Of a stretch of DNA of 64,000 bases, positions 1-64,000 are shown one piece after another. This stretch comes from Candidatus Moraniibacteriota bacterium (GTDB lineage Bacteria > Patescibacteriota > Minisyncoccia > Moranbacterales > GCA-2747515). The stretch spans positions 68,105 through 132,104 of the forward strand of contig CALNYG010000003.1 in the NCBI GenBank assembly GCA_942490825.1. Reading direction: 5' to 3'. The notes beneath the pieces are model-generated. The model searched no databases, had not been told where the DNA came from, and saw only the letters and a list, made by a program, of their open reading frames with translations. How positions within the stretch are numbered: position 1 is the stretch's first letter; each line of letters begins with the position of its first letter. Made by a program: the position numbers and the translations under genes.

Positions 1-82
1 CTATGCCCCAAACAAAAAGTTACAAAACTTTCAACAAGAATAGTTAAAAAAGTAGCTAACAATGAACTTATTAAAATCATAT

Positions 83-331
83 TTATTCACTTTCACTTTC
101 CTCTTCACTATCTCTTAATTTAGCAATTAAAGCGAAAGAAACAATAATTCCAATGATCACAGTGATTCCAATGATAATATATTGTGGCTCAATAATATCA
201 AAAAACTTAGTTCTTTCATCCTTGGGAATTTTATCAAAATTGCCAGGAGGTAGCATATCAGCAAAAGCTTCTTGAGTTGAAAATAAGAGTGATAAAGTTA
301 AAATTGATAAAAAGTTTAAATATTTTTTCAT
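83..331 (-). CDS. small anchored/secreted protein, unknown family
   Basis: 82-aa ORF. Signal-like N-terminus (LSILTLSLLFSTQEAFA), one hydrophobic helix (IIIGITVIIGIIVSFALIA) and an acidic tail. Confidence 0.45.
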   Translation of the reverse strand: MKKYLNFLSILTLSLLFSTQEAFADMLPPGNFDKIPKDERTKFFDIIEPQYIIIGITVIIGIIVSFALIAKLRDSEEESESE

Positions 332-347
332 TTTTTTAAATTAATAA

Positions 348-1505
348 TTATAAATTCATTTTTAATTCTTTTTTGAAATATGGCTTTAATAAACTTAAAC
401 CAATAAATACAGAAAAAACTGAAATTAATATTACTATAAAAATATTAATATCTTCACGAAGAATTGGCTTAAGCGTTTCTGAACCTAAATAAATAGGTAA
501 TGCTCCTGCTATTAAAGCTAAGCAAGCAAACCCAAAAGCTGTAGCTGGTCTACCTTCAAATAGATTAGATCGACAAACTAAAGTAATTGGCATAGTCATT
601 TGAAAAAGACCCATTCCTAAAATCGCTAGAAATGCAGAGTCCTTTGCAAAAGCCATCAATGGAGCTGAAATAAGTAATGAAAAAACCGCTATTTTTGTCC
701 AACCAATTTTATCACCAACAAGTCCACCTAAAGCCTTACCAGAAGCAATTGCTAAAACTAAAATCAATGGCAACCAGAAACCTTTTTGCCACTCAAAACC
801 AGCCGTTAATCCATGTAACGATCGAATAGCTACTGAAAACCAAAGTGTCCAACTTATAAAATCCCAAAACTTTATTTTTTTTCTAGTATCTACTCTAACA
901 TAATTTACTTTAGGTGTTTTCAAAAAAAATACAGCTATAGCAGAAGCAATTAATGATATAATTAGAAAAATTTGTGTTCCAAGAGAAAAACTTATATAAA
1001 AACTATAATCATTAAAAAATGATATACTTGTTCCTTTTCCAATAACAATTCCAGAAAAAAGACCTAGTGCTCCAGGAGCTACAAATATACCTGCTGGTAA
1101 TAATTTTCTTGGAGTAAAACTTAAGCTTATGCTTCCACCACCGACATGGAAAAGAGCGTCTCCAATTCCTGCTAAAATTACTACTAAAACAGGATCGTAA
1201 GTAACAAAAAATGCTAGACCAATTAAAATAAAACTAAATATAGTTGCTTCACGTGGAACTTGATATTTATCAATGAAAATACCAAACATCATTTGTAAAC
1301 CAAATGAAAAAAAGTTATAAAGAACTATTAAAACAAAGGAATCCCACGGATTATAGCCATACCTTATTAATGAAGCCATTACAACAGCACCTGCCGACAT
1401 ATCAGCAATCCAATGAGTAAAACTGTAACTTAGTAAAGTTACCCACATTTTTTTAGTCATTTTGTTGACTAGTTTAACTTTTTTCTCTTGTTTTTCCTTT
1501 TTCAT
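348..1505 (-). CDS. polytopic integral membrane protein, family not recognised
   Basis: 385-aa ORF with about 10 hydrophobic segments and Gly-rich motifs (DALFHVGGGSISL, GKALGGLVGDKIG). The true start may be an internal Met. Confidence 0.55.
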   Translation of the reverse strand: MKKEKQEKKVKLVNKMTKKMWVTLLSYSFTHWIADMSAGAVVMASLIRYGYNPWDSFVLIVLYNFFSFGLQMMFGIFIDKYQVPREATIFSFILIGLAFFVTYDPVLVVILAGIGDALFHVGGGSISLSFTPRKLLPAGIFVAPGALGLFSGIVIGKGTSISFFNDYSFYISFSLGTQIFLIISLIASAIAVFFLKTPKVNYVRVDTRKKIKFWDFISWTLWFSVAIRSLHGLTAGFEWQKGFWLPLILVLAIASGKALGGLVGDKIGWTKIAVFSLLISAPLMAFAKDSAFLAILGMGLFQMTMPITLVCRSNLFEGRPATAFGFACLALIAGALPIYLGSETLKPILREDINIFIVILISVFSVFIGLSLLKPYFKKELKMNL

Positions 1506-1568
1506 AAACCCGAAAAATTATTTAAATATAAATTATTTTTTAATTTTAACAGAAACAGTCTTGTAGTT

Positions 1569-2021
1569 TTATTTTTTTGAATTTTTAACTTTGATGCAAT
1601 CTTCAACAACAGCTATGTCTTTAGGTTGAGCAAGCATTTTATTGAAAATAAAAAGCGTCGCTTTTCCATCTTTATCTATAACCAAAGAATTTTCTTTATA
1701 AACGTATTTCGTTGCTCCATTCACTACTTCTTTAAGTTTCATATTAGGTGAACCAGCTGGACCACTATAATCATCAATCACAGTAGCGTTAGCAGTTCTA
1801 TTTTTTATATTCTTTTCTGATCCAATAATTTCTACAATTAATTTTTGACTTTCATTACATATATATTCTTCCTTTCCATCCGTTAATTCTAACCCGATTG
1901 CATTTGTTTGAGATATTCGTGATAAATTTCCAATATAATTAACAGCAACGGCAACTAAAACAATTAATAGTAAAACTACTGATCCCCAAAAAAGAGGCAT
2001 ATTTGTTTGGTTTTTCTTCAT
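1569..2021 (-). CDS. N-terminally membrane-anchored protein, unknown function
   Basis: 150-aa ORF with a single N-terminal TM helix (LFWGSVVLLLIVLVAVAV). Confidence 0.5.
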   Translation of the reverse strand: MKKNQTNMPLFWGSVVLLLIVLVAVAVNYIGNLSRISQTNAIGLELTDGKEEYICNESQKLIVEIIGSEKNIKNRTANATVIDDYSGPAGSPNMKLKEVVNGATKYVYKENSLVIDKDGKATLFIFNKMLAQPKDIAVVEDCIKVKNSKK

Positions 2022-2207
2022 AAAACTATTATTTTATTTGATAAAATTTTAAATTAAAAGACATTTTTATTCTCTCAATGTTCATTTTAAACCTATAAGT
2101 AAAATAATGCAAACCAGAAATAGATAAATGAGAAGTTGTAATCTGTAGACTAAATATTTTATTATTTAATTTTAACTATTTTTTGATTATTTACAATAAA
2201 CTAAGAT

Positions 2208-2492
2208 CTATTTGTCTGAAGTGTTGATTTTAATGGCTTTTCCTTGAACTATAGCTAAACTTATTTTTTCTTGAGCTGAAGTGAGGATTCTTTGAAATGT
2301 GCTTTGGGATGTGTGCATTTTTTCGGCTGCTTCAGTTTGGTTTAGTTTTTCTTCGTGTTTTAGGCGTAATGACTCCCATTCTTCTAAAGTTACTTCCATA
2401 ACCTCAAGTGAACGTAACGGAATTGATCGAGGTTTATAAAAAGTTACATTTGGGCTAAGACTTATATTTCGACAAAGTTTTGGTCTAGTCAT
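2208..2492 (-). CDS. DUF134 (UPF0251) family putative DNA-binding protein
   Basis: N-terminus MTRPKLCRNISLSPNVTFYKPRSIPL and an HTH-like segment (QTEAAEKMHTSQSTFQRIL) match the DUF134 pattern. Overlaps the upstream ORF by 8 nt. Confidence 0.75.
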   Translation of the reverse strand: MTRPKLCRNISLSPNVTFYKPRSIPLRSLEVMEVTLEEWESLRLKHEEKLNQTEAAEKMHTSQSTFQRILTSAQEKISLAIVQGKAIKINTSDK

Positions 2493-2700
2493 TTTGCATG
2501 AATTGTTTAATTTTTTGTAAATTTTCTAATTTATTTTGCAATCTCTCTTCTTCTTTTTCTAAAGCTTCTAATGAATAATCATTATAAAAACAACGTTTTC
2601 TTTTACAAGAATTATTCTTTGATTCTATTGTGTTTGTATCTCTTTTGCATTCTCCTTTTGGTTTGTTTCCAAATGGTCCTGTTTGATCTAAGTTTGGCAT
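2485..2700 (-). CDS. DUF5320-like small coiled-coil protein
   Basis: MPNLDQTGPFG N-terminus and a C-terminal coiled coil (LEKEEERLQNKLENLQKI). Translationally coupled to the DUF134 gene. Confidence 0.5.
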   Translation of the reverse strand: MPNLDQTGPFGNKPKGECKRDTNTIESKNNSCKRKRCFYNDYSLEALEKEEERLQNKLENLQKIKQFMQND

Positions 2701-2767
2701 ATTTTTTATAAATTATTATTTATATTTTGAGTATATACCCATAATTGTTTTGGGTCAAATTTTTTTG

Positions 2768-4060
2768 GCTCTTTAACATCTTTGGGCAACTAAATTTAAT
2801 AAAATTGTCATCGGAAGAATACAAAATAATAATCTTTTACAAAAACGTTCAACATTTCTAATCCCAAAATGATTCCTTTTAATTCTTTCAAAATGATTAT
2901 GAATTCCTTCAGTATAAGCATTAGTTGTTTTAGATAAATAATAATTTAATATTTCATCAAACCATCTTGTTAATGTATTAGCCAAATCTTTCATATATTT
3001 TGATTCTGAAGTTTTGCAAAGACTGATGACATATTTTAATTGTTTTTGAGCTTCTTTTCTATTACTTTTCCAATATACTTTTCTGAGTTGATGAATTATT
3101 TTCCAACTTTGTTTTAACTTAGGAACTTTAACAAAAACTTTTTCTAATTTATTAAATTCTTCAATTGTTAATTTGTGTGTAGGTATCATCAGTAATTGAT
3201 TTATTTTATAAGATTCATTGTTGATATCTTGGAAAACTTTTTTTGTTCTTTTAATAAAAAGACAGCCCACTGAATTACATGAAAATGATCAATCACAATA
3301 ACCGCATTAGGAAAACATTCTTTAATAATAGCTGGAAAAAAAGAGTCCATATCAATACATACTTCTTTAACTGCTAATCTAAATTTTAAATCAATTTTTA
3401 ATAATTCTTTCAGCAATTCTTTTTGTGATAAATTTGGTAGAACACCTATCACCTCATTATCAATTAAATTAGTAATGTTAAAAACTTGTTTTCTTTTGCT
3501 AACTCCTTTGCCATCCATTCCAATTCTTTGAATAGATTTATCCCAAATTAATGAAGTATTTACCATTTCATCAATCATTCTCAGAGCCGACATAATGCTT
3601 ATCTGTCTAGATATAGCTAGTCCGCTATATGTGGTTTCTCTTAATTCTATGACAGAGTTTTTTTAAAAGCTGTGCTCATTTGTTGCCCTTTTTTAACTTG
3701 AGGTAAAGATTCCCAAAGTTTCTTTTTATGTTTAGAAAAATAAAATCTTCTTTGAGTAATAGCTATAAAAACTTTTTTATTTTCAAACATAGAATGAGCA
3801 ATTATTCTATTTCTTTTTTGATTAATTTTTTTACTTACCTCATTTTTTAATTTAAATGAATTCTTTTGTAAATGACAATGTAAAATTATTTTATCATTTT
3901 TTTCTTCAAATTTATCTAAAATATATCCTTCTAAATTGAATATTTTTTTAATCTCTTTTTTTTGCATTTTTAAAATATTAAATTATTAAAATAACTTAAT
4001 ATTTAAGCATAGAATTTAACAAATTTCAATACTTAGCTTTGCCCAAAGATGTTAAAGAGC
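2768..4060 (-). mobile_element. ISL3-family insertion sequence (decayed)
   Basis: Perfect 22-bp terminal inverted repeats: GCTCTTTAACATCTTTGGGCAA at 2768-2789 and its reverse complement at 4039-4060. The GGCTCTT-type end is typical of ISL3. They enclose transposase fragments. No clean target duplication seen. Confidence 0.8.
2773..3967 (-). pseudogene. ISL3-family transposase split into three reading frames
   Basis: Three consecutive ORFs (3647-3967, 3201-3593, 2773-3270) carry the N-terminal, central (VIVIDHFHVIQW) and C-terminal (TNAYTEGIHNHFERIKRNHFGIRN) ISL3 motifs. At least two frameshifts. Confidence 0.8.
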
Positions 4061-4080
4061 TGTTTTTTTTAGGAAATTTA

Positions 4081-4114
4081 AAAGGCTCTAAAACGTGTTC
4101 ACGCTAGAGCCTTT
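4081..4114. terminator. hairpin downstream of nhaA at the edge of the G+C-rich island
   Basis: AAAGGCTCTA (4081-4090) pairs with TAGAGCCTTT (4105-4114) around a 14-nt loop, with T/A-rich flanks. Lies 26 nt beyond the nhaA stop. Confidence 0.5.
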
Positions 4115-4140
4115 TTTGTTCAATCTCTCCTTAATAAAGA

Positions 4141-5319
4141 TTAATTTTTTACTTTTTTCATGGTCAGGTGTAAAACCATATATCCCACAACCCCTGAAAT
4201 GAGTGAACCGAGAATGATTCCCAGTCGCTCATCAAAGGCCACATGCATGCCGTTTTTATGAAAGGCTAAGCCGCCGACGAAAAGACTCATCGTGAATCCT
4301 ATGCCGCAGAGTATGGAGACTCCGTAGAGATTTTTAAAATTAATATCGCCGGGAAGTTGAGCGATTTTGAGTTTCACAGCCAAAAAGCTGAGCCCGAACA
4401 CACCGAACTGCTTACCGAAAAAGAGTCCGAGAGCGATGCCCGCTGGTACAGGATGGAGTAACTGTTCCAACCCTATACCGTGCAAATTAATACCGGAATT
4501 GGCAAAGGCAAAGATCGGCAGAATAGCGTAGACAATCCAAGGGTGCAATGCACGCTCAAGTTTTTTGAGTGGGGAAATTTCCGGGTTATCCTTGAAAAGC
4601 GGGATGAACATGGCAAGAAGCACACCGGAAATAGTGGCATGAATACCAGATTGTAAGGTGGCATACCACATAACAATACCCACCAGGATATACGGAGTTT
4701 TTCGAATAACGTTCACTTTGTTCATTGCCGCCAGGATCAAGACACAACCCAGGACCACAGCAAGCGGGAGAAAGGCTATCTTGCTGGTATAGAAAAAAGC
4801 GATGATGAGGACTGCGCCCAGATCGTCAAAAATAGCCAGTGAGGTCAGGAAGATTTTTAATTAATTGGGAATCCTTGACCCGAGCAGGGCCAGTACGCCC
4901 AGAGCAAAAGCGATATCAGTAGCCGTGGGAACAGCCCAGCCGCGCATTGCCTGTGCATCCCCTATATTCATGATTATGTATATAAGAGCTGGCAGTAGCA
5001 TTCCGCCGACGGCTCCAACAACAGGGAGCATAATATTACGTGGATCCGAGAGTTCCCCCTCTAAAATCTCACGCTTCAGCTCAAGCCCGACAAGGAAAAA
5101 GAAGACGGCCATCAGTCCGTCATTGATGAAATGATGGAACGACAGGTCAAGACCGATTGCCTTGATGCCAGGAATCCAACCGAAAAGATGAAGATGAAAA
5201 AAATCTTCGTACAGGTGCTGAATTCCCGGTATATTGGCACAGATAACCGCCAGTGTTGCAGATAGCATCAGCAGAAAGATAAAAAAGTCAACTGCAGACA
5301 CAAAAAAATCACCATTCAA
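4141..5319 (-). pseudogene. nhaA: Na+/H+ antiporter NhaA, inactivated (in-frame TAA, no ATG start)
   Basis: ORFs 4861-5319 and 4141-4860 are colinear with NhaA (INDGLMAVFFFLVGLELKRE, ATDIAFALGVLALLGSRIP, AIFDDLGAV, CGIGFTMSLF). They are in the same frame, separated only by TAA at 4861-4863. The 5' end begins at TTG straight after an in-frame stop. Confidence 0.85.
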
Positions 5320-5352
5320 AGCGATCTTTTAAAAGAAAAAACAAAAATTCAA

Positions 5353-6288
5353 TTACGACTTTTTATTTCTCAAATAAACAGGTAAACCACAAAAACTAAC
5401 CAACATCTGCAAAAAACGACCAATCAAAACAACCGTCACTACCCCACTAGACGCAATACCAAACAACCCAAACAAAGTGATATAAGCCCATTCCTTGATC
5501 CCAACATTGCCAACACTAATTGGAGTTGAAGCAATAATACTAATCAAAAAAATAACACTCAAATAATTCAAAATATTTACCTCAATTCCCATAGATAAAA
5601 AAAGCATATAATTAGGCAACGCAACCCCCACAAAAGCAAACAAAAAAGAATACAGCATAAAACTAAAAACCATTTGTCTTTTTCTGAAACTAGCAAAATC
5701 CAATAAATATTCAAAAACTTTTTTAGGCAAAAAACCTAATTTTTCTTTAACAAATTCTTTCTTTTGTCTTACTAAAAAAATTAAAATTAAAAAAGCAAAA
5801 AATCCCCCAACTAATCCCAAAAAAATAAATTGTAAAATAAAATTTTGCAATAAAATCTCAAAATTAAGCAAACCAAAAGAAATACTCAAAATCATAATTC
5901 CCAAAAGACCAGAGAGTCTATCTACCACAACTGTACCAGAACTCACTTTAAAATTTTTATCTTCTTTGCCTAACTGATAAATACGATAAGCATCTCCACC
6001 AACAAAAGACGGCAAAAAATTATTAATGAAAGTTCCTGTAAGATAAGTCTCAATATAAAACCTTAATTTATAAGAAAAATTTTTGAAGCTTGCCAAAGCT
6101 TGCCATTTGCGAGCTGAAATAATAATTCCTGTGCAGTAAAAAATTAAAAAATAAAGAATATAAATAAACTTAACATTTTTAAGATGACCAGCAACTTCCT
6201 GCCAATTTATAGAAAATACCAGCCAATAAACCAGTATTCCGCTAACTAAAAATTTACTTATAAATAATAATCTTTTTTTTGTGAACAT
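5353..6288 (-). CDS. flippase-like / lysylphosphatidylglycerol-synthase TM-domain family membrane protein
   Basis: 311 aa with about 8 TM segments. The NNFLPSFVGGDAYRIY motif is typical of the UPF0104/LPG_synthase_TM family. Confidence 0.6.
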   Translation of the reverse strand: MFTKKRLLFISKFLVSGILVYWLVFSINWQEVAGHLKNVKFIYILYFLIFYCTGIIISARKWQALASFKNFSYKLRFYIETYLTGTFINNFLPSFVGGDAYRIYQLGKEDKNFKVSSGTVVVDRLSGLLGIMILSISFGLLNFEILLQNFILQFIFLGLVGGFFAFLILIFLVRQKKEFVKEKLGFLPKKVFEYLLDFASFRKRQMVFSFMLYSFLFAFVGVALPNYMLFLSMGIEVNILNYLSVIFLISIIASTPISVGNVGIKEWAYITLFGLFGIASSGVVTVVLIGRFLQMLVSFCGLPVYLRNKKS

Positions 6289-6320
6289 AAAAATCTTATT
6301 TTAAAAACTTAGAATTTTTC

Positions 6321-6378
6321 TGTCATTCTGAACGAAATAATTTTTATGAAATAAAAATTATGTAGTGAAGAATCCCCC
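6321..6378 (+). repeat. structured intergenic repeat TGTCATTCTGAACG-[10-bp hairpin]-GTGAAGAATCCCCC, copy 1
   Basis: Conserved flanks at 6321-6334 and 6365-6378. The internal stem is ATAATTTTTA/TAAAAATTAT. The second copy is at 35434-35491. A mini-hairpin ATGTCAT-CCTGAAAAA-ATGACAT follows at 6404-6426. Confidence 0.7.
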
Positions 6379-6476
6379 AAAGAGAAACACAAAGCTTTCC
6401 ATTATGTCATCCTGAAAAAATGACATATCTGAAGGTTCGTGTAATTTTGTAAAATCAAAAATTTAAACCCTAAAAA

Positions 6477-6493
6477 GCCCGTGCGGCGAGCAC
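6477..6493 (-). repeat. GC-box repeat GTGCTNGCCGCACGGGC (copy 1, reverse orientation)
   Basis: GCCCGTGCGGCGAGCAC flanked by A/T runs. The same 17-mer occurs at 14925-14941 and 35380-35396, the latter with one substitution. Confidence 0.7.
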
Positions 6494-6496
6494 TTT

Positions 6497-7651
6497 TTAA
6501 ACCCTTTCATAAAAACTAATATAATCATCTGCTACAACTTCCCAGCTCATTTGTTCCGCTAATTCCCTACTTACTTTACCCATTTTATCAACTTCATCTA
6601 GATTCTCAATCAAATATTCCAATTTATTTGCAATTACATCTGAATTTTCCGTTTCAATTAAAAAGCCATTTTCACCATCTACCACTAATTCTTCTGCACC
6701 ACCAACTGGAGTCATTAAAGCTGGCATTCCAGAAGCTAAAGCCTCCAGTAAATTATTACTCATCCCCTCATTTAAAGATGGCATCACAAAAATATCCGCT
6801 CTATTATAAATTATAGGGGATTGTTCTTTTGTATAATGCCCAAAAAATTTAATCCTATCATTTAAACCTAAATCAGCAACTTGATTTTTTAATTCTTCCA
6901 TCGCATTTCCCTCGCCACCTGCAATTACCATTTTCATTCTTGGATATCTTCCAGCAATCTTTGCAAAACCACTTACTGCATATTTAATGCCCTTTCGTTT
7001 TGACAATCGAGAAGCACAAAGAATGATCAATTCTTTTTCACGATCTTCTTTAGTTCGAATGCTTGGTTGATAAAAGTCTGTATCCACTCCATTAAAAATT
7101 ACATTAAATTTTTGTTCCGGAGAAGTATTTTTAGCTAATTCAGTAAGTCCTTTGCTGTTTGTAATTACAAATCTTGAATTTTTCCAAATCAATTTAATTA
7201 AAGAAGTCAAAGCTTTGTAAATAGATTCAAATCGCTCACTATATCCTGGAACATCTGCTCCTCGTGGTGAAACAATATAAGGAATTTTATATTGCCATTT
7301 TAACAACAAAGAAATAAAGCCACATGGCACTGCAAAAAAACTGTGAGTTAAATCATAGTCATTTTTTTTAATTAACTTTCGAGCGTAAAAATAAGCTTTA
7401 AAAGTGTACTTTATCAATTCCCATTGTGACTGATAATTTAAATTTTCTGAGTTTTTTCCAATTGGTATTTTATAAATTGAAACATTATCACCTAAGTTTT
7501 CTTTTTCGTATTGACCTGTAATTGAAGAAGTTATTAAATCCACAATAACATCGTTTCGTTTTGCGAATTCTAAAAGTAAATGTTTTGTGGCATTTCCTGC
7601 ACCTCCTCCTAATGGTGGATATTCGTAATTAAAAAATAGAACTTTTTGCAT
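6497..7651 (-). CDS. GT4-family glycosyltransferase
   Basis: 384 aa with a GT-B layout. C-terminal E-x7-E region PSLNEGMSNNLLEALASGMPALMTPVGGAEELV. Confidence 0.85.
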   Translation of the reverse strand: MQKVLFFNYEYPPLGGGAGNATKHLLLEFAKRNDVIVDLITSSITGQYEKENLGDNVSIYKIPIGKNSENLNYQSQWELIKYTFKAYFYARKLIKKNDYDLTHSFFAVPCGFISLLLKWQYKIPYIVSPRGADVPGYSERFESIYKALTSLIKLIWKNSRFVITNSKGLTELAKNTSPEQKFNVIFNGVDTDFYQPSIRTKEDREKELIILCASRLSKRKGIKYAVSGFAKIAGRYPRMKMVIAGGEGNAMEELKNQVADLGLNDRIKFFGHYTKEQSPIIYNRADIFVMPSLNEGMSNNLLEALASGMPALMTPVGGAEELVVDGENGFLIETENSDVIANKLEYLIENLDEVDKMGKVSRELAEQMSWEVVADDYISFYERV

Positions 7652-7660
7652 AATTATAAA

Positions 7661-9151
7661 TTAGTTATTACACTCAATATCTACATCTGAATTTTCTTGA
7701 GTAACCTCAACACACTTATCATTTCTAATTTTAATTTTTGATGAATTATCTATTTCAAAAAAAGGAATATTTACATTTTCAAAATTAGTATTATCGACAT
7801 CTTCTAATAGTACAGAGAATTTATCTTTATTATTATCTACTTGAAAGTTTTCAAACACAACATTACTGATTTTTGTTTTTAATCCCACAAATCTAATAAC
7901 CGTTTTTCCTGTATTATTAATTTTTACATTACTAAATTTAACATTTTTCATTTCAGGCACCTTTTTTCCTTTATCAATATTTTTACTACCACTGGCATAA
8001 CGAAAGTCAATTCTTACAGCTTCTTCAGAATCTTTTATCAAAATATCTCTGAATAATAAATTTTCTATTATACCTCCTCTCCCAATTCTAGTCTTCATTC
8101 TCAAGCCCTTATCTGATTGTTCAATTGTTAAATTTTCAACTAAAATATTTCTAATATCCCCTGATGTTTCACTACCAATTGTAACTGCTCCATGACCTTT
8201 TTCAATAAAATTGTCTTTAATTACAATATCTTGAGATGGCTTACCTACTCTCCAACCGTCTTGATCTTTTCCAGATTTTATCACAATTGCATCATCTCCG
8301 CTGGCAATACTATTATTTTCAATTAAAACATTAGTTGATGAATCTATTGCAATTCCATCAGTATTTGAATCACTTGTTCTTATGTTTACATTACGTATAA
8401 TTAAATTTTCTGTATATACAGGATGTATTGTCCACATAGGAGGACCATCAGTAACTGTAATCCCTTCGATTAAAACATTTTTTGAATTATAAGGTTGAAT
8501 AAATGAAGGTGCTAAATAATCATCAGGATTTCCAAAAATTCTATCTTCAATTTTAACATTATCTTCAGACATTTTATACAATCTTTTTCTTCCAGCATCT
8601 CTCTTTTTTTTGAAATCATACCATCCATTTGGTTCACCATTTTTTTGAATTGTTCCTTTTCCTGTAATAGCCACGTTTATACAATCAGGCATATATACCA
8701 TAGGAGAAAAATTCATTATTTCAGTTCCCTCATAACGACCTTTTACAACTGGTAGATAATCGGTTGGATTTGAAGAGAAAGTTAAAATTGAATTTTCTTC
8801 TAAAAACAAATTTATATTACTTTTTAAGTGAATTGGACCATTAAGTGCCCATTCACCAGCTGTAACTTTTACCACCCCACCGCCTTTAGATGAGCAATCC
8901 TCAATAGCTTTTTTAAAAGATTCTACATTATGATTTTCATTTTTATTATCTATTTTTACAGCACCATAATCAGAAACATTGCAAATATTCTGAGGAAAAG
9001 TTGGAGAATCAAGATTTTCAACAGATTCAACAAAACTTAAATCTATTTCTATTTGTTTATCAAAAAGTTTATCTTTAAAAATCCAACAAAAACAACTACA
9101 AAATAATATAACAAAAATCAGGATAATTAATTTTTTATTTTTTTTAAACAT
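7661..9151 (-). CDS. GH28-like (polygalacturonase-fold) glycoside hydrolase, N-terminally anchored
   Basis: All four GH28 motifs in the expected order: SNTDGIAID, SGDDAIVIKSG, KGHGAVTIGSE, GLRMKT. N-terminal hydrophobic helix. Confidence 0.8.
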   Translation of the reverse strand: MFKKNKKLIILIFVILFCSCFCWIFKDKLFDKQIEIDLSFVESVENLDSPTFPQNICNVSDYGAVKIDNKNENHNVESFKKAIEDCSSKGGGVVKVTAGEWALNGPIHLKSNINLFLEENSILTFSSNPTDYLPVVKGRYEGTEIMNFSPMVYMPDCINVAITGKGTIQKNGEPNGWYDFKKKRDAGRKRLYKMSEDNVKIEDRIFGNPDDYLAPSFIQPYNSKNVLIEGITVTDGPPMWTIHPVYTENLIIRNVNIRTSDSNTDGIAIDSSTNVLIENNSIASGDDAIVIKSGKDQDGWRVGKPSQDIVIKDNFIEKGHGAVTIGSETSGDIRNILVENLTIEQSDKGLRMKTRIGRGGIIENLLFRDILIKDSEEAVRIDFRYASGSKNIDKGKKVPEMKNVKFSNVKINNTGKTVIRFVGLKTKISNVVFENFQVDNNKDKFSVLLEDVDNTNFENVNIPFFEIDNSSKIKIRNDKCVEVTQENSDVDIECNN

Positions 9152-9327
9152 GTCTAAAATATATATTTATGATTTATAACTACCCAAACTAAAAAATAGC
9201 TTTCTTTAAAAAATTATAACATAAATTAAAAATAAATAAAGGTTTAAAAGTGCGCTTGAATAAATCAAAAATTTTTGTTAAAATAATATAGTCGTAAAAA
9301 AGTTAAATCTATAACAAATAAATAAAT

Positions 9328-11499
9328 ATGTTTGATAAAATTAAAAAATCTCTTCCGCTGATAATTTCAGTTGTTTTTTTCATTAGCTTTGGTCTTTATC
9401 ATTTAGCTAAGTTTGAAACTGTTGATGAACACTTTTGGAAATATGATCGAGTTCAACAATATTACACTGGTATCAAAGAAGGTTTCACTAAACATTCTTT
9501 TAAAAAAACTCATATAAATGACAAACCTGGAATAACTGTGGCAATGCTTTCAGGAATGAGTTTACCTTTTATTCCAGATCCTTATGAACATGAAGATTTT
9601 AAAAAGGAAAAAAAATATACTTATCTTACTAAAAAAAGGTCTGATCCAGCTAAAAATCGTACTGTATTCACTCTTTTTCATACAGACCAAACAGAAGCTA
9701 TAAATTTTGGATTTCGTCTTCCAATACTTCTCTTTAATGCTCTAATAATGTTGCCATTGTTTTTTTGGTTATTAAAGAGAGCTTTTGGATACAAGATTGC
9801 TTCAATTTCAATTTTACTAATTGGACTAAATCCAATATTAATCGGAATGAGTCAAATCGCAAATCCTGATGCTTTGTTTTGGAGTTTTTCAGCAGGTGCC
9901 TTTTTTGCATTTTTTGCTCTTTTAAAAACAAATGAAAAGAAATTTATTATTCTAACTGGATTATTTACAGGATTTTCTTTATTGAGTAAATACACTTCCA
10001 ATTTATTATTTATATTTTTTCCAATAATATTCATATTTAATGGATATTTTAAAAAGCATAAAGAAGAAGAGGCTATTTTTCCTGTTGTCAAAAAATATTT
10101 AGACAAATTAATAAATATTATACAAGTAAAAACTGAAAAAATTAATAAAACTTTTTCGCATAATATTAAAAATTTTCTATTAATTTTTACGAATAATTCT
10201 GCTCTAAATTACATTACAAGTTTAATACCGATATCTTTAATTTCTTGGACTACTTTTGCATTTTTCATGCCAGCTGTTATTCATAAACCTCAGCATTTCC
10301 TATATGGAACACTTTATTCTCCACCTTTATGGCCAATTACTGATCTATTTATAAAAATACTTCATCTTAAAGATGTAGTATTTACACCTAAAAATGATTA
10401 CAAAATAATTCCCCTTGCTATATTGTCTCTTTCTATTTTTACACTGTTTTTCATTATTTTACCTCCATTATTTATAAAATTATTTAAAAGATTTAATAAA
10501 ACTTTTGCAATAACTTTAAAAATAATTGCAACATCCCTTCTGCTTATATTTTCTTTTTCTTTATTCAATGCTTGGACTAATGAATCCATATTTGAATTAA
10601 ATGATTTAAAGGAAACTTCCATAAACAGTAAAATATTAGACTTTCCTCAATTTGAAAATGATCCTACTCCATTATTTTATTTAAAAGGACTTTTAGCTGA
10701 ATCTCAAGCATTTGTTTTCTCTGTACATCCAATAATAGTATTTTCAATATTTTTAATTTCTATTTTATTGATATTTAATAAATTTAAAGATTCTTCTGAA
10801 AATAAAAATAGACTTAGCACAATTGCTATTTTGTATTTTATAATATCAATGCCGTTTGTTTTTTTCATCGGAGGCTTAATTTCTGATGTTTTTGTAAACA
10901 TTCGTTATAGTATAATGCTTTATCCTATTTTTTCTTTATTAGGTGCTATTGGACTTATTACGTTTACACAAAAAATTAAACAGTGTAGCTTTTATAAAAA
11001 GTTTAATTTAAACAAGAATAATGTTTTTTATGGTTTGATGTTAATAATTATACTTACCCATTTTATTTCTTTAATAAAAATAAAACCGTTCTATTTTAAC
11101 TATCTAAATTTCCTATTGCCTAAAGAATATTTAGTAACTGATTCTTGGGGATATGGAATCTACGAAGCAGCTCAGTACCTAAATAGCCGCGAGAATGCTG
11201 AAGATTTAGTTGTTTGGACAGATCGATCTGGAACTTGTCAATTTTTTGTTGGAAAATGTATTGATACTAATGAGATTTATCTTGATCAGATTGATGTTGA
11301 TTATATGGTAATAAATCGTAGAGGATCTATAACTAATCGTCCTTCACCTATGACTAGCAATCCAAATCATTGGTTTCTAAAAAATAATTATTATTCAGAA
11401 AAATTCCTAGACAATCCAGAATGGGAATTAAATATTGGAGATCGTCCAGAAAACTTTATAAAAGTTGTAAACACAGGTAATCCAAATCGAGATTATTAG
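9328..11499 (+). CDS. large GT-C-fold (ArnT/PMT-like) membrane glycosyltransferase
   Basis: 723 aa with at least 12 TM segments. An acidic motif sits in the first loop (FETVDEHFW), and there is a C-terminal soluble domain. The family call rests on architecture only. Confidence 0.6.
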   Translation: MFDKIKKSLPLIISVVFFISFGLYHLAKFETVDEHFWKYDRVQQYYTGIKEGFTKHSFKKTHINDKPGITVAMLSGMSLPFIPDPYEHEDFKKEKKYTYLTKKRSDPAKNRTVFTLFHTDQTEAINFGFRLPILLFNALIMLPLFFWLLKRAFGYKIASISILLIGLNPILIGMSQIANPDALFWSFSAGAFFAFFALLKTNEKKFIILTGLFTGFSLLSKYTSNLLFIFFPIIFIFNGYFKKHKEEEAIFPVVKKYLDKLINIIQVKTEKINKTFSHNIKNFLLIFTNNSALNYITSLIPISLISWTTFAFFMPAVIHKPQHFLYGTLYSPPLWPITDLFIKILHLKDVVFTPKNDYKIIPLAILSLSIFTLFFIILPPLFIKLFKRFNKTFAITLKIIATSLLLIFSFSLFNAWTNESIFELNDLKETSINSKILDFPQFENDPTPLFYLKGLLAESQAFVFSVHPIIVFSIFLISILLIFNKFKDSSENKNRLSTIAILYFIISMPFVFFIGGLISDVFVNIRYSIMLYPIFSLLGAIGLITFTQKIKQCSFYKKFNLNKNNVFYGLMLIIILTHFISLIKIKPFYFNYLNFLLPKEYLVTDSWGYGIYEAAQYLNSRENAEDLVVWTDRSGTCQFFVGKCIDTNEIYLDQIDVDYMVINRRGSITNRPSPMTSNPNHWFLKNNYYSEKFLDNPEWELNIGDRPENFIKVVNTGNPNRDY

Positions 11500-11504
11500 A
11501 AATA

Positions 11505-11540
11505 AAAAAACCTAGGCGTAACAACCTAGGTTTTTTATTT
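11505..11540 (+). terminator. rho-independent terminator
   Basis: AAAAACCTAGG-CGTAACAA-CCTAGGTTTTTTATTTT, directly after the stop at 11499. Confidence 0.85.
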
Positions 11541-11576
11541 TGACTTTAAATTTTTTAAATGTATTGCATTTTAATT

Positions 11577-12227
11577 TTACAAAAATCTAGCCACTGGCTT
11601 AAAACTTTTTCGGTGAATTTCACATGGTCCGCATTTTTCTAAAGATTCCATGTGAATTTTTGTGCCGTAGCCTTTATGTTTTTCAAAACTGTATTCTGGA
11701 TATTTTTCTGCAAACTTAATCATCATATCATCTCTTGCTATTTTTGCAACGATTGACGCAGCGGAAATTGATTTTACTTTTTTATCTCCCTGCGGAATAC
11801 ATTTTTGTTCTATAGTTAAATTTGGAATATATTGATTTCCGTCCAGTAAAAGAATTGTTTTTTGGTTTTGTTCTAAATCTTTAATTTGTTTTTTTAAATC
11901 TGTGAAGGCTTTTTTCATTGCAAGAAAACTGGCTTGTAAAATATTCATCCGATCAACAGTCTCATGATCACAAATTCCTATTCCTACAAAAAAATTATCC
12001 ATAATGAAATCAGAAACTTTTTCTCGCTGTTTTTCACTTAATTTTTTTGAATCTCTAACTAAATCCCAATTTTTATCTTCAAGATCAATGGAATTTAAAT
12101 CTTTTAAAATTGCTGCTCCGGCAACGACTGGACCTGCTAATGGTCCGCGTCCGACCTCATCGATTCCGATTATGAAATCGTATTTTTGACTGGCTTGTTT
12201 TTCGAGTTCGAATGTTGATATTTGCAT
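11577..12227 (-). CDS. rnhB: ribonuclease HII
   Basis: IGIDEVGRGPLAGPVV catalytic motif. The 216-aa length is typical. Confidence 0.9.
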   Translation of the reverse strand: MQISTFELEKQASQKYDFIIGIDEVGRGPLAGPVVAGAAILKDLNSIDLEDKNWDLVRDSKKLSEKQREKVSDFIMDNFFVGIGICDHETVDRMNILQASFLAMKKAFTDLKKQIKDLEQNQKTILLLDGNQYIPNLTIEQKCIPQGDKKVKSISAASIVAKIARDDMMIKFAEKYPEYSFEKHKGYGTKIHMESLEKCGPCEIHRKSFKPVARFL

Positions 12228-12290
12228 GAGATGGATTTTTAGTATTTTAGAAAAATTTAAGAATTTAAATAAAACTTAAATTTATGCAAT

Positions 12291-12363
12291 AATGGGTTTT
12301 ACAACCCATTCTGTAACGTTTGTGTTTTGAAAAACATGTGGAACTGGTTATAAAACCAGTTCC
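12291..12363 (-). terminator. paired-hairpin element downstream of 12398-13006 (family shared with 34179-34290)
   Basis: GGAACTGGTT-ATAA-AACCAGTTCC at 12340-12363 is followed on the minus strand by ACATGTTTTT. A second hairpin, AATGGGTTTTACAACCCATT, lies at 12291-12310. Confidence 0.6.
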
Positions 12364-12397
12364 TGCAAAAAAACACGAAATTATATTTAACAAAATA

Positions 12398-13006
12398 TTA
12401 CCCCCGTCTTCTCTCCAATAAAACCATCATCATCAAACTCAAAACTATCCTCTCTGCATCATCGTTATCTATATTCCCTTCTTTAGTTACTTTAAACCGA
12501 CGACCTATAAGCGAAGATTCTTTTTTTAATTTAACTACAACTTCACCAGAATTATTTGTAACTAAATAAACTGGATTAAATAAATATCCTGTAAATATAC
12601 CGAGAATTGGAACTTGGCTCAATAAATAATCCGCTACTTTTATCCAGGCATTTTCTTCTTTAATTTTAAACTGAGGTTGCTCAAACTGATCTATAACGTC
12701 ATATTCTGCCTTCCAGATCGAAGCCATTCCTTTACGAGCAACTTTGCCAACAGGGTTGTCTGTCGCATTTGAGATACTGTAAGCTGCTGAGAAATCAAAC
12801 CATTGATCAGCATTTATTTTATACCCTAAATTTTGTTTAGAATCATCTTGAAATACTTCTATTTCCTCCTTAAACTTAAACATTTTTTGTTTAACATAAG
12901 CTACTACGTTTCCACTTGCGTCTTCTGCAACAAAGTCATTTGAAAATGTTGTGATTTTAAAAGTGAAATCAATTGGAAACTGTAAATTTTTCATATTGTT
13001 TTTCAA
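12398..13006 (-). CDS. possible LURP-one/scramblase-like (Tubby C-terminal-like) protein
   Basis: 202 aa with beta-rich repeats (FKITTFSNDFVAEDASGNVVAYVKQKMFKFKEEIEVF) and a C-terminal hydrophobic helix. Weak recognition. Confidence 0.4.
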   Translation of the reverse strand: MKNNMKNLQFPIDFTFKITTFSNDFVAEDASGNVVAYVKQKMFKFKEEIEVFQDDSKQNLGYKINADQWFDFSAAYSISNATDNPVGKVARKGMASIWKAEYDVIDQFEQPQFKIKEENAWIKVADYLLSQVPILGIFTGYLFNPVYLVTNNSGEVVVKLKKESSLIGRRFKVTKEGNIDNDDAERIVLSLMMMVLLERRRG

Positions 13007-13288
13007 TTTAATTATTGATAATAATTGACTTTTTTATTTTTTTCTAGTAAACTAATATGTTGTACTTTGTATATATGGAATAAAAATTATTCTAAACTAA
13101 TGTCAAAAAGGAGACAGAAAAATGCAGATCACTAAGATATTGTTTGTAGAAAGTAATAATGCGGTCTATGAGTATAATAAGAAAAGAGACTCATTTTACC
13201 TCCAAAAATTTTTACTTTTTTCGACAGGTATTTTGCTCGTAGGAGAGCAAAGGGACAACACAAGCATCTACTCAATGATGCTTTAGAG

Positions 13289-13471
13289 TTGGACGTTCCA
13301 ATAAGACATGAGCAATTAATTGGAGCTGGAAATTGCGAGCGAGGGGAAATTATTTATTGGGGTACCAAAGGCTTTAAAGATGTAGAGTATATATCGCCTC
13401 AAAATCCATTGAGAGCCGAGATTTGCAAGCTCTTAAAAATGCCAGACGATTCTGAGGACGCCCCTGAATAA
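13289..13471 (+). CDS. hypothetical ORF in a G+C-richer patch (TTG start), doubtful
   Basis: 60-codon ORF. A 54-codon ORF with an AAGGAG ribosome-binding site (13122-13286) precedes it in another frame. The hairpin ATGCCGAC...GTCGGCAT at 13484-13513 follows. Confidence 0.25.
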   Translation: MDVPIRHEQLIGAGNCERGEIIYWGTKGFKDVEYISPQNPLRAEICKLLKMPDDSEDAPE

Positions 13472-13522
13472 AATTCTAGATCAATGCCGACTCGAGCCAA
13501 GCTCTGTCGGCATTTAAACTTT

Positions 13523-14836
13523 CTAACACTTCTCATCACTAACCAACCGAATATCCGCACCCAAACTCCGCAATCTCTCTTCCAAATTCTCATAACCACG
13601 ATTAATAGAATAAACATCACGTAAAATAGATTTCCCCTTCGCGCCCAACATCGCCACCAGAATAATTGCTGCAGGACGTAATGCAGGAGGAGACATCATT
13701 TCCGCTGGAGAAAATTTAACAGGACCTTCAACATAACATCGATGTGGATCCAAAAGAGTAACATTTGCACCCAAACGATTCAACTCTGCAAAATAAATTG
13801 ACCGCACTTCATACACCCAATCGTGAATCAAAGTCCGCCCTTTTGCCATTGAAACAATCGGCACGAAGAATGGGAGATTATCCATATTCAAACCAGGAAA
13901 TGGAAGACCGTGCAACTTATCTTCTAACGCCACCAATTTAGACGGGATCATTTTCAAATCTACTAATTTTGTCTTACTATTTTTAGAAAAATATTCTTCA
14001 CTCATTTCATATTTTTGACCCATCTTTTCTAATTTCAAAAGTTCTAATTCTAAAAACTCAATTGGACATCGTTTAATCTCAAAAATACTTTTTGTAACAA
14101 TTGCCAAAGAAATATAAAACATCGCCTCAATCGGATCTTCAGAAATATTGTAAGTAATATTTTTATCAATATTTTCAATTCCCTCCACTTCTAATGTTGA
14201 ACTTCCAATTCCTTTAATTTTTACACCCAATTTTTGCAAGAAAAAACACAAGTCTTGAACCATATAATTTGAAGTCGCCATTTTAATAATAGTTTTTCCT
14301 GGCAATTGAGCAGCTGCCATCAAAGCTGTTTCAGTAACTGTGTCACCAGATTCATAAAGTACAACTTTCTCCGCCGCTTTTAAATTTTCTGCCGTAATTT
14401 CAAAACCATCTTTTTTAACATCAATTTTTATTCCAAATTTTTCCAAGGCAAAAAGATGAGGCTTCACTGTTCGTGCTCCTAATTTACAACCTCCCGCTTG
14501 CGGAATGAAATATTTATTTAAATTTCCAGACAAAGAACTAATCATCATAATTGCACTCCGAGTTTTTTCCGCTGCTTTTATGTCGATATTTTCAATTGCG
14601 ATTTTTTTTGGTGGAGTGATTTTGAAAGTTTTATTTTTCTTTTCAATTTTTACTCCAATGCTTTCTAAAATTTCTACCCAACGATTTACTTCTTCGATTT
14701 GTGGAACGTTGTGTAAAGTTGTTGTTCCTTTATTAATTAAAACCGCTGCTAAAATTGCTACAGTTGCGTTTTTTGAACCATTTACTTCAATTTCGCCTGA
14801 TAGTTTTTTCCCTCCATTTATTTCAAAATATTGCAT
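13523..14836 (-). CDS. murA: UDP-N-acetylglucosamine 1-carboxyvinyltransferase
   Basis: 437 aa. N-terminus MQYFEINGGKKLSGEIEVNGSKNA. Active-site Cys context AGGCKLGARTVKPH. Confidence 0.9.
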   Translation of the reverse strand: MQYFEINGGKKLSGEIEVNGSKNATVAILAAVLINKGTTTLHNVPQIEEVNRWVEILESIGVKIEKKNKTFKITPPKKIAIENIDIKAAEKTRSAIMMISSLSGNLNKYFIPQAGGCKLGARTVKPHLFALEKFGIKIDVKKDGFEITAENLKAAEKVVLYESGDTVTETALMAAAQLPGKTIIKMATSNYMVQDLCFFLQKLGVKIKGIGSSTLEVEGIENIDKNITYNISEDPIEAMFYISLAIVTKSIFEIKRCPIEFLELELLKLEKMGQKYEMSEEYFSKNSKTKLVDLKMIPSKLVALEDKLHGLPFPGLNMDNLPFFVPIVSMAKGRTLIHDWVYEVRSIYFAELNRLGANVTLLDPHRCYVEGPVKFSPAEMMSPPALRPAAIILVAMLGAKGKSILRDVYSINRGYENLEERLRSLGADIRLVSDEKC

Positions 14837-14924
14837 AATTGTAAATTTAATTTATTTATTTTTACTCTGCTAGTTTACCGCAAAACTGTTTTTTTTTCAA
14901 TGCAATTTAGTTAAATTTATAAAA

Positions 14925-14941
14925 GTGCTCGCCGCACGGGC
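14925..14941 (+). repeat. GC-box repeat GTGCTCGCCGCACGGGC (copy 2)
   Basis: Identical core to the reverse complement of 6477-6493. Followed 87 nt later by TGTCATCCTGAAAAA. Confidence 0.7.
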
Positions 14942-15028
14942 TTTTAAAATTAAAAGTTTAAAAGTTTAAAAAATTACAATCACTAAATTTAAAACTTAAT
15001 GTTCGTGACCTTTCTTTCCTCTCTTTTA

Positions 15029-15300
15029 TGTCATCCTGAAAAATTTTTCTTACAAAAATAAATTAATCTTTTAAAATATATTTTCAATAAAAAATAAAAA
15101 ATACAAGCGATACTTAAAAAAATTTATTCAGAATATAATAGTATAACTAAACTTTAATTTTAAACTTATAACTTACCAGATTTCTTTAAAAACCCACTCC
15201 ATATCATTTCGACTGAAGTGTAGCGGAATAGAGAAATCTCAAAGCCTTAGAAAATCACAAAACTTCGAGACCTCTCGACTTTACTATCGCTACGCTCGAG
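15029..15300 (+). repeat. degenerate nested-repeat cassette (CCTGAA type)
   Basis: About 150 bp starting at TGTCATCCTGAAAAATTTTTC is homologous to 33871-34020. The right half is replaced by TCATTTCGACTGAAGTGTAGCGGAATAGAGAAATCTC ... CGCTACGCTCGAGA arms. Confidence 0.6.
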
Positions 15301-15454
15301 ATAATAATATTAGATATTTTTAAGAAATAGATTTTAAATTTGACCTTCTTACAAAAGAAGATAATTAGGTAACAATGGATAAATTTGTCAAAAAATTAAA
15401 AAAGAGTCCAAAAGAAAATTCCTCGCTTTAAGATTTTATTAATTTAATAACAAC

Positions 15455-15490
15455 CTAGCTGATTCTCGCAAGAGTCAGCTAGTTTTTTTA
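15455..15490 (+). terminator. rho-independent terminator with no annotated upstream gene
   Basis: CTAGCTGATTCTC-GCAA-GAGTCAGCTAG followed by TTTTTTTATTTT. Preceded only by an 18-codon ORF (15375-15431). Confidence 0.75.
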
Positions 15491-15554
15491 TTTTAAAAAA
15501 CAAAACACTGATTTTTCATGTTATAATAAAAATCATAAAACCTAAAAAATAAAC

Positions 15555-17741
15555 ATGTCAAATTTCATAATATCACAAGCATATTTCATTTTAATAACCA
15601 TCTTTATACTCTTCCTGCCAGGATACTTACTACTTTGCGGAGTGTTCAAACGAGAACACTTTTCCGCCATCGAAAAAATAATATTAGCAATTCCAGTCAG
15701 TTTCGCCCTAGCAACTTTATCAATGATCATTTCCGGAACACTCGGAATGCCCATCAATAAACCGAAAATCACAATTCTCTTTGGAACAATAAACATCATT
15801 TTATTAGCTTTCACTTTTTACCAAAAAAAGAAAGATTCAACCAAAACCGAAAATAAACTTTTCAATTTTTCAAAAAACCAAAGTCGATTAATTATAATTT
15901 TGATCGCTTTAACTATAATTATAAAAAGCGTTTATTTAGTTGATGCCATATTCCCCACTTCTACCGATTTAGCCCATCACATGTTTTGGGTAGAAAAAAT
16001 AAAAACCACCCAAGAACTCCCAGTCTATCAAGAAATCGAAATAGAATATGACGAAAGTGACAATCCCACCCTATCCGAACAGCCAGTACGTACTGCAGAC
16101 TTCATCGTTGGTGAACATTTAATTTTTGTTGCCATTTCCCTACTTAGCGGAAAAAATGTGGTTTCTGCCTTTCCATCCTTAATTCTTTTGATTATAAATT
16201 TAGCCACAATTTTAACCATCTTTATTTTAACGCAAAGATTATTTGAGAAATATAAATACGTAAGCTGGGTTTCAATTTTTGTCTTATTATTTTTAGGACC
16301 ACTTTACGCAATCAGCTCATCCCAAGCAAAATTCGTAAGTGGCGGAGCGATCGGAAACATTTTAGGCGACCTATTTATTCCAACAATCTTTTATTTTATT
16401 TATCGAGCATTTGCCAACAAAAGACCTGCGATGTTAATGATGACAGTTTTTCTCGGCGGAAGTTTAGCTTATATTCATCACTTAAGTGCTTTTATTTTTG
16501 GTTATGCCTTTGGATTTAGTGCAATAATTATTTATCTATTTCAAGTAGATTTCAAAAAAACTTTTAGCGACTTTTTCAAATTACGTTCAGTAATAATCAT
16601 GGTTATTTTGTTCTTATTACAAGTAACTCTAAATTTTATTTTGGAAAAATTTTCAATAAAAATTCCCATTTTAAAAATTGAAAGTTTAAAAATGTCCTCA
16701 ATGATAATTTTATCAATTTTAGGAAATATTTTTATTTTATCTCTTTTACAAAAAGAATTTAAGGCAGTTATAATTGATTGGTTTAAAAATACAATCAAAC
16801 ATTATGTTTTTGCTTTCGTTATTATATTTGCCTGTATGTTTTTCTTTTTCTATGTTCCTTCATATTTAAACAAAGACGCCATCAGTTCAGCCACAGGAAC
16901 ACCTGAAAAAGCAACTCGAATCGGAATTCCTGTAAATGAATTGATGTACAGCTCAGGCGAGGCTCGCTTTGCTTTAGGCGTTATTGGATTAATTATAATT
17001 ATTTTAATCGCACTATTAGCTAAACATCCAAAAACTCGAGAATATTTTGAGCGAATTTCTCCCGCAAATCAATATGGACGAGCAATTACAATTGGTTGGG
17101 CAACAGCTTTGATTGCAATGAGTTTAGCACCGCAATATTTGAAAGTTAATATTATTTCTAGTCGAATTGCTAATTATGTAATTTTTCCCATTACTATTTT
17201 AGCTGGATTTGCAATTGTTTGGATTTTTGATATTCTGCATCAACGGCGAACCGATAAAACTTATTTACCGAAAATTTTTGTTTCGGCAACTTTTACTTTG
17301 ATATTTTTATTTTTACTAACAAATGGAATGCGAGACAACTCCTCTGCCTTAAATGAATCTCCGGAAGTCAAAAGAGCCGTGCAAACTTATAAAGCTTCTG
17401 AACGTCTTAGTGGCATGATTAAAGGTGACGATCAAATGGTTAAAGATCATAATTATATTAAAGGTGATACTTTCATTAAAATATTTTTTGCAAAAGATCC
17501 AAATTTCCCGCTTTCTCGTGCTTTCTTCAGAAAATATGAAAATAATCCTTATCGTGAGACTTGCACTTTAGATATGATTTCCAAACCAAATAGTCCTGAA
17601 GCTCAGAGATGTTTTGATGGTTTAAATGTTCGTTTTGTCATGGTTCATACCGATCACGATGCCTCACAGTTTAATGGTTCTGATACTTTTAGCAAGATTT
17701 ATCAAAATGATGAGTTAAGTGTTTATTTAAGAAAAAATTAA
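15555..17741 (+). CDS. large polytopic membrane protein, possible GT-C-fold glycosyltransferase
   Basis: 728 aa with at least 14 TM segments and a C-terminal soluble domain. Architecture resembles 9328-11499. No diagnostic motif recognised. Confidence 0.45.
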   Translation: MSNFIISQAYFILITIFILFLPGYLLLCGVFKREHFSAIEKIILAIPVSFALATLSMIISGTLGMPINKPKITILFGTINIILLAFTFYQKKKDSTKTENKLFNFSKNQSRLIIILIALTIIIKSVYLVDAIFPTSTDLAHHMFWVEKIKTTQELPVYQEIEIEYDESDNPTLSEQPVRTADFIVGEHLIFVAISLLSGKNVVSAFPSLILLIINLATILTIFILTQRLFEKYKYVSWVSIFVLLFLGPLYAISSSQAKFVSGGAIGNILGDLFIPTIFYFIYRAFANKRPAMLMMTVFLGGSLAYIHHLSAFIFGYAFGFSAIIIYLFQVDFKKTFSDFFKLRSVIIMVILFLLQVTLNFILEKFSIKIPILKIESLKMSSMIILSILGNIFILSLLQKEFKAVIIDWFKNTIKHYVFAFVIIFACMFFFFYVPSYLNKDAISSATGTPEKATRIGIPVNELMYSSGEARFALGVIGLIIIILIALLAKHPKTREYFERISPANQYGRAITIGWATALIAMSLAPQYLKVNIISSRIANYVIFPITILAGFAIVWIFDILHQRRTDKTYLPKIFVSATFTLIFLFLLTNGMRDNSSALNESPEVKRAVQTYKASERLSGMIKGDDQMVKDHNYIKGDTFIKIFFAKDPNFPLSRAFFRKYENNPYRETCTLDMISKPNSPEAQRCFDGLNVRFVMVHTDHDASQFNGSDTFSKIYQNDELSVYLRKN

Positions 17742-17782
17742 AAACAATTAAAAAACAAAAAAGCAATCTCCAATCCCTCCAT

Positions 17783-18344
17783 GTCGTTCCGGAATTTTTT
17801 AAAGTTTTTGTTAGAAAATTTTAAAAAATATCCGGAATCTCGATTGGTTTAAGCTAAATCCAATAGAAAAACAATGGACAAACAATATTTTATTTATATT
17901 CTAGCAAGTCGTAAAGATGGTGTTTTATACACTGGTTTCACTAGCGATTTGCTAAAAAGAATTTGGGAACACAAAAATAAAGTTGTAAAAGGTTTTACTT
18001 ATAAATACAATGCTGATAAGTTAGTTTATTTTGAACAAACTGAAAATTCAATAAGTGCAATTGAAAGAGAAAAGAAATTAAAAAAATGGAAAAGACAGTG
18101 GAAAATTGATTTGATTGAAAAAGAAAATCCTGAATGGAAAGATTTATATGAAGATTTAACATCATAAAATATATTTAGAAAATTTTCAGTCTCTATGTTA
18201 TTCTGGAAAATGATTTTGTAGCAAGGCGAAAAAATTACTTTCCGGAATCTCGTTAAGTTTATATAAGTTTTATCGAGATTCCGGATAGATTAATTTGTAA
18301 TCACTCACTCTGTTCGTGAACAAATTATATCTTCCGGAATGACA
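17783..18344 (+). mobile_element. GIY-YIG cassette 1 (nested inverted repeats around the gene, plus an internal empty arm pair)
   Basis: Outer arms GTCGTTCCGGAAT (17783) and CTTCCGGAATGACA (18331-18344). Inner arm TATCCGGAATCT at 17829. A second arm set lies after the gene: TGTTATTCTGGAAAA at 18196, and TCCGGAATCTCG (18241-18252) pairing with CGAGATTCCGGA (18274-18285). Confidence 0.55.
17874..18167 (+). CDS. GIY-YIG nuclease family protein (UPF0213/YhbQ-like)
   Basis: YFIYILASRKDGVLYTGFTSDLLKRIWEHK (GIY...YTG motif) and a conserved tail, EREKKLKKWKRQWKIDLIE. Confidence 0.85.
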   Translation: MDKQYFIYILASRKDGVLYTGFTSDLLKRIWEHKNKVVKGFTYKYNADKLVYFEQTENSISAIEREKKLKKWKRQWKIDLIEKENPEWKDLYEDLTS

Positions 18345-18386
18345 TAATAAATGTAAAATTATAAAAAATTTAAAAAAGGAATCTAT

Positions 18387-18752
18387 ATGAAAAATCAAAA
18401 AAATATTATTATTGCAATTGTTGTATTAATGCTTTCTAGTATTATGTTTTTGGGAATTGTGGAATATCGACAACAAACCGGAGAAGACAGTCAAGGTTGG
18501 TGGAGTGTTTATTTTGTAGCTCCTTATGATGAAAAGTCTTTAGATTTTGTGATTGAAAATTATGATAAAAAAACTGAATTTAGTTATGAAGTCATTTTAA
18601 GTAATGAGGTTGTGAAATCTGAAGATGTCATTGTTGAAAATGGTGAATTTAAAAGTGTTGAATTAGATATTAAAAAAGATGAAATGAAATCTGCTGAAAT
18701 TAAAGTTAGTCTTTCTGGTGAGAAAAAAGGCAAAAGTATTTTTAAAAGATAA
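18387..18752 (+). CDS. N-terminally anchored small protein
   Basis: 121 aa with one TM helix (IIIAIVVLMLSSIMFLGIV). AAAGGAA ribosome-binding site upstream. Confidence 0.5.
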   Translation: MKNQKNIIIAIVVLMLSSIMFLGIVEYRQQTGEDSQGWWSVYFVAPYDEKSLDFVIENYDKKTEFSYEVILSNEVVKSEDVIVENGEFKSVELDIKKDEMKSAEIKVSLSGEKKGKSIFKR

Positions 18753-18761
18753 AAAATAAAA

Positions 18762-18789
18762 AGTCCAGTACCCGCAAAGGTTCTGGACT
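18762..18789. terminator. hairpin between convergent genes
   Basis: AGTCCAG...CTGGACT stem. A-run upstream and T-run on the minus strand. Could terminate both 18387-18752 and 18816-19076. Confidence 0.55.
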
Positions 18790-18815
18790 AGAGTGTTAGT
18801 TTACACATCTTTTTT

Positions 18816-19076
18816 TTAGATAGTTTCTTTTTTCTCCAAAACTATCATTGATTGTTCATCAGGAAATGGACAACTTCCATCTATATATCCGGAACCACAT
18901 TGTATTTTTTCACAAGAAGGTCTCCAGCTCCTATTCTCACGATTCTTTTTTTGACATTTTGCACAAGGTTTTTTACTTGTATCAATACTACTGTCTGAAT
19001 TAAACATAGAATGGTCTCCCGTAGATAGAATAATAAGAAGTTTCAAAAAATTCAATTTCAAGTCAATTTTATACAA
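18816..19076 (-). CDS. small Cys-rich protein, hypothetical
   Basis: 6 Cys in CAKCQKK...SCEKIQCGSGYIDGSCPFP. An alternative start at 19007 is preceded by GGAG. The hairpin at 18762-18789 lies downstream. Confidence 0.35.
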   Translation of the reverse strand: MYKIDLKLNFLKLLIILSTGDHSMFNSDSSIDTSKKPCAKCQKKNRENRSWRPSCEKIQCGSGYIDGSCPFPDEQSMIVLEKKETI

Positions 19077-19196
19077 CTAACTTGATAAAGTATTCTATCA
19101 GAAGAAGAAGCAGAGGTCAACTCCAATTTTACAAAATCCTTGAATTTAAGCCAAAAAGTGCTAAAATTAAATAACTTAAAAAGTTTTAAAATTATA

Positions 19197-20327
19197 ATGA
19201 AAAATACAAAAAAAATTCTCCTCGTCACTCGCCCGCTTTCCCCACCTTGGGACGAAGCCAGTAAAAACTTTGCTTTTGATTTAGTAAAAAATATCACTGA
19301 CAAAAACATCACAATTCTAACTAACACATTCAACGAAGAATTAAACAAAAACATTCATCAAGCCCAAATTCATCGAGAATCAAAAAACGATTTTAATTTC
19401 AAAGAAAAAGTTCGTTCCCTACTATTTCAAATCAAAAATCGCAAAAACTTTGATGTAATTCATTTTATGTTTACACCAACAAAGCTGAACAGTTTTGTAA
19501 TTAAAAATTTTATAAAAAACAAAAAAGTAAAAACCATTCAAACAGTTGCCACTTTGCGAGAAGATTTATATTCTGATGAAGAATTGAAAAATTTAATGTT
19601 TGGAGATGTGATTGTCACCTATTCAAAATATGCTAAACAAAAATTAGAATCATTTGGATTAAAAAACGTTCGACAAATTTATCCTGGATTTAATTTAAAT
19701 AAATTTAAGCCTGAAGAAAAAGATGTTGAATTAATGAAAAAATGGAATCTTAAACCTCAAGATACAATTGTTAGTTTTCCTGGTGAGTTCGTTCGGCTCG
19801 ATGCAACTGATTTTGTGATTGATACTTTTTTAGATCTTTGGAAAGATGAAAAAAATCACAACATTAAATATTTATGTGCTTGTCGAATCAAAAATGAAAA
19901 AGATGCTGAAAAGAAAAAAGAAGTTATTGAAAAATTAAAAAAAGCTGGTCATTTAGATAAAGTTGCTTTTAGTGATACTTTTGGTGATGTGAATAAACTT
20001 TATAATTTAGCAGATATTATTCTTTTTCCTGTTAATAATATGCGAGGAAAATTTGATGTTCCTTTGGCGATGATTGAACCTTATGCTTGTAAAAAACCTG
20101 TGATTGCGTCTGATTTGCCGATTTTGCAGGAATTTTCTAATGATAAAATTAATGTTATAATTGAAAGGAATAATAAAGAAGATTTGAAACGAGCAATTCT
20201 AGATTTGAAAAATGATGAAAATAAAAGAAAAGAGTTAGGCGAAAATGCTTTTGATTTTGCACATAAGACTTTTGATATTAAAAATATTGCTGAGCAGTAT
20301 GAAAATATTTATGAAGAGTTGTTTTAA
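19197..20327 (+). CDS. GT4-like glycosyltransferase
   Basis: First ATG at 19197; the ORF-track start at 19140 is TTG. GT-B layout with C-terminal FPVNNMRGKFDVPLAMIEPYACKKPVIASDLPILQEF. Confidence 0.7.
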   Translation: MKNTKKILLVTRPLSPPWDEASKNFAFDLVKNITDKNITILTNTFNEELNKNIHQAQIHRESKNDFNFKEKVRSLLFQIKNRKNFDVIHFMFTPTKLNSFVIKNFIKNKKVKTIQTVATLREDLYSDEELKNLMFGDVIVTYSKYAKQKLESFGLKNVRQIYPGFNLNKFKPEEKDVELMKKWNLKPQDTIVSFPGEFVRLDATDFVIDTFLDLWKDEKNHNIKYLCACRIKNEKDAEKKKEVIEKLKKAGHLDKVAFSDTFGDVNKLYNLADIILFPVNNMRGKFDVPLAMIEPYACKKPVIASDLPILQEFSNDKINVIIERNNKEDLKRAILDLKNDENKRKELGENAFDFAHKTFDIKNIAEQYENIYEELF

Positions 20328-20350
20328 AGTTCACTATAACTCTCCCTCAT

Positions 20351-20826
20351 GTCATTCCGGAATTTTTTATAATTTTTGAAAAAATTCTAAAAAATATCCG
20401 GAATCTTAAAATTTCAAATTTAAGCAAACTCTAACTACAACACAAATGAATAAAATCTATTGCGTATACATTTTAGCCAGCAAGAAAAATGGTGCATTAT
20501 ACATAGGCGTTACAAGTGATTTAAAAAATAGAGTTTGGCAACATAAAAATCACGCTGTTGATGGTCATACAAGTAAATATTTCATTCATAAATTAGTTTA
20601 TTATGAGCAAGGCGGTAATATTGTAAGTGCAATCGAAAGAGAAAAAGAATTAAAGAAATGGAAAAGACAATGGAAAATTGATTTAATTGAAAAAGAAAAT
20701 TCTGAATGGAAAGATTTGTATGAAAATTTATAAGTTAAATGATTCTCTTCAAATTTAAGATTCCGGATAGATTAATTTGTTTCCAATCGCTATCGCTCTT
20801 GGACAAATTATATCTTTCGGAATGAC
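20351..20826 (+). mobile_element. GIY-YIG cassette 2 (gene sits in the loop of nested inverted repeats)
   Basis: Outer arms GTCATTCCGGAAT (20351-20363) and TTTCGGAATGAC (20815-20826). The inner arms are a perfect 12-bp pair: TATCCGGAATCT (20395-20406) and AGATTCCGGATA (20758-20769). An extra stem AATTTGT/ACAAATT lies at the right side. Confidence 0.6.
20446..20733 (+). CDS. GIY-YIG nuclease family protein (second copy)
   Basis: YCVYILASKKNGALYIGVTSDLKNRVWQHK. The C-terminal third is nearly identical to 17874-18167 at both protein and DNA level. Confidence 0.85.
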   Translation: MNKIYCVYILASKKNGALYIGVTSDLKNRVWQHKNHAVDGHTSKYFIHKLVYYEQGGNIVSAIEREKELKKWKRQWKIDLIEKENSEWKDLYENL

Positions 20827-20910
20827 AACTGAAAGTAATCAAAAAAACCTAAAAATAAAAAGTTTTTTCAAAAATCTAAAGATAATCTTAAAATTATCTT
20901 GAAATTTTTA

Positions 20911-20946
20911 AAGCGAACGTCGGGCCAATACTGCAAACGTTCGCTT
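20911..20946. other. stable 10-bp GC-rich hairpin bounding a G+C-rich island
   Basis: AAGCGAACGT (20911-20920) pairs with ACGTTCGCTT (20937-20946) around a 16-nt loop. No U-tract on either strand. Confidence 0.6.
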
Positions 20947-20996
20947 ATATAATCCTAGCCGAGGCACCCACCTGGGTAACCCAATGGACAATCGCC

Positions 20997-21059
20997 TCAA
21001 TGAGGATTTCCGTCTTCATCGCAACCATTTAAAAAATATTTTTTAGGATTGATTGTCAT
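20997..21059 (-). CDS. 20-codon mini-ORF with a perfect Shine-Dalgarno sequence (speculative)
   Basis: AGGAGG (21066-21071) lies 6 nt before the ATG at 21059. The ORF encodes MTINPKKYFLNGCDEDGNPH and ends in TGA. It is followed in frame by 13 G+C-rich codons (GDCPLGYPGGCLG) and then TAG. Confidence 0.25.
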   Translation of the reverse strand: MTINPKKYFLNGCDEDGNPH

Positions 21060-21330
21060 GATGTGCCTCCTGCAATAATTTTTTATATTTTTGAAAGAGT
21101 TTCAGCCACCCTTTTCAAGTAAATTCTATCAATTTAATACTTATTTTATAAGCAAAAATCAATAAAATATTTTATCTTAAAAAGGGCTAGGATTGCTTCT
21201 GCTAGGGAAATAATTTAAGCTCTTTTTAAGAAACTAAATCATAGCTTAGCACAGAATAAAAGCATTGTCAATAGCGACAGACCAATCATTTTTAGTTATA
21301 ATAAAAACATAAAAACTTATTTAAAAAATC

Positions 21331-22830
21331 ATGAAAAATCATAAAAATTCAATCAAAAAACAATCCGAACATAAGTTCAAATTTGAAACTGACAAAATGA
21401 AAGTACCAGCCACTTTTTTCATGTCAGAAGAATTACTACCAAAAGAAGAAACTTTCGCACAAGTTGAAGACGTAGCTTCCAATCCCGAAGTTTCTGGATA
21501 CGCAGCCATGCCTGACATCTGTTCAAAGCCTGGACGAAAAAACGCCTCTGGTTCAGTTGTAGTTTCCAAAGATTACATTTTTCCCCAAGTCAACGATTCC
21601 GATCCAAACTGCGGAATGCGCTTAGTAAAAACTAATTTGACCGAAGACAATTTCACCGAGAGCGAAATTCAACTACTTTTTGAAGAACTGACTTCTGTTG
21701 TGCCAACTAAAACATTCGTCGGAACTAAAATTCCATTTAAAACTGTTGTTGATATTTGCCGTAGAGGAACAAGTGCTATTGTTGATTATTTAGACATTCG
21801 CACAAAAAATGAATTAGAAAACTCTCAGCAAAAAAACGGTAACTTTTTAGAGCGTGAATATTCCAAACAAGAAATTTTTGATGCTATTCCAAAACTTTAT
21901 CTTTTCTTTGCACAGTATCGCCTAGGAGTCTTAGGGGCAGCTGGAAATCATTATTTAGATTTAATGAAAGTTACCGATTTAGTTAATCCTGAAATGGCAA
22001 AAAAATTTGGTTTAAAAAAAGGACAATATTTATTCATGATTCACACTGGTTCTGGAATTCTTGGACAATATACAATGTACACCTACACCGCAAAAAAACG
22101 TGAGCACCTAAGTCAAACTGTAATGACAACCTTAGGAAGCTTAACTTTTCAATCTAGAAAAAAAGATGTTTACAAAGCAATCAAAAAAGCTATTAAAAAA
22201 CACATGCGAGATGATTCCTTGTTGAAATTTAAAGGCAATTCTGAAGAAGCTAAACTTTACATGACTGCTCGTGGTGCTGCGTCAAATTTTGGAACTGCTA
22301 ATCGTGCAACCATTACTCATAATATAAGCAAAACAATAAAAAGTATGTTCAATCGTGATCCTGAGATGGATTTAATTTATGACATGCCCCATATTTCAGT
22401 AACTCAAGAGAATCATTTTGATGAAGACGTTTGGGTACATCGTGGAAATGCTTCCCGTGCTTTTGGTCCAGATCAAATTAATCATCCCGTTTACGGCGAA
22501 ACTGGCGAACCACTCTTTATTCCGTCATCAATGAGTACTGACGCTTACATTGGAGTTGGCACTGATCAAAATGAGGCAGGATTTTTCTCCGCTCCGCATG
22601 GAACTGGGAAAGGAATAAATAAAAACGAAAAAGATATTGAGAGCAAAAAAGAACTTTTTGAAAAAATGAAAAACAAAGGTGTTAAACTTTACAACGCTCA
22701 ATCTTCAATTGTTATCAATCAGGATTCTGCACGTTACAAAGATGTTTCAAAAGTTATCACCGGAGTTGAAGAAAATGGAATTGCTCATATCGTTGCAAAA
22801 ATGAAACCTGTGGCGGTGATTATGTATTAA
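21331..22830 (+). CDS. rtcB: RtcB-family RNA ligase (divergent)
   Basis: 499 aa. RtcB-like metal and GMP-site motifs: DSDPNCGMR, AGNHYLDL, SAPHGTGKG, and a C-terminal KPVAVIMY. Confidence 0.75.
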   Translation: MKNHKNSIKKQSEHKFKFETDKMKVPATFFMSEELLPKEETFAQVEDVASNPEVSGYAAMPDICSKPGRKNASGSVVVSKDYIFPQVNDSDPNCGMRLVKTNLTEDNFTESEIQLLFEELTSVVPTKTFVGTKIPFKTVVDICRRGTSAIVDYLDIRTKNELENSQQKNGNFLEREYSKQEIFDAIPKLYLFFAQYRLGVLGAAGNHYLDLMKVTDLVNPEMAKKFGLKKGQYLFMIHTGSGILGQYTMYTYTAKKREHLSQTVMTTLGSLTFQSRKKDVYKAIKKAIKKHMRDDSLLKFKGNSEEAKLYMTARGAASNFGTANRATITHNISKTIKSMFNRDPEMDLIYDMPHISVTQENHFDEDVWVHRGNASRAFGPDQINHPVYGETGEPLFIPSSMSTDAYIGVGTDQNEAGFFSAPHGTGKGINKNEKDIESKKELFEKMKNKGVKLYNAQSSIVINQDSARYKDVSKVITGVEENGIAHIVAKMKPVAVIMY

Positions 22831-22889
22831 AAATAAAATATCAGATTTTTAAATTATTAGTATTTTAAACTAAAATTTATTTACAAACA

Positions 22890-22921
22890 AAAAAACAGAG
22901 TTTCGAGACTCTGTTTTTTGT
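22890..22921. terminator. bidirectional rho-independent terminator
   Basis: AAAAAAACAGAGT-TTCGAG-ACTCTGTTTTTTG between convergent genes. Confidence 0.85.
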
Positions 22922-22943
22922 TGTCACATTTTCAATAAAATTT

Positions 22944-23285
22944 TTATAAACCTTGTTCAACTGATGGTTGTGAAATCGGAGCTTGAACTGAAGGCTGAGT
23001 TGACGGTTGTTGCGGTGGGTTTTTTTGTAAACATTCAACTGATACTACATTAATTTCTTTCTCACTATTAGAAAGTGGGACCTGGGTACATTTAGACGCT
23101 TCTATAATAACTGTATTAACTGCTTTATTTATTCCTGCCTGTATTCCCGCTTCATAAGATTCTTCTATTTCACGAACCTTGAAATCTTGCCACTGATCAT
23201 TTGCGATATACCAAACTGAAAAAACTGCCCACACCAAAACTGCTGCTAAAAATATAACTCTTTTATTTAACTTTTTTATTTTCAT
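22944..23285 (-). CDS. N-terminally anchored protein with a Pro/Gln-rich tail
   Basis: 113 aa. TM helix VIFLAAVLVWAVFSVWYI. Tail PPQQPSTQPSVQAPISQPSV. Confidence 0.5.
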   Translation of the reverse strand: MKIKKLNKRVIFLAAVLVWAVFSVWYIANDQWQDFKVREIEESYEAGIQAGINKAVNTVIIEASKCTQVPLSNSEKEINVVSVECLQKNPPQQPSTQPSVQAPISQPSVEQGL

Positions 23286-23659
23286 AACTTTTTTATTTAT
23301 TAATTTTAATTTTTAAACTCTACTTTTATTTTAACTTATTTTTTACAAATAATCAAAATTTTTAACACCTACAAAAATTTGTAAATCTTTAAAAAATGTC
23401 ATACTATAAAATAGAATTTATTTAAAAGTGTATTAATATTAATTAGATCGAGCCTAAAGATTTAAAAAATATTTAATTTTAAATCATTTTATATAGCAAT
23501 AAAATTACGTTTTATTTCTACGGTCTCCTATAATATTTTTTAAAATAAGACAGAAAATGAATATGTTAAAAGTCTAATGTGATAAACTACAATTCAATTG
23601 ATTAAATTTAAATAAAAGTGTAAAATTAATATATTGAAATTAATTATAAATTAAAGAAA

Positions 23660-24613
23660 ATGAAATTAATCATAAATATTCCTGCTTACAATGAAGGTGA
23701 AGTTATTAAAAAAACAATCAAATCTATTCCACGTGAATTTGAAGGAATTAATGAGGTTTTAATTCAAGTTGTAAATGATGGATCTAAAGATGATACTGCT
23801 AAAATTGCTCGTGAAGCTGGTGCTGACATTGTTGTTTCGCACTTGACGAATCGACGTCTAGGCGTTGTTTTTAATACTGCTGTCGAAAGTGCTCTGAAAA
23901 ATGGTGCTGATTTTATGGTTAATATAGATGCCGATGGTCAATTTGACGTTAATCAGATTAAAGATGTTTTGGCTCCTGTTGTAAATAATAAAGTTGACAT
24001 GGTTATTGGTGATCGCTTTAATAAAGGGACTGCCCATGGAATCCCTTTCATAAAAAGTTTTTTTAATAAGCTTGGTGCTAAACTTGTCGGAACTTTTCTT
24101 GGTGTTAAAACTCATGATCTAACTTGCGGTTTTCGTGCTCATAATCAAGAAGCTCTTTTACGTTTGAATCAAGTTTCTGGTTTCACTTATACACAAGAGA
24201 CAATTATTGATGCGATTGGTAAAAATTTAAAATTAAAGTGGGTGCCTGTAACTGTGCGTTATTTTGAGGGACGTGAATCTCGCATTGTAAAAAGTGTTTT
24301 CAGTTTTGTAAATAATAGTGCTAAAATTATTATTAAAGCAGTTCGTGATGTTCGTCCAATGAAGTTTTTTGGTATTCCAGGAATGATTTTAATTTCTTTT
24401 TCGGCTATATTTGGAATAATTTTTATTTCGTTTTATTTGCAAGAATTTAAAGTTACTAAATATTTTAATTATTTATTAGCTGCGATTACTTTGTTTTTGA
24501 TTGGTTTGCAATTTTTTGTTTTTGCTCTGATTGCGGATATGATCAAAGGTAGTCGAAAATTAACTGAACAACAGATGTATTTAACGAAAAAAGAAAAGTA
24601 TTTTGAAAAATAA
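23660..24613 (+). CDS. GT2 polyprenol-phosphate glycosyltransferase (Dpm1/GtrB-like) with C-terminal TM helices
   Basis: INIPAYNEGEVI...VVNDGSKDDT...NIDADGQ (DxD), with two C-terminal TM helices. Confidence 0.8.
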   Translation: MKLIINIPAYNEGEVIKKTIKSIPREFEGINEVLIQVVNDGSKDDTAKIAREAGADIVVSHLTNRRLGVVFNTAVESALKNGADFMVNIDADGQFDVNQIKDVLAPVVNNKVDMVIGDRFNKGTAHGIPFIKSFFNKLGAKLVGTFLGVKTHDLTCGFRAHNQEALLRLNQVSGFTYTQETIIDAIGKNLKLKWVPVTVRYFEGRESRIVKSVFSFVNNSAKIIIKAVRDVRPMKFFGIPGMILISFSAIFGIIFISFYLQEFKVTKYFNYLLAAITLFLIGLQFFVFALIADMIKGSRKLTEQQMYLTKKEKYFEK

Positions 24614-24633
24614 AAATCTATAATTTTGAAAAC

Positions 24634-24672
24634 AAAAAAACCGAGCGGTCATCATAATGACTCTCGGTTTTT
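24634..24672. terminator. bidirectional terminator between the GT2 gene and groES
   Basis: AAAAAAACCGAGCGGTCAT...ATGACTCTCGGTTTTT. Confidence 0.8.
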
Positions 24673-24693
24673 AAATTCTGAAATAATAAGTCC

Positions 24694-24966
24694 CTATTCA
24701 ACAATAGCAATAATTTCTTCAGCTTTTACAATAATATATTCTTTATCATTAATTTTAATTTCTTCACCTTCATATTTCTTGTAAATAACAACCTGTCCTT
24801 TTTTTACCGTAATTTTATCACTATCACCCACTGCCTCAACTTTACCTTGTTGGGTTTTTTCAACTGAAACTGTGTCAGGAATGAAGATACCAGAATCGGT
24901 TTTAGTAGCTACTTTGACAGGTTTAATTAAAACATTTTTACCTAAGGGTATAATTTTTTTACTCAT
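24694..24966 (-). CDS. groES: co-chaperonin GroES
   Basis: 90 aa. IIPLGKNVLIKPV...TDSGIFIPD...GKVEAVG...YIIVKAEEIIAIVE. Confidence 0.9.
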   Translation of the reverse strand: MSKKIIPLGKNVLIKPVKVATKTDSGIFIPDTVSVEKTQQGKVEAVGDSDKITVKKGQVVIYKKYEGEEIKINDKEYIIVKAEEIIAIVE

Positions 24967-25040
24967 TTTTTAAATTCTTATTTGTTTAATAGATTTCTTA
25001 CAAGATATTTTAAAGAAATCTATTCTAATTATATCAAAAA

Positions 25041-25067
25041 TTAGCACTCGGTCAAGCACAGTGCTAA
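25041..25067 (-). promoter_or_regulatory. CIRCE operator (HrcA binding site) upstream of groES
   Basis: TTAGCACTC-GGTCAAGCA-CAGTGCTAA compared with the consensus TTAGCACTC-N9-GAGTGCTAA: one mismatch. Lies 75 nt upstream of the groES start. Confidence 0.8.
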
Positions 25068-25125
25068 CTAAAAATTATAAATTTGTGTTAAAATAAAGTT
25101 AGTAAAAATTTATTTATACAAGAAT

Positions 25126-25959
25126 ATGCAAGATATAAAGCGACGCGATAGAAAAAAGAATAACAAAGTTATGAGAAAATCTCCTAATTCAAGTGATGTT
25201 TTAATAAAAAAAATTATAATATCTATTTTGATTTTAGCTTTTATAGGAATAGTCATCTTTTCTTTTTTTTGGGAGAATAAAGACTCTCGACAAATAACTA
25301 TTGAAATTCCTGAATCTGAGTATAATAATGAAGAAAATATAGCAAAAAATGATGCAACTGATAAAAAAATTAACCAAGAAAATGCTTCAGAAAATGAAAT
25401 AGCAACTGAAGAAAATGTAAATGCCAATTCTTCAGTTACTTCTGAAGAGGCTAAAAAAATTATTGAATCTAAAGCGAAGGAATCTATTATTGCAATCAAA
25501 AATAAAGATTTTAAAGCTTTGGCAGAATTAACACATTCTGAACATGAACTTGTTTTTTCACCTTATGCTAATTTTAATAATAAAAACAAATCTTTTTCGC
25601 AAGATAAAATTAAAAATATTTCAACTGATTCTAAAAAATATATTTGGGGTGAATATAATGGACTTGCTACAGGACAAATTGAAATGACTTTTGCGGATTA
25701 TTACAAATTATTTATTTATGATCAGGATTTTTCTAATGCTGAAAAAATTTCTTATAATGAAGATTCAAATAATGGAAAAATTAAAAATAATTCTTCAAGT
25801 TTTTTTGATAATTCAATTACAGTTGAATATTATTTTTCTGGGTTTGATCCTGAACTTAAAGAAAAAGATATGGACTGGAGAAGCTTACGTTTGGTTTTTA
25901 TTGATATTGATGGTGAATGGTATTTGAAAGGGATCAGTCATGATGAATTAACTATTTAA
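25126..25959 (+). CDS. N-terminally anchored protein, unknown function
   Basis: 277 aa. Basic N-terminus, one TM helix (IIISILILAFIGIVIFSFFW) and an acidic linker. Confidence 0.55.
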   Translation: MQDIKRRDRKKNNKVMRKSPNSSDVLIKKIIISILILAFIGIVIFSFFWENKDSRQITIEIPESEYNNEENIAKNDATDKKINQENASENEIATEENVNANSSVTSEEAKKIIESKAKESIIAIKNKDFKALAELTHSEHELVFSPYANFNNKNKSFSQDKIKNISTDSKKYIWGEYNGLATGQIEMTFADYYKLFIYDQDFSNAEKISYNEDSNNGKIKNNSSSFFDNSITVEYYFSGFDPELKEKDMDWRSLRLVFIDIDGEWYLKGISHDELTI

Positions 25960-25981
25960 ATTTAGATACATTTAGAGTATC

Positions 25982-26009
25982 AAAAAACCAGCTTAATGCT
26001 GGTTTTTTA
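25982..26009 (+). terminator. rho-independent terminator
   Basis: AAAAAACCAGC-TTAAT-GCTGGTTTTTT. Confidence 0.85.
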
Positions 26010-26029
26010 GTTATCAGATAATTTTATGC

Positions 26030-26341
26030 TTACTTCATGGTTTTTTCTAAATCATCTACTGCATTTTTAATCACAGCTCCATAATCATCTAATTTTTCAG
26101 TCAAAAACTGATCTACTTTTTCTGGAGAAGCTACTTCATCCATCAAATTTGCGAGTGCATCCCTATCTTCATCATTTAGCAGTTCATATGCATCTACTAC
26201 TACCCTTTTTACTACTGATTCTGACATTTTTTCTATTAACTCTTGTTGATCTTTTTCTTCTAGATTTTCAAATCCAAACTTTTTTGCAATTTGTTGTTGT
26301 ATATCTTTTACGCTAACTTGTGATTGATTATTTGTATTCAT
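26030..26341 (-). CDS. small acidic helical protein, unknown function
   Basis: 103 aa. Lies immediately downstream of the IS-disrupted giant gene, on the same strand. Confidence 0.55.
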   Translation of the reverse strand: MNTNNQSQVSVKDIQQQIAKKFGFENLEEKDQQELIEKMSESVVKRVVVDAYELLNDEDRDALANLMDEVASPEKVDQFLTEKLDDYGAVIKNAVDDLEKTMK

Positions 26342-28494
26342 ATTTTTATTTTATTTTTAAAAATTATATTTAAAATTTATTTTTCATATACATAGGAATG
26401 AAGTCTTTTAACTTCAAAGCATTAACATCTGTACCAAATGGATCTCTAGATGCTATATCACGAGCACGCTTAACTGCCTCAGCTAATCTAATCCTTCCGC
26501 CTTGTTCAAATTGACTATCACTATAACTTATTAGAGGTAATTCACCCTTTAAGTCCGCAGAAGAATCACTATTCAATATACTTAAATAATCTTCAACGCC
26601 AGTGTTTTTTACTGACTCATAATATTTAGGATGGCCTTCACCCCAAATTTCCTTTGACCAATCAGCCTCGTATTGAGTAAGTCCTTCATATGGACCATTC
26701 TCAATAACTACAGTCCCTGGATCACTCCCTAAAACCGTCTCCTGAATATTTTCTTGAGGAGGAGCTATTTCTGACGACTGCTCTTGTATGTTGTCTTGAA
26801 GTTGTTGATTAGGAGACTCAATATCTACTGAAGATGAGGTCTCTGGACTATTTTCAGCCCCTAATAAAGATTCTCCCGAAGGACCTTCAATACCTAGAAT
26901 TTTAATATCATTTGGATAACCACTCATATCAAACTTAATTCTTGCACCTTCAGGAACTTTAAGAGGATCAAATTGAGGATTTTCTACTGCAAATTCTTTC
27001 CATATAACATGACTTCTAGCTTCTTCATGAGAACTAAGTATATCAGAAAATTTAGGATTATTTTCAGTTACTTCTTGAAGTGCAGGATCTTGTGCAAGCA
27101 TATTAGTAATACGACCTTCTATACTCTCACCTTCCATTAGAGGAGTTGACATAGCCATACCTTCTGAAGTAACAGATTCCAAATTACCTTGACTATTTTC
27201 CATTATATTCCCCGCATCAATGCCAAAAGGATTTTCAATTTCTGCCTTGCTAACAGTACCTTCTCCAGAATCCACAGCATGACCATCCTCGACATTGACT
27301 TGCAAAGTATCTTGTTCTTCAGGAAAATTTATTTCTCTACTAGAATCTATAGTATTACCATCCACTTTATCCATAACTGGCTCTAAAGATTCATTTAAGC
27401 CTGTTTTATTAGCCAATTCTTCAGTAACATTATCTTTAACAGCCTCAGCATTTGATTGCCAAGCATTTTTTTCAGAATAATTTATATTTTCACCAGAGCT
27501 TGTCGCTAAAGATTCATCAACTCCACTTAATTCATCACCACCAGATGGAATACCGTCGCCACCCTCAAATATATCATTAAACTTATCTACGCCTGCTCCA
27601 GCAACTTCTTTAACTTTATCTAAACCTGCCCCAGCATAATCCTTAGCTTTTCCAGCCATTTCACTAACTTCATCTCCATAATTATTAAAAGCCCATCCGA
27701 ATAATTTTCCCCCAAACATAATAGTTGCTCCAGCAGCTATTCCATAACCCCACCTTTTCATTCTTCCTGCTATTTGTGATTTTTTACCTTTTTCAATAGT
27801 CTCATTATCGTATTTAGCAAGTGCTGCCTTTAATTTTTCTTCACTATCAGATTCTTTAAGTTCTTTTTCTACGCTTTTTTCGTGAGCCACCTTAGCTTTT
27901 TCTTCAAATAAATTAAACACACCTGTGCCAGCTACACCTGCACCCAATGATCTTCTAATCCAAGTACATACACCTACTGTTCCAACAGCAACAGCTCCAC
28001 CTCCTGCAAGAGCAACTGTTGTACCAACCCCTAACATTGCCACACTTGTAGCTATCTTAGCTGGTCCAGAAATACCCTTATACCACTCAATTACTTTATG
28101 CATTTTTTCACCAACTTTTTCAACCATACCCAAATTTTGGGATTTAGCTTCTAATCTCGCTTCATAAAGTTCTCTTTCTTGAAGTTTAAGGAATTTCAAT
28201 TGTTCTCTACTAATTTCATCAGCTCTTTCTGGATTTTCTAATTTTTCTCCAGTTTTAAAAATTCTATACTCATCTAATAAAGCATAGTATTCCTCCTTTG
28301 CTTTTTGAGTATTTTCATCATTACCTGCTCTAACTTCCTGAACCATATATTCTTTACCTGCGATTCTAATTCTGGATTCTAGGTCACCTAACTGTTCATT
28401 CTTCTCAGATCCTTTTCTTTTAGCAGATTCTACAATTAAAGCAAGTAATTCTTTTACCCTATCTAAATCAATATCTCTAAGCTCTCCGATTTTT

Positions 28495-29267
28495 GGTATT
28501 GCTACTCAAATATAGAAATAGCAATTTCTCTGTGCATGAATAGCAAGATTGTATTTTCAACCATTTCAATACTTTTAGAATAACAATGAGTTTTCCTATG
28601 AAATCTTGCTATATAATGTCTTAATTGATTATTCATTCCTTCAACTGTAAAAGTCTCTGCTTTTGTTTGAATGTGCTTATCTTTTGGTAAAAATTTTTTA
28701 TAAACATCCCAATGATCTGAACAGTATTTATCGCAATCAATTTTTTTGATTTTGTCCCATAATTTTCTTCCAGTTTTTTCACCTCTTGTCCCTATCACGA
28801 AATCAATTATTATTTTACTAGATCTATCAACTGCAAGCCAAATCCAGGCTTTTTTCTTTTTTTTAACACAAAATGCCACATTTCATCTAATTCCATTTTT
28901 TCTATTTTCCAATATTTTACTTCTTTTTTACTTTTTAAAATATTCCTTAATTTTTTAGTTGCTTTTTTTACCCATCTTAATATACTAACGTTACTAACTT
29001 TCAGTATTCTTCCTATTGATCTAAATCCTAGTCCCTCTAAATACATTTCAATTGCTTTTTTCTTAATTTATTTAGGTTTTCCTCTTTTTGTAAATATAGA
29101 AAAGTTATATCTACATTCTTTACATAGATATCTTTGTTTTTTATTTACTTTACCATTTTTAACATAATTCTTATTATTGCAATGAGGGCATTTAATTTTC
29201 ATTTTTTTGTTTTTAGGTATTTAATTACCTATTCATTTTACATTATCTATAGTTTGGTAGCAATACC
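28495..29267 (-). mobile_element. IS1-family insertion sequence, copy 1 (773 bp)
   Basis: Ends GGTATTGCTAC / GTAGCAATACC. Perfect 8-bp target duplication CGATTTTT at 28487-28494 and 29268-29275. By eye, identical to copy 2 except for 3 substitutions at 29070, 29096 and 29110. Confidence 0.9.
28502..29202 (-). pseudogene. IS1 transposase with a nonsense mutation in the insA part
   Basis: Relative to copy 2, GAA to TAA at 29068-29070 truncates InsA, leaving an ORF only from MYLEGLG. There are two further missense changes (S to R, R to I). Confidence 0.75.
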
Positions 29268-31140
29268 CGATTTTTTTTATTTTTTTACCATATGTATCTT
29301 TTTCCTCATCAGATAAATTAGGTAAATTATTTATAAGTTCTTCAACTCTAACTAATTCTTTTTTAATTTCTTCGCTGAGCTCTTTATTTTCTGAATTTTC
29401 TTCTTGTTCTTGATTTTCTTCCTTATCTTTTAGCTCTTTTTCTATTTTATCAGTTCTATATTCTAAATTTCTATCTTTAAGAGTATCTGAAATTTTTAAT
29501 ATCTGTACATCTAATTCTTGAAGTCTTCCATTTTCATTATTAATTTCTTCTAAAATTATTTGATTCCTCTCTTTAACAAGTTTTACAAATTCTTCCTGCA
29601 ATTCATTATCGCTCATGTTTTCAAAAGACATGTTTGAATCAATTCCTCCAACCTGTTCTGAATTTTGAAGTTGTTCTTTTTTAGCTTCTAATTCTTCTTG
29701 TTTTTTAGTTAGCTCTTCTATAACTTTTGGATCACCTCCACCTTCTTTCTCAAATTCTTTCAATTTATCACCTCTAATTTGTGCTATTTGTTCTTCTATA
29801 GAATCTAAAGTTTCTTCACCTAATGGTTTTTCAACTGCTTTTAAGCCATCGGCTAAAAGTTCTTCATCAACACCCTCCTCAAGCTTTTTTCCTGTGACTT
29901 CTTCTTTAATGTTTTTGTTGGTCGACACAAACTCGCCACCATGGTTTTTTATTGCTTCTCTCCAACGTTCTAATTTGCCAGTCATTTCTTCTACTTGAAT
30001 TTCTTCAATTACATTATCAGGCATCTTTTCAAAATGAACTCTCCCATCATTTTGATTAAATCTAATAACTTTAAGCCTCATTGATGCTTCTTTAAGATCC
30101 CACCATCCATCTTCACCTACATGAAGTTCCTTATTAATTTCTTTAATTTCAACAGATGAAAATTTTTCTTTTGAATTTTCGATAACACCTGAGTCTTTCT
30201 GGCTACCTTTTTTTTCTTTAGAAGTAGCTTTATTATCAGTATTATTACCTTTTTTTTCTTCACTTTCTAAATTTCCACTACCTTTCAATAATTCCTTAAT
30301 TTCCCTAGCTATTTTTAAATGTTCTTTATAATCATACACCTGTTTCCCTTTGTCTGTATCAAATTTAGATGCCCCAATCTTATCAAAAAGTTCATGTACT
30401 CTGTCCCTTAACTCCTGTGTTTCCCAAGCATTAGAATCATCCAAACTCTTAATTTCTTCTTTTATTCTATGAACAATCCCACTTTTTCCCATTTCAGAAT
30501 AAGCCTGTTCTTGAGTTAAATCTTCTTCTTTCTCATTATCATTTTTTAATATTTCTTCGGAAGGAGCTGTGTTTTTTTCTGACGAACTTAAATCATGATC
30601 AAAACCACCTATAGCATCATTTTCGGGATCTTGAATATTTTTTTTTCTATTCTCCTCATTATAATTCATTCTCCTATCAATTGTTTTATTTCTAAACTCA
30701 TCATCAAAAGATTGTTTTTCTTCACTTGACCAAGTTTCAAAAGTTTCTTTTCCCATATTATTTTTATTTTTAAAAAAGTTATTCTATATAATTAACATAC
30801 TATAATTATATCATAAAAATAAAAATTCTCCCAACAAGCCCAAGCTAATTTTAATCAAGAAAATTTAACCTCAAACACTCATTAAAATTCTTAAAAAATC
30901 TGCATTATACAATTTCAATTTAAGCATAACAACACGAAAAAATCTCGAAATTTACATAAAATTAAAAAGTTTAAGATCTTCCAAAAGATATTCTCTGCCT
31001 ATAACATTTATTTTATCTCTCAACTTAGTTATCGCTACTCTCAAGATGACATATTTATGAATTTCCAAAAAAGTCTATCACATTTTTCCAAACTAATAAT
31101 TTAAAAATAACCTAAAAAACATAATTGATTTCTTATTTTT

Positions 31141-31175
31141 TGCAACCCTCCCCTAAGAAGGGTTGCATTTTCTCA
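31141..31175 (+). terminator. orphan terminator-like hairpin in a non-coding region
   Basis: TGCAACCCT (31141-31149) pairs with AGGGTTGCA (31159-31167), followed by TTTTCTC. No ORF upstream on the plus strand. Confidence 0.5.
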
Positions 31176-31512
31176 AATTTTAATATATAATACTTTCTAA
31201 CTGTACGAAATTTTGAACATTATTTTTTCAAATGAGTATAGTGTAAAGAAAAGAATGGTTATTATCTACAACCATTCTTTTAAAATTTAAACCGATTTTT
31301 GTTTCATTAAAAATTATAGAAATTATCTGAAACTTTTTAGAATTGTTTAAGATTGTTTATCCAATGCAGGTGTATCATTTATTTGGCCAGCTTGATTTGG
31401 GTTAATAATTTGTTATTGATTATTTAATCCTAAAACTTTTTCTTTAGTGAAGCAAAGAAAAAGTTTTAAAAGTTTGTTTCGGGTATGGGTGATTTTTAGA
31501 GAGGGTCGCCCG

Positions 31513-31950
31513 CCCAACTGAGTTTATTATTTTTTAAAAATAGTGAATTCGGTTGGGAATTTTGGTATTATATTTTGAATTCTACTTAAGGAAAGCTTAA
31601 TGAAATTAGGAATTTTAACACTTTTAGTTAGTTCATTATTAATTTTAGACGGTTTAATAGCACTACCGTTATTTTTAATAGTAGCATATATTGCGCTTGA
31701 ACTGCTACTTATTTGGTAAAACTTTTGCAACGTACAAAGTCTTACCAATCCAACCAAATTTATTATTCAAAAAAATAGTAGGTTTAGTTAGATTTTTATA
31801 AATAAAAGTTACTGTCCCACCAGAATGGTTGACGGGTCTTAAATGGCGTGTTAGGCTTTTATTTAAGTTGATAAAAGATAGGTTATTAAAAAATGTTTTA
31901 ATAGTTATTTCAACTGAATTTATTATTTTTGAATAGTGAATTTAGTTGGG
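31513..31950. repeat. three copies of a ~41-45-bp imperfect palindrome (CCCAACTGAGTTTATTATTTTTTAAAAATAGTGAATTCGGTTGGG type)
   Basis: Copies at 31513-31557, 31751-31791 and 31910-31950. The outer arms CCCAAC/GTTGGG are complementary. Confidence 0.65.
31600..31719 (+). CDS. 39-aa hydrophobic mini-ORF (speculative)
   Basis: AAGGAAAG lies 4 nt before the ATG. Encodes MKLGILTLLVSSLLILDGLIALPLFLIVAYIALELLLIW. Bracketed by palindrome copies 1 and 2. Confidence 0.25.
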   Translation: MKLGILTLLVSSLLILDGLIALPLFLIVAYIALELLLIW

Positions 31951-32052
31951 AGAATTTCGAAACGTTCGAGATAATTCCTATTGTACCTTACAGACTTTGA
32001 CGTTTGGTTAAAGTCTAAATATCAATTTCCTAATTTAAAAGGAGAAAGGGAA

Positions 32053-32310
32053 ATGAAAAAGTTATTAGTTGTTTTAATACTACTCATTGTAGTATTATCT
32101 GGAAATGCAATCTCAGCTGCACAACAACCTGTATTTCCAAAAGACTATTATCCATACCCCACTCATGGTGAAAATAATTTCAATTTTCATGCACCGCAGC
32201 CTTCAGCAAAACCGAAAATTGAATCATGTAGTCAAATGAAGAAGAGACTGGGGGAAAAGTTTCCATACTTTAGTGTGAAAGCTTGCAAGAAAGCAAGAAA
32301 AAAGGGTTAG
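32053..32310 (+). CDS. small secreted protein
   Basis: AAAGGAGAAAGGG ribosome-binding site and ATG at 32053. Signal peptide MKKLLVVLILLIVVLSGNAISA. The ORF-track start at 31981 is unlikely. Confidence 0.6.
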   Translation: MKKLLVVLILLIVVLSGNAISAAQQPVFPKDYYPYPTHGENNFNFHAPQPSAKPKIESCSQMKKRLGEKFPYFSVKACKKARKKG

Positions 32311-32366
32311 ACCAAATGACAGAGAATTAAAAAAAATATTTTTCTATATTTCTCTATAATTTTGTC

Positions 32367-32407
32367 GCTCAGCTGTATTTTATTTTATACAGCTGAGCTT
32401 TTTTTAT
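32367..32407 (+). terminator. rho-independent terminator
   Basis: GCTCAGCTGTA-loop-TACAGCTGAGC followed by TTTTTTTATTTT. Confidence 0.9.
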
Positions 32408-32452
32408 TTTAAAAACCTTTACAAACCCCAAAAACTAAACTATCATAAAATA

Positions 32453-33344
32453 ATGAATACACAAACTCAACCAACCATCCTAACCCTCGGACCAAAACAT
32501 ACCTTTTCCGATTTGCAAATCCCCCACTTTCAAAAAATTATTTCTAAAAAAGAAAAACCTTACGCAAAAAGTCTCAAAAAAAACTTTTCAGAAATAACAA
32601 AAACACTCAAAGAAAACCTCCACTATCTTGCTGTCGTTCCTTTAGAAAATAGTATTCAGGGAGATGTAACGGAAGTTCTGGATGCAATCTACAGTCAAGA
32701 TTTCAAAATTTTAGCGGGACACTGGCAATCAATTCACCTATCACTTTGCGGAGTTAAAAAAATAAGTGCTGAAAATTATAAAAATATCACTAAAATATTT
32801 TCTCATCCGCAACCACTTTCCCAAGCAAAAAAATATCTTGATGAAAATTTTCCTAACGCTGAGCGAATAGAAATGACTTCAACTGCTGAAGCGATCCGTT
32901 ATGTCGCTGAAGAAAAAAATGAAAACTTTTTAGCCGTCGGTCCAAAAGAATCTGGTGAATTTTACGATTTAGAAATTTTAGCTAAAAACATTGAAAGTTC
33001 AAAAAACAATCAAACTTTTTTTGTTTTGTTGTCCAACTCAAACCGTAGGGGTGTATTGCAATACGCCCCTACAACAAAACGTGCAAAACAAAAACCATGA
33101 AACCGCCCTAGCCTTCACATTCAATTATGACAAACCATCTTCCCTATTTAATGTTTTGCAATTTTTTGCTAAAGAAGAAATTAACTTAACAAAAATCGTT
33201 TCTCGACCAACTGGTGAAAAACGACATGATTATATTTTCTATTTAAACTTCGAAGGAAAGATTAGTGACAATCGAAATCTTTTAGAAAATATAAAATCAG
33301 AAACTAAAGAATTAAAAATCTTAGGTGAATATTTAGTTTTTTAA
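32453..33344 (+). pseudogene. pheA: prephenate dehydratase disrupted by a frame-shifting insertion
   Basis: The PDT domain (ORF 32453-33100, ...NNQTFFVLLSNSN) and the ACT domain (ORF 32991-33344, INLTKIVSRP...YIFYLNFEG) are in different frames. The total span is 892 nt (3n+1). Confidence 0.8.
33045..33072. repeat. 28-nt GC-rich palindrome inside pheA
   Basis: GTAGGGGTGTATTG|CAATACGCCCCTAC forms 14-bp arms with one G-T pair. Removing 33044-33083 (40 nt) joins the two pheA frames. Confidence 0.8.
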
Positions 33345-33354
33345 AAAATGATTT

Positions 33355-33390
33355 AATGCGATGTGAAATTTTTCACATCGCATTTTTTAA
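33355..33390 (+). terminator. rho-independent terminator after pheA
   Basis: AATGCGATGTGAAA-TT-TTTCACATCGCATT followed by TTTT. Confidence 0.9.
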
Positions 33391-33420
33391 CGCTTACACA
33401 AATTACAACGGCCTTGTACT

Positions 33421-33621
33421 TTAATGGCGGCCTCCTTGTTTTTTGTAGTAAGCCTCTTGAAGGCTACCTGGATAATACTCATCTCCATCTTTTTTACGCT
33501 TTTTAATTTTAGTGGAGACCTTATCTTTTTCTGTCTTATCAGTAGGTGTTATTGTTGTTAACGGAATCAACGCTGAAAGGTCTTTTTGAGCCCTCTTATT
33601 TGCTTTGTCGTGAGCATTCAT
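33421..33621 (-). CDS. small basic protein, unknown
   Basis: 66 aa. AAGGAG sits 6 nt upstream of the ATG. Confidence 0.55.
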   Translation of the reverse strand: MNAHDKANKRAQKDLSALIPLTTITPTDKTEKDKVSTKIKKRKKDGDEYYPGSLQEAYYKKQGGRH

Positions 33622-33870
33622 GATTTTCTCCTTTATGTTTTAAAAAATAGATAAATTCAATCATTTAAATTTATCCAGTTTATACTGCCAATTAAACCCT
33701 CTAATATTAATAAAAGACTTAATCGGCAGATAAAACCAAAAGAAGAAATAAAACTGACTATAACTAAAAGAACTATAAATCAACAGTTTTATTAACCATT
33801 GATTCAATATCATAGCATTTAAAAAAATACTTGTCAACCACTCTCGCGGTAACATCTCACTTTCCTTGTG

Positions 33871-34150
33871 TGTCATCCTGAAAAATTTTTCTCGCAAAAA
33901 TAAATTAATACTTTAAAATATATCTTGATAGAATTACCAACTAATAAATTAAAATGAACCTCAAAAAAATTTATTCAGGATCTCATAGTATAACTAAACT
34001 TTAATTTAAAATTTATACTTTATTGTACGCTCCTAGATCCTGAATAAACTATTTTTTCAAATATTGTGATAATTTTAAATTAATTGATTAAATAAAGATC
34101 ATCTTAAAATTTAAAAATAAAATAAAATAAAAATAATTTTTCAGGATGAC
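33871..34150. repeat. empty nested inverted-repeat cassette (CCTGAA type)
   Basis: Outer arms are a perfect 16-bp pair: GTCATCCTGAAAAATT (33872-33887) and AATTTTTCAGGATGAC (34135-34150). Inner arms are a perfect 12-bp pair: TTATTCAGGATC (33971-33982) and GATCCTGAATAA (34036-34047). No ORF between them. Confidence 0.75.
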
Positions 34151-34178
34151 CTGTGTGAAGAGTTACCAGTTTAATGCA

Positions 34179-34290
34179 GGAACGGGTTTTACAACCCGTT
34201 CCACACGTTTCAAAAAAGTTTTAAAATAAACTCAAGAATAAATCTCAATCCGCCACAAAAACATTAGGAACTAGTTTTATAACTAGTTCC
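34179..34290 (-). terminator. paired-hairpin element downstream of 34322-35269 (family shared with 12291-12363)
   Basis: GGAACTAGTT-TTAT-AACTAGTTCC at 34267-34290 is followed on the minus strand by TAATGTTTTT. A second hairpin, GGAACGGG-TTTTACAA-CCCGTTCC, lies at 34179-34202. Confidence 0.6.
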
Positions 34291-34321
34291 TGTAAATATC
34301 TCAACCAAATTAATTTTATAA

Positions 34322-35269
34322 TTAAAATCTCTCAACAACCTTCACAGAATAATTCATCCTCTCCCTAGACTTATAATAATTCTTAATTGTAATATCTATT
34401 AAAAATCCAAATACAAAAAACTGAACTCCCAGCATAATAAAAAATACTCCCATCAGTGGCCAAATCCTTTCCGAAATAGATGCCTGATAAACAATTTTTT
34501 CAATCGCCATCCAAAACAAAATCAAAGAACCAAAAGAAATCAAAACAATTCCACCACCACCAAAAAAATGCAAAGGACGAGACGCATACTTTCGCCAAAA
34601 CCAAATCATCACCATATCCACAAAACCCTTAACGCTCCTCTTCCAATTATATTTTGTCACACCCACAGTCCGCGCATAATGAGAAACCTTAACCTCCCCC
34701 ACCGTATAACCATCAGACTCCAAAATAGCAGGAATAAATCGATGCATTTCTCCAAATAAATCAATTGTCTTCAAAGCGTCTGCAGAATAAACTTTCAAAC
34801 TACAACCTGAATCATGAATAGAATCTTTTAATAAGATCTTTCGCAACTTATCTGCAGTTCGAGAAAAAAACTTTTTACTAAAATCATCTTTTCGATCAAA
34901 TCGCCAACCAGACACAACATCAAATCCCTCTTCCATTTTTTCTAAAATTTTTGGAATATCTGCAGGATCATTTTGTAAATCACCGTCCATCGTAATAATT
35001 TTTTCTCCTCGAGCCTGTTTAAATCCAGCATCAAAAGCCGCTGTCTGTCCAAAGTTTTTTCGCAACTGAATAAAAACTAAAGGTGAACATTGTTTACATT
35101 CCTCAACAGTTTTATCACTAGAACCATCATCTACAAAAATAATCTCAAAACTCTGATTCAAAGAATTACAAGCATCTAAAATTTTCTTGTGCAAATTCAA
35201 AACATTTCCCTCCTCATTATAAAGCGGTACTACAATTGAAATGTCGATTTTTTCTGAATTATTTTCCAT
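34322..35269 (-). CDS. GT2 polyprenol-phosphate glycosyltransferase (GtrB/ArnC-like)
   Basis: ISIVVPLYNEEGNV...IIFVDDGSSDKT...TMDGDLQNDP, with two C-terminal TM helices. Confidence 0.85.
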   Translation of the reverse strand: MENNSEKIDISIVVPLYNEEGNVLNLHKKILDACNSLNQSFEIIFVDDGSSDKTVEECKQCSPLVFIQLRKNFGQTAAFDAGFKQARGEKIITMDGDLQNDPADIPKILEKMEEGFDVVSGWRFDRKDDFSKKFFSRTADKLRKILLKDSIHDSGCSLKVYSADALKTIDLFGEMHRFIPAILESDGYTVGEVKVSHYARTVGVTKYNWKRSVKGFVDMVMIWFWRKYASRPLHFFGGGGIVLISFGSLILFWMAIEKIVYQASISERIWPLMGVFFIMLGVQFFVFGFLIDITIKNYYKSRERMNYSVKVVERF

Positions 35270-35379
35270 ATTTTCCTTTTAATTTTTTAGTTTATAAATC
35301 ACACTTTATTATTATAAAATAAAAGTACATCAAAATCAAACAGTATGTTATAATTAATACAGATTTTTAAAATAAAAAA

Positions 35380-35396
35380 GTGCTAGCCGCACGGGC
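35380..35396 (+). repeat. GC-box repeat GTGCTAGCCGCACGGGC (copy 3)
   Basis: One substitution relative to 14925-14941. Followed 37 nt later by TGTCATTCTGAACG. Confidence 0.7.
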
Positions 35397-35433
35397 TTTT
35401 TAGGTCAAAAATTTTAAATCTCCACAAGTTTTC

Positions 35434-35491
35434 TGTCATTCTGAACGGATTTATTTTTTACTAGAAAAAATAAAGAAGTGAAGAATCCCCC
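35434..35491 (+). repeat. structured intergenic repeat TGTCATTCTGAACG-[hairpin]-GTGAAGAATCCCCC, copy 2
   Basis: Flanks are identical to 6321-6378. The internal 10-bp stem has a different sequence (TTTATTTTTT/AAAAAATAAA) but the same geometry. Confidence 0.7.
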
Positions 35492-35558
35492 GTAGAGAAT
35501 CATAAAACTTTAAATCTCTTGATCTTACTGCATAAATAAATCTATTTAAACAAAACCT

Positions 35559-36572
35559 ATGAAAATATTAATAACTGGAGGCGCTGGATTCATTGGCTCA
35601 CACACCGTCGTTGAGCTTTTCGAATCTGGACACACGCCCATCATCATTGATAACTTTTCAAATTCAGAAAAATGGATCATTGATCAAATAGAAAAAATTA
35701 GCAAAAAACGACCAATTGTTTACGAAGGTGACTGCAATGACTTAGATTTTTTAAATAAAGTTTTTAAAAAAGAAAGTCAAATCGACGGAATCATTCACTT
35801 TGCCGCTTTTAAAGCAGTTGGCGAATCAATCGATAAACCCCTAGAATATTATAAAAATAATATTCTTTCTTTTATAAATATTCTGGAAACTACAAAAAAA
35901 TATAACACAAAAAATATTGTTTTTTCTTCTTCTGCAACGGTTTATGGCGATCCTGAAAAAAATCCAATCACTGAGAACTTTCCCCGCCAAGAAGCAACTT
36001 GTCCTTATGGAAATACAAAAATAATGTGTGAAGATATTTTACGAGATACAATTACCAGCAAAGTTAAAATGTCTGCCATTTCCCTACGTTATTTCAATCC
36101 AATTGGTGCTCATCCATCTGGATTAATTGGTGAACTACCAATCGGCGTACCCAACAACTTAATTCCTTATATTACACAAACTGCTGCCGGCATTCGAGAA
36201 AAACTAACAATTTTTGGAGATGATTATGAAACCGCTGATGGAACTTGTATTCGTGATTTTATTCACGTTGTTGATTTAGCCAAAGCTCATATTGCCACCC
36301 TTGAATATTTAGAAAAACAAACAACACCTTTTTATGATTTTTTCAATGTCGGAACTGGTCAAGGAAATAGCGTCATGGAATTAATAAAAGTTTTCGAAAA
36401 AGTAAATAATTTGAAACTGAATTATGAAGTTGGAAAAAGAAGACAAGGTGATATTTCACAATGTTGGGCTGATACAAATAAAATAAATAAGATTATTGGT
36501 TGGAAAAATGAAAAAACTTTAGAAGATTCTTTACGAGACGCTTGGAATTGGCAAAAAAAGTTGATTAAATAA
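35559..36572 (+). CDS. galE: UDP-glucose 4-epimerase
   Basis: MKILITGGAGFIGSH Rossmann motif. SSSATVYG and the YGNTK catalytic motif. 337 aa. Confidence 0.9.
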   Translation: MKILITGGAGFIGSHTVVELFESGHTPIIIDNFSNSEKWIIDQIEKISKKRPIVYEGDCNDLDFLNKVFKKESQIDGIIHFAAFKAVGESIDKPLEYYKNNILSFINILETTKKYNTKNIVFSSSATVYGDPEKNPITENFPRQEATCPYGNTKIMCEDILRDTITSKVKMSAISLRYFNPIGAHPSGLIGELPIGVPNNLIPYITQTAAGIREKLTIFGDDYETADGTCIRDFIHVVDLAKAHIATLEYLEKQTTPFYDFFNVGTGQGNSVMELIKVFEKVNNLKLNYEVGKRRQGDISQCWADTNKINKIIGWKNEKTLEDSLRDAWNWQKKLIK

Positions 36573-36621
36573 CTAATTCTAAAGCTAACATCAGTTAATA
36601 ATAAACTCAATTACAAAATAA

Positions 36622-37203
36622 ATGACAAAAATAAATTCAAAATCTAAGATATTTTTTAAATTAATAATATTAATACTTGCTTTATATTTTTTATATTTTG
36701 TTGGATCAATATTTTATGAAAGAAATTTTATTAAAAATGAAATTAATTTAACAGAAGAAAAAGATGAGCAGACCGAATTAGAAAAATTAAAAAATCGACC
36801 TCCTATAAATACAGAAATTTCCTCGCCTAAAGAAAACCCAGAATTAGATAATTCAGATGATAAATCTGAAAGTAATAATTTCGAACGAGAAAGTCAATTA
36901 GAAATTTCTCGAAACGACTGTGATAACCAATGTAAAAATTATACAGAAATAAGTAAATTAGAATATTGTAAGCAAGTTTGTGGTTTGATATCAATGGAAA
37001 AGACTAAGGGAAATGAGAACAGTAAAGCAGACGATGTTGGAAAAGCTTGTGAAGAATTTATCGGAATAAAAAAAGATTATTGTTGGCGCGATCAAGCGAT
37101 TGACGAAACAAATTTTGAAAAATGTAAAAAAATAAAAGATGGCAATGTCTATAAACAATGTAAAAATAGAATTACTGAAGATATAGCTGATAGTCAATTT
37201 TAA
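36622..37203 (+). CDS. N-terminally anchored Cys-rich protein
   Basis: 193 aa. One TM helix (FFKLIILILALYFLYFVGSIF), an acidic linker and 8 Cys in the C-terminal half. Confidence 0.5.
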   Translation: MTKINSKSKIFFKLIILILALYFLYFVGSIFYERNFIKNEINLTEEKDEQTELEKLKNRPPINTEISSPKENPELDNSDDKSESNNFERESQLEISRNDCDNQCKNYTEISKLEYCKQVCGLISMEKTKGNENSKADDVGKACEEFIGIKKDYCWRDQAIDETNFEKCKKIKDGNVYKQCKNRITEDIADSQF

Positions 37204-37237
37204 TATAAAAACTCTTACAAAAATAATTTAAAAAAAC

Positions 37238-40200
37238 ATGAAAAAAACAAAAAAAATATCGGCATTTTTATTGATGGGATTTTTAATTTATATTCCCCTA
37301 TTTGCCTTTGGAAATGAAGAAACTGGAGACTCAATGTCTTCTCATTCAAAAAAGATCACTGAAACAATTGGGGTAAAAAAATATAAAGAAAACCAGGTTA
37401 TTGTTAAGTATAAAGAAAATGTAATCCAATTAATTAATACTGAAAGTAAGCGTTTAGCAGAAGCCTCTCAAGCAGAAAAAAATCTTGAATCAGAAGAAGT
37501 TCCTGAATTAAATATAGTACTTTTAAAATCAGCTACAAAAACTACAGAGGAGTTAATATCCGAATTAGAAAATGACCCAAATGTTGAGTATGTGGAGCCT
37601 AATTACATTAAAGAAATAAGTTATACACCCAATGACAGTAATTTTATTGATCAATGGGGATTGAATAATACTGGACAAACTGGAGGAACTTCTGATGCAG
37701 ATATTGATGCTTCTGAGGCTTGGGACTCTGAAAATGATACTAATAAAATTGTTGTTGCGGTTTTAGATACAGGAGTACGTTATACGCATGAAGACTTAGC
37801 AAATAATATGTGGGATGGATCTGCTGGATGTAATGATGAAAATAATAATCCAATTTTTGGAGGATGCCCAAATCACGGTTGGGATTTTGAGAATGGAGAT
37901 AACGATCCAATAGATGATAATGGACATGGAACTTTTATTTCAGGAATTATTGCTGGAGAATCTGGAAATGCAAAAGGAATCAGTGGGATGAGTCGATATA
38001 ATGATATTGAAATAATGGCGATAAAAGTAGGAAGTAGCTCAATAAGTACATTTGATGAAATTCAAGGTATAAATTTTGCAAAAAATAATGGAGCCAATAT
38101 TATCAATGCAAGCTTTGGCGGTATAGGCTATGTTCAGTCTGAAAAAGATGCAATTGATGCTTTTCCAGGAATTTTTATTACATCTGCTGGCAATGGTGGA
38201 ATCGACTTTATTGGAGATGATGTTGATGCTATTGGAGTTGATTATACTCCCTGTGATTACACATCTTCTAATATCATTTGTGTAGCTGCAACTGATAAAA
38301 ATGATAGCTTAACTACTTTTTCAAACTATGGTAATGTTTCTGTTGACTTAGGAGCTCCTGGGTCTAATATTTATAGTTCACATTATTCTAGTGATACCAC
38401 TTATGGATCTGGGTCAGGTACATCTTTTTCTACACCCTATGTTGTTGGTGCTACGGCATTAGCTACAAAGCAATTTCCAACAAAAAATGTTAGTGAAATT
38501 AAAGATTTAATAATTAATTCAGGAGATTCGATTTCTTCATTGTCAGGAAAAACTATCTCTGGGAAAAGATTAAACTTAAATAATTCAATTAGCGACACAA
38601 CGCCTCCAACCCGTTCCAATCCAGCTCCATCAGGAGTTCTAGCCTCAACAACCACAAGTAAAAATATTTCTTTAGTCACTAATGAAAATGCTACTTGTAA
38701 ATATTCAACAAGTTCTGGAGTGAGTTACGATTCAATGTCTAATACTTTTAGCACTACTGGAGGAACCTCTCATTCTACTAACGTTAGTGGTTTGAATGCT
38801 GGAAATAGTTATACTTATTATATTCGATGTAAAGATGGTGATAATAATAAAAATAGCAATGATTTTTTGATCAATTTTAGTATCGATAGTGACACAACCC
38901 CACCGACCCTTTCGAGTCCATCTCCATCAGGAGCACTAGCTTCAACAACTATAAGTAAAAATATTTCTTTAGTCACTAATAAAAATGCTACCTGTAAATA
39001 TTCAACAAGTTCTGGAAAAAGTTATGACTCTATGACAAATACTTTTAGTTCTACTGGTGGCAAATCTCATTCTACTAACGTTAGTGGTTTGAATGCTGGA
39101 AATAGTTATACTTATTATATTCGATGTAAAGATGGTGATAATAATAAAAATAGCAATGATTTTTTGATCAATTTTAGTATCGATAGTGCGACTTCTTTTC
39201 CAGTATATCGCTTCTATTCACAAAGGAACAATTCTCATTTTTACACAATTTCTGAAGGTAGCAAACAAGCGATTATTGATAAATATAATGATGATGTTTG
39301 GAAATATGATGGAGTAGCTTTTTATGCTTATAAAACTAAAGAACCCGGAATGCTACCAGTTTATAGGTTTTATTCTAAGAGCGGACTTGAACATTTCTAC
39401 ACAATTTCTGAAAGTAGCAAACGAGCAATTATTGATAAATATAGTGATGATGTTTGGAAATATGAAGGGGTGGCTTTTTATGCTTATCCAAAAAATCCCA
39501 AAACGGCTTGTCAAAGTGGTGCAACTCCTGTTTATAGATTTTATTCTAAAAATTTAACAGCTCATTATTTTTCTACTTCAGATAGTGAAAAAAGTTATTT
39601 AATTGATAATTATAATAGAGATGATTGGCAATTTGAAGGAACATCTTTTTGTGTTGATGACAAAAATACTTCTGTAGAATTAGATTTTAATTATAAAACG
39701 CTTCCGGTATATCGCTTCTATTCACAAAGGAACAATTCTCATTTCTACACAATTTCTGAAAGTAGCAAACAAGCGATTATTGATAAATATAATGATGATG
39801 TTTGGAAATATGATGGAGTAGCTTTTTATGCTTATAAAACTAAAGAACCCGGAATGCTACCAGTTTATAGGTTTTATTCTAAGAGCGGACTTGAACATTT
39901 CTACACAATTTCTGAAAGTAGCAAACGAGCAATTATTGATAAATATAGTGATGATGTTTGGAAATATGAAGGGGTGGCTTTTTATGCTTATCCAAAAAAT
40001 CCTAAAACGGCTTGTCAAAGTGGTGCAACTCCTGTTTATAGATTTTATTCTAAAAATTTAACAGCTCATTATTTTTCTACTTCAGATAGTGAAAAAAGTT
40101 ATTTAATTGATAATTATAATAGAGATGATTGGCAATTTGAAGGAACATCTTTTTGTGTTGATGACAAAAATACTTCTGTAGAATTAGATTTTAATTATAA

Positions 40201-41185
40201 AAAAAATAGTTCCAATGTTACTATTCCTGTCAGTTCTAAAGTTCCTAATAATATGCCTAATATAACTGTAGGCTTATATGAATATACTGAATCTGAACTT
40301 GAAGATAATTCTTTTCGATTAAAAACAGATCAAAACTATATTATAAAGGACAAAAATGGCAATAAAATCGCTACAATTCCAGCTAACACCACTACTAAAG
40401 TAAAATATTTAAATGATTCTAATCATAATTTGAAGATTTACGATTCTATTCCTGAAATTATAACGCCTGAAGAAATAACATTTGAACCTGCAGACAGTTC
40501 AAATTTGAACGCTATTTTTGAAATTGTCAGGCCTGAAATTACTTATTCCAAATATAGAGGGAAAATTAAATTAAAGTATAGTAACAATTCTGGAGCAAAA
40601 AAAATCTGGGTAATTAATGAACTTCCTCTTGAGCAATATGTTTGGGGCATGGGAGAAATTACTGGAACTGGGCCAATGGAGTATAATAAAGTAATGACAA
40701 CTGCTTATAGAAGCTATGGGCTATGGAAAATACTTCATTCCACTAAATATGCAACTGAAGGCTTTAAGGTTGATGCTACGCCTGGAAATCAACTCTATAA
40801 AGGTTATGAATGGGAAACTAGATATCCGAGAATACGTGAAGCAGCAGAAATGACTAAAGGTAGTATTGTAATGTATAAAAATGATATAGCCATTATTCCC
40901 TACTCTTCTTGGACAGATGGAAGAACTCGAAGTTTTAAGGAACGTTGGGGATCAACTCTCTACCCTTGGTGTCAATCTGTAAATGATCCTTATGGTGACT
41001 ATAATGATAAAAAATATTGGGATAATTCTAGTTATAAAAGCACTTCTGAATTAGAAGCTAGTGGTAATCACATGGTTGGAATCAGTGCTCATGGAGCCTT
41101 AAGTTTAGCTTATGATCATAATTGGAAATGGGATAGAATAATTAAATATTATTTGAAAGATGTGCAAATTGATAAAAGATATTAG
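37238..41185 (+). CDS. secreted multidomain protein: subtilisin-like S8 protease + 2 Ig-like repeats + 6 YRF/HFYT repeats + SpoIID/LytB-like domain
   Basis: Signal peptide present. S8 catalytic triad contexts VAVLDTGV, DDNGHGTFISG, GSGTSFSTPYV. The C-terminus (LEQYVWGMGEI...TTAYRSYG...ATPGNQLYKGY...PYSSWTDGRTRS...QSVNDPYG) resembles SpoIID. Confidence 0.85.
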   Translation: MKKTKKISAFLLMGFLIYIPLFAFGNEETGDSMSSHSKKITETIGVKKYKENQVIVKYKENVIQLINTESKRLAEASQAEKNLESEEVPELNIVLLKSATKTTEELISELENDPNVEYVEPNYIKEISYTPNDSNFIDQWGLNNTGQTGGTSDADIDASEAWDSENDTNKIVVAVLDTGVRYTHEDLANNMWDGSAGCNDENNNPIFGGCPNHGWDFENGDNDPIDDNGHGTFISGIIAGESGNAKGISGMSRYNDIEIMAIKVGSSSISTFDEIQGINFAKNNGANIINASFGGIGYVQSEKDAIDAFPGIFITSAGNGGIDFIGDDVDAIGVDYTPCDYTSSNIICVAATDKNDSLTTFSNYGNVSVDLGAPGSNIYSSHYSSDTTYGSGSGTSFSTPYVVGATALATKQFPTKNVSEIKDLIINSGDSISSLSGKTISGKRLNLNNSISDTTPPTRSNPAPSGVLASTTTSKNISLVTNENATCKYSTSSGVSYDSMSNTFSTTGGTSHSTNVSGLNAGNSYTYYIRCKDGDNNKNSNDFLINFSIDSDTTPPTLSSPSPSGALASTTISKNISLVTNKNATCKYSTSSGKSYDSMTNTFSSTGGKSHSTNVSGLNAGNSYTYYIRCKDGDNNKNSNDFLINFSIDSATSFPVYRFYSQRNNSHFYTISEGSKQAIIDKYNDDVWKYDGVAFYAYKTKEPGMLPVYRFYSKSGLEHFYTISESSKRAIIDKYSDDVWKYEGVAFYAYPKNPKTACQSGATPVYRFYSKNLTAHYFSTSDSEKSYLIDNYNRDDWQFEGTSFCVDDKNTSVELDFNYKTLPVYRFYSQRNNSHFYTISESSKQAIIDKYNDDVWKYDGVAFYAYKTKEPGMLPVYRFYSKSGLEHFYTISESSKRAIIDKYSDDVWKYEGVAFYAYPKNPKTACQSGATPVYRFYSKNLTAHYFSTSDSEKSYLIDNYNRDDWQFEGTSFCVDDKNTSVELDFNYKKNSSNVTIPVSSKVPNNMPNITVGLYEYTESELEDNSFRLKTDQNYIIKDKNGNKIATIPANTTTKVKYLNDSNHNLKIYDSIPEIITPEEITFEPADSSNLNAIFEIVRPEITYSKYRGKIKLKYSNNSGAKKIWVINELPLEQYVWGMGEITGTGPMEYNKVMTTAYRSYGLWKILHSTKYATEGFKVDATPGNQLYKGYEWETRYPRIREAAEMTKGSIVMYKNDIAIIPYSSWTDGRTRSFKERWGSTLYPWCQSVNDPYGDYNDKKYWDNSSYKSTSELEASGNHMVGISAHGALSLAYDHNWKWDRIIKYYLKDVQIDKRY
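38594..39187 (+). repeat. 2 x 297-bp in-frame tandem repeat (99-aa Ig-like module)
   Basis: Units start at 38594 and 38891 (DTTPPT...). The 3' ~125 bp of the two units are identical. Confidence 0.9.
39203..40210 (+). repeat. 2 x 504-bp near-identical in-frame tandem duplication (each unit holds three PVYRFYS...HFYT...W.YEGVAFYA modules)
   Basis: Period 504 bp (39203 versus 39707). Only 3 mismatches were found by eye. It creates identical out-of-frame shadow ORFs at 39324 and 39828. Confidence 0.9.
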
Positions 41186-41190
41186 ATAAG

Positions 41191-41224
41191 ATAAATACCA
41201 CCAGCAAATGCTGGTGGTATTTAT
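41191..41224 (+). terminator. terminator hairpin after the protease gene
   Basis: ATAAATACCACCAGC-AAAT-GCTGGTGGTATTTAT, a 15-bp stem. The U-tract is weak. Confidence 0.7.
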
Positions 41225-41683
41225 CTTAAAGACTTTACCAACTGAAACATTGATTTTAATTTTCTGTTATACTTGTGTTAATTTTATTTATATTTTTATA
41301 AATATTTTGTTTAAACCTATTGTAAAGTAATCATCTCTTAAAGAATTCATCTGTCTTCTTTTTATTTATTTTGAAGATTTTCCTTTAATTATTTAGAACG
41401 ATTAGAATATTAAAAACTTTAGTGAAATTTTTATTATACAGAGATACATGCAATTCTTTTTTAATACAATTATCTACTGAAATACTTTATTCAGTATTTT
41501 GGACAGACCATATGATATTTAGCAACTAAATTATTATAATCTTCTCTGTATTATAATAGAATCATTTTATTTCTTTTTTAAGATGATTCTATTTTGCTAC
41601 GCTTTTAAACGCACGCATCTATTAATACAAATTGTTTTTGATTATAATAAATTAAATTCTTTAAAAATTAATTTTAAAATTAC

Positions 41684-42622
41684 CTAATTCCTTTTTATTA
41701 TATAATATTTTTTTAAAAATTTTTTTGGAGAAAATATTACAAATCTAATTTTTTCTTTCCATACGAAATATTGCTCTATCAATTTCCAAAATATAGACGA
41801 TTTCATGAATTTAATCTTGAAATCATTTTTATTATTCTTGTTATTTATTTTCTCAAAAAAACTATATGTTCTAAGAAATAAATTTTCATTAAAAATATCT
41901 GGTCTTTTTTCCCTGATCTTTTGTATAGATAAAAAAATATTATGTTTTAAATCGAATTTAACTCCGCTTGTAAACATATCACTTTCATTATGTAATCTAT
42001 AATAATATAAAATTTCTGGTATTACATATAACTTCAAATTATGCTCTACAAACTTAAGCCAGATGCCATAGTCCTGAAAACTACTATATCTTTCACTCCA
42101 AAAATCTATTTCTTTAAGATCTTTTTTACGAAAGGCAGCATTGGCTCCTCCTGCACAATTTTGAAAAAATAATTTAGGCAAAATTAAGCCCTCTGGAATA
42201 TAAGCATAATTAATATTATTTTTTTTTGTATAGTTTTTCCCATTTAAAAATGACCCATAGCCACATGTTACAGCAGAAATATTTTCGTTATTTTCAAAAA
42301 TTTGCATATATTCATAGATATATTGCTCATTTAAAACATCATCACAATCAACTCCAAAAATAATATTTCCTTTTGCTCTCTTTGCTCCAGCAGTCATTGC
42401 TCCAGAAATTCCTTTATTTTTTTGATTTAATATTTTTATATTATCATAATCCTTATTTATTTTATTTAAAATTTCAATAGATTTTTTAGAAGTTGATCCA
42501 TCATTTACAATAATGATTTCATCAACTTTTCTTGTTTGCTCATATAAACTTTTAATAGTTTCAAAGACAAAAGCATCACCATTATAAAATGGAATAACTA
42601 CTGATAACTTATTTTTTTTCAT
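41684..42622 (-). CDS. GT2-family glycosyltransferase
   Basis: LSVVIPFYNG...IIIVNDGST...GVDCDD (DxD). Confidence 0.85.
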   Translation of the reverse strand: MKKNKLSVVIPFYNGDAFVFETIKSLYEQTRKVDEIIIVNDGSTSKKSIEILNKINKDYDNIKILNQKNKGISGAMTAGAKRAKGNIIFGVDCDDVLNEQYIYEYMQIFENNENISAVTCGYGSFLNGKNYTKKNNINYAYIPEGLILPKLFFQNCAGGANAAFRKKDLKEIDFWSERYSSFQDYGIWLKFVEHNLKLYVIPEILYYYRLHNESDMFTSGVKFDLKHNIFLSIQKIREKRPDIFNENLFLRTYSFFEKINNKNNKNDFKIKFMKSSIFWKLIEQYFVWKEKIRFVIFSPKKFLKKYYIIKRN

Positions 42623-42713
42623 AATATAATAAAACTAATTAACTTTAAAACAGTAATTTTATGATAATCTAAAAGGTTATATCTTAAACTATTAATATTT
42701 TTAACTTTTCAAT

Positions 42714-43568
42714 CTATTTTTTAAATAAATTTAAAACTTTTGATTTAGCTTTACTAAAAAAACTTCTATTACACATCATTAACTCATAATGTTTTTGAGC
42801 AACAACAAAATCAACATTTTTTTCAAACAACTCTCTATGATTATTAACTATTGTAAATACTAATTGCTTGCAATTTTTATTAGAGGTTGCAACTTTTGAA
42901 TTTGATCTTACATAATAATTGAATAAAACTTCAGGAATAACTTTTACCTTACAACCCTGTTTTACAATACTAATCCAATGATCCCAATCTTCATAACCTC
43001 TTAAATTACTGTCATATCCCCCACTTATTTCATGAAAATTTTTTCTAAAACATGTCGCTGTTGGAACAGAAGAATTAATTAAAAAATCTTTTATGTCTAA
43101 ATTTTCTTTTGGCTTCCATAAAAATCTGCTACCTCCAAAAAATTGTGTGTAACAACTCACCAATCCTATTTCCTTATCCGCATCAAAAATATTTTTTGCT
43201 TTTTCTAAATATGTTGGCTCTATTGTGTCATCGGCATCTAAACAAAGTATATGATTTGATTGTGCTAACTTTATACCCTCATTTCTTGCCACTGATACGC
43301 CACTATTTTTGTTTAATCTAATTAAATTTACTTTATTATTAATTTTATTTAAAATTTCTTTAGTTTTTTCATCGGAAGAATTATCATCCACAACAATTAT
43401 TTCAACGTTTTTTAAAGTTTGTAAAAAAACTGAATTAATTGCTTTTATCAAAAAATTTCCTAAATTGTAACAAGGAATTATAACCGAAAAAGTCTTTTTT
43501 TGCACTTCTAAGTCAAAGTCCTTCTCTTTTTTGATTTGTGATATTTTATCCATATTGTATACAACCAA
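42714..43568 (-). CDS. GT2-family glycosyltransferase
   Basis: FSVIIPCYNLGNFL...IIVVDDNSSD...CLDADD. Confidence 0.85.
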   Translation of the reverse strand: MVVYNMDKISQIKKEKDFDLEVQKKTFSVIIPCYNLGNFLIKAINSVFLQTLKNVEIIVVDDNSSDEKTKEILNKINNKVNLIRLNKNSGVSVARNEGIKLAQSNHILCLDADDTIEPTYLEKAKNIFDADKEIGLVSCYTQFFGGSRFLWKPKENLDIKDFLINSSVPTATCFRKNFHEISGGYDSNLRGYEDWDHWISIVKQGCKVKVIPEVLFNYYVRSNSKVATSNKNCKQLVFTIVNNHRELFEKNVDFVVAQKHYELMMCNRSFFSKAKSKVLNLFKK

Positions 43569-43573
43569 TAAAA

Positions 43574-44302
43574 TTAACGTTCATTCTTAATAGAACAAAA
43601 AGTAATGTTATTAGAAATTCCATTATACTTAGTTACAAAACCTAATTCATTATCTAAAAAATAAACTATATCTAAGCCAAAATCATTATAAACAAGTGAG
43701 CCATTTAGATCAATTGGGGAACCATGATAATGTTTTGGTTGTAAAAAAACATCATCGTTACCGCTTGTATCAACTCTCTTAAGTGTTAGCCCTCCTAGGC
43801 GAATAGGAACGGTAAAAATATGCATGCCACCATTTTTCAAAACACGTCGGATTTCTTTAAACGCCTTTTTATAATCCCTTATATGCTCAAATATATCAGA
43901 TGTAATAATTAAATCAAATGTTGAATCATCATAAGTTAAATTCTCCAAGTTTTGACATTGGATGCCATCCTTATAATCTCCTGCAGCAATATCCTCCCAA
44001 TAATAAGAGTTACTATAAGTACTAATATTATTGAAATAATTTCTAAAAGGACCTATTATTCCAGGTTCATACACAGATAATTTTTCTTTAACAACTAACT
44101 TAACAAAGTCATTAATATCATTTTTTGAGCACAAATCAAAATTACTTTTTATCATCGCAAATTGTTCTTGATATCTCAAAGAAGATCCGCATTTAGGACA
44201 GCAGAAACCTTCTCTTATGCTGTCACTTATGCTATTTTTACTTTTTTTTACAAAGCTACCTTTATAAAGACAGATATCACATATTTTTTTTATTTTTTCC
44301 AT
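43574..44302 (-). CDS. class I SAM-dependent methyltransferase with an N-terminal zinc ribbon
   Basis: CDIC...CCPKCGS zinc ribbon. Methyltransferase core DLIITSDIFEHIRDYKKAFKEIRRVLKNGGMHIFTVP. Confidence 0.7.
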   Translation of the reverse strand: MEKIKKICDICLYKGSFVKKSKNSISDSIREGFCCPKCGSSLRYQEQFAMIKSNFDLCSKNDINDFVKLVVKEKLSVYEPGIIGPFRNYFNNISTYSNSYYWEDIAAGDYKDGIQCQNLENLTYDDSTFDLIITSDIFEHIRDYKKAFKEIRRVLKNGGMHIFTVPIRLGGLTLKRVDTSGNDDVFLQPKHYHGSPIDLNGSLVYNDFGLDIVYFLDNELGFVTKYNGISNNITFCSIKNER

Positions 44303-44315
44303 ATTTACAAAATTT

Positions 44316-47300
44316 CTATTTAATTATTTTAGCCAAAATATTATCAACAATATTATCCCATCTATATTCAGATAAATATGATTTATTATTTTTTCTACTT
44401 AAATCTTTTTTCAAAACTTCTGGAATTAAATTTATAAACTCATTATTATTTTTTGCCACATATAATTTATCATATTCGATATCTAAACCTTCTAAATTTG
44501 TTGAAAGAATTTTTTTATTTAAAGATGCATACAAATATAATTTTAACGGATTCATATTTTTTGTCATTTCATTGAACTTGTGTGGAATAATGCATAAATC
44601 AAAAAACTTTATATATTTAATTGCTTCAGCATAAGTACGAACTCCAATAACCTTAATGTTTTTAATGTTTTCAATCTTTTTAATGTCATTTTTTGCTCTA
44701 TGAAAAGATCCAATTAACACTATTTGTACATTTGGATATTTAATAGCAACTTCTTTTAATAAATCAAAGTTAAACCGTAAAGAATCCATATTTCCTGTAT
44801 ATCCTAAAATAGGTTTATTGATAAGTTCCATATCTTTAGGTATTTGCCAACTTGCGACCTCCTTTTTGTTAAAACTCTCACACCCATTTTCAAATTTATA
44901 TATAGGAATATTTAAATCTGTAACTATTTTTTTACAATAATCATACATATTATTATTATTGCAAAAAATAATATTACTTTTTTTTAAAATCTTTTCATAT
45001 TTAGCATAATATACTTCAGAATTATCTTTTTCATCAAATGAACCTGCATAATCAATAACATCTGATATAACTTTATATGGTTTTAATTTACCTACAATAT
45101 AGGATGAATCATCAATCAATGGACAAAACCAAAAGTAAGCCCTATCTATATTAATACCAGCATTATTAATTTCATTTTTAATATATTCAACATACTCATC
45201 AGCAGAATATTTATCATACAAATAGACCCTCCTCGAAATATCTTTTTCATCTGAATAGTTAGCAATTCTATTAGTAGTATTCTCAAAAACAAAACTATTT
45301 TGGGAATGTTTAAATTTACTTTCTTTTTTTAATTGATTTAATTGGCTCTCGCTTATTGGTTTATCAAAATGTAAAATCTTTCTAACTTTTTTATTCTTTA
45401 ATAAATACTTCACCATCATATCCGATCTACGACCATAAATATTAGAATCATTTTGTTTCCAAAAAAAAACCACATCTATTCCTTCGCTACTAGAATCACT
45501 TTTGCATTTATCTTCCATAAAATTTAAAAAACTGTCAACCTTGTCCATTTTAGAATCAACTAAGCCGCATTCACTCTTAAAAATGCTTTTTAAAGTTTTA
45601 TTAGCATATTCATAACTTAAATACTCAATAAAATATTTTCGATTCTTAATAGCACTAACCTTAAATTGATTATAATTATTAAATATATGATCAATTTTTT
45701 TAGGTAATTCTGATATATTTTCCAAAACTTCAATACAACCTAAAGATATAAACTTTTCTAGCGGTTTTATTTTTGTGCTTAAAATTGGAATTTCCATAGA
45801 AAGAGCATCTGAAATTTTTGATGGTATTTGAGATTTTGAAATTTCTGAGTTAATATCTTGTAATAAACACACTAAATCAGCAGCAGATAAAAATGCTGGT
45901 AATTTATCAAAGTCCTGATTTTCATAAACCTTAACAGATTTATTTCCTTTAAGAGCTTCTTTGACCTCTTCCTGAATAACGCTTCCTATGATACAAAATT
46001 TATAATTTATATTACCAATTTTCTTTAAAGCATCTGCCACCTCAATGATTCCTTTATGTTTATGCGGTGTGCCTACAAACATTATAACTTTATCATCTTT
46101 TTTGTAACCTAAAGCTTTTCTAATTTTATCTCTATTATAAAGTTTAGGATTAAAATATTGTTCATCTCTTATATGGGGAATTATTGTTCCACCATATTTT
46201 TCTTGTAAAGAATAGTTTGAAACTATAATTTTTTCAAATGTACAGGCTAGCGATTCTGTATATCTATTCCAGGTTTGACTATGTGCAACAGCAAATTCTT
46301 TAGATTCTTCATTAAATATTTCTTCCGCTTCAGAAATAGAATCTATTCTTGTTTTATTTCTTTCAAATGATAACTCATCGTCATCAACATCTAATATTAT
46401 TTTTGCATTAGTTTTTCTGCGTAACAAAAATCCTAACAATAAAGATGTCATTTTAGGTTTGCATACAATAATATAGTCAGCATCTTTATCTTTTATTGAT
46501 TTTATTATTCTTTGATAAAGTAATGGGAAAGTTGCTCCATCAATAATATACAAACAAAAATCTCTTAAATAAGTCAGGGGTTGCCATAATGATTTACCAT
46601 AAAAAGGAAAGAGGACGCCCATCATTTCTACGTTAAAATCTTTTTTCAAAACATCATAAAACAAGAAGGCTCTAGCAACAGGATTATGACTTACTGACCA
46701 TGCTACTACAACAACTTTTTTTCTATTTTTTAGATTTTCGTTATAAGCAGCATCATTTTTCTTTAAATAAAATCCATCAATATTAGGATTTTTTTCATAA
46801 TAAAAACGAATATTTCTTTTAAAAATATTCCTGATTTTTGAAGATATTTTTTTGAAAAATAAAAAAAATAAGTAAGGATTTTTTATTCCTTTTTTAATTT
46901 CATTTTTATAATATCTAATCATTTCTCTAATTTTCCAAAGTTTTAAATATTTCATTTTATTGAAAAATCTATTTTTTAATATTGAATTAGGAAAAACTGA
47001 CTTTTTTACTTTAATAATTGCTTTTATAATCAACCTAGGAATATCAAATATAGAATTTATTTTAATATTTTTATTTCCAAATAAAAATATTATAAAAAAA
47101 TTAACTGGAAAAGTAATTAATTTATAGGGCTTCTTAACTGATCGAAAAAATAAACTGCCCAACTTAAAAGATTTTGAATTTTTAATGGCTTTAATCCCCT
47201 TATCTCTATTTTTAATCTCCTTATCTTTATCTTTTAACCAATTGTCTCTATTTTTAATCTCCTTATCTTTATCTTTTAACCAATTGTCTCTATTTTTTAA

Positions 47301-48542
47301 ATTTCTATCTCTATTTTCAATCTGTCTGTCTTTACGATTAATAACTTCGTCCTTTACTTTGCGAACAGTTCTCAACCTCAAATATTTATAAAAATAATCT
47401 TTTAAATCTGGATAAAAACTAAATAAAATTTCTTCTAATTTTTTATATCTGTCATTTAATTTTTTGTTAAGATCTTCTTTTTTACCAATATCATGATAAA
47501 GAACTAATCGTGGATCATAATAAAATGACTCAATGTTGTAACCATAAAATTTTATCATACGATAAAATAAAATAATTCCTTCATGTCCATAAAGAGGATC
47601 TTCTTGTCCGCCAACTTTAATATAATCTCCTTTACGCATAACAGTATTTCCTTCTGTTATAGGTAAAATAGAAAATGATTCATTTCCTAAATCATACCAC
47701 ATTGGAGGCATTTCTGCACTCTGTTTTATTGTCAAAACCTTTCCTCGAACAGCAATTTTTGATTTATCTTTTTCAAAAATATCGATTGCAGCTTCAATAT
47801 AATATTCATTTACATAACCATCTGCATCGATAAATGCAAGTAGTGGTGCTTCTGCATGAAGTGCTCCTATATTACGTCCAGCAGACGGACCAACATTATT
47901 TTTCAAATCAATATGAGTAAGAGGATATTCTTTTAGTCTTTTTTTAGTTTGATCACTTAAACCATTATCAACTATAATCAATTCAAAATCATTAACTGTT
48001 TGATTCTGAAAATGATCTATATTTCTTATTAAATCATCGCATTCATTATAAGCAACAATAATTACAGATACTTTTGGATTAATTGCTTTTTGGTTATAGT
48101 GAAAAATATTTTTAATATCATTTTTATATTTTTCTTTTGAAATTAACTTTTCTTTTTTATGAAGTTTTATATGAGATACGTCTGAATAATCTCCTGTAAA
48201 TTTGTCAGTCTTTTGTTTTTTTAATAAAGATAACTTTGCTAAAACTTTTTCTACATTTAAATTTTTATATTTATCTAAAGCATAATTTTGAAACTTTTTT
48301 GAAAAATCAAGAGGAATTTCTTTTTTATATTTTATATTTATTGCTTGATTTTCATTTTCAAAATTATAAAAAGTTGAATAATTATCATAATAAATATTTT
48401 TTATATCATTTGAATAATCATTAATAAACTGTGTTGTTGCACCTCCTGTTCGATAAGTTGCAATTTGATCATTTACATAAACACTTTTATAGTCCTTTAA
48501 AATTAATCTGATTATTAACCCATAATCAGCTGGGAAGTCCAT
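44316..48542 (-). CDS. giant multidomain glycosyltransferase (GT2 + coiled-coil repeats + anchor module + two GT-B/GT4-like regions)
   Basis: 1408 aa. GT2 region VSVIIVAYNECDDL...LIIVDNGL...FIDADG. Repeats NRDNWLKDKDKEIK x2. Anchor module NSKSFKLGSLFFRSVKKPYKLITFPVNFF. GT4-like region MFVGTPHKHKGI... The N-terminus is colinear with the middle of 49121-51028. Confidence 0.8.
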   Translation of the reverse strand: MDFPADYGLIIRLILKDYKSVYVNDQIATYRTGGATTQFINDYSNDIKNIYYDNYSTFYNFENENQAINIKYKKEIPLDFSKKFQNYALDKYKNLNVEKVLAKLSLLKKQKTDKFTGDYSDVSHIKLHKKEKLISKEKYKNDIKNIFHYNQKAINPKVSVIIVAYNECDDLIRNIDHFQNQTVNDFELIIVDNGLSDQTKKRLKEYPLTHIDLKNNVGPSAGRNIGALHAEAPLLAFIDADGYVNEYYIEAAIDIFEKDKSKIAVRGKVLTIKQSAEMPPMWYDLGNESFSILPITEGNTVMRKGDYIKVGGQEDPLYGHEGIILFYRMIKFYGYNIESFYYDPRLVLYHDIGKKEDLNKKLNDRYKKLEEILFSFYPDLKDYFYKYLRLRTVRKVKDEVINRKDRQIENRDRNLKNRDNWLKDKDKEIKNRDNWLKDKDKEIKNRDKGIKAIKNSKSFKLGSLFFRSVKKPYKLITFPVNFFIIFLFGNKNIKINSIFDIPRLIIKAIIKVKKSVFPNSILKNRFFNKMKYLKLWKIREMIRYYKNEIKKGIKNPYLFFLFFKKISSKIRNIFKRNIRFYYEKNPNIDGFYLKKNDAAYNENLKNRKKVVVVAWSVSHNPVARAFLFYDVLKKDFNVEMMGVLFPFYGKSLWQPLTYLRDFCLYIIDGATFPLLYQRIIKSIKDKDADYIIVCKPKMTSLLLGFLLRRKTNAKIILDVDDDELSFERNKTRIDSISEAEEIFNEESKEFAVAHSQTWNRYTESLACTFEKIIVSNYSLQEKYGGTIIPHIRDEQYFNPKLYNRDKIRKALGYKKDDKVIMFVGTPHKHKGIIEVADALKKIGNINYKFCIIGSVIQEEVKEALKGNKSVKVYENQDFDKLPAFLSAADLVCLLQDINSEISKSQIPSKISDALSMEIPILSTKIKPLEKFISLGCIEVLENISELPKKIDHIFNNYNQFKVSAIKNRKYFIEYLSYEYANKTLKSIFKSECGLVDSKMDKVDSFLNFMEDKCKSDSSSEGIDVVFFWKQNDSNIYGRRSDMMVKYLLKNKKVRKILHFDKPISESQLNQLKKESKFKHSQNSFVFENTTNRIANYSDEKDISRRVYLYDKYSADEYVEYIKNEINNAGINIDRAYFWFCPLIDDSSYIVGKLKPYKVISDVIDYAGSFDEKDNSEVYYAKYEKILKKSNIIFCNNNNMYDYCKKIVTDLNIPIYKFENGCESFNKKEVASWQIPKDMELINKPILGYTGNMDSLRFNFDLLKEVAIKYPNVQIVLIGSFHRAKNDIKKIENIKNIKVIGVRTYAEAIKYIKFFDLCIIPHKFNEMTKNMNPLKLYLYASLNKKILSTNLEGLDIEYDKLYVAKNNNEFINLIPEVLKKDLSRKNNKSYLSEYRWDNIVDNILAKIIK
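47203..47286 (-). repeat. 2 x 42-bp perfect in-frame tandem repeat (NRDNWLKDKDKEIK), plus degenerate copies to ~47335
   Basis: The unit TCTCTATTTTTAATCTCCTTATCTTTATCTTTTAACCAATTG starts at 47203 and 47245. Confidence 0.9.
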
Positions 48543-48627
48543 ACTTTCATCAAAACATTGTATTTTCTCTAAAGAAAAATTGATGTTTTTGACGTTTAAA
48601 CATTGCTTAAATGAACAAATGGTATCT

Positions 48628-49116
48628 CTATAGAAAAATTTCTAAATTTCCTTTAAATATCCAAATAAATTCCCCTTCTTCGGTTTGCTTAATTGCATCT
48701 GCATAAGAAAAATCAGCATTATTTTTTTCTAATGCTTCAACTGACTTTTCAACTGCTTGTTTATTATGATAAAAATCATCACTATTTAACAATGCTAAAT
48801 ATTTCCCTTTTGCCTCTCTAATTCCTTTATTCATTGCGTCATAAATACCAGCATCCTTTTCAGAAATATATCTTATCCATCCCTTGTCTGCATATTCTTT
48901 GATTAGATCTAAAGTTCCATCATTTGATGCACCATCAACTATAATATGTTCAATATTTCCATAAGTTTGATCGTGAACGGATTTTAAGTTTTGTTCAAAA
49001 AATTCTTTCCTTCCTGATTTTATCAAATTAAAAACTACTGTTACTATTGTAACTAAAGGTTGCTTGCTATTATATTGTTCTTCGTGATTAGACATCAATT
49101 TATATTCAATATACAA
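48628..49116 (-). pseudogene. detached N-terminal GT2 fragment of the giant GT (paralog of the 49121-51028 N-terminus)
   Basis: About 430 bp is identical to 50583-51013. The link to ORF 44316-48542 (48543-48640) carries several indels and stops relative to the intact paralog, and it cuts through the GT-A fold. Confidence 0.7.
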
Positions 49117-49120
49117 ATTA

Positions 49121-51028
49121 TTATTTAATTAATATTATCAACAAATTTATTGGAAAAGTTATTAATTTATATGGCTTTTTAATTGATCGAAAAAATAAAT
49201 CTCCTAATTTGAATGACTTTGAGTTTTGTAATTCTAAAAGTAGGCTCTTTTTGTTTTTTGTCCCAGCATCCTTTTTAACTACTTTTACAATTTGGTTATT
49301 ATTAATCGTGTCATCTTTAATCTTATGACTAATTCTACAGCTTATATATTTATACATACATTTAGCAAACCCTGGATATGCATCATGTATGGACTTTAGC
49401 AATAAGCCATGCCTTTTTACTTTACTTTCATCAATATTATCAGATTTCTTGTTATCATGATACAAAACTAATCGAGGCTCATAATAAAAAGACTTTACAT
49501 CATAATTATAAAACTCAATCATGCGATAAAACAAAACTAATCCTTCATGTCCATAGAGAACATCCTCTTGTCCTCCAACTTTAATATAATCCTTTTTACG
49601 TATAACAGTAACACCTTCAAATGAAGGAATAACAGAAAATACTTCATTTCCACAATCATATCCAAAAGGAGGCATTTCTGCACTCTGTTTTATTGTCAAA
49701 ACCTTTCCTCGAACAGCAATTTTTGATTTATCTTTTTCAAAAATATCGATTGCAGCTTCAATATAATATTCATTTACATAACCATCCGCATCAATAAAAG
49801 CGAGTAGTTGCGTCTCTGCATAAAGTGCTCCTATATTACGTCCAGCAGATGGACCAACATTATTTTTCAAATTAATGTAAGTAAGAGGATATTCTTTTAG
49901 CCTTTCTTTTGTTTGATTATCTAAACCATTATCTACCACAATCAATTCAAAATCTTTAACTGTTTGACTTTGAAAACTTTTGATGTTTCTAATAAGATCA
50001 TTTCCCTCATTATAAGCAACTATAATTACAGATACTTTTGGATTAATTGCTTTTTGGTTATAGTGAAAAATATTTTTAATATCATTTTTATATTTTTCTT
50101 TTGAAATTAACTTTTCTTTTTTATGAAGTTTTATATGAAATATATTTGAATAATCTGCTGTGAATTTGTCAGTCTTTTGTTTTTTTAATAAAGATAATTT
50201 TGCTAAAACTTTTTCTACATTTAAATTTTTATACTTATCTTTAGTGTATTGTTTAAATTTTTCTGCAAAATCAAAAGGTAACTCCCTTTTATACTTAATA
50301 TCCATCGCATGCTGTTTATCTCTAAAATTATAAAAATATTTATAATTATCATAATAAATATTTTTAATATCTTCTGAATAATCATCTATAAATTGTGTGG
50401 TCTCTCCTCCTGTTCGATAAGTTGCTATCTCACTATCCACATACACACTTTTATAGTCCTTTAAAATTAATCTGATTATTAATTCATAATCAGCAGGAAG
50501 CCCATATTTTTCATTAAAACATTTATTTTCTCGTAAAATTGATGTTTTGGTAAACATTGTTAAATGAGCAAATGGCATCTCATATAGAAAAATTTCTAAA
50601 TTTCCTTTAAATATCCAAATAAATTCCCCTTCTTCGGTTTGCTTAATTGCATCTGCATAAGAAAAATCAGCATTATTTTTTTCTAATGCTTCAACTGACT
50701 TTTCAACTGCTTGTTTATTATGATAAAAATCATCACTATTTAACAATGCTAAATATTTCCCTTTTGCCTCTCTAATTCCTTTATTCATTGCGTCATAAAT
50801 ACCAGCATCCTTTTCAGAAATATATCTTATCCATCCCTTGTCTGCATATTCTTTGATTAGATCTAAAGTTCCATCATTTGATGCACCATCAACTATAATA
50901 TGTTCAATATTTCCATAAGTTTGATCGTGAACGGATTTTAAGTTTTGTTCAAAAAATTCTTTCCTTCCTGATTTTATCAAATTAAAAACTACTGTTACTA
51001 TTGTAACTAAAGGTTGCTTATTATTCAT
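49121..51028 (-). CDS. dual-GT2 glycosyltransferase with a C-terminal anchor module
   Basis: Module 1: PLVTIVTVVFN...HIIVDGASNDGT...LLNSDD. Module 2: VSVIIVAYNEGNDL...LIVVDNGL...FIDADG. C-terminus QNSKSFKLGDLFFRSIKKPYKLITFPINLL. Confidence 0.85.
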   Translation of the reverse strand: MNNKQPLVTIVTVVFNLIKSGRKEFFEQNLKSVHDQTYGNIEHIIVDGASNDGTLDLIKEYADKGWIRYISEKDAGIYDAMNKGIREAKGKYLALLNSDDFYHNKQAVEKSVEALEKNNADFSYADAIKQTEEGEFIWIFKGNLEIFLYEMPFAHLTMFTKTSILRENKCFNEKYGLPADYELIIRLILKDYKSVYVDSEIATYRTGGETTQFIDDYSEDIKNIYYDNYKYFYNFRDKQHAMDIKYKRELPFDFAEKFKQYTKDKYKNLNVEKVLAKLSLLKKQKTDKFTADYSNIFHIKLHKKEKLISKEKYKNDIKNIFHYNQKAINPKVSVIIVAYNEGNDLIRNIKSFQSQTVKDFELIVVDNGLDNQTKERLKEYPLTYINLKNNVGPSAGRNIGALYAETQLLAFIDADGYVNEYYIEAAIDIFEKDKSKIAVRGKVLTIKQSAEMPPFGYDCGNEVFSVIPSFEGVTVIRKKDYIKVGGQEDVLYGHEGLVLFYRMIEFYNYDVKSFYYEPRLVLYHDNKKSDNIDESKVKRHGLLLKSIHDAYPGFAKCMYKYISCRISHKIKDDTINNNQIVKVVKKDAGTKNKKSLLLELQNSKSFKLGDLFFRSIKKPYKLITFPINLLIILIK

Positions 51029-51158
51029 AACTCAGATAAATTAATTTTTAAAATATTAAATGAAAACCTAAAACACTTTAAAATTCTTTATTAATAGATT
51101 ACTTCCAGAGTCTTTTAATAACATATAGCTATCCTCATTGAAAGCTTAAATGCCTAGT

Positions 51159-51920
51159 CTATACTAGATCATTTTTAACCAAATCATAAAGCTTAATATC
51201 CAAGCTATTAATTTTCTTAATAGTCTTTAACGTAAGCTCATCAATCTCTTTCTTTTTTGGACGATCAGTTGTTTTGTTTAATTCTTCAACTTCAAATTTT
51301 TTATTAAAAAACGCTTTTTTAGCCACCAATTCCATAGTCTGATTAAAATTTTCAAGAATTCCCACAACTGAATATTCGTTCTTAAGAACATTATAAGCCT
51401 CTTCAATAGATTTATCAGGATCTTTTTCTATCTCTCTAAGGGTCATGCCTGAAAAACGCTGTACACAGCTATTTTGAAGCTCATCACTTATATTTGAACT
51501 GACATAATCCATAAGAGACATTTCCTTTGTAATTACTTTATTGTACAAATAATGTTTTGGAGTTCGTAAAACATAATAATAGTGAGAAATTATCCTATCG
51601 ATAGGGTTTCTTAAAATTGTAAATTTTATAGTCTTTGGATGAACATAATCCTTAAGTTTATGAGCCCCATGGCCATAAATAAGATCGTAGGAATAACGCT
51701 CCTTCTTTGGTAAAGATTTGAAATAATCAATACTTTCACGTAAGCTTAATTCATTTACATTAAATATTTTATCATTTGAATACTGTGATTTTAAATAGTT
51801 AACTACAGTTGTTCCACCACACTTTGGAACATGCTCAAATAAAATTTTTCTCGGTTTAGAATTACGTAAAAATAAATTCTTAAATCGATACGATAAATCA
51901 TCAATATTTAATCCGTTCAT
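51159..51920 (-). CDS. sulfotransferase (carbohydrate sulfotransferase-like, Sulfotransfer_2 type)
   Basis: PAPS 5'-phosphosulfate loop EHVPKCGGTTV. 3'-phosphate motif LRNPIDRIISHYYY. Confidence 0.75.
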   Translation of the reverse strand: MNGLNIDDLSYRFKNLFLRNSKPRKILFEHVPKCGGTTVVNYLKSQYSNDKIFNVNELSLRESIDYFKSLPKKERYSYDLIYGHGAHKLKDYVHPKTIKFTILRNPIDRIISHYYYVLRTPKHYLYNKVITKEMSLMDYVSSNISDELQNSCVQRFSGMTLREIEKDPDKSIEEAYNVLKNEYSVVGILENFNQTMELVAKKAFFNKKFEVEELNKTTDRPKKKEIDELTLKTIKKINSLDIKLYDLVKNDLV

Positions 51921-52017
51921 AATATTATAAGTTATTATAAATTAATTATTATTAAATTACATAAAAAATAGAATTGTCTTTTTGCTAAATTTTAAAAGTT
52001 ATTTTAAAATTTAAAAT

Positions 52018-53079
52018 TTACAAAAATAAATCATCTTTATTTTTAAGTAAATAGTCTAAAACCTTATTTCTTATAAATTCTTTTGACACCCGCTCTCCTT
52101 TATTAATTTTTTCTCTTAACTTTGTTCCGGATAAATGCATTTTTTCTTCTTTGCTGTGCTCACAAGAATTTTCTTCAACCATGCCTCCACAGCTCTTACA
52201 AAAAGTGACATTATCATACTTTAATATTGTAATACCTAATTCGTCTTCTGTAAAATTGTCAAAAATTTGCTGAGCATCATAAGTGCCATAATAGTCTCCT
52301 ACACCAGCATGATCTCTTCCAATGATCATATGAGTACAACCCATGTTTCGTCGCACTAACGCATGAAAAACTGCCTCTTTTGGACCAGCATATCGCATAA
52401 ATGTGTGTAAGGTACCCAAAATAGCCTTTTTCTCAGGATAATAATTTTTAATCAACTCCTTATAAGCTCCAATAATATATTTATCCTTAAAATCTCCCTT
52501 CTTTTTTTCTCCTATAACTGGATTTATCAATATTCCATCCACTTGCTTTAACGCCATTTTCTGAAGATGTTCATGAGATCTATGAGGAGGATTTCTTGTT
52601 TGAAATGCTACAACATTACTCCATCCATTTTTTTTGAAAATTTCTTTTGACTCTTGTGCAGTTAAACGTAAATCATGTCCCTTGATAGTTTCTTGTTCAG
52701 CTAATAACTCTCCTCCGACAAAATATTTGCCCATTTTTAAAACTTTAGCCACACCTGGATGATCAGCATCATTTGTTCCAAATAATTTCTCAGCTAAAAA
52801 ATTCTTATCATATTCATAAACTTCAATATCCTTTATCACTAATGATTCTTTTCCATCAGTTATTAAAAAATCTCTTTCATTATTGACTTTTGAAAAAGTC
52901 TCTTCATCTATATCTAAAAGTACCGGCATACTCCACACTTCTCCACTAGCAATCCTCATATTTTTGAGAGAGCTATCTAAATCTTTTTTACCAAAAAATC
53001 CCTTCAGTGGATCATATAACTTATCTACTATATTTTTACCTTCTTGAATTATTTCTTTTGAAACTCTAACTTTTTTCAT
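52018..53079 (-). CDS. sat: sulfate adenylyltransferase (ATP sulfurylase)
   Basis: QTRNPPHRSHEHL and GRDHAGVG motifs. 353 aa. Confidence 0.9.
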   Translation of the reverse strand: MKKVRVSKEIIQEGKNIVDKLYDPLKGFFGKKDLDSSLKNMRIASGEVWSMPVLLDIDEETFSKVNNERDFLITDGKESLVIKDIEVYEYDKNFLAEKLFGTNDADHPGVAKVLKMGKYFVGGELLAEQETIKGHDLRLTAQESKEIFKKNGWSNVVAFQTRNPPHRSHEHLQKMALKQVDGILINPVIGEKKKGDFKDKYIIGAYKELIKNYYPEKKAILGTLHTFMRYAGPKEAVFHALVRRNMGCTHMIIGRDHAGVGDYYGTYDAQQIFDNFTEDELGITILKYDNVTFCKSCGGMVEENSCEHSKEEKMHLSGTKLREKINKGERVSKEFIRNKVLDYLLKNKDDLFL

Positions 53080-53118
53080 TTATAAAAACTTAAAAAATTT
53101 AAACTATACTAAAAAAAT

Positions 53119-53943
53119 TCACTCACCTTTCTTAATTTTTGCTAACTCAGTAATAATTTCCTCATGCCTCTGTCCGTTAGTAATCACAAATCCATTTAAG
53201 TTTTTTGGTACTTTCTTATTATACACTATTTTTTCTCCATGCATATCAGTAATTTTACCACCTGCCTCTTCTATCATAATTTGCCCAACACAAGTATCCC
53301 ATTCCCCTGTTTTATCACTTGAATTTATATAGATCTCAGCCTCACCACTAACAATTTTCCCTATCTTAATTGGCACTGATCCCATTGCTATTTTTTCTTT
53401 GAAATTAAATTTTTCAAAAATAATCAGTTCTTCTTCGCGTAAATGATTTCTACTAACAAGAATTTTCCATTCGCTAAAATCATCATTGTTATTAACTTGT
53501 ACACGAGCTACTTTTCCATCTTTTTCAATAAAACATCCTTTGTCTTTTTCAGCTATATAAAATATTTTTTTTAACGGCTCGTAAGCAACTCCCATAATCG
53601 GTTTGCCTTCTTTTGCAAGTCCTATCATCACTGAAAACTCACCTGTTCTCTTAATAAAATCACTAGTGCCGTCAAGTGGATCAACTATAAAAACATATTC
53701 TGAATCTAATCTTTTTAGATCATCTGCCGCTTCTTCTGATAATATTGGAATGTTAAATTTTTTAAGATTAGCATTTATAATTTTTTCAGATGCTAAATCT
53801 GCCTCAGTTAATGGAGTACTTTCATTTCCATCCTTATATGAAACATCATACTTCTGATTATAAAACTCTAAAATTTTCTCTCCTGCAGTCTTAGCTATAT
53901 TTTTTATTTCTTCTACGTTTATGTTATTTATGTAATTCATCAA
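53119..53943 (-). CDS. cysQ: 3'(2'),5'-bisphosphate nucleotidase (CysQ-like, inositol monophosphatase family)
   Basis: SEEA...IVDPLDGTSDF...WDTCVGQ motifs. Overlaps cysC by 20 nt. Ends in TGA. The CysQ-versus-SuhB assignment rests on context. Confidence 0.7.
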   Translation of the reverse strand: MMNYINNINVEEIKNIAKTAGEKILEFYNQKYDVSYKDGNESTPLTEADLASEKIINANLKKFNIPILSEEAADDLKRLDSEYVFIVDPLDGTSDFIKRTGEFSVMIGLAKEGKPIMGVAYEPLKKIFYIAEKDKGCFIEKDGKVARVQVNNNDDFSEWKILVSRNHLREEELIIFEKFNFKEKIAMGSVPIKIGKIVSGEAEIYINSSDKTGEWDTCVGQIMIEEAGGKITDMHGEKIVYNKKVPKNLNGFVITNGQRHEEIITELAKIKKGE

Positions 53944-54466
53944 GCTTTATTTCTAAATAATTAATCACTTTTTTAACACTATCTTCAACTGTTTCTTTTT
54001 CTGTATTAATAGTAAGTTCTGGATTATCAGGAGCTTCAAATGGATCTTGGACGCCTGTAAAATCTTTTATTTCTCCTTTATTAGCCTTAGCATACATACC
54101 TTTAACATCCCTTCTGGTACACTCTTTTACATCACATTCAACATAAATTTCTATAAAATTTTCACATAATTCTCTGGTAAAATTTCTCATTGATCTGTAA
54201 GGAGATACAAAAGCAGAAACTGTATTTACGCCATTATTAGATAGCATCTGTGCGATATATGACATTCTTTCAATATTTTTATTCCGATCTTCTTTACTAA
54301 AACCTAAATCTTTACTAATAGTCTCACGCACGACATCTCCATCTAATCGTTGCATTGATAAATTTTTATCTTGAAAATACTTTTCAATTTCTTTTGATAA
54401 AGTTGTTTTACCGCTACAAGGCAATCCTGTAAACCAAATTACGAGACCTTTTTTATTTTTAATCAT
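53924..54466 (-). CDS. cysC: adenylyl-sulfate (APS) kinase
   Basis: P-loop FTGLPCSGKTTL. LDGDVVR and FVSPY motifs. 180 aa. Confidence 0.9.
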   Translation of the reverse strand: MIKNKKGLVIWFTGLPCSGKTTLSKEIEKYFQDKNLSMQRLDGDVVRETISKDLGFSKEDRNKNIERMSYIAQMLSNNGVNTVSAFVSPYRSMRNFTRELCENFIEIYVECDVKECTRRDVKGMYAKANKGEIKDFTGVQDPFEAPDNPELTINTEKETVEDSVKKVINYLEIKLDELHK

Positions 54467-54481
54467 AAAATTTTGGTATTG

Positions 54482-55182
54482 CTACTCAAATATAGAAATA
54501 GCAATTTCTCTGTGCATGAATAGCAAGATTGTATTTTCAACCATTTCAATACTTTTAGAATAACAATGAGTTTTCCTATGAAATCTTGCTATATAATGTC
54601 TTAATTGATTATTCATTCCTTCAACTGTAAAAGTCTCTGCTTTTGTTTGAATGTGCTTATCTTTTGGTAAAAATTTTTTATAAACATCCCAATGATCTGA
54701 ACAGTATTTATCGCAATCAATTTTTTTGATTTTGTCCCATAATTTTCTTCCAGTTTTTTCACCTCTTGTCCCTATCACGAAATCAATTATTATTTTACTA
54801 GATCTATCAACTGCAAGCCAAATCCAGGCTTTTTTCTTTTTTTTAACACAAAATGCCACATTTCATCTAATTCCATTTTTTCTATTTTCCAATATTTTAC
54901 TTCTTTTTTACTTTTTAAAATATTCCTTAATTTTTTAGTTGCTTTTTTTACCCATCTTAATATACTAACGTTACTAACTTTCAGTATTCTTCCTATTGAT
55001 CTAAATCCTAGTCCCTCTAAATACATTTCAATTGCTTTTTTCTTAATTTCTTTAGGTTTTCCTCTTTTTGTAAATCTAGAAAAGTTATAGCTACATTCTT
55101 TACATAGATATCTTTGTTTTTTATTTACTTTACCATTTTTAACATAATTCTTATTATTGCAATGAGGGCATTTAATTTTCAT
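54482..55182 (-). CDS. IS1 transposase (InsA zinc-finger/HTH frame plus InsB' DDE frame, joined by a -1 frameshift)
   Basis: InsA: CPHCNN...CKEC. The LDEMWHFV motif straddles the frame overlap. InsB frame: WIWLAVDR, SDHWDVY, TVEGMNNQLRHYIARFHRKTHCYSKS. Confidence 0.8.
54830..54844 (-). promoter_or_regulatory. probable programmed -1 ribosomal frameshift site of IS1
   Basis: The minus strand reads TTAAAAAAAAGAAAAAAGCC (A8-G-A6) inside the insA/insB overlap. The insB frame is -1 relative to insA. Confidence 0.6.
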
Positions 55183-55256
55183 TTTTTTGTTTTTAGGTAT
55201 TTAATTACCTATTCATTTTACATTATCTATAGTTTGGTAGCAATACCAAAATTTTA

Positions 55257-56987
55257 TTATTTATTTATCAAAATCCTTAAAAAATTAATTGGAAATGTTA
55301 ATAGTTTATATGGTTTTTTAATTGAACGAAAGACTAATTCTCCTAATCTGAACGATTTTGAATTTTGAAGATCAAAAATAATAAAGTCTTGATTCTCTAT
55401 TATACTAACTTTTTTTTGTAATGTCTTTTTTAATTCCACAATTTCTTGTCGTTGAAAGTTCTTAGCACAAAGAGCTTTTTGAACATTTGATGGTTGTAAT
55501 GTCTTTTTTAATTCCACAATTTCTTTTCGTTGAGAGTTCTTAGTACAAGGATCTTTTTGAACATTTAATGGTTGTAATGTCTTTTTTAATTCCACAATTT
55601 CTTTTCGTTGAGGGTTCTTAACACAAGGAGATTTTTGAACATTCGAGGATTGTGACAAAAAGTTGAGTAAATTTGGAAAACAATTTTCATCAATAAAAGG
55701 AACTTTATTCTTAAGCAATGAAATATCTAATTTTTCATTACTTTCAACCAACTCTTTAAGTAAATCAGCGTATTTCTTACCTTGCCTTTTTCTTGAAAAA
55801 TTTTGTTTTGCATATTCTACACAGTCTTTACCACTAATATTACTATTCAAAACTTCATAGACAGCGTCTGCAAAATCATTAACATTTCCTAATTCCACAC
55901 ATCTGCCTCTCAAATCATCTCCTACAATTTCCTTAATAGCACCAGTGTCAAAACCGACAATAGGTGTACCACAAGCAACTGATTCTGCAGCAGTATTTGA
56001 AAAAGTTTCTGCTAAAGAAGGTATAACTGTTATATTAGATTGTGAATACAATTTCGCTAACTCTTTTTTATCATTAATAACACCAACATTTATAATTGGA
56101 TATGGACAACCAATTTTGATCATTCTACTCGATCCAGAACCAGCAACCAGCAACTGTAATTTAAAATCTGGATGTTTCTTCTTAATAATATTTAGAGAAT
56201 CCAAAAATTCATTAAAGCCTTTAACATTACTTCCATGAGAAGGAAGGTGAAATACCGTTGGAATATCACATCTTAAGTTAAGATTTTTTTTAAAACTACC
56301 ATCTTTACTAGGTTTAAATATATCCAAGTCAATAGAATTGCCAATAACTTTAATTGAGCATTTAGATAAAATTGGAGATTTTTCAACTATTTTTTTAGTA
56401 TGTTCACTTAATAAAAAGATTGTAATATTGTCTGTATTCCAGTATTCTTTTTTTATATCAAAAACTTTTTTTGGAAAATTACCTGCTTTATCATTTAGTA
56501 ACTGTGGACAACTTTCACAATTTTTTAACCAATTTTTACAACCATGAAAATAATGACAGCCACCCGCTAATAAATTCATATCTCGAATAATCATAACAAC
56601 GGGAATTCCCAAGTTTGTTAAATAACCAATATCTTCAGCTGTAAGAAATCGAGCAACCCATTGTAAAACTATAACATCTACATCTTTTACAAGCTTATCT
56701 AATGTTTTTCTGTTCAATTTAGGCTCATTTAAACTAAAGATAGTATTATCCTCTTTTTTATTTTTTTCTAACTGTATTTCATCGTAATTTAATCCTATAT
56801 CAGGATTAAGAAAAATATAATTTTTTCCCTCATACATTCTATTGCTAGCTGTCTCTCTTGTTACAAGCTTTGAGTTAATACCATTTATCAAAAGTGAATC
56901 ATGCATACCTGCTGTAGCACACCCTGCCCCACCATACACATAACTTGTAAATATCAAAACATTCATTTTTTTATTATTTTTTTTCAT
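55257..56987 (-). CDS. GT4-like glycosyltransferase with tandem-repeat coiled coil and C-terminal anchor module
   Basis: GT-B core (...IPSLAETFSNTAAESVACGTPIVGFDTGAIKEIV). 3 x 26-aa repeats. C-terminus QNSKSFRLGELVFRSIKKPYKLLTFPINFLRILINK. Confidence 0.8.
   Translation of the reverse strand: MKKNNKKMNVLIFTSYVYGGAGCATAGMHDSLLINGINSKLVTRETASNRMYEGKNYIFLNPDIGLNYDEIQLEKNKKEDNTIFSLNEPKLNRKTLDKLVKDVDVIVLQWVARFLTAEDIGYLTNLGIPVVMIIRDMNLLAGGCHYFHGCKNWLKNCESCPQLLNDKAGNFPKKVFDIKKEYWNTDNITIFLLSEHTKKIVEKSPILSKCSIKVIGNSIDLDIFKPSKDGSFKKNLNLRCDIPTVFHLPSHGSNVKGFNEFLDSLNIIKKKHPDFKLQLLVAGSGSSRMIKIGCPYPIINVGVINDKKELAKLYSQSNITVIPSLAETFSNTAAESVACGTPIVGFDTGAIKEIVGDDLRGRCVELGNVNDFADAVYEVLNSNISGKDCVEYAKQNFSRKRQGKKYADLLKELVESNEKLDISLLKNKVPFIDENCFPNLLNFLSQSSNVQKSPCVKNPQRKEIVELKKTLQPLNVQKDPCTKNSQRKEIVELKKTLQPSNVQKALCAKNFQRQEIVELKKTLQKKVSIIENQDFIIFDLQNSKSFRLGELVFRSIKKPYKLLTFPINFLRILINK
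55416..55650 (-). repeat. 3 x 78-bp in-frame tandem repeat (NVQK..C.KN.QRKEIVELKKTLQP)
   Basis: The AATGTCTTTTTTAATTCCACAATTTCT landmark recurs at 55420, 55498 and 55576. Confidence 0.9.
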
Positions 56988-56989
56988 AA

Positions 56990-58285
56990 TTATTTACCCA
57001 ATAAAATCCTTAAAAAATTTATTGGAAATGTTAATAGTTTATATGGTTTTTTAGTTGAACGAAAGACTAGCGTTCCTATTCTGAATGATTTTGAATTTAT
57101 TATAGCATCTTTCTCTTTTTCTTTCTGAGTTATCATAGCATCTTTCTCTTTTTCTTTCTGAGTTATTATAGCATATTTCTCTTTTTCTTTCTGAGTTATT
57201 ATAGCATTAATCTCTTTTCCTTTCTGAGTTATTATAGCATTAATCTCTTTTCCTTTCTGAGTTATTATAGCATATTTTTGCTGAAGTTCTTGATTTTTTT
57301 GTGCTATTTTTTGATCTTTTTGCTGAAGTTCTTGATTTTTTTGTGCTATTTTTTGATCTTTTTGCTGAAGTTCTTGATTTTTTTGTGCTATTTTTTGATC
57401 TTTTTGCTGAAGTTCTTTATTTTTTTGAGTTAGCTTACATTTAAACTCATTCAATTGATTATCTTTTAATTTAACCCTACCTTCTTGTTTTTCTATTAAA
57501 ATTTTATAACTTGATATTTTTTTTAAATTAAATTTATTTTCCTTTTGAAAATTAACTTTTTCCAAATTAATAAATTCCTCCCAGAAATCAAAATCGTATC
57601 TTTCCCAGGCATGACAACCAAAAGGCAACTTTTTATTTCTCATTTCATACAATCTCTTTGGTTGACATTCAAAAGAAAAATTTATTGCATTATTAACTGG
57701 AGCCACTTTAAAATTCTCTTTAATTTTTTTTGCTTCAAAAGCAAAAAATCCATCTTCATTTGAACCTTTTGCAATAAAATTATCAATAATGTCCCTATTA
57801 TCCTCATCACAATCTAAGACCTCTATGAAACTACTTATTTTTCTCAAAGAAAATCCTCCATTTCCTCCAACCTCCATTAGCTCAGACTTTTCATCACTAG
57901 AACTAAAATTTTTAAACCATGGAGCCCCAATATAATCAAAGTCCTTTTCACACCAATACTCTAATTTATCTCTAAAAACATAAGCATCTAATTGATAAAT
58001 AAGCATAAACTCGTAACTTTTGAATCTATCATAAAAATTTTTACTCATCATCAACCTATTATAGCTCTTTACGCTTTCAAAAAAAGAATCATCAAATTTT
58101 TCTATTGTATAGTTTACATTATGTTTCTTCAAAATAACTTTATATCTTTCTAAAGTTAAACTATTTGGACAAATTAAAGAAAATGAATATTTATTTAAAA
58201 TTTTACAACATTGAACAAAAGAAGATTCTTCAAATCCACTCATTTTCTCATTATATATTGGTATTGCTATTATTACTTTTTTCAT
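56990..58285 (-). CDS. DUF5672-like putative glycosyltransferase with tandem-repeat coiled coil and C-terminal anchor module
   Basis: YQLDAYVF...FDYIGAPWF...GGNGGFSLRK. Repeats QKNQELQQKDQKIA x3 and AIITQKxKExx x5. C-terminus NSKSFRIGTLVFRSTKKPYKLLTFPINFLRILLGK. Confidence 0.7.
   Translation of the reverse strand: MKKVIIAIPIYNEKMSGFEESSFVQCCKILNKYSFSLICPNSLTLERYKVILKKHNVNYTIEKFDDSFFESVKSYNRLMMSKNFYDRFKSYEFMLIYQLDAYVFRDKLEYWCEKDFDYIGAPWFKNFSSSDEKSELMEVGGNGGFSLRKISSFIEVLDCDEDNRDIIDNFIAKGSNEDGFFAFEAKKIKENFKVAPVNNAINFSFECQPKRLYEMRNKKLPFGCHAWERYDFDFWEEFINLEKVNFQKENKFNLKKISSYKILIEKQEGRVKLKDNQLNEFKCKLTQKNKELQQKDQKIAQKNQELQQKDQKIAQKNQELQQKDQKIAQKNQELQQKYAIITQKGKEINAIITQKGKEINAIITQKEKEKYAIITQKEKEKDAMITQKEKEKDAIINSKSFRIGTLVFRSTKKPYKLLTFPINFLRILLGK
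57099..57402 (-). repeat. two adjacent in-frame tandem arrays: 5 x 33 bp (57099-57263) and 3 x 42 bp (57277-57402)
   Basis: 33-bp units start at 57099, 57132, 57165, 57198 and 57231. 42-bp units start at 57277, 57319 and 57361, with a partial fourth. Confidence 0.9.
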
Positions 58286-58309
58286 ATTTTTATTAATAAA
58301 AAAAACATA

Positions 58310-59593
58310 TTAAAATAATTTATTTTTTATTTTTTTTAATCTCTTATTTAAAAATAAATACAGCAAACTCGGATGTCTTGATCCTTGTTTTATACTATCT
58401 TTATAGTGTATATAGATATTTCTAATTATCCAAAATTTTGATTGCTTTATTAAGTTAATATCCTGTTCTTTTTGTTGAATAATAGACTCTTGCTTTTTAA
58501 TTTTTTTATTTTTATTTTTATTTAAAGTTAATTGTTTTTCTATCTCATTATCTTTTTCACTAATAATCAATTCTAACCCCTCACGTGTTTTAAATAAAAA
58601 GTCATAACTACCTTCTAAAAAATTAATCTCATTAAATAATTCTAATTTTTTAATTTTAGAGTTAAATTTTTTATTTTTTGCTTCTTTATATACATTCTCC
58701 AATTTACTTACAACATTGTCAACACCATTTTCTTTTACAACAAGCTCCCTCAATCTCTTTCCTGAGTCAGGGTTATATTTTAGAATTTCTTTCTTAAAAT
58801 CTTCAACTGAATATTCTTTACCAGAAAACCTACCCGATAAACTATTCTTTCTAAAATTAAAGAAATTATCTTCATTGATCATTCCATCTCCTCCATGCAT
58901 ATCAAAAACAATGACATTCCTCTCACATGCCATAGACTCTAGAACGCCTCTTCCTATCGTTACAACTATGTCTGCCTTATTTATCCACTTCTCAACATTT
59001 TTAACTGAATTATTAGGAAGTCCAACATGTAAAACATTTATATCTAATTCTATACAAGCTTTCTCCACAACCTCTTTCACTTTTGGAATATAGTGATTGC
59101 TTAAAACTAAAAGATTTTTTGGCTTTTTATCTACCTTATTAAAAGCATAAAACTTTTCAGCATCAACAAAATTTCTGACTAATTTAATCCTATCATCACT
59201 TATATTATGATTTTGAATAAAATTATTTCTAACTTCCTCGCTAACACTCAAGTAATTCTGTATTCCTAAATCAATTGAAGGCGGCTGCTCTAATTTAGGA
59301 ATAACTCCATGAGACATAAAAATCATAGGCACATCAGAAAAAACCGATCTTGCAATTACAGCAGTTGTATTATGTTGTGCATGTATAACATCAAAATCTA
59401 TTTTTTTCAATCCTATAATATTATTAGTAACTGTTATGCCTTTTTTTCTAATTTCATCAGCTATTACACCTAAAACAGGAGAATAAATGAATACTTCATG
59501 TCCTCTCTTTTGTAATTCTAAAGCTAAACCTTTTGTAAAAAGCTCTGAGCCTGTGTACTGACATAAATAAAAGTTGGTTATTAATATTTTCAT
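58310..59593 (-). CDS. GT4-like glycosyltransferase with a C-terminal coiled coil and basic tail
   Basis: Preferred start MKILITNFY at 59593; the ORF-track start is at 59659. The tail KFWIIRNIYIHYKDSIKQGSRHPSLLYLFLNKRLKKIKN is homologous to an internal segment of 44316-48542. Confidence 0.7.
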   Translation of the reverse strand: MKILITNFYLCQYTGSELFTKGLALELQKRGHEVFIYSPVLGVIADEIRKKGITVTNNIIGLKKIDFDVIHAQHNTTAVIARSVFSDVPMIFMSHGVIPKLEQPPSIDLGIQNYLSVSEEVRNNFIQNHNISDDRIKLVRNFVDAEKFYAFNKVDKKPKNLLVLSNHYIPKVKEVVEKACIELDINVLHVGLPNNSVKNVEKWINKADIVVTIGRGVLESMACERNVIVFDMHGGDGMINEDNFFNFRKNSLSGRFSGKEYSVEDFKKEILKYNPDSGKRLRELVVKENGVDNVVSKLENVYKEAKNKKFNSKIKKLELFNEINFLEGSYDFLFKTREGLELIISEKDNEIEKQLTLNKNKNKKIKKQESIIQQKEQDINLIKQSKFWIIRNIYIHYKDSIKQGSRHPSLLYLFLNKRLKKIKNKLF

Positions 59594-59671
59594 AATCTTT
59601 ATAAAAAATTTGGTTTTTAATAAATATATGATACCATAAATATACATTTTTAAAAACATAAAAAAATAAAT

Positions 59672-60394
59672 ATGAAATCATTTTTATCAATTTTTTTCAA
59701 AAAAAAACAAAAGTTGGTTTTTATAATAGGTGCTCCCAGAAGTGGCACAACATGGCTTTGGAGTCTTATGACGTCTTTTGAAAAAGTTAAAGCAATTGTC
59801 AGAGGAGATTTTGAACCTAATAGCCCTTATATTGAATCAGGAGCTTTTATTTTATACCCTGAAGAAAAAACTCTTTCAGTAATAAACAAAAAAATAAAAG
59901 ATAACCCTAATAAGATTATTATAGAAAAAACCCCTACTCACATAACACGCACAGGAAAAATACTAAAGTTGTTCCCACATGCAAAAATAATATACATTCA
60001 GCGTGATCCTAGAGCTGTAATATCCTCAATGTTATATTCACATTTTTACGAATTTGCCAAAGACATTGATGATGCAATACTAAAATACAAAAAATCTTAT
60101 AATGGCATTAAGCCTCATTTAAAAAACAAAAATCTTCACATCCTGTATTATGAAGATTTAAAAAATGATACTTCTAAAGAAATTTTAAGAATTTTTGATT
60201 TCTTAAAAACCAAAGTTAATAAATCTGAAATTGATAAATCTGTAATAGAAAATACCAATAAGGTAAAAGTTAAAATTAAAGGTGCTTTTAGAAAAGGGGA
60301 GATTGACAGTTATAAAAAAGATTTAACGGGAAAACAAATTAAAACAATAGAAGCTGAATTAAGTGAAATAATGAAAGAACACAATTATTTATAA
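59672..60394 (+). CDS. sulfotransferase (Sulfotransfer_1/3 type)
   Basis: 5'-PSB loop IIGAPRSGTTWLW. 3'-PB motif IYIQRDPRAVISS. The only plus-strand gene in the cluster. Confidence 0.8.
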   Translation: MKSFLSIFFKKKQKLVFIIGAPRSGTTWLWSLMTSFEKVKAIVRGDFEPNSPYIESGAFILYPEEKTLSVINKKIKDNPNKIIIEKTPTHITRTGKILKLFPHAKIIYIQRDPRAVISSMLYSHFYEFAKDIDDAILKYKKSYNGIKPHLKNKNLHILYYEDLKNDTSKEILRIFDFLKTKVNKSEIDKSVIENTNKVKVKIKGAFRKGEIDSYKKDLTGKQIKTIEAELSEIMKEHNYL

Positions 60395-60558
60395 AGTTCA
60401 TTCATTTCATTATCTACCATTTAAATAATAGCTATTTTTCACTCAAAACAATCTTAAATAAATATTTTCCATCACAAACCTAATTGGGAATTTATAGAGA
60501 AATTAAAATAAAAAAACTACTTTATTTATTGTCAAGTAATAAACTTAAGAATTTATTA

Positions 60559-61491
60559 TCATTCCTTATAATTTTCTAAAAACCATTTATAAGTTTTCTC
60601 AACTCCCTCTTTTAATTCAATTTTATGTTTCCATCCAATATTATGAAGTTTTGAAACATCAAGCAATTTTCTATACATTCCATCTGGTTTAGACAAATCA
60701 TGTTGAATTTTTCCATTGAATCCAACTACATTTTGAATAATATTTGTGATTTCATTTATCGTGTTATCAACGCCTGTACCTACATTTACATGTTTAAAAT
60801 CACTATAGTTTTCCATTAAAAATAATAATGCGTCAGCAAGATCATCAACATACATTAACTCACGATAAGGCTTTCCAGTTCCCCAAACAATCACTTCGGA
60901 AGAGTTATTTACTTTTCCGTCATGGAATTTTCTCAATAATGCCGGTAGCAGATGCGATTTTTCATAATCAAAATTATCATTGGGTCCGTATAGGCTGGTC
61001 GGCATTGCAGAAATAAAATCACATCCATATTGTTTCCGATAATAATCGCACATCTTCAAACCGGAAATTTTAGCTAATCCATATGCTTCATTCGTTGGTT
61101 CCAATAATCCGCTTAATAAAGAATCTTCTTTGATTGGCTGTGTAGCATTTGCTGGATAAATGCATGAACTTCCTAAATATAAAAGTTTAGTAACTTTATG
61201 TGTGTATGCTGCATGTATAACATTATTTGCAATCATTGAATTAATATAATAAAAGTCAGCGGGTGCATTCATATTTGCCCAGATACCACCTACTTTTCCA
61301 GCACTCACAAATACAAACTCAGGCTTTTCTTTTTGAAAAAAATCAAAAACTTGATTTTGATTTGTCAGATCTAATTCTGAATGACTTTTATAAATAATAT
61401 TTCTAAAACCTTTTTTTTCTAGATCTCGTAAAATTGCACTGCCAACTAATCCATTGTGTCCAGCTACATAAATTTTTGAATCCTTATTCAT
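60559..61491 (-). CDS. fcl: GDP-L-fucose synthase
   Basis: IYVAGHNGLVGSAI Rossmann motif. GSSCIYP and YGLAK catalytic motifs. Directly downstream of gmd. Ends in TGA. Confidence 0.9.
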   Translation of the reverse strand: MNKDSKIYVAGHNGLVGSAILRDLEKKGFRNIIYKSHSELDLTNQNQVFDFFQKEKPEFVFVSAGKVGGIWANMNAPADFYYINSMIANNVIHAAYTHKVTKLLYLGSSCIYPANATQPIKEDSLLSGLLEPTNEAYGLAKISGLKMCDYYRKQYGCDFISAMPTSLYGPNDNFDYEKSHLLPALLRKFHDGKVNNSSEVIVWGTGKPYRELMYVDDLADALLFLMENYSDFKHVNVGTGVDNTINEITNIIQNVVGFNGKIQHDLSKPDGMYRKLLDVSKLHNIGWKHKIELKEGVEKTYKWFLENYKE

Positions 61492-61495
61492 AATT

Positions 61496-62551
61496 TTATT
61501 TTTTTGACTTTAAATCAACGCCCTCTTTTTTTAAATCAAATTCCATCATAATTTTAACCAACTCTTTAAATTTAGTTTTTGGCTGCCATTTTAATTTTCG
61601 TTTAGCTTTGCCAGGATCACCTAAAAGTAATTCTACTTCAGCCGGACGATAATAACGAGGATCTATTTTAATAATAATTTTTTTAGTTTTTTTGTCTATT
61701 CCAACTTCTTTTTCCTTTTTACCCTTCCATTGCAATTCAATACCCGCTATTTTACAAGATTCTTCTATAAATTCTCTAACAGAATGAGTTTCTCCGGTAG
61801 CCAAAACAAAATCATCAGGTTTGTCTTGTTGTAACATTAACCACATACCTTCAACATAATCTTTTGCATAACCCCAATCTCTTTTAGAATCTAAATTACC
61901 AAGATATAAGCAATCTTGTTTACCAGCTAATATGCGAGATAATGCAATAGTTATTTTTCTGGTTACGAAAGTTTCTCCTCGACGTGGTGATTCATGATTA
62001 AATAAAATTCCATTGCACGCATAAATTCCATAACTCTCGCGATAATTCACGGTAATCCAGTATGAATATAATTTAGCACAGGCATAAGGAGAACGAGGGT
62101 AGAATGGCGTAGTTTCTTTTTGAACAGGCTCTTGGATTAGTCCATATAATTCACTCGTGGAAGCTTGATAAAATTTAGTTTTAATTTTAGAGTCTTTTAT
62201 AGCATCTAATAATCTTAATGTTCCAACCCCAGTTACATCAGCGGTATATTCAGGATTATCAAAACTAACTCCAACGTGACTTTGGGCAGCTAGATTATAT
62301 ATTTCATCAGGTTTAATTTTTTCAATAATTCGAGAAATACTTGAACTATCCGAAAGATCTCCATAATGTAAAAATAATTTCACATCATTAACATGAGGAT
62401 CTTGATATAAATGATCGATCCTTCCAGTATTAAAGGAGCTAGATCGTCGTATCATTCCATGAACTTCATAATTTTTTTCTAAGAGTAGTTCAGTTAGATA
62501 AGCACCATCTTGACCAGTAATTCCAGTTATAAAAGCTTTCTTTTTTTTCAT
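61496..62551 (-). CDS. gmd: GDP-mannose 4,6-dehydratase
   Basis: [66 protein letters not shown]. Confidence 0.92.
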
Positions 62552-62587
62552 AATCTAATTATAGTTATTTAAATTCAAATCAACCAA

Positions 62588-63328
62588 TTAAGCATTTATT
62601 ATTCTTCTATATTCCCTCACAACTTCATCAGAATTTCCAATTGCTTTAATTTTACTTTGATCTAAAGCCATGGCCCTATCACAATCCTGCTTAATAATAT
62701 CAGGGTTATGATTAACTAAAACAATAGTTTTTCCCTGCTTTTTAAAATCTTCAAAAACATCCAAACACTTTTTCTTAAAACTAATATCTCCCACGGCCAT
62801 AACTTCATCCATAAGCAAAATATCTCTATTAGCATGAATTGCTACAGAAAAACCTAATCTTCCTCTCATTCCTGAAGAATAATTTTTAACCTTTTGATCA
62901 ATAAATCTACCAATCTCAGAAAATTCCACGATATCATTAAATTTTTCCTCGATATCCTTTTGACTCAATCCTAAAATGATCCCATTCATAAAAATATTAT
63001 CCCTACCAGAAAGCTCATTATTAAAACCAATCCCTAATTCTAAAAAAGGCGACATCATACCGTCTATTTCAATTTCGCCTTTATCTGCCTCATAAACGCC
63101 TGCTAATATTTTTAATAAAGTAGACTTACCAGAACCATTTCTTCCGATAATGCCAAAGGTTTCACCTTTCTTAACTTCAAAAGAAACATCATCTAAAGCA
63201 TTAAACTTTTCGTAATTTCTTTTAGAAAAAATATTAACAAAAGCGCTTCGCATACTGTCTATTTTTTCATGAGGAATTTTAAATGTTTTTGAAACATTCC
63301 TCACTTCTATTGCATTCTCTTTATTCAT
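62588..63328 (-). CDS. polysaccharide/teichoic-acid-type ABC exporter ATP-binding protein (Wzt/TagH-like)
   Basis: Walker A GIIGRNGSGKSTLLK. Signature YSSGMRGRLGFS. Walker B ILLMDEV. At 246 aa it has no C-terminal carbohydrate-binding extension. Confidence 0.85.
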   Translation of the reverse strand: MNKENAIEVRNVSKTFKIPHEKIDSMRSAFVNIFSKRNYEKFNALDDVSFEVKKGETFGIIGRNGSGKSTLLKILAGVYEADKGEIEIDGMMSPFLELGIGFNNELSGRDNIFMNGIILGLSQKDIEEKFNDIVEFSEIGRFIDQKVKNYSSGMRGRLGFSVAIHANRDILLMDEVMAVGDISFKKKCLDVFEDFKKQGKTIVLVNHNPDIIKQDCDRAMALDQSKIKAIGNSDEVVREYRRIINA

Positions 63329-63356
63329 AACGATTTTTAAAATTCTATCATTAAAA

Positions 63357-64000
63357 TTAAATATTTTCTGCTATACCCCCTGATGTTTTTTTGTATACAA
63401 AAAAACTAAAAACAAACCCAATAATAATCAATCCTACAAAAGTATTCACCTGCCATAGATCAGGAAAGTGATCATTTATCAAAGACTCCTTCGTAAAATG
63501 AATAATAAATGCCATAGGATTAGCTAATATTAACTGCTGCACATTTTCTGGCATTATTGTTAAAGGATAAATAATTGGAGTTGCGTAAAAAAGCATCCTA
63601 GTAATAACATCCCAAATCATGGAAAGATCTCTAAATTTAACGTAAAGAGAAGCTGTTAAAAAAGAAAAGGCTACTATAATTACATAAGTCAAGAAAGAAA
63701 AAAAGATAAAAATCATGATAGCACCAAAACTAGGTATCCATCCCTTCCATAAGAAAAATATTGCAACAACAATCAAACTCATACAATAGATTAGAACGGA
63801 ATGTATTGTAGAAGCTAAAATTATCGCCCATCTAGGCACATAGGTTTTTGTAATTAATTGTGACTTTGCTAATAAAGATTTCATTCCTGAAGATGTCCCT
63901 TCATTAAAAAAAGTAAACATCATTATCCCTGTAATCAACTGTAGTGAATAGAATGGATCTCCACCTCCTCGAGCAAAAATTGAGGAAAAAACAAAATTTA
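63357..64000 (-). CDS. ABC-2 type permease (Wzm/TagG-like), 5' end beyond the window
   Basis: Six TM segments are visible. The frame stays open from the TTG at 63938 to the window edge, so the gene is truncated by the window. Confidence 0.8.
   Translation of the reverse strand, partial: NFVFSSIFARGGGDPFYSLQLITGIMMFTFFNEGTSSGMKSLLAKSQLITKTYVPRWAIILASTIHSVLIYCMSLIVVAIFFLWKGWIPSFGAIMIFIFFSFLTYVIIVAFSFLTASLYVKFRDLSMIWDVITRMLFYATPIIYPLTIMPENVQQLILANPMAFIIHFTKESLINDHFPDLWQVNTFVGLIIIGFVFSFFVYKKTSGGIAENI

Follow-up and report, generated by a model that had tools for sequence, protein, structure and literature searches.

The window analysed here, a 64-kb stretch of DNA from an ultra-small uncultured bacterium of the Candidatus Moranbacteria group (Patescibacteria), carries on its forward strand an open reading frame with an ATG start (positions 37238-41185) that encodes 1315 amino acids followed by a stop codon; the identical protein, P0001 in an NCBI-derived collection, lies on a contig of 149,049 bp. 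From the N- to the C-terminus, the protein comprises a signal peptide, a propeptide, an S8 protease domain, two Fn3-like modules, six DUF5648 blades and a SpoIID/LytB-type module. The original prediction, which had described a secreted protein of five parts, listed the domains correctly, as confirmed by the ORF call and by domain HMM searches and structure prediction (Pfam, AlphaFold2 and Foldseek), in which S8, DUF5648 and SpoIID were all recovered. Lying 34 bp upstream of this gene on the same strand is hyp193 (36622-37203), which encodes a membrane-anchored Cys-rich protein of 193 aa with a TM helix, an 'LKNRPPxNTE' motif and eight invariant Cys residues, and for which no match was obtained in Pfam or by PDB fold, nor any confident structural match. 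Other genes around the ORF encode glycosyltransferases, GalE, PMT_2 and LPG_synthase_TM.

The protein begins with a predicted Sec signal peptide (aa 1-25, MKKTKKISAFLLMGFLIYIPLFAFG; 37238-37312), judged by eye from a K-rich n-region, a hydrophobic core of mean Kyte-Doolittle value 2.16 and A-F-G preceding the predicted cleavage site before N26. This is followed by an N-terminal subtilase propeptide (aa 40-122; 37355-37603) matching PF22148 Fervidolysin_NPro-like (43.9 bits; cutoff 21), and by the subtilisin-type catalytic domain (aa 131-453; 37628-38596), which matches Pfam PF00082 and has deseasin MCP-01 (3vv3, E-value 6.7e-58) as its closest solved structure. The PF00082 Peptidase_S8 match itself spans residues 169-429 with 144 bits. 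The predicted D/H/S contexts are indeed present (AVLD177TGV, GH230GT and GTS396, with the oxyanion residue N319 in AGN319G), and the catalytic motifs align with those of 3vv3.

Two tandem modules of 297 bp (99 aa each; 38590-39183) lie next to the catalytic domain. Termed Ig-like in the original prediction and Fn3-like here, they give weak matches to Pur_ac_phosph_N/fn3 in Pfam and to the chitinase A1 FnIII domain 1k85 in the PDB, and the stand-alone S8 proteins P0002 and L017 carry the same module type at the same position. The two copies (38590-38886 and 38887-39183) are 90% identical, with all 29 mismatches confined to the first 178 bp, a clustering that has a chance of about 5e-6 if the mismatch rate is uniform. 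The identical 3' stretch is thus real; its length, previously put at about 125 bp, is 119 bp within the modules, and the identity continues 124 bp into the following period.

The six PVYRFYS blades counted in the assembled sequence match DUF5648 in three stretches of the protein (217 bits) and form two complete three-bladed domains, each a (beta3-alpha)3 unit assigned by Pfam PF18885 and encoded by one 504-bp unit (39198-39701 and its tandem copy, 39702-40205). The copies are 99.2% identical, differing at four positions rather than the three or so first estimated (39202, 39241, 39257 and 39499), three of the differences being synonymous and one giving G674 in the first copy and S842 in the second. 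The near-identity had been taken to mean a very young duplication; recency is only one reading, since the mosaic pattern of identity among the repeats also fits gene conversion, and the stand-alone S8 gene of a relative has near-identical repeats as well. DUF5648 has been tied to glycan recognition in BSAP-2/3 toxins of Bacteroidales, where it is the receptor-binding domain that targets a competitor's O-antigen, in GH70 enzymes and in a GH25 prophage endolysin. In BSAP-2/3 and GH70, the same three-blade unit, (beta1-beta2-alpha-beta3)x3, is appended as a binding domain to a secreted effector or enzyme, but these partners are a MACPF pore-former and a glucansucrase, respectively; its tandem duplication is a feature of the window protein.

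A linker (aa 990-1006, NSSNVTIPVSSKVPNNM; 40205-40255) connects the last blade to the C-terminal module and represents the junction region. It is Ser/Asn/Pro-rich, and residues 1-10 of the AlphaFold2 model of the C-terminal region have pLDDT below 50, the model as a whole reaching a pLDDT of 90.8 and a pTM of 0.88. The catalytic part (aa 1131-1315; 40628-41182) was identified by PF08486 (residues 1121-1213; 37.5 bits, cutoff 23), by phmmer against the SpoIID structures 5txu, 5i1t and 4rwr (E-values of about 1e-8 to 1e-9; profile E-value 8.6e-14) and by Foldseek, where SpoIID 5i1t (E-value 3.8e-12) and 4rwr were the best matches and SleC (9h68, E-value 4.6e-6) represented a second fold family. 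The region therefore models as SpoIID, as originally proposed. A segment of about 130 aa that had been set apart as undescribed does not stand as a separate part: it is the N-terminal beta-rich subdomain (aa 1007-1130; 40256-40627) of a module of about 310 aa, since homologues align over about 95% of the C-terminal query (326 aa), this segment included, and the conserved module begins at 'GPNITVGL'. In the AlphaFold2 model, its beta strands (pLDDT mostly >90) pack with the catalytic part as one unit, and it falls outside PF08486, TIGR02669 and the sequence alignments to SpoIID.

SpoIID of Bacillus and Clostridioides (4RWR, 5I1T, 5TXU), a lytic transglycosylase of which B. subtilis LytB is a homologue, is the best match of the module in both sequence and fold. 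The predicted catalytic glutamate is conserved: E1140 (40655-40657) aligns with E101 of C. difficile SpoIID, where that residue is catalytic (PMC6221140), and with E88 of B. subtilis, and is invariant in 81 homologues. Y1222 corresponds to the substrate-contact residue Y194, and 'GNHMVG...A.G' matches the C-terminal 'GHGVGMSQ.GA'. Catalytic residues are intact in both enzyme halves. However, the identity to SpoIID is about 20% with a TM-score of about 0.5, the glutamate motif reads 'WGMGEITG' instead of 'GVVxxEMP/S', a family-specific N-terminal beta subdomain of about 120 aa is added, and both the approximately 70 aa between 'DPY' and 'GHGVG' and the C. difficile-type Zn site are missing. Unlike the SpoIID producers, the organism is non-sporulating and offers no SpoIIP/SpoIIM context. 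The module scores 60.4 against the TIGR02669 cutoff of 83.3 and also lies under the TIGR02870 cutoff; taken together with the missing residues and the TM-score, these values mean that substrate and chemistry could differ from those of SpoIID.

Relatives encode the two halves of this ORF as separate neighbouring genes, which makes it a real gene fusion, a point which the original prediction had missed. The SpoIID-type module was found in 130 loci examined, with titled genome records belonging mostly to Candidatus Moraniibacteriota. In the stand-alone DUF5648-SpoIID proteins of Candidatus Moranbacteria (for example P0130, P0234 and P0133; about 470-510 aa), the module is 50-82% identical to that in the window and likewise has DUF5648 directly upstream and a GalE/glycosyltransferase neighbourhood next to hyp193, but these proteins have their own signal peptide and no protease, and hyp193 lies downstream rather than upstream. 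Their DUF5648 is circularly permuted, starting with 'WxYEGxAYY', and its truncated last blade runs directly into 'YGPNITIGL' without a linker. The window blades instead have PVYRF first and a full third blade last, in the phase of the stand-alone S8 proteins. The stand-alone S8-Fn3-Fn3-DUF5648 subtilases of the clade, such as P0002 (776 aa), have the same order with a propeptide, the S8 domain, two Fn3-like modules of about 90-100 aa, three PVYRF blades and near-identical internal repeats; they end after the third blade ('EGIAWYVxN*'), whereas the window protein continues into a second DUF5648 domain, the linker and the SpoIID-type module. In the fused protein, the SpoIID-type module no longer has a signal peptide or a DUF5648 domain of its own. 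Within one genome both enzymes carry the same type of targeting repeat, DUF5648 in most and FG-GAP-like in L017. Across relatives, the targeting domains vary (DUF5648, FG-GAP-like, F5/8-type C and Lys-rich), a variability that would also suit a protein meeting foreign surfaces.

The gene order at an unfused locus on a 1.55-Mb contig (L001) is GalE, DUF5648-SpoIID (486 aa), a hyp193 homologue and S8-Fn3-Fn3-DUF5648 (776 aa), and L004 has the same order; in the window it is GalE, hyp193 and the fused gene. At L017 and L072, the S8 gene immediately precedes a separate SpoIID gene with its own signal peptide, and S8 and SpoIID-module genes adjoin on the same strand in 14 loci. Of the 111 loci with enough sequence, about 103 have a homologue of hyp193 as the next gene downstream of the one encoding the SpoIID module. 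Among the 369 top matches from three database searches, the only protein combining S8 with the SpoIID-type module was the window's own; any fused homologue should have come out among the highest-ranking matches, and its absence indicates that the combination is rare. Apart from the closest relative, the 47 metagenome loci and those from GTDB genomes are all unfused. The protein thus combines known parts in a new way and does not define a novel type of system. A second, stand-alone SpoIID copy may lie elsewhere in the genome, the present view being that of the 64-kb window.

That a metagenome assembler made the second 504-bp copy, or the join between S8 and SpoIID, is improbable. The near-identity of the copies, with differences that are largely synonymous as in strain SNPs, would suit such an origin, as would the tendency of the repeat region to break the short-read scaffolds of relatives at 100-N gaps, the differing blade numbers of L002 and L003 and the evidence of three blades only in the closest relative. 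Yet the duplicated unit keeps the frame exactly and corresponds precisely to one entire domain, and the stand-alone S8 gene of the 1.55-Mb contig likewise has near-identical internal repeats (94-96% at the nucleotide level). The join is independently backed by L002 and L003, scaffolds of the closest relative from different samples (SpoIID module 82% and S8 domain 72% identical to the window): the gene order is the same, the S8 ORF stays open into the gap, and the frame, open from the far edge of the gap, passes through DUF5648 blades and on into the SpoIID module, a stretch free of stops, starts and signal peptides. Across these gaps, the fusion appears to be common to the closest relative. 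Also rather unlikely is a protease-activated zymogen, in which the S8 domain would chiefly cleave the SpoIID-type module or the linker after export, so as to release or activate the glycan-cleaving enzyme, and in which the fusion and recurrent adjacency of the genes would record an enzyme-substrate relationship. Its precedent is Clostridium spore germination, where the subtilisin-like CspB activates the cortex-lytic SleC by cleavage (PMC3567191), and the fold match to SleC, the 14 same-strand neighbour pairs and the low-confidence linker at the junction are consistent with it. CspB and SleC are, however, separate proteins of the spore cortex, SleC being a glycan-strand-cleaving zymogen with its own pro-region, and the likeness is one of fold and logic only; stand-alone SpoIID proteins have no evident pro-segment besides the signal peptide and targeting domain. 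Most SpoIID-module loci have no S8 gene in the examined flanks, and thus the module does not generally need an S8 protease.

The original prediction went further and proposed a tool against host or competitor envelopes, and this part of it, unlike the domain list and the SpoIID fold, found no support. The released or displayed protein would act offensively, DUF5648 recognising a foreign surface glycan, the protease stripping proteins and the SpoIID-type module opening the peptidoglycan. Such a role, which is considered unlikely, would draw on the use of DUF5648 in BSAP-2/3 toxins and on the GH25 endolysin, on the way relatives exchange the targeting domain that precedes the SpoIID module, a pattern typical of proteins that track variable targets, and on the description of Patescibacteria as living in symbiosis with partner or host cells. 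Against it, the conserved SpoIID-module gene keeps its place and its downstream partner amid the cell's own envelope-biosynthesis genes, which suits a housekeeping enzyme of the wall better than an accessory weapon; the 64-kb window showed neither a toxin-type secretion system nor an immunity pair or mobile-element context, and all SpoIID-type enzymes characterised to date work on the wall of the cell that makes them.

The favoured reading, with a probability of roughly 0.55, is that of a real gene fusion encoding a glycan-anchored bifunctional envelope enzyme, probably for the bacterium's own wall. The N-terminal part is a complete secreted subtilase with Fn3-like spacers and its own putative glycan-binding DUF5648 domain, here duplicated, joined by the short linker to the clade-specific SpoIID/LytB-type module. 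After Sec-dependent export and autocatalytic removal of the propeptide, the two DUF5648 domains would hold the protein on a surface glycan, where the protease may cut envelope or surface proteins, possibly including the fused protein itself, and the SpoIID-type module would cleave peptidoglycan glycan strands with E1140 as the catalytic residue. Such remodelling could accompany growth or division, for example; in non-sporulating bacteria, SpoIID homologues act at septal peptidoglycan (PMC6635528). Synteny and conservation point most likely to the bacterium's own wall, as the neighbouring genes serve surface-glycan synthesis and the conserved SpoIID module has a fixed partner. The fusion would thereby hard-wire the co-localisation of two enzymes that already use the same type of targeting repeat.

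The gene at 37238..41185 (+) is a single open reading frame of 1315 aa and constitutes a new combination of domains from known families that arose by gene fusion. Behind the predicted signal peptide, the encoded protein comprises a Fervidolysin_NPro-like propeptide (PF22148, residues 40-122, 43.9 bits against a cutoff of 21) and a Peptidase_S8 domain (PF00082, residues 169-429, 144.1 bits against a cutoff of 21.8), which in sequence searches matches 143 PDB subtilases at E < 1e-5, the nearest solved structure being that of deseasin MCP-01 (3vv3, E 6.7e-58). The catalytic triad is found in the order Asp-His-Ser as D177 (VLDTGV), H230 (GHGT) and S396 (GTSFS), and these motifs, as well as that of the oxyanion Asn, N319 (AGNG), align with those of deseasin. 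The anatomy proposed for this ORF in the original prediction was borne out by Pfam and motif analysis, with only small numerical corrections. Rfam and tRNA scans of the 64-kb window gave no matches, and the promoter/terminator scan, with 57 promoter-like sites against 37 expected and no terminator 3' of the fused gene, was uninformative in DNA of 28% GC.

The C-terminal module, aa 1007-1315, matches the SpoIID family of Pfam (PF08486, residues 1121-1213, 37.5 bits against a cutoff of 23), while its NCBIfam scores lie below cutoff (60.4 against 83.3 for TIGR02669 and 25.6 against 234.75 for TIGR02870). The last 326 aa match the SpoIID structures 5txu (2.5e-9), 5i1t and 4rwr by sequence, and a profile of 81 homologues matches SpoIID structures more strongly (4rwr, 8.6e-14). 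An AlphaFold2 model based on the homologue alignment (pLDDT 90.8, pTM 0.88) adopts the expected SpoIID fold of a helical 'hand' and a beta 'arm', with TM-scores of only 0.44-0.55; the best Foldseek matches are 5i1t (E 3.8e-12, 290 aligned columns) and 4rwr (1e-9), the next after SpoIID being the germination lytic transglycosylase SleC (9h68). The catalytic Glu corresponds to E1140 ('GMGEITG'), which aligns with E101 of 5txu and is invariant in 81 of the 81 aligned homologues; E101 is the catalytic residue of C. difficile SpoIID and the equivalent E88 is essential in B. subtilis (PMC6221140, PMC6635528). Likewise, Y1222 aligns with the substrate-contact residue Y194.

Compared with SpoIID, the arm region is remodelled by the addition of an N-terminal beta subdomain and by the deletion of ~70 aa between 'DPYGDY' and 'GNHMVG'. 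The region 'KVDATPGNQ', aligned with the clostridial Zn-binding turn (C140/H145 etc.), carries neither Cys nor His, as in Bacillus SpoIID, the turn being confined to the clostridial subgroup of SpoIID and not defining the family. The N-terminal beta-rich subdomain, of ~120 aa, is covered by neither the Pfam nor the TIGR models and had been regarded as a separate undescribed segment. It is instead a part of a clade-specific SpoIID/LytB-type module, as judged from homologues of ~470-510 aa, which cover ~95% of the 326-aa query with this segment included, and from the AlphaFold2 model, in which it packs against the catalytic part; the conserved module begins at 'GP(N/E)IT(V/I)GL'. A literature search joining SpoIID with Patescibacteria/CPR gave no paper naming SpoIID among the 10 listed.

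The two catalytic halves are connected by two types of repeats. The two 99-aa modules have weak Pfam matches of the fn3/Pur_ac_phosph_N type and are encoded by a 297-bp tandem (38590-38886 and 38887-39183, +) with 90% identity, in which 29 of the 29 mismatches fall within the first 178 bp. As such clustering has a chance of ~5e-6 under a uniform rate, the identity would reflect partly gene conversion or a partial recent copy, and not simple age. The identical 3' end described earlier for the two modules stands, its length being 119 bp instead of ~125 bp. This Fn3-like module ('NATCKYS...YTYYIRCKD'; 38590-39183) recurs at ~40-60% identity, often in many copies, in very large proteins, which reach 5,994 aa (P0241-P0369 of the representative library of database proteins), and, as a spacer, is widespread in giant proteins.

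The six repeats of the PVYRFYS type (hereafter referred to as blades) are encoded by a 504-bp tandem duplication (39198-39701 and 39702-40205, +) with four mismatches rather than the ~3 first counted, three of them synonymous and one resulting in G674/S842. Their suspected relationship to DUF5648 was confirmed by Pfam, with PF18885 scoring 216.9 bits for the whole protein and 119 bits for one 168-aa unit against a cutoff of 25; no solved structure was matched by the DUF5648 sequence. Since one DUF5648 domain is described in the literature as three ~45-residue beta1-beta2-alpha-beta3 subdomains, the six blades correspond to two complete domains, which span aa 654-989, and the 504-bp unit (168 aa) to exactly one whole domain. 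DUF5648 is the receptor-binding C-terminal domain of the Bacteroidales toxins BSAP-2/3, the target being O-antigen, an auxiliary domain of GH70 enzymes and a putative wall-binding domain in a GH25 endolysin; glycan binding by DUF5648 has been deduced in the literature from the BSAP/O-antigen and GH70 associations. Near-identical repeats also occur inside the stand-alone S8 gene of a 1.55-Mb contig (locus L001; blades 94-96% identical in nucleotides, Fn3-like modules 86%), so that they characterise the family. The repeats of the 504-bp unit interrupt short-read scaffolds of the relatives, with the numbers of resolved blades differing between scaffolds, and an assembly artefact is an alternative explanation for the second 504-bp copy.

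A scan of species-representative genomes for the C-terminal module identified 80 loci, with record titles mostly of Candidatus Moraniibacteriota/Moranbacteria or Patescibacteria; many 'TPA_asm' records among these were automatically labelled otherwise, for example as uncultured Bdellovibrionales. The gene order in L001 is GalE, DUF5648-SpoIID (486 aa), a homologue of hyp193 (a gene for a membrane-anchored Cys-rich protein) and S8-Fn3-Fn3-DUF5648 (776 aa), and the same order is found in L004 (module 73% identical). In L017 (72% identical) and L072, the gene immediately 3' of the S8 gene is a separate SpoIID gene encoding its own signal peptide, and in the window the order is GalE, hyp193 (36622..37203) and the fused gene. 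The closest relative is represented by two scaffolds, each from a different sample (L002 and L003; ENA ZHAN22-2 scaffold_536 and scaffold_948; module 82% and S8 domain 72% identical to those of the window), in which the gene hyp196 is followed by an S8 ORF that is still open where, at the first Fn3-like module, it meets a 100-N gap. On the far side, a frame with neither stop nor start nor signal peptide extends from the gap edge across DUF5648 blades and on into the SpoIID module. As the frames are open on both sides, the fusion appears, across the 100-N gap, to be shared by this second species. The window's own protein is entry P0001 of the NCBI-derived collection (149-kb contig). No other fused S8-SpoIID protein was present among the best 369 protein-database hits, where a fused homologue would rank highest, or in 47 metagenome loci, and two relatives found by searching with hyp193 (L131 and L132, 57-61% identical) provided no further or ungapped example. 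In these two relatives, GalE and hyp193 are followed by a gene (L131 9599-9883, L132 2207-2485) that belongs to neither the S8 nor the SpoIID type and encodes a secreted protein starting 'SGTYTFGGEN...GNIFLTGFF' with SBBP-like beta-propeller repeats by eye; both contigs end soon after.

The phase of the blades provides insights into how the fusion was built. Stand-alone S8 proteins stop directly after a complete third blade ('EGIAWYVxN', then stop). The stand-alone SpoIID-module proteins carry a permuted DUF5648, with the 'WxYEGxAYY' strand first, just past the signal peptide, and a truncated last blade leading directly into 'YGPNITIGL'. The window protein and L002/L003 have PVYRF-phase blades, a complete third blade and a connecting stretch of ~30 aa before 'PNITVGL', and the PVYRF phase together with the complete third blade thus indicates that the DUF5648 of the subtilase was kept and the signal peptide and the DUF5648 of the SpoIID gene were lost. 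In-register homologous recombination between the DUF5648 repeats of the two genes was considered and rejected, since the product has a complete S8-phase third blade and a linker, not a truncated blade. A cyclic permutation, in which tandem duplication of the three-gene cassette would have been followed by losses, is a candidate scenario that fits the three observed gene orders. The duplicated 504-bp unit takes in the start of the connecting stretch ('VELDFNYK'), so that the domain duplication would postdate the fusion, unless the second copy is an artefact. In L001, L005, L009 and L072, S8 blades are more similar to the SpoIID blades of their own genome than to those of other genomes; as this excess is not seen in all the genomes, concerted evolution of the two sets of blades is only suggestive.

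The surroundings of the fused gene are a surface-glycan and envelope neighbourhood, with GalE, many GT2/GT1 glycosyltransferases, a methyltransferase, PMT_2-type transferases and LPG_synthase_TM, and the same kind of envelope gene context is observed in L001 and L002. An unbroken run of glycosyltransferase genes at 41684-51028 (-), including a 1408-aa GT2 + GT1 protein (44316-48542) and a 635-aa double-GT2 protein (49121-51028), suggests a large surface-glycan locus. Elsewhere in the window, a 496-aa protein of glycoside hydrolase family 28 (polygalacturonase-like; 7661-9151, -) is encoded beside GT1 and LPG_synthase_TM genes, Pfam (E up to 1e-5) identifies no domain in the sizeable ORFs at 348-1505, 26370-28346 and 29233-30756 (all -; 385, 658 and 507 aa), and the region 4001-6000 shows a GC peak of 0.39 against ~0.28 elsewhere and a strong positive AT skew of 0.23, with no Rfam or tRNA match.

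Among 130 fetched loci, a hyp193 homologue lies directly 3' of the SpoIID-module gene in ~103 of the 111 with enough downstream sequence, and a same-strand S8 gene is found downstream of the SpoIID module in 10 and upstream in 4. In the window and L002/L003, hyp193 is upstream of the fused gene, not downstream. The window's hyp193 (36622-37203, +) encodes a protein of ~190 aa with an N-terminal TM helix, an invariant 'LKNRPPxNTE' and eight invariant cysteines; it has no Pfam match even at E up to 10, and its AlphaFold2 model from eight sequences was poor (pLDDT 65.6), with no Foldseek match at E up to 0.001. A convergent gene directly downstream of the fused gene in L002 (11385-12395, -) and L003 (7028-8023, -) encodes a 336-aa secreted protein in which three DUF5648 blades follow an unannotated N-terminal domain; at that position the window carries a GT2 gene, and no second DUF5648 gene lies within its 64 kb.

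In most genomes having both enzymes, these carry targeting repeats of the same type, mostly DUF5648 and FG-GAP-like in L017, and this sharing suggests that both are addressed to one surface ligand. In L017 (JAOZNB010000035.1, 2551-6713), the S8 protein has one Fn3-like module, a 'WQWQLD...' stretch that is GH114-like by eye and FG-GAP-like repeats ('GDWDGDG'). The latter also replace DUF5648 in the separate SpoIID-module protein encoded next to it, and targeting domains seem to be exchanged in both enzymes together.

The best reading of the fused protein is a Sec-exported, putatively glycan-anchored bifunctional enzyme acting on the cell's own envelope, which it would remodel, the fusion fixing the co-localisation of two enzymes that already shared the type of targeting repeat. 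SpoIID homologues of non-sporulating bacteria are known to act on septal peptidoglycan (PMC6635528). The original prediction had instead proposed a plausible tool directed at the envelope of a host or competitor, and such an attack may be envisaged from the role of DUF5648 in target recognition by toxins and from the differing targeting domains among the relatives; nothing specific in its favour was found here and the functional account has to be tempered. Possibly, the protease processes the SpoIID-type module, by analogy with the activation of SleC by CspB (PMC3567191), SleC being among the fold-search matches of the C-terminal model, although neither a pro-region nor a site of cleavage was identified. 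In a wider reading, which we consider rather unlikely, the fusion would be a 'Rosetta stone' for Candidatus Moranbacteria, whereby the SpoIID-type glycan cleaver, the membrane-anchored Cys-rich hyp193 and, in a subset of genomes, the subtilase form one wall-remodelling machine, with interchangeable glycan-binding repeats bringing its secreted enzymes to the same place and the protease processing or activating the cleaver in the manner of CspB and SleC.

The envelopes of Patescibacteria, bacteria with tiny genomes, are poorly understood, and so in large part are their growth, division and host contact. The fusion of separate neighbours carrying the same type of targeting repeat offers genomic evidence for a subtilase and a SpoIID-type cleaver at one cell-surface site. 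The SpoIID-type module, hyp193 and the S8 protease thereby become a candidate envelope-remodelling gene set for the clade and DUF5648 a candidate wall-glycan anchor, and repeat-rich targeting domains are seen to accompany gene rearrangement and to break short-read assemblies. As all the catalytic parts belong to known families, the result refines rather than overturns existing knowledge. If the wider reading is true, these ultra-small bacteria would divide or contact their hosts with the help of a three-part machine specific to their lineage.

Follow-up and report, generated by a model that had tools for sequence, protein, structure and literature searches.

The window, i.e., the whole 64 kb stretch of DNA analyzed here, ends in a gene cluster (41684-64000) in which sat, cysQ-like and cysC genes lie among glycosyltransferases (GTs), two sulfotransferases (ST1 and ST2), GDP-fucose genes and an ABC exporter. 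All gene calls of an initial annotation were re-derived, at its coordinates, from open reading frames (ORFs) and from Pfam and NCBIfam profile HMMs, with the following result:

37238-41185, plus strand: secreted S8 protease with three DUF5648 domains and a SpoIID domain (Pfam)
41684-42622, minus strand: GT2 glycosyltransferase (100.8 bits)
42714-43568, minus strand: GT2 glycosyltransferase (114.1 bits)
43574-44302, minus strand: SAM methyltransferase, N-terminal Cys4 zinc ribbon (Methyltransf_11, 46.8 bits)
44316-48542, minus strand: 1408-aa multidomain protein (GT2, 83.2 bits; GT1, 56.1 bits)
48628-49116, minus strand: disrupted N-terminal GT2 domain, pseudogene fragment of a paralogous copy
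49121-51028, minus strand: double-GT2 glycosyltransferase, 635 aa (Glycos_transf_2, 169.4 bits, two stretches)
51159-51920, minus strand: ST1, Sulfotransfer_2-type PAPS sulfotransferase, carbohydrate O-sulfotransferase-like (Pfam)
52018-53079, minus strand: sat, homo-oligomeric-type ATP sulfurylase (Pfam, NCBIfam)
53119-53943, minus strand: cysQ-like 3'(2'),5'-bisphosphate nucleotidase, a PAP phosphatase (Inositol_P, 169 bits)
53924-54466, minus strand: cysC, APS kinase (Pfam APS_kinase, 187 bits)
54475-55247, minus strand: IS1-family insertion sequence (insA/insB'), 773 bp (DDE_Tnp_IS1, 77.7 bits)
55257-56987, minus strand: GT1/GT4 glycosyltransferase, 576 aa (Glyco_trans_1_4, 75.2 bits)
56990-58285, minus strand: DUF5672 protein, candidate glycosyltransferase (DUF5672, 186.5 bits)
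58310-59659, minus strand: GT4-family glycosyltransferase, 449 aa, conserved partner of ST2 (Glyco_transf_4, 46.9 bits)
59672-60394, plus strand: ST2, Sulfotransfer_3/1-type PAPS sulfotransferase, TPST-like (Pfam)
60559-61491, minus strand: fcl, GDP-L-fucose synthase (NF047922, 472.6 bits, just under the equivalog cutoff of 500)
61496-62551, minus strand: gmd, GDP-mannose 4,6-dehydratase (TIGR01472, 590.7 bits, above the cutoff of 415)
62588-63328, minus strand: wzt, ABC ATPase, 246 aa (ABC_tran, 80.5 bits)
63357-64000, minus strand: wzm, ABC-2 permease (ABC2_membrane, 40.1 bits, profile positions 55-203)

Judging from their HMM E-values (1e-10 to 1e-178), the gene calls are not chance matches. 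The sat, cysQ-like, cysC, gmd, fcl, wzm/wzt and methyltransferase genes named initially are all HMM-supported, with CysQ-like and Fcl below NCBIfam equivalog cutoffs.

As far as sequence can tell, the host of the cluster is an AT-rich, ultra-small, Moranbacteria-like member of the Patescibacteria (CPR). The closest named matches of MurA, encoded at 13.5 kb, are Moranbacteria proteins (77% identity), and they place the contig in the Patescibacteria. GC content is low throughout the window and, at ~25-30%, is similar in the cluster to the remainder. A copy of the same IS1 element is found both within the cluster and, beside other genes, 26 kb away, and 100%-identical database proteins of ST1, ST2 and MurA are each recorded on a 149,049-bp contig. 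Going by GC content, the IS1 copies inside and outside and the MurA match, the cluster is native to the contig. It is exceedingly improbable that an assembly or binning artefact joined the cluster of a non-CPR organism to CPR sequence. ST1 has its closest homologs in Desulfobacterota, Cyanobacteria and Planctomycetota, and several ST2-type loci adjoin genes unexpected in CPR (for example a sigma-54 activator and an MCP in L082), as such an artefact might produce. The shared IS1, the uniformly low GC, the identical proteins and a neighbouring S8-DUF5648 gene that is syntenic with the cluster in a related locus (L097) argue against it, however, and the distant ST1 homologs can be accounted for by a mosaic origin through horizontal transfer.

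The sat product matches PUA_2 and ATP-sulfurylase (284.5 bits) in Pfam, exceeds the cutoff of NCBIfam PRK04149 (422.5 bits vs. 387), and has readable QTRNPPHRSHE and GRDHAG motifs. CysC is above the TIGR00455 cutoff (209 bits vs. 138.7). The best NCBIfam model for the cysQ-like product is TIGR01331 CysQ, below its cutoff (200.2 bits vs. 228.8), and its orthologs adjoin CysC in L089 and L097. The three genes had been described as contiguous and overlapping; cysC and cysQ do share 20 nt, whereas a 39-nt gap lies between cysQ and sat. ST1 follows 97 nt downstream of sat, within the GT operon. Before the IS1 insertion, only 9 nt separated the GT1 stop codon from the cysC ATG.

A search of relatives for the same co-occurrence, as had been proposed, found PAPS genes linked to Wzt, sulfotransferase and GT genes. 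L089 encodes Wzt-CysC-CysQ-Sat (51-64% identity), and L097 encodes GT4/ST2-CysQ-CysC-Wzt-Wzm. L098, syntenic with the window, encodes Wzm-Wzt-ST2-GT4-DUF5672, an APS kinase::GT1 fusion and two GT2s. L046, in an Acidobacteriota MAG, has Sat::CysC, three sulfotransferases, Wzm/Wzt, a methyltransferase and Gmd/Fcl. The linkage of PAPS genes to exporter and GTs is conserved across these loci, once as a fusion. Since the four loci tie PAPS supply to exporter and GTs, they favour sulfation of a lipid-linked glycan in the cytoplasm, followed by Wzm/Wzt export.

PAPS-dependent assimilation, too, begins with Sat, CysC and CysQ, and an ordinary sulfate activation pathway leading to cysteine could lie inside a glycan locus by chance. 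We consider this highly unlikely. The ORFs of at least 100 aa that were scanned in the window include no cysH, sulfite reductase or cysK/cysE, which bears out the earlier statement that PAPS/APS reductase and sulfite reductase are absent here. An original spacer of only 9 nt and a sulfotransferase nearby place the genes inside the GT operon, and the linkage of CysC/CysQ/Sat to Wzt and sulfotransferases is kept in L089 and L097, as is that of APS kinase to a GT in the L098 fusion.

ST1 matches Sulfotransfer_2 (53.5 bits, cutoff 22) and ST2 matches Sulfotransfer_3 (92 bits) and Sulfotransfer_1 (77 bits). ST1 carries HVPKCGGTT and RNPIDRIISH (family-conserved as HxPKCGG and RxPxDRxxSHY), and ST2 carries PRSGTTW and RDPRAVISS (PRSGTTW and RDPRAVxSS). 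These 5'-PSB and 3'-PB motifs are invariant or nearly so in the family alignments of 30 and 33 members, respectively. There is no pairwise similarity between ST1 and ST2, and the predicted models of both have the sulfotransferase fold (pLDDT 92.8 and 92.4). The initial call of two unrelated sulfotransferases with PAPS motifs therefore withstood both HMM and structural scrutiny. Among solved structures, ST1 best matches heparan sulfate 2-O- and 6-O-sulfotransferases. The ST1-family loci L001, L027, L028 and L046 have a GT11 fucosyltransferase or GDP-fucose genes beside them; L076 has gmd/fcl too, and its ST1 match is partial only.

The top Foldseek matches to ST2 are cytosolic SULT, Stf9 and TPST (E~1e-8). 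The ST2-family profile matches TPST1/2 over the full length (E 2e-28), followed by the sulfotransferase domains of the CurM/OLS PKS. Because this profile is nearest to tyrosylprotein sulfotransferases and PKS sulfotransferase domains, the acceptor of ST2 may be other than a sugar. The sulfotransferases, and ST2 especially, could instead modify protein or peptide tyrosine (cf. RaxST, TPST), a lipid or a small molecule; the PAPS module would then supply this reaction, and the exported glycan would be unsulfated or partly sulfated. ST2 is also transcribed opposite to the operon, on the plus strand and divergent from the GT4 gene, whose true start is likely MKILITN near 59593. Yet GT4 orthologs (50-57% identity) adjoin ST2 in L082, L087, L095, L097, L098 and L100, the divergent pairing is found in all seven loci examined, and Wzt and/or APS kinase are close to ST2 in five of six relatives (all but L100). 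ST1 is nearest to carbohydrate O-sulfotransferases and sits inside the GT operon. Sulfotransfer_3 also includes the carbohydrate sulfotransferases NodH and Stf0. To our knowledge, solved structures exist for few bacterial carbohydrate sulfotransferases, so little can be read about the acceptor from the nearest structure. A non-glycan acceptor is unlikely overall. Both sulfotransferases may act on the glycan, but the TPST likeness of ST2, which like its strand had gone unnoticed initially, makes this less sure for ST2.

Eight intact GT domains are above Pfam cutoffs, with one more in the broken fragment, in keeping with the initial count of at least eight. The 1408-aa protein consists of GT2, a coiled coil, an internal tail motif, GT1 and a weak GT-B-like C-terminal part (410 aa, E 0.011). 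The same tail, C-terminal there, is shared by the double-GT2 protein, the 576-aa GT1/GT4 (which has three 78-nt repeats at 55416-55653) and the DUF5672 protein. The latter also has a coiled coil encoded by tandem repeats (57122-57463), and its ortholog holds the same position in L098 (49.5% identity). The SAM methyltransferase may methylate or cap the glycan.

Only 4 nt separate gmd from the start of fcl. These genes are within the block, as the proposal of a fucose-containing polymer had it, but no GT10/GT11-type or other recognisable fucosyltransferase family was found in the window, a point missed initially, and no gmd/fcl was seen in the examined stretches of L097 and L098, the closest syntenic relatives. 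Wzt has no Wzt_C carbohydrate-binding (cap-binding) domain, also overlooked before, whereas relatives at 62-67% identity have it. Among NCBIfam models, the window Wzt scores best with TagH and galactan Wzt, each under cutoff. The wzm frame is open to base 64000, with the N-terminal ~55-60 residues past the window end, and Wzm is 44-61% identical to those of L087, L097 and L098. No initiating phosphoglycosyltransferase, sulfate transporter, ligase or LCP was seen in the window.

The IS1 element and the pseudogenised GT2 were not in the initial annotation. The insertion point of IS1 is within the 9-nt spacer, and the element lies 8 nt before the cysC ATG. Zn_ribbon_InsA (24.8 bits, E 1.8e-5) and HTH_Tnp_IS1 (19.7 bits, E 6.4e-4) are just below Pfam cutoffs. 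The element is bounded by terminal inverted repeats (GGTATTGCTAC / GTAGCAATACC) and by 8 bp of duplicated target sequence (AAAATTTT). The window contains another copy (28495-29267), which matches it at 99.6% identity and is flanked by a duplication of its own (CGATTTTT). The intact duplications and the identity of the copies indicate recent transposition. With IS1 in place, the upstream genes are no longer contiguous with cysC-cysQ-sat-ST1 and the GTs that follow. The GT2 fragment is 100% identical to its intact paralog over 300 nt (repeat finder; 48629-48928 = 50583-50882), and its translation matches over almost the full length. The identity collapses in a ~100-nt patch with ~5-6 short indels and in-frame stops. 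Because IS1 splits the operon and one GT2 domain is broken, the sulfated-glycan pathway may be impaired in the present strain.

There is a small but real chance that the cluster is decaying or has been silenced in this strain and, through IS1 polarity on cysC-cysQ-sat-ST1 and the downstream GTs and through the GT pseudogene, makes no sulfated glycan now. NhaA, an ISL3 transposase and PDT/ACT are also split in the window. On the other hand, the reading frames of every PAPS gene, of both sulfotransferases and of the remaining GTs are intact, catalytic motifs included, and the intact paralog (49121-51028) covers the broken domain. Since IS1 and the operon point the same way, transcription could read through the element or start from an outward-facing promoter, and the operon downstream may still be expressed. 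Decay would in any case concern the present state only, not the encoded function of the cluster.

The S8-DUF5648 protein next to the cluster has a signal-peptide-like N-terminus. A 50% identical protein adjoins Wzm in L097, and the clusters of L082, L087 and L100 likewise have DUF5648 genes beside them. This protease, whose DUF5648 domains are of a glycan-binding kind, may bind the glycan of the cluster; its recurrence beside such clusters is the most interesting lead.

We consider it probable that 41684-64000 is a Wzm/Wzt-dependent glycan assembly cluster with its own sulfate activation and PAP recycling. Motifs, folds and linkage agree with the core of the initial proposal, that PAPS serves to sulfate a glycan which is made in the cytoplasm before Wzm/Wzt exports it. 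Sat would convert sulfate and ATP to APS, which CysC would phosphorylate to PAPS. Some 8-10 GT domains would assemble the glycan on the cytoplasmic face of the membrane, with GDP-L-fucose from Gmd/Fcl among the sugar donors, and the methyltransferase would possibly add methyl groups. ST1 would transfer sulfate onto sugar hydroxyls of the polyprenyl-linked glycan, as probably would ST2, and the CysQ-like phosphatase would clear PAP, the inhibitory by-product. Wzm/Wzt would then export the finished sulfated chain for display on the cell surface. The sequence analysis itself shows gene identities, cofactor motifs, folds and the linkage or fusion of PAPS genes with exporter and GT genes in relatives; what we infer are the acceptor, the sequence of steps, fucose as part of the product, the final attachment and any present expression of the operon beyond IS1.

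Dedicated clusters of this kind had been called rare in bacteria, which was overstated. The design of PAPS genes, sulfotransferases and an ABC exporter has already been described in Vibrio, Cobetia and cyanobacteria (PMC11641403, PMC11766843, PMC13125312), and in saccharomicin biosynthesis a cluster-encoded CysC homologue provides PAPS for fucose sulfation (PMC13291958). Similar gene sets are found in L046 and on other low-GC contigs, including an ST2-Wzt-Wzm locus (L095/L096) labelled Candidatus Dojkabacteria. We found no published description of such a sulfated-glycan pathway in the CPR group. Given the precedents in Vibrio, Cobetia and cyanobacteria, the cluster would represent a design known from marine bacteria and cyanobacteria in a new lineage, the CPR.

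All of the genes named in the initial annotation of the cluster (41684-64000) were recovered, with unchanged coordinates, from a six-frame ORF listing and from Pfam and NCBIfam scans of the window. The second sulfotransferase gene (ST2) lies on the plus strand, an orientation that had gone unremarked. The earlier count of at least eight glycosyltransferase (GT) domains agrees with Pfam, which gives eight intact domains plus one in a broken fragment. The last 410 residues of the 1408-aa protein look GT-B-like, but their match as a third GT domain is weak (E 0.011). No solved-structure relative of the DUF5672 protein was found by sequence.

Genes of the cluster, from the ORF listing and the Pfam and NCBIfam scans of the window.
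63357 to beyond 64000, minus strand: wzm (ABC2_membrane), frame still open at the window edge
62588-63328, minus strand: wzt, 246 aa (ABC_tran), without the C-terminal Wzt_C domain
61496-62551, minus strand: gmd (TIGR01472, 590.7 bits)
60559-61491, minus strand: fcl (472.6 bits, just below the equivalog cutoff of 500)
59672-60394, plus strand: ST2 (Sulfotransfer_3, 92 bits; Sulfotransfer_1, 77 bits), divergent from the GT4 gene
58310-59659, minus strand: GT4 gene
56990-58285, minus strand: DUF5672 protein
55257-56987, minus strand: GT1 gene
54475-55247, minus strand: IS1-family element
53924-54466, minus strand: cysC (TIGR00455, 209 bits)
53119-53943, minus strand: cysQ-like gene (best model TIGR01331, CysQ; 200 bits against a cutoff of 228.8)
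52018-53079, minus strand: sat (PRK04149, 422.5 bits against a cutoff of 387)
51159-51920, minus strand: ST1 (Sulfotransfer_2, 53.5 bits)
49121-51028, minus strand: double-GT2 gene
48628-49116, minus strand: broken GT2 fragment
44316-48542, minus strand: GT2+GT1 protein, 1408 aa
43574-44302, minus strand: zinc-ribbon SAM methyltransferase
42714-43568, minus strand: GT2 gene
41684-42622, minus strand: GT2 gene

Both sulfotransferase assignments passed profile, motif-conservation and structure checks, and the two proteins have no detectable pairwise similarity, in keeping with their description as unrelated. ST1 covers profile positions 8-250 of the 252 in Sulfotransfer_2 (PF03567), well above the cutoff of 22 bits. 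Its PAPS motifs are HVPKCGGTT (5′-phosphosulfate-binding, PKxGxT) and RNPIDRIISHY (3′-phosphate-binding, RxPxxRxxS). Among 30 aligned homologs (49 found), the family motifs HxPKCGG and RxPxDRxxSHY are invariant or nearly so; R104, P106, R109 and S112 are invariant and P32, K33 and G36 nearly invariant. An AlphaFold2 model built with the family alignment (pLDDT 92.8) matched 4ndz, 3f5f and 5t05 in Foldseek (E 1e-7 to 1e-5, probability 1.00), and the ST1 profile matches HS2ST (E 2.5e-13). The nearest enzymes by fold and profile are the heparan sulfate 2-O- and 6-O-sulfotransferases, and ST1 is best read as a carbohydrate O-sulfotransferase, the acceptor being predicted. ST1 relatives in genomes were located by an alignment-based scan, a single-sequence ST1 query having matched nothing; the contexts of the nearest homologs (L084, L086) are not glycan loci.

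ST2 scores above cutoff for both Sulfotransfer_3 (PF13469) and Sulfotransfer_1 (PF00685). The motifs PRSGTTW and RDPRAVxSS are kept, with R23, G25, T27, R111 and S119 invariant in 33 aligned homologs (55 found). The AlphaFold2 model (pLDDT 92.4) has a sulfotransferase fold, and Foldseek matched it to SULTs, mycobacterial Stf9 and TPSTs (E~1e-8). By profile, tyrosylprotein sulfotransferases are nearest (E 2e-28), together with the sulfotransferase domains of the CurM/OLS PKS. The motifs and model make the use of PAPS as cofactor by ST2 secure, but not the class of its acceptor. Few proteins belong to the close ST2 subfamily (E≤1e-30 for only 16 among 1.84 billion cluster representatives), and in the loci examined the genomic neighbors of ST2 are always GT4, Wzt or APS kinase. 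An archaeal homolog (L099) is surrounded by transposases.

The genes for PAPS supply (sat, cysQ-like and cysC) could in principle serve ordinary sulfur metabolism. The earlier observation that PAPS/APS reductase and sulfite reductase are missing here holds for the scanned window ORFs of at least 100 aa, among which cysteine synthase also had no match. Once the IS1 element and one copy of its target duplication are removed, 9 nt separate the GT1 stop codon from the cysC ATG; cysC and cysQ overlap by 20 nt, and ST1 starts 97 nt past sat. This spacing, the overlap and the proximity of ST1 indicate that the PAPS genes were internal members of the GT operon. The promoter and terminator scan is uninformative in such AT-rich DNA, with 128 promoter-like sites where chance predicts 137 and 4 terminators where it predicts 3.7, and operon boundaries were therefore drawn from gene spacing alone. 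Rfam had no match in the window.

Comparative evidence argues more strongly for a dedicated PAPS module than the evidence within the window. In a comparison of the kind that the initial annotation proposed, PAPS genes are linked with Wzt, sulfotransferase and GT genes in related loci elsewhere (L089, L097, L098 and L046), of which we found no description in the literature searched. On the metagenome contig L089 the order is Wzt(+Wzt_C)-CysC-CysQ-Sat (51-64% identical), and next come genes for a methyltransferase and a GT1/GT2 fusion. L097 has the order GT4 / ST2 - CysQ - CysC (73% identical) - Wzt - Wzm. L098, with Wzm-Wzt-ST2-GT4-DUF5672-[APS kinase + GT ORF]-double GT2, is syntenic with the GT4-DUF5672-GT1-cysC...GT2x2 stretch of the window. 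What these two loci share with the window is GT4/ST2, DUF5672, CysC, CysQ, Wzt and Wzm, which are 44-73% identical and similarly ordered. They differ in detail: the L098 APS kinase is fused to a GT in a single ORF (4478-6238, minus strand, 586 aa; APS_kinase at residues 8-155, Glycos_transf_1 at 481-550). This physical fusion, as read from the ORF, fits poorly with a housekeeping role. L046, in a Pyrinomonadaceae (Acidobacteriota) MAG, carries Sat::CysC, three sulfotransferases, Wzm, Wzt(+Wzt_C), a methyltransferase and Gmd/Fcl; unlike the window it is GC-rich and has Sat fused to CysC. Only the window, among the loci compared, unites Sat, CysQ, ST1, ST2 and gmd/fcl in one block.

We consider cytoplasmic sulfation of a glycan followed by Wzm/Wzt export to be the probable function of the cluster. 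From the enzyme identities, cofactor motifs and genomic linkage observed, we infer the following sequence of steps. Sat and CysC would make cytoplasmic PAPS, while GTs would extend a polyprenyl-linked chain at the inner membrane face, with GDP-L-fucose from Gmd/Fcl among the donors. ST1, and probably also ST2, would sulfate the chain before export, because PAPS is cytoplasmic and neither translation has a visible signal peptide or membrane span. The methyltransferase would add O-methyl groups or a terminal cap, CysQ would hydrolyze PAP, and Wzm/Wzt would export the chain. The final acceptor of the glycan could be peptidoglycan, protein or lipid.

Fucose in the product, which the initial annotation had proposed, is plausible from gmd and fcl but unproven, since no GT10/GT11-type fucosyltransferase is recognizable in the window. 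An ST1-family gene lies beside GT11 in L001 and beside gmd/fcl in L027, L028 and L046; L076 has gmd/fcl, but its ST1 match is partial. Among the 80 genome loci with ST1 relatives, a strong Gmd match occurs within 10 kb in six and a strong Fcl match in four. In the Nanoarchaeota MAG L027 (2-6823) and the Woesearchaeota MAG L076 (3818-10540), the ST1 relatives are near fcl/gmd and a Wzt-like ATPase. Other ultra-small episymbionts (DPANN) may thus decorate their glycans similarly.

The exporter is identified by an ABC-2 permease and a Wzt-type ATPase adjoining the GTs (ABC2_membrane, ABC_tran), and related glycan loci carry Wzt proteins 62-67% identical to that of the window. The window Wzt ends without Wzt_C, 36 nt from gmd. 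All of its close relatives have this cap-binding domain, including the Wzt proteins of L046, L089, L097 and L098; Wzt_C is optional within the Wzm/Wzt family. Pfam scans of the window ORFs gave no KpsD, KpsE, KpsS or KpsC domains. No initiating polyprenyl-phosphate glycosyltransferase, ligase or LCP protein was recognized in the 64-kb window, and the initiator and ligase/LCP may sit past its end.

One C-terminal tail, NSKSF[KR]LGxLxFRSxKKPYKLxTFPxN, recurs after repeat-encoded coiled coils in four glycan-assembly proteins that are otherwise unrelated. The copies are at 47072-47181, 49117-49226, 55256-55365 and 56989-57098, and their DNA is 69-88% identical over 110 nt. In the 1408-aa protein the tail is internal rather than terminal, suggestive of a gene fusion in an ancestor. 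Searched as a strict regular expression, the tail had no match outside the four window copies; a diverged copy was found in L097 by tblastn. The tail is probably a common membrane or complex-assembly anchor. Tandem DNA repeats at 57122-57463 (21/33 nt) encode the coiled coil of the DUF5672 protein, and tandem 78-nt repeats at 55416-55653 encode that of the GT1 protein. Repeat slippage could alter coiled-coil length in both.

The IS1-family element in the cluster has a second copy 26 kb away (28495-29267). The two are 773 bp long and 99.6% identical; their 11-bp terminal inverted repeats are perfect, and each copy has a target duplication of its own, 8 bp long (AAAATTTT and CGATTTTT). The insB' DDE domain is above the Pfam cutoff, and the insA zinc ribbon (E 1.8e-5) and HTH (E 6.4e-4) fall just below theirs. 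The insA/insB' arrangement, the inverted repeats and the 8-bp duplications (family range 8-9 bp) place both copies in the IS1 family. Their identity, inverted repeats and separate duplications point to recent transposition, and the occurrence of a copy outside the cluster, each copy with its own duplication, indicates that the cluster belongs natively to the contig. Database proteins 100% identical to ST1, ST2 and MurA, each recorded on a contig of 149,049 bp, point the same way. The second copy of the element overlaps the 3′ end of an ORF at 29233-30756. The copy in the cluster is read in the direction of the operon, 8 nt upstream of the cysC start codon, and may be polar on cysC-cysQ-sat-ST1 and everything downstream.

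A second disruption lies in tandem paralogs of the double-GT2 gene (48430-51028). Over the 300 nt listed by the repeat finder, the N-terminal fragment of the second paralog and the intact copy are 100% identical, and the translated fragment matches the intact protein over almost its full length; elsewhere the duplicated region is ~83-89% identical. The break spans ~100 nt and has in-frame stops and some five or six short indels, inserts of 4 and 5 nt among them; translation could restart only at MDFPADYG. The pattern suggests recent gene conversion beside a decaying segment. Sequencing error was rejected as the cause, given the several indels with 4- and 5-nt inserts and no homopolymer slip. 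Elsewhere in the window, an NhaA antiporter (4141-5319), an ISL3-family transposase (2773-3593) and a prephenate dehydratase/ACT domain (32453-33344) are each broken into a pair of ORFs that overlap or adjoin, through either frameshifts (pseudogenes) or assembly errors. The IS1 insertion, the broken GT2, the absence of Wzt_C and the split genes concern the activity of the pathway in this strain and leave its encoded function unaffected.

Next to the cluster, at 37238-41185, is a secreted protein of 1315 aa with a fervidolysin-type prodomain, an S8 protease domain, three DUF5648 domains and SpoIID. It has nearly identical internal repeats (38590-39183 at 90%, 39198-40001 at 99%). DUF5648 is reported to be a three-bladed propeller; it has been implicated in O-antigen recognition by BSAP toxins, and GH70 enzymes and endolysins contain it as a putative cell-wall-binding domain. 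Of seven loci, which may be kin, five have a DUF5648 protein no more than 10 kb from the ST2-type cluster: the window, L082, L087/L088, L097 (S8-DUF5648, 50% identical) and L100 (cadherin-DUF5648). None occurs near ST1-family genes in the 80 genome loci. L082 may lie outside the candidate phyla radiation (CPR), as it has sigma-54 activator and MCP genes. The linkage and the reported glycan- and wall-binding roles suggest that the glycan may be a docking polymer for secreted DUF5648 enzymes. A broader reading, which we hold to be rather unlikely, is that the cluster and the S8-DUF5648x3-SpoIID protein form one conserved CPR-like surface module, in which a sulfated, possibly methyl-fucosylated secondary cell-wall polymer anchors or positions DUF5648 enzymes for host attachment or attack. 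The coiled coils and tail would then join the GTs into one membrane-bound machine, and ST2, beside GT4 and, in relatives, the cap-reading Wzt_C, may add a terminal sulfate as an export signal. Sulfation before Wzm/Wzt export is the reading we prefer.

A MurA homolog at 13523-14836 is 77% identical to Candidatus Moranbacteria / Patescibacteria proteins, and the GC content of the window is 25-39%. The small-genome, AT-rich lineage of the initial annotation is therefore CPR. Outside the cluster the window also encodes RtcB, a PMT_2-type GT-C protein and the S8-DUF5648-SpoIID protein. Further envelope and glycan genes are at 5353-11499, 15555-20327, 23660-24613 and 34322-36572 (LPG_synthase_TM, GT4, GH28, PMT_2 GT-C, a DUF6541 membrane protein, GT1, two GT2 and an epimerase), and the sulfation cluster may belong to a more extensive surface-glycan island. 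An intergenic repeat of ~160 nt is found near glycan-related genes at 15023-15175 and 33865-34022 (81-89% identity, 18.8 kb apart). It had no Rfam match and may be a promoter, leader or small element common to both sites.

CPR/Patescibacteria are ultra-small and mostly episymbiotic, and to our knowledge almost nothing is known of their surface chemistry. If sulfation is confirmed, a dedicated sulfated, polyanionic, GAG-like glycan would be a candidate for host attachment, phage resistance or binding of the cell's own enzymes, and reduced genomes would be spending ATP on PAPS for decoration instead of sulfur assimilation. The practical yield is two compact bacterial sulfotransferase families (carbohydrate O-sulfotransferase-like and TPST-like), a Sat-CysC-CysQ cassette and a natural APS-kinase::GT fusion of interest for the engineering of sulfated polysaccharides. 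The principle itself is known; what merits following is the lineage, the conserved glycan-binding protease neighbor and the kinase-GT fusion.

The core of the initial interpretation, PAPS-fed glycan sulfation with Wzm/Wzt export, is borne out by conserved linkage. Its claim that such clusters are rare was overstated at the genomic level: the gene combination is published for Vibrio and Cobetia, and similar gene sets occur in L046 and in L095/L096, a CPR-labelled Candidatus Dojkabacteria MAG in which ST2 adjoins a Wzt::GT2 fusion and Wzm. That they are undescribed in the lineage stands for CPR within the literature searched, where full-text queries for a sulfotransferase in the candidate phyla radiation or Patescibacteria gave nothing relevant. 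For the sulfated capsules of Vibrio sp. KMM 8419 and Cobetia marina KMM 1449, a single locus encodes an ABC exporter and GTs together with PAPS synthesis and sulfotransferases (PMC11641403, PMC11766843), and the window has the gene content used to recognize a sulfated-polysaccharide cluster (PMC11641403). The window shares with them PAPS genes (cysQ too in Cobetia), sulfotransferases, many GTs, nucleotide-sugar genes and an ABC exporter, and, as far as genes alone indicate, a logic of cytoplasmic assembly and sulfation before ABC export. Mobile elements and mosaic origin are likewise noted for the Vibrio clusters. The marine systems use heterodimeric CysDN (or CysN/C) where the window has Sat, and the KpsMTED/KpsSC group 2/3 capsule machinery of diderms where it has Wzm/Wzt; their sugars are rhamnose, mannose and glucose, and their products are chemically characterized, whereas the window is from a CPR host and read from sequence alone.

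Among models of ABC-dependent glycan export are E. coli O8/O9a (WbdA/WbdD-Wzm/Wzt), TagGH and the mycobacterial galactan Wzm/Wzt, for none of which do we know of a description of sulfation. The window resembles these in its Wzm/Wzt pair, multidomain polymerizing GTs, coiled coils and possible chain-capping methyltransferase, and differs in a Wzt without Wzt_C and in having no WecA/TagO-type initiator or ligase in the window. NoeE of Rhizobium sp. NGR234 sulfates the fucose of Nod factors. We do not claim ST2 as a NoeE, the match being weak (23 bits against a cutoff of 500). In the saccharomicin system (Sam35/Sam10), a cluster-encoded APS kinase was shown experimentally to support fucose sulfation (PMC13291958). 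Common to NoeE, Sam10/Sam35 and, as predicted, the window are GDP-fucose-derived fucose that is methylated and/or PAPS-sulfated and, with Sam35, a dedicated APS kinase; the NoeE and Sam products are oligosaccharide signals or antibiotics, not exported polymers. Cyanobacterial sulfated EPS clusters (synechan Xss and related predicted units) combine sulfotransferases with Wzx/Wzy- or ABC-dependent machinery (PMC13125312), and cyanobacteria have ST1-family homologs. Synechan is of the Wzx/Wzy type, with XssQRS regulators and PAPS from general metabolism, whereas the window is without these regulators and has its own Sat, CysC and CysQ. Against these systems, the advance is one of lineage and detail within a general design that is already known.

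What the first reader, a model, noticed from the sequence alone, without database searches (positions are those of the whole stretch)
44316..59593. Four enzymes of the cluster share one C-terminal anchor module preceded by different, recently amplified coiled-coil repeats
Seen in sequence: the motif NSKSF[KR][LI]G.L.FRS.KKPYKL[IL]TFP[IV]N occurs four times.
- At the C-terminus of 49121-51028 (nt ~49124-49231).
- At the C-terminus of 55257-56987 (~55260-55367).
- At the C-terminus of 56990-58285 (~56993-57097).
- Internally in 44316-48542 (~47075-47180).

The catalytic domains attached to it differ (GT2-GT2, GT4, DUF5672-like). The module DNA of two adjacent genes is nearly identical (55277-55365 versus 57017-57105).

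Each module is immediately preceded by a different perfect or near-perfect in-frame tandem array predicted to be coiled coil: 2 x 42 bp, 3 x 78 bp, and 5 x 33 bp plus 3 x 42 bp.

A second shared tail, K[LF]W.IR...Y.YK..IK.G...P.L..LF..K, links 58310-59593 to an internal segment of 44316-48542 (~46850-46960).

Inference: this is a common membrane- or partner-docking module on variable-length stalks. It could co-localise the enzymes, or set their distance from the membrane as the coiled-coil ruler of WbdD does in ABC-dependent O-antigen synthesis. Repeat copy number would then be an easily mutable parameter.
Basis: partly seen in the sequence, partly recalled or inferred. Interest (0 to 1): 0.75.

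Follow-up and report, generated by a model that had tools for sequence, protein, structure and literature searches.

The report
Shared tail module on glycan-building enzymes
Several otherwise unrelated sugar-polymer-building enzymes in this gene cluster end in the same conserved, positively charged 35-residue helical tail. The tail sits on helical stalks made of freshly duplicated repeats, and it most likely pins the enzymes to the inner face of the cell membrane at adjustable heights.

Summary
The strict motif occurs exactly four times in the six-frame translation, on GT2-GT2, GT4 and DUF5672 proteins and inside a 1408-aa multi-GT protein. Three of the four copies are preceded by near-perfect in-frame arrays. 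Those four arrays are the only short-period arrays in the 64 kb.

The module is not a local quirk. A profile finds about 44 protein clusters among 1.84 billion proteins. They are mostly Patescibacteria (Moranbacteria, Parcubacteria) glycan enzymes, often several per locus and next to Wzm/Wzt. Pfam, NCBIfam and the PDB have nothing for it.

AlphaFold with a 41-sequence alignment gives stalk helix, break, amphipathic helix, Pro kink, hydrophobic helix (pLDDT 92). Mean net charge is +6 and there is no transmembrane segment.

The "second tail" is also real and conserved (SKFWK[ILM]R…P.KF.KKY), with a third copy in the window. Its start resembles SRSWRMT, which follows the coiled coil of E. coli WbdD.

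Two 99.9%-identical metagenome contigs differ only by one 42-bp stalk unit.

Best reading: a WbdD-like peripheral membrane-targeting tail on evolvable stalks. This is a new variant of a known design. Function is untested.

Corrections: one module has no repeat array, the 78-bp repeat carries prolines, and the "nearly identical" DNA is 90% identical and was given 7 nt out of register.

The parts
47082..47186 (-). Type-1 tail module, internal copy (aa 453-487 of the 1408-aa ORF): IKNSKSFKLGSLFFRSVKKPYKLITFPVNFFIIFL
   Evidence: Strict motif at 47100-47180. Family HMM 66.7 bits.
49124..49234 (-). Type-1 tail module, C-terminus of GT2-GT2 protein (635 aa). No repeat array upstream.
   Evidence: 71.5 bits. 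TRF finds no array here.
55260..55370 (-). Type-1 tail module, C-terminus of GT4 protein (576 aa)
   Evidence: 74.9 bits.
56993..57103 (-). Type-1 tail module, C-terminus of DUF5672 protein (431 aa)
   Evidence: 68.4 bits. AlphaFold with a 41-sequence alignment: mean pLDDT 92.2, helices at residues 32-45, 47-50 and 53-62 of the last 64 aa.
47203..47297 (-). Stalk repeat, 2.3 x 42 bp (14 aa: NRDNWLKDKDKEIK), 100% identical
   Evidence: TRF. Translation.
55416..55643 (-). Repeat, 2.9 x 78 bp (26 aa, Pro/Cys-containing helix-linker unit), 92% matches
   Evidence: TRF. Translation.
57097..57277 (-). Stalk repeat, 5.5 x 33 bp (11 aa: AIITQKEKEKD), 93% matches
   Evidence: TRF. Lies inside the AlphaFold helix 275-398.
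57275..57427 (-). Stalk repeat, 3.6 x 42 bp (14 aa: QKNQELQQKDQKIA), 99% matches
   Evidence: TRF. Lies inside the AlphaFold helix 275-398, pLDDT 82-93.
58313..58444 (-). Type-2 tail, C-terminus of GT4 protein 58310-59593: QSKFWIIRNIYIHYKDSIKQGSRHPSLLYLFLNKRLKKIKNKLF
46827..46970 (-). Type-2 tail-like segment, internal in the 1408-aa ORF (aa 525-572), about 40 aa after the type-1 module
   Evidence: phmmer E 3.7e-5 against the GT4 tail. Alignment.
41687..41803 (-). Type-2 tail, C-terminus of GT2 protein 41684-42622: KSSIFWKLIEQYFVWKEKIRFVIFSPKKFLKKYYIIKRN. Outside the finding's range.
   Evidence: Matches the C-termini of L013, L011 and L008 proteins.
44316..48542 (-). 1408-aa multi-module ORF: GT2 remnant, GT2, 14-aa-repeat stalk, type-1 module, type-2 segment, then two GT4-like modules
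   Evidence: Pfam and NCBIfam. Paralogy to 49121-51028.
48628..49116 (-). Orphan N-terminal GT2 fragment of the duplicated gene, cut off by indels at about 48540-48640
   Evidence: 420 nt are 100% identical to 50595-51014.
49121..51028 (-). GT2-GT2 gene carrying a type-1 module
55257..56987 (-). GT4 gene carrying a type-1 module
56990..58285 (-). DUF5672 gene with a 124-residue predicted helical stalk and a type-1 module
58310..59593 (-). GT4-family gene carrying a type-2 tail
62588..63328 (-). Wzt/TagH-type ABC ATPase (246 aa, no C-terminal carbohydrate-binding domain)
63357..64000 (-). Wzm/TagG-type ABC-2 permease (runs off the window end)

Best explanation
**What it is.** The 34-38-residue tail has the consensus [NQE]-S-K-S-F-[RKQ]-[LI]-G-x-L-F-F-R-S-[IV]-K-x-P-[YW]-K-[LWM]-[IL]-T-F-P-[IVY]-N-[FL]-x-x-I-L-x-x-K-COOH. 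I read it as a portable peripheral membrane-targeting module. The cluster's second tail (…SKFWK[ILM]R..Y.K.K…P.KF.KKY) is read the same way. Both are used by the soluble enzymes of a Wzm/Wzt (ABC-transporter-dependent) glycan pathway.

**How it is proposed to work.**
1. The enzymes have no transmembrane segment.
2. The tail forms a basic amphipathic helix, a proline kink and a short hydrophobic helix. These lie in the cytoplasmic leaflet next to the lipid-linked acceptor.
3. The helical stalk in front of the tail probably oligomerises. That would give avidity and hold the catalytic domain at a set distance from the membrane. For the DUF5672 protein the stalk is about 124 residues, roughly 18 nm.
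4. This is the design known from WbdD.
5. The stalks grow and shrink by slippage of 42-bp (two-heptad) units, which keeps the helical register. Stalk length is therefore an evolvable parameter.

**Shown here:** conservation, placement, helical and amphipathic prediction, charge, absence of transmembrane segments, Wzm/Wzt association and repeat polymorphism.

**Inferred:** membrane binding, oligomerisation and any effect on the glycan.
For: - The module is conserved far outside the locus. 45 representatives reach E<=1e-3 among 1.84e9 proteins; one is a spurious repeat protein and three are the window's own proteins.
- When terminal, the protein always ends 33-35 aa after the S of SKSF.
- It is attached to GT2, GT4, Methyltransf_24, Methyltransf_11, sulfotransferases, DUF5672, a TagF-like domain, TOD1/MUCI70 and PRTase domains.
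- Other loci carry several modules each: L003 x3, L005 x3, L004 x2, L013 x2.
- Wzm/Wzt is present in 6 loci including the window. It is the only non-GT family shared by five or more loci.
- AlphaFold with 41 sequences gives pLDDT 92.2 and the layout stalk helix, NS break, helix 32-45, helix 47-50, helix 53-62.
- Helix 1 has mean hydrophobic moment 0.55 at mean hydrophobicity about 0, reaching 0.84 on the consensus. Module net charge averages +6, range +3 to +9.
- No enzyme of the cluster has a 19-residue window with Kyte-Doolittle hydropathy of 1.6 or more. The Wzm control has 51 such windows.
- The DUF5672 stalk is predicted as one helix, residues 275-398, with pLDDT 82-93.
- WbdD of E. coli HS has SRSWRMT at aa 592-598, right after its coiled coil. 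The tail-2 HMM aligns there at 4.5 bits, a score reached by about 2 of 2000 shuffles.
- WbdD's C-terminal region is the published membrane-associating and polymerase-recruiting part (PMC3447403, PMC11231755).
- About ten relatives have the module between an N-terminal enzyme plus coiled coil and C-terminal GT modules. This is the membrane-proximal position in WbbB and O7-ORF6-type proteins (PMC11231755).
- Polymorphism: P0012 and P0049, on contigs L015 and L013, are 99.9% identical over 7 kb and differ by one 42-bp unit.
- 7 of the 8 family members with stalk arrays have a 14-aa period.
Against: - No experiment supports it, and no multimer or membrane modelling was possible.
- Polar and structural residues are very strongly conserved: S 98%, G 95%, L 100%, S 93%, P 100%, K 95%, P 95%, N 95%. 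That is more than a generic lipid-binding amphipathic helix needs and hints at a specific partner or fold.
- The hydrophobic moment is only moderately above shuffled controls (mean z 1.5).
- The module-1 HMM does not detect WbdD. The tail-2 match to WbdD is weak and short.
- One module-bearing enzyme has no stalk, and one has a proline-broken repeat.
- The window's Wzt lacks the CBM of terminator and ruler systems.
Confidence: 0.55

Rival explanations
1. The tail is a specific protein-docking peptide. It would bind the Wzm/Wzt transporter or another common receptor, or the tails of different enzymes would bundle with each other. The result would be a multi-enzyme glycan factory, with membrane contact secondary.
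For: - Near-invariant S, G, R-S, P, K, P and N positions across very different host proteins.
- pTM 0.63 suggests a defined helix-kink-helix shape.
- Wzm/Wzt is the only recurrent non-GT neighbour.
- WbdD's C-terminal region also recruits WbdA (PMC3482155, PMC11231755).
- Two distinct tail types co-exist in one cluster and lie in tandem in the 1408-aa protein.
Against: - No partner was identified.
- L003 (12 kb) and L004 (15 kb) carry 2-3 modules without Wzm/Wzt in range.
- The +6 charge and aromatic/hydrophobic make-up are typical of lipid binding.
Confidence: 0.25
2. The tail recognises the lipid carrier (undecaprenyl phosphate or pyrophosphate-linked glycan) rather than bulk membrane. It would hold each enzyme on its substrate.
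For: - Conserved basic residues (R20, K23, K27) sit next to conserved aromatic and proline positions.
- All host enzymes act on a lipid-linked glycan. This second point is inference from the pathway type.
Against: - There is no sequence match to any known polyprenol-binding element.
- Nothing in the tools could test it.
- Modifying enzymes that act at the far end of the chain (methyl- and sulfotransferases) carry the tail too.
Confidence: 0.07
3. The shared tails and repeats are by-products of local duplication or gene conversion, or of assembly errors, in an AT-rich locus. On this view the tail is a low-complexity basic tail without a specific role.
For: - The window has 29% GC.
- Genes 49121-51028 and 47086-49074 are tandem paralogues with a 420-nt 100% identical tract.
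- Module DNA of adjacent genes is 90% identical.
- The window's proteins are singletons in the 15-billion-protein collection, so their copy numbers cannot be cross-checked.
- No reads were available.
Against: - The module is conserved at 45-79% identity in about 44 clusters from other genomes, including a 44% GC Thiotrichaceae MAG. It sits on unrelated catalytic domains and always at the same distance from the C-terminus.
- Arrays are in frame and keep heptad multiples in independent lineages.
- Arrays are short (95-330 bp).
Confidence: 0.05
4. The tail is a foldon-like beta-hairpin oligomerisation nucleus that sets the register of the coiled coil, not a membrane element.
For: Single-sequence AlphaFold placed two short strands (403-408, 416-421) and a helix in the module at pLDDT 53-67. 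It also sits at the C-terminal end of a long helix, as the fibritin foldon does; that comparison is from my own knowledge.
Against: The alignment-based model is all-helical at pLDDT 92. The strong positive charge and hydrophobic C-terminal helix are unlike a soluble foldon. There was no fold match in the PDB.
Confidence: 0.04

Closest known systems
WbdD (E. coli O9a / K. pneumoniae O3), chain-terminating kinase-methyltransferase with a coiled-coil molecular ruler and a C-terminal membrane-associating, WbdA-recruiting region
   Same: - Wzm/Wzt-dependent pathway.
- Soluble catalytic domain, then a long helical stalk, then a short basic/aromatic C-terminal region.
- The stalk of the DUF5672 protein (about 124 residues, roughly 18 nm) is of the same order as WbdD's roughly 20 nm (PMC5082667).
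- The junction motif S-[KR]-x-[FW]-[KR]-[LIM] directly after the stalk is present in WbdD (SRSWRMT, aa 592-598) and in both tail types.
- Relatives with Methyltransf_24 + stalk + module sit next to a Wzt carrying a Wzt_C CBM, as in WbdD systems.
   Different: - The module-1 HMM does not detect WbdD. The tail-2 similarity is only 4.5 bits over 20 residues.
- Here the tail is on several enzymes of one cluster, mostly glycosyltransferases, not only on a terminator.
- The tail is much shorter (about 35 aa against about 110 aa after the coil in WbdD) and much more strongly conserved.
- The stalks are built from near-identical, recently amplified repeats.
- The window's Wzt has no CBM.
WbbB (K. pneumoniae O12) and ORF6 of serotype O7: terminator, coiled coil, then C-terminal polymerase GT modules in one polypeptide (PMC11231755)
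   Same: The 1408-aa ORF and about ten relatives (P0021, 23, 24, 26, 28, 36, 38, 39, 41, 42) have an N-terminal enzyme, then a coiled coil, then further catalytic modules. Several have an N-terminal methyltransferase and C-terminal GT2, like O7 ORF6.
   Different: A discrete conserved tail module lies between the coil and the C-terminal modules. On my own knowledge no such element is described for WbbB or ORF6; the one paper read here mentions none, and I did not search the literature for this.
Generic C-terminal amphipathic membrane-targeting helices of peripheral bacterial proteins (MinD/FtsA-type MTS, KpsC/KpsS and TagB-type anchors of glycan enzymes). The comparison rests on my own knowledge.
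   Same: A short, basic, amphipathic terminal helix on an otherwise soluble protein. Avidity would come from oligomerisation.
   Different: Those helices are poorly conserved in sequence and are single helices. This module has near-invariant G, P, P and N positions and a helix-kink-helix layout, and it is shared between non-homologous enzymes.

Membership tests
WbdD-type terminator/ruler architecture of ABC-transporter-dependent glycan assembly | Encoded in a cluster with a Wzm/Wzt (ABC-2) exporter | tested here: met
   Wzt at 62588-63328 and Wzm at 63357 onwards. Wzm/Wzt are also present in L002, L010, L011, L012 and L013.
WbdD-type terminator/ruler architecture of ABC-transporter-dependent glycan assembly | Extended coiled-coil stalk between catalytic domain and C-terminal region | tested here: inconclusive
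   - DUF5672 protein: continuous helix 275-398, pLDDT 82-93.
- 1408-aa ORF: about 58 aa of K/D/N/R-rich 14-aa repeats, not modelled.
- GT2-GT2 protein: no stalk repeats.
- GT4 protein: 26-aa units containing prolines.
- Coiled-coil oligomerisation itself cannot be shown with a monomer model.
WbdD-type terminator/ruler architecture of ABC-transporter-dependent glycan assembly | C-terminal amphipathic helix that associates with the cytoplasmic membrane | tested here: inconclusive
   The helices are predicted at pLDDT 92. Hydrophobic moment is 0.55-0.84 and net charge about +6. There is no TM-grade segment. Actual membrane binding is not testable here.
WbdD-type terminator/ruler architecture of ABC-transporter-dependent glycan assembly | Distal catalytic domain is a chain-terminating enzyme (kinase, methyltransferase or Kdo transferase) | not testable with these tools
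   The window carriers are GT2, GT4 and DUF5672 domains of unknown specificity. Relatives carry Methyltransf_24 and sulfotransferase domains, which would fit.
WbdD-type terminator/ruler architecture of ABC-transporter-dependent glycan assembly | Wzt carries a C-terminal carbohydrate-binding module that reads the terminated chain | tested here: not met
   The window Wzt is 246 aa with only an ABC_tran domain. The feature is met in the relative L015, whose Wzt is 435 aa with PF14524 Wzt_C.
WbdD-type terminator/ruler architecture of ABC-transporter-dependent glycan assembly | Sequence homology of the tail to the WbdD C-terminal region | tested here: not met
   The module-1 HMM finds no hit in WbdD even at E 1000. 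The tail-2 HMM gives 4.5 bits at aa 585-604, a score reached by about 2 of 2000 shuffles. That is a motif-level resemblance only.
Any curated protein family or solved structure (Pfam-A, NCBIfam, PDB) | A model or structure that covers the 35-aa tail | tested here: not met
   No Pfam or NCBIfam hit overlaps the tails. PDB hmmsearch with the 42-sequence profile gives 0 hits at E<=10. The best Foldseek PDB match has E=7.
C-terminal transmembrane tail anchor | A hydrophobic stretch of about 19 or more residues able to span the bilayer | tested here: not met
   The maximum 19-residue Kyte-Doolittle mean in the module-bearing proteins is 0.77-1.43, below the 1.6 threshold. In the 1408-aa and GT2-GT2 proteins that maximum (1.41 and 1.29) lies in the tail itself. 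The Wzm control reaches 2.71. The hydrophobic part is about 10-13 residues and is interrupted by R/K and N.

The most novel reading that the evidence does not exclude
The two tail types are address labels that assemble a multi-enzyme glycan factory around the Wzm/Wzt exporter in Patescibacteria. Each glycosyl-, methyl- or sulfo-transferase would be held at its own height above the membrane by a stalk whose length changes in 2-nm steps through slippage of 42-bp repeats. Chain length and the position of modifications on the surface glycan would then be rapidly and heritably tunable. That would amount to a contingency-locus mechanism acting on enzyme geometry rather than on expression.
Probability: 0.2. 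Interest if true: 0.8.

Novelty: new variant of a known kind. Interest (0 to 1): 0.55.

Why it matters
How soluble glycosyltransferases of ABC-transporter-dependent pathways are gathered at the membrane, and how chain length is set, is understood mainly from WbdD, WbbB and the K. pneumoniae O4/O7 proteins in Enterobacteria.

This finding adds three things:
- A compact, strongly conserved and unannotated tail module. It could be used as a sequence marker to find such enzymes and clusters in candidate-phyla-radiation genomes, whose cell surfaces are poorly known.
- Evidence that the stalk-plus-tail design is applied to many enzymes of one pathway, not only to a terminator.
- A natural example of a stalk changing by exactly one two-heptad unit between near-identical populations. 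This makes the 'ruler length is evolvable' idea directly testable.

The 35-aa peptide is small enough for simple biophysical tests, and it might serve as a membrane-targeting tag.

Tried and rejected
- **Short-profile protein searches.** The search for homologous proteins with the short module profiles returned only two short proteins. Its word index does not suit 40-aa queries. The index-free representative search was what worked.
- **Locus search with the 42-sequence alignment.** A 14-sequence subset worked.
- **Locating the window's own proteins.** The look-up of encoding contigs found no record for the two window proteins tried. All five window proteins looked up with the listing of cluster members are singletons. 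Strain-level copy-number comparison for this exact locus was therefore impossible.
- **Single-sequence AlphaFold.** The DUF5672 protein gave a low-confidence beta-hairpin for the module. I rejected this in favour of the 41-sequence model, which is all-helical at pLDDT 92.
- **Structure and fold matches.** Foldseek against the PDB and the PDB sequence profile search found nothing.
- **Homology to WbdD.** The module-1 HMM against WbdD gave no hit. I therefore do not claim homology, only a shared junction motif and layout.
- **Module 1 versus tail 2.** The cross-HMM scores are 3.6 bits or less, so the two are not shown to be one family.
- **Transmembrane anchor.** Considered and rejected on hydropathy.
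- **DUF5672 literature.** The search gave nothing useful.

Full report
**1. What is in the sequence**

All genes of the finding lie on the minus strand, inside a glycan-assembly cluster. Its contents are:
- GT2 genes at 41684-42622 and 42714-43568.
- A methyltransferase at 43574-44302.
- A 1408-aa multi-GT ORF at 44316-48542, and an orphan GT2 fragment at 48628-49116.
- A GT2-GT2 gene at 49121-51028.
- Sulfotransferases at 51159-51920 and 59672-60394.
- ATP sulfurylase, a CysQ-like phosphatase and APS kinase at 52018-54466.
- An IS1-family element at about 54471-55190.
- A GT4 gene at 55257-56987, a DUF5672 gene at 56990-58285, and a GT4-family gene at 58310-59593.
- GDP-fucose synthase and GDP-mannose dehydratase at 60559-62551.
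- A Wzt/TagH-type ATPase and a Wzm permease from 62588 to the window end.

The positions are nt 47100-47180, 49145-49225, 55284-55364 and 57017-57097.

Tandem Repeats Finder confirms the four arrays: 2.3 x 42 bp at 100%, 2.9 x 78 bp at 92%, 5.5 x 33 bp at 93% and 3.6 x 42 bp at 99%. Across all 64 kb the only other array scoring at least 100 is a 297-bp duplication in an unrelated protease-like gene. Every short-period array of the window therefore lies within about 110 codons upstream of a module.

**2. Corrections to the observation**

- The GT2-GT2 protein has the module but no array.
- In the right register, the module DNA of the two adjacent genes is 73/81 (90%) identical. Other pairs are 57-68/81.
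- The 26-aa unit of the GT4 protein (NVQKSPCVKNPQRKEIVELKKTLQPL) carries prolines. At best it is a helix-linker repeat, not a continuous coiled coil.
- The internal module has a clear origin. Region 47086-49074 is a tandem paralogue of gene 49121-51028, 89% identical overall.
  - The two share a 420-nt tract that is 100% identical.
  - Five small indels follow at about 48540-48640. They cut off the first GT2 domain and leave the orphan ORF 48628-49116.
  - The catalytic part is 72-100% identical per 60-nt block and the module about 83% identical.
  - The stalk between them is unalignable.
  - The paralogue lacks the stop codon after the module and reads on into a region with two GT4-like modules.
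  - A 90-aa fragment from another metagenome (P0034) shows the same continuation after the module. The fused layout is therefore not unique to this assembly.

**3. The module exists outside this locus**

- A 5-sequence profile was searched without a word index against 1.84 billion representative proteins. It gave 45 hits at E<=1e-3 and 29 at E<=1e-10.
- One hit is a spurious eukaryote-like repeat protein. Three hits are the window's own proteins.
- In the hits where the module is terminal, the protein ends 33-35 residues after the S of SKSF.
- Column conservation in a 42-sequence alignment is S 98%, G 95%, L 100%, R 88%, S 93%, P 100%, K 95%, P 95% and N 95%.
- Pfam scans of 36 full-length members show GT2 (16), GT4/GT1-type (4 or more), Methyltransf_24 (3), Methyltransf_11 (3), sulfotransferases, DUF5672, a TagF-like glycerophosphotransferase, TOD1/MUCI70 and a phosphoribosyltransferase. 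A GT8 precedes a separately called module ORF in L001.
- About ten members have the module at residues 300-370, followed by further catalytic domains. One has it near the N-terminus.
- Genome and metagenome scans gave 12 loci (two hold the same contig). The named genomes are four Candidatus Moranbacteria MAGs and one Thiotrichaceae MAG, and one protein is annotated Parcubacteria group.
- A family HMM run on six-frame ORFs finds several modules per locus: L003 x3, L005 x3, L004 x2, L013 x2 and the window x4.
- Wzm/Wzt is present in six loci including the window. It is the only non-GT family shared by five or more loci.
- L002 (Moranbacteria) is syntenic with the window: Wzm, Wzt, Gmd, Fcl, then a module protein. 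The window, at 29% GC, is therefore probably from a Patescibacteria genome. This is inference.
- No Pfam, NCBIfam or PDB entry covers the tail.
- Orthologues of the GT2-GT2 protein at about 50% identity end in a diverged variant, NSRLYKVLMLYYNSKGNFVDLIKFPIRAMKILLK. It aligns end to end with the module HMM but only weakly. The family is therefore wider than the stringent count suggests.

**4. The second tail**

The C-terminus of the GT4-family protein matches aa 525-572 of the 1408-aa ORF. It also matches the C-terminus of the GT2 protein 41684-42622, which lies outside the finding's range.

The same tail ends proteins in L004 (two), L008, L011 and L013, and starts one protein in L013. Its consensus is [MIV]-K-[SN]-S-K-F-W-K-[ILM]-R-x-x-Y-[LV]-K-x-K … F-x-[FI]-[FL]-x-P-x-K-F-x-K-K-Y.

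Parcubacteria DUF5672-GT2 fusions end in its second half, F.IFSPRKF.KKY.

Six enzymes of the window cluster therefore carry one of two tail types. The 1408-aa ORF has both, about 40 residues apart.

**5. Structure and physical character**

- Single-sequence AlphaFold of the DUF5672 protein gives one continuous helix, residues 275-398, at pLDDT 82-93. It spans both arrays. As an alpha-helix this is roughly 18 nm, and about 110 of the 124 residues come from the amplified repeats.
- The last 64 residues were modelled with a 41-sequence alignment. The result has mean pLDDT 92.2 and pTM 0.63. Its layout is:
  - stalk helix to I29;
  - a break at N30-S31;
  - helix 32-45 (KSFRIGTLVFRSTK);
  - a short helix 47-50 after the invariant proline;
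  - helix 53-62 (FPINFLRILL).
- The low-confidence beta-hairpin seen without an alignment is superseded by this model.
- Helix 1 has mean hydrophobic moment 0.55 at mean hydrophobicity near zero. The consensus reaches 0.84, and the mean z against shuffles is 1.5.
- The C-terminal part has mean hydrophobicity of about 0.4. The module's net charge averages +6.
- None of the cluster's enzymes has a transmembrane-grade segment. In two of them the tail is the most hydrophobic stretch.

**6. Link to known biology**

In E. coli O9a, WbdD consists of catalytic domains, a trimeric coiled coil that holds them about 20 nm from the membrane, and a C-terminal region. That region contains a membrane-associating amphipathic helix and recruits the polymerase WbdA. 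Changing the coil length changes the modal chain length (PMC3447403, PMC3482155, PMC5082667, PMC11231755).

A coiled coil is described as a marker of the terminator proteins of these pathways. In WbbB and O7-ORF6 the coil is followed by polymerase GT modules (PMC11231755).

I retrieved WbdD from E. coli HS (L014 7966-10092, 708 aa). Directly after its coiled coil it reads …EIEKIHRSRSWRMTKGYRYLG…. The SRSWRMT heptad (aa 592-598) has the pattern S-[KR]-x-[FW]-[KR]-[LIM] that opens both tail types here (SKSFRLG and SKFWKMR).

The tail-2 HMM aligns to WbdD 585-604 at 4.5 bits, a score reached by about 2 of 2000 shuffled WbdD sequences. The module-1 HMM finds nothing. The resemblance is therefore one of position, layout and a short junction motif, not demonstrated homology.

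Relatives fit the terminator paradigm well. In L015/L013 a Methyltransf_24-stalk-module protein lies two genes downstream of a Wzt that carries the Wzt_C carbohydrate-binding domain. The window's own Wzt lacks that domain.

**7. Evolvable stalks**

Among 57 distinct module-bearing proteins, eight have near-perfect tandem repeats in the 150 residues before the module. In seven of them the period is 14 aa, although the sequences are unrelated: QKNQELQQKDQKIA, NRDNWLKDKDKEIK, SEIKDLSESIAKRD, IEEKNSVIEQKTKE, ETKDKELIQKTQQL, LIQQKDTQLNQKEE and QQLKQKD x2. Fourteen residues are two heptads, so gain or loss keeps the helical register and changes the length by about 2 nm.

Direct evidence comes from proteins P0012 (ENA) and P0049 (NCBI/JGI, Parcubacteria group). 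They belong to one 90% cluster and differ by 14 aa. The DNA around P0012 (L015) and the JGI contig L013, which encodes the longer form, is 99.9% identical over 7 kb. The only indel of more than 1 nt is one 42-bp unit, giving 2.7 copies against fewer than two. Assembly error cannot be fully excluded.

The window's own proteins are singletons in the collection, so their copy numbers could not be cross-checked.

**8. Verdict**

The best explanation (confidence 0.55) is a portable peripheral membrane-targeting tail on oligomerising, length-variable stalks. This is the WbdD design applied to many enzymes of a Wzm/Wzt pathway, which here probably makes a sulfated, fucose-containing glycan.

The main rival (0.25) is specific docking to the transporter or between tails. 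The unusually strict conservation of polar and structural residues favours that rival.

Function is inferred throughout. I rate it a new variant of a known kind, with interest 0.55.

Noticed in passing
window 54471-55190; 28491-28790; 2773-3593: An IS1-family element (InsA-like ORF 54790-55182 plus DDE_Tnp_IS1 ORF 54482-54859) sits inside the glycan cluster, between the PAPS genes and the GT4 gene. 300 nt are 100% identical to 28491-28790. ORFs at 2773-3593 have matching sizes and may be a third copy.
   Followed up: partly
window 47086-49074 versus 49121-51028: These are tandem paralogues with a 420-nt 100% identical tract (49060-48641 = 51014-50595). Five small indels follow at about 48540-48640 and split off ORF 48628-49116 as an orphan GT2 fragment. 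The pattern suggests recent gene conversion plus decay, or local sequence errors.
   Followed up: partly
window 37238-41185: A 1315-aa secreted subtilisin-like ORF has two large internal duplications: 297 bp x 2 at 38590-39188 (90%), and 39198-39497 versus 39702-40001 (99%).
   Followed up: no
window 51159-54466 and 59672-62551: The cluster encodes ATP sulfurylase, APS kinase, a CysQ-like phosphatase, two sulfotransferases, Gmd and Fcl. Together these suggest a sulfated, fucose-type surface glycan in a probable Patescibacteria genome. Sulfation genes or sulfotransferase-module fusions recur in related loci (L003, L010, P0018, P0022, P0032, P0037, P0038).
   Followed up: partly
window 43574-44302: This stand-alone Zn-ribbon plus Methyltransf_11 protein resembles the domain that is fused directly after the type-1 module in P0030, P0024 and P0036. 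Here it is a separate, tail-less gene immediately downstream of the 1408-aa ORF.
   Followed up: no
L013 8298-9332 and L015 3001-3972: Two metagenome contigs are 99.9% identical over 7 kb and differ by one 42-bp stalk repeat in a Methyltransf_24-stalk-module protein. That protein lies two genes downstream of a Wzt carrying a Wzt_C CBM, so it looks like a WbdD(O8)-like terminator in Parcubacteria.
   Followed up: yes
P0036, P0039 (relatives): These proteins combine a phosphoribosyltransferase region with a stalk and the module. They recall the two-domain ribofuranosyltransferases of K. pneumoniae O4/O7 (PMC11231755).
   Followed up: no
P0101, P0105, P0110 (relatives): In Parcubacteria, DUF5672 domains about 60-70% similar (by eye; not computed) to the window's are fused N-terminally to a GT2 domain that ends in the type-2 tail. 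DUF5672 is thus repeatedly the membrane-distal domain, which makes it a candidate chain-capping enzyme.
   Followed up: no
L016 8001-9328: The 71-aa 'stand-alone module' protein P0046 overlaps a 383-aa downstream ORF in a pilon-polished contig. It is probably one frameshifted gene with an N-terminal module, in a cluster with GT2s, a sulfotransferase, UDP-glucose dehydrogenase and LicD.
   Followed up: partly
window 17864-18158 versus 20436-20730: A 295-nt direct repeat at 74% identity between two intergenic or gene-end regions.
   Followed up: no
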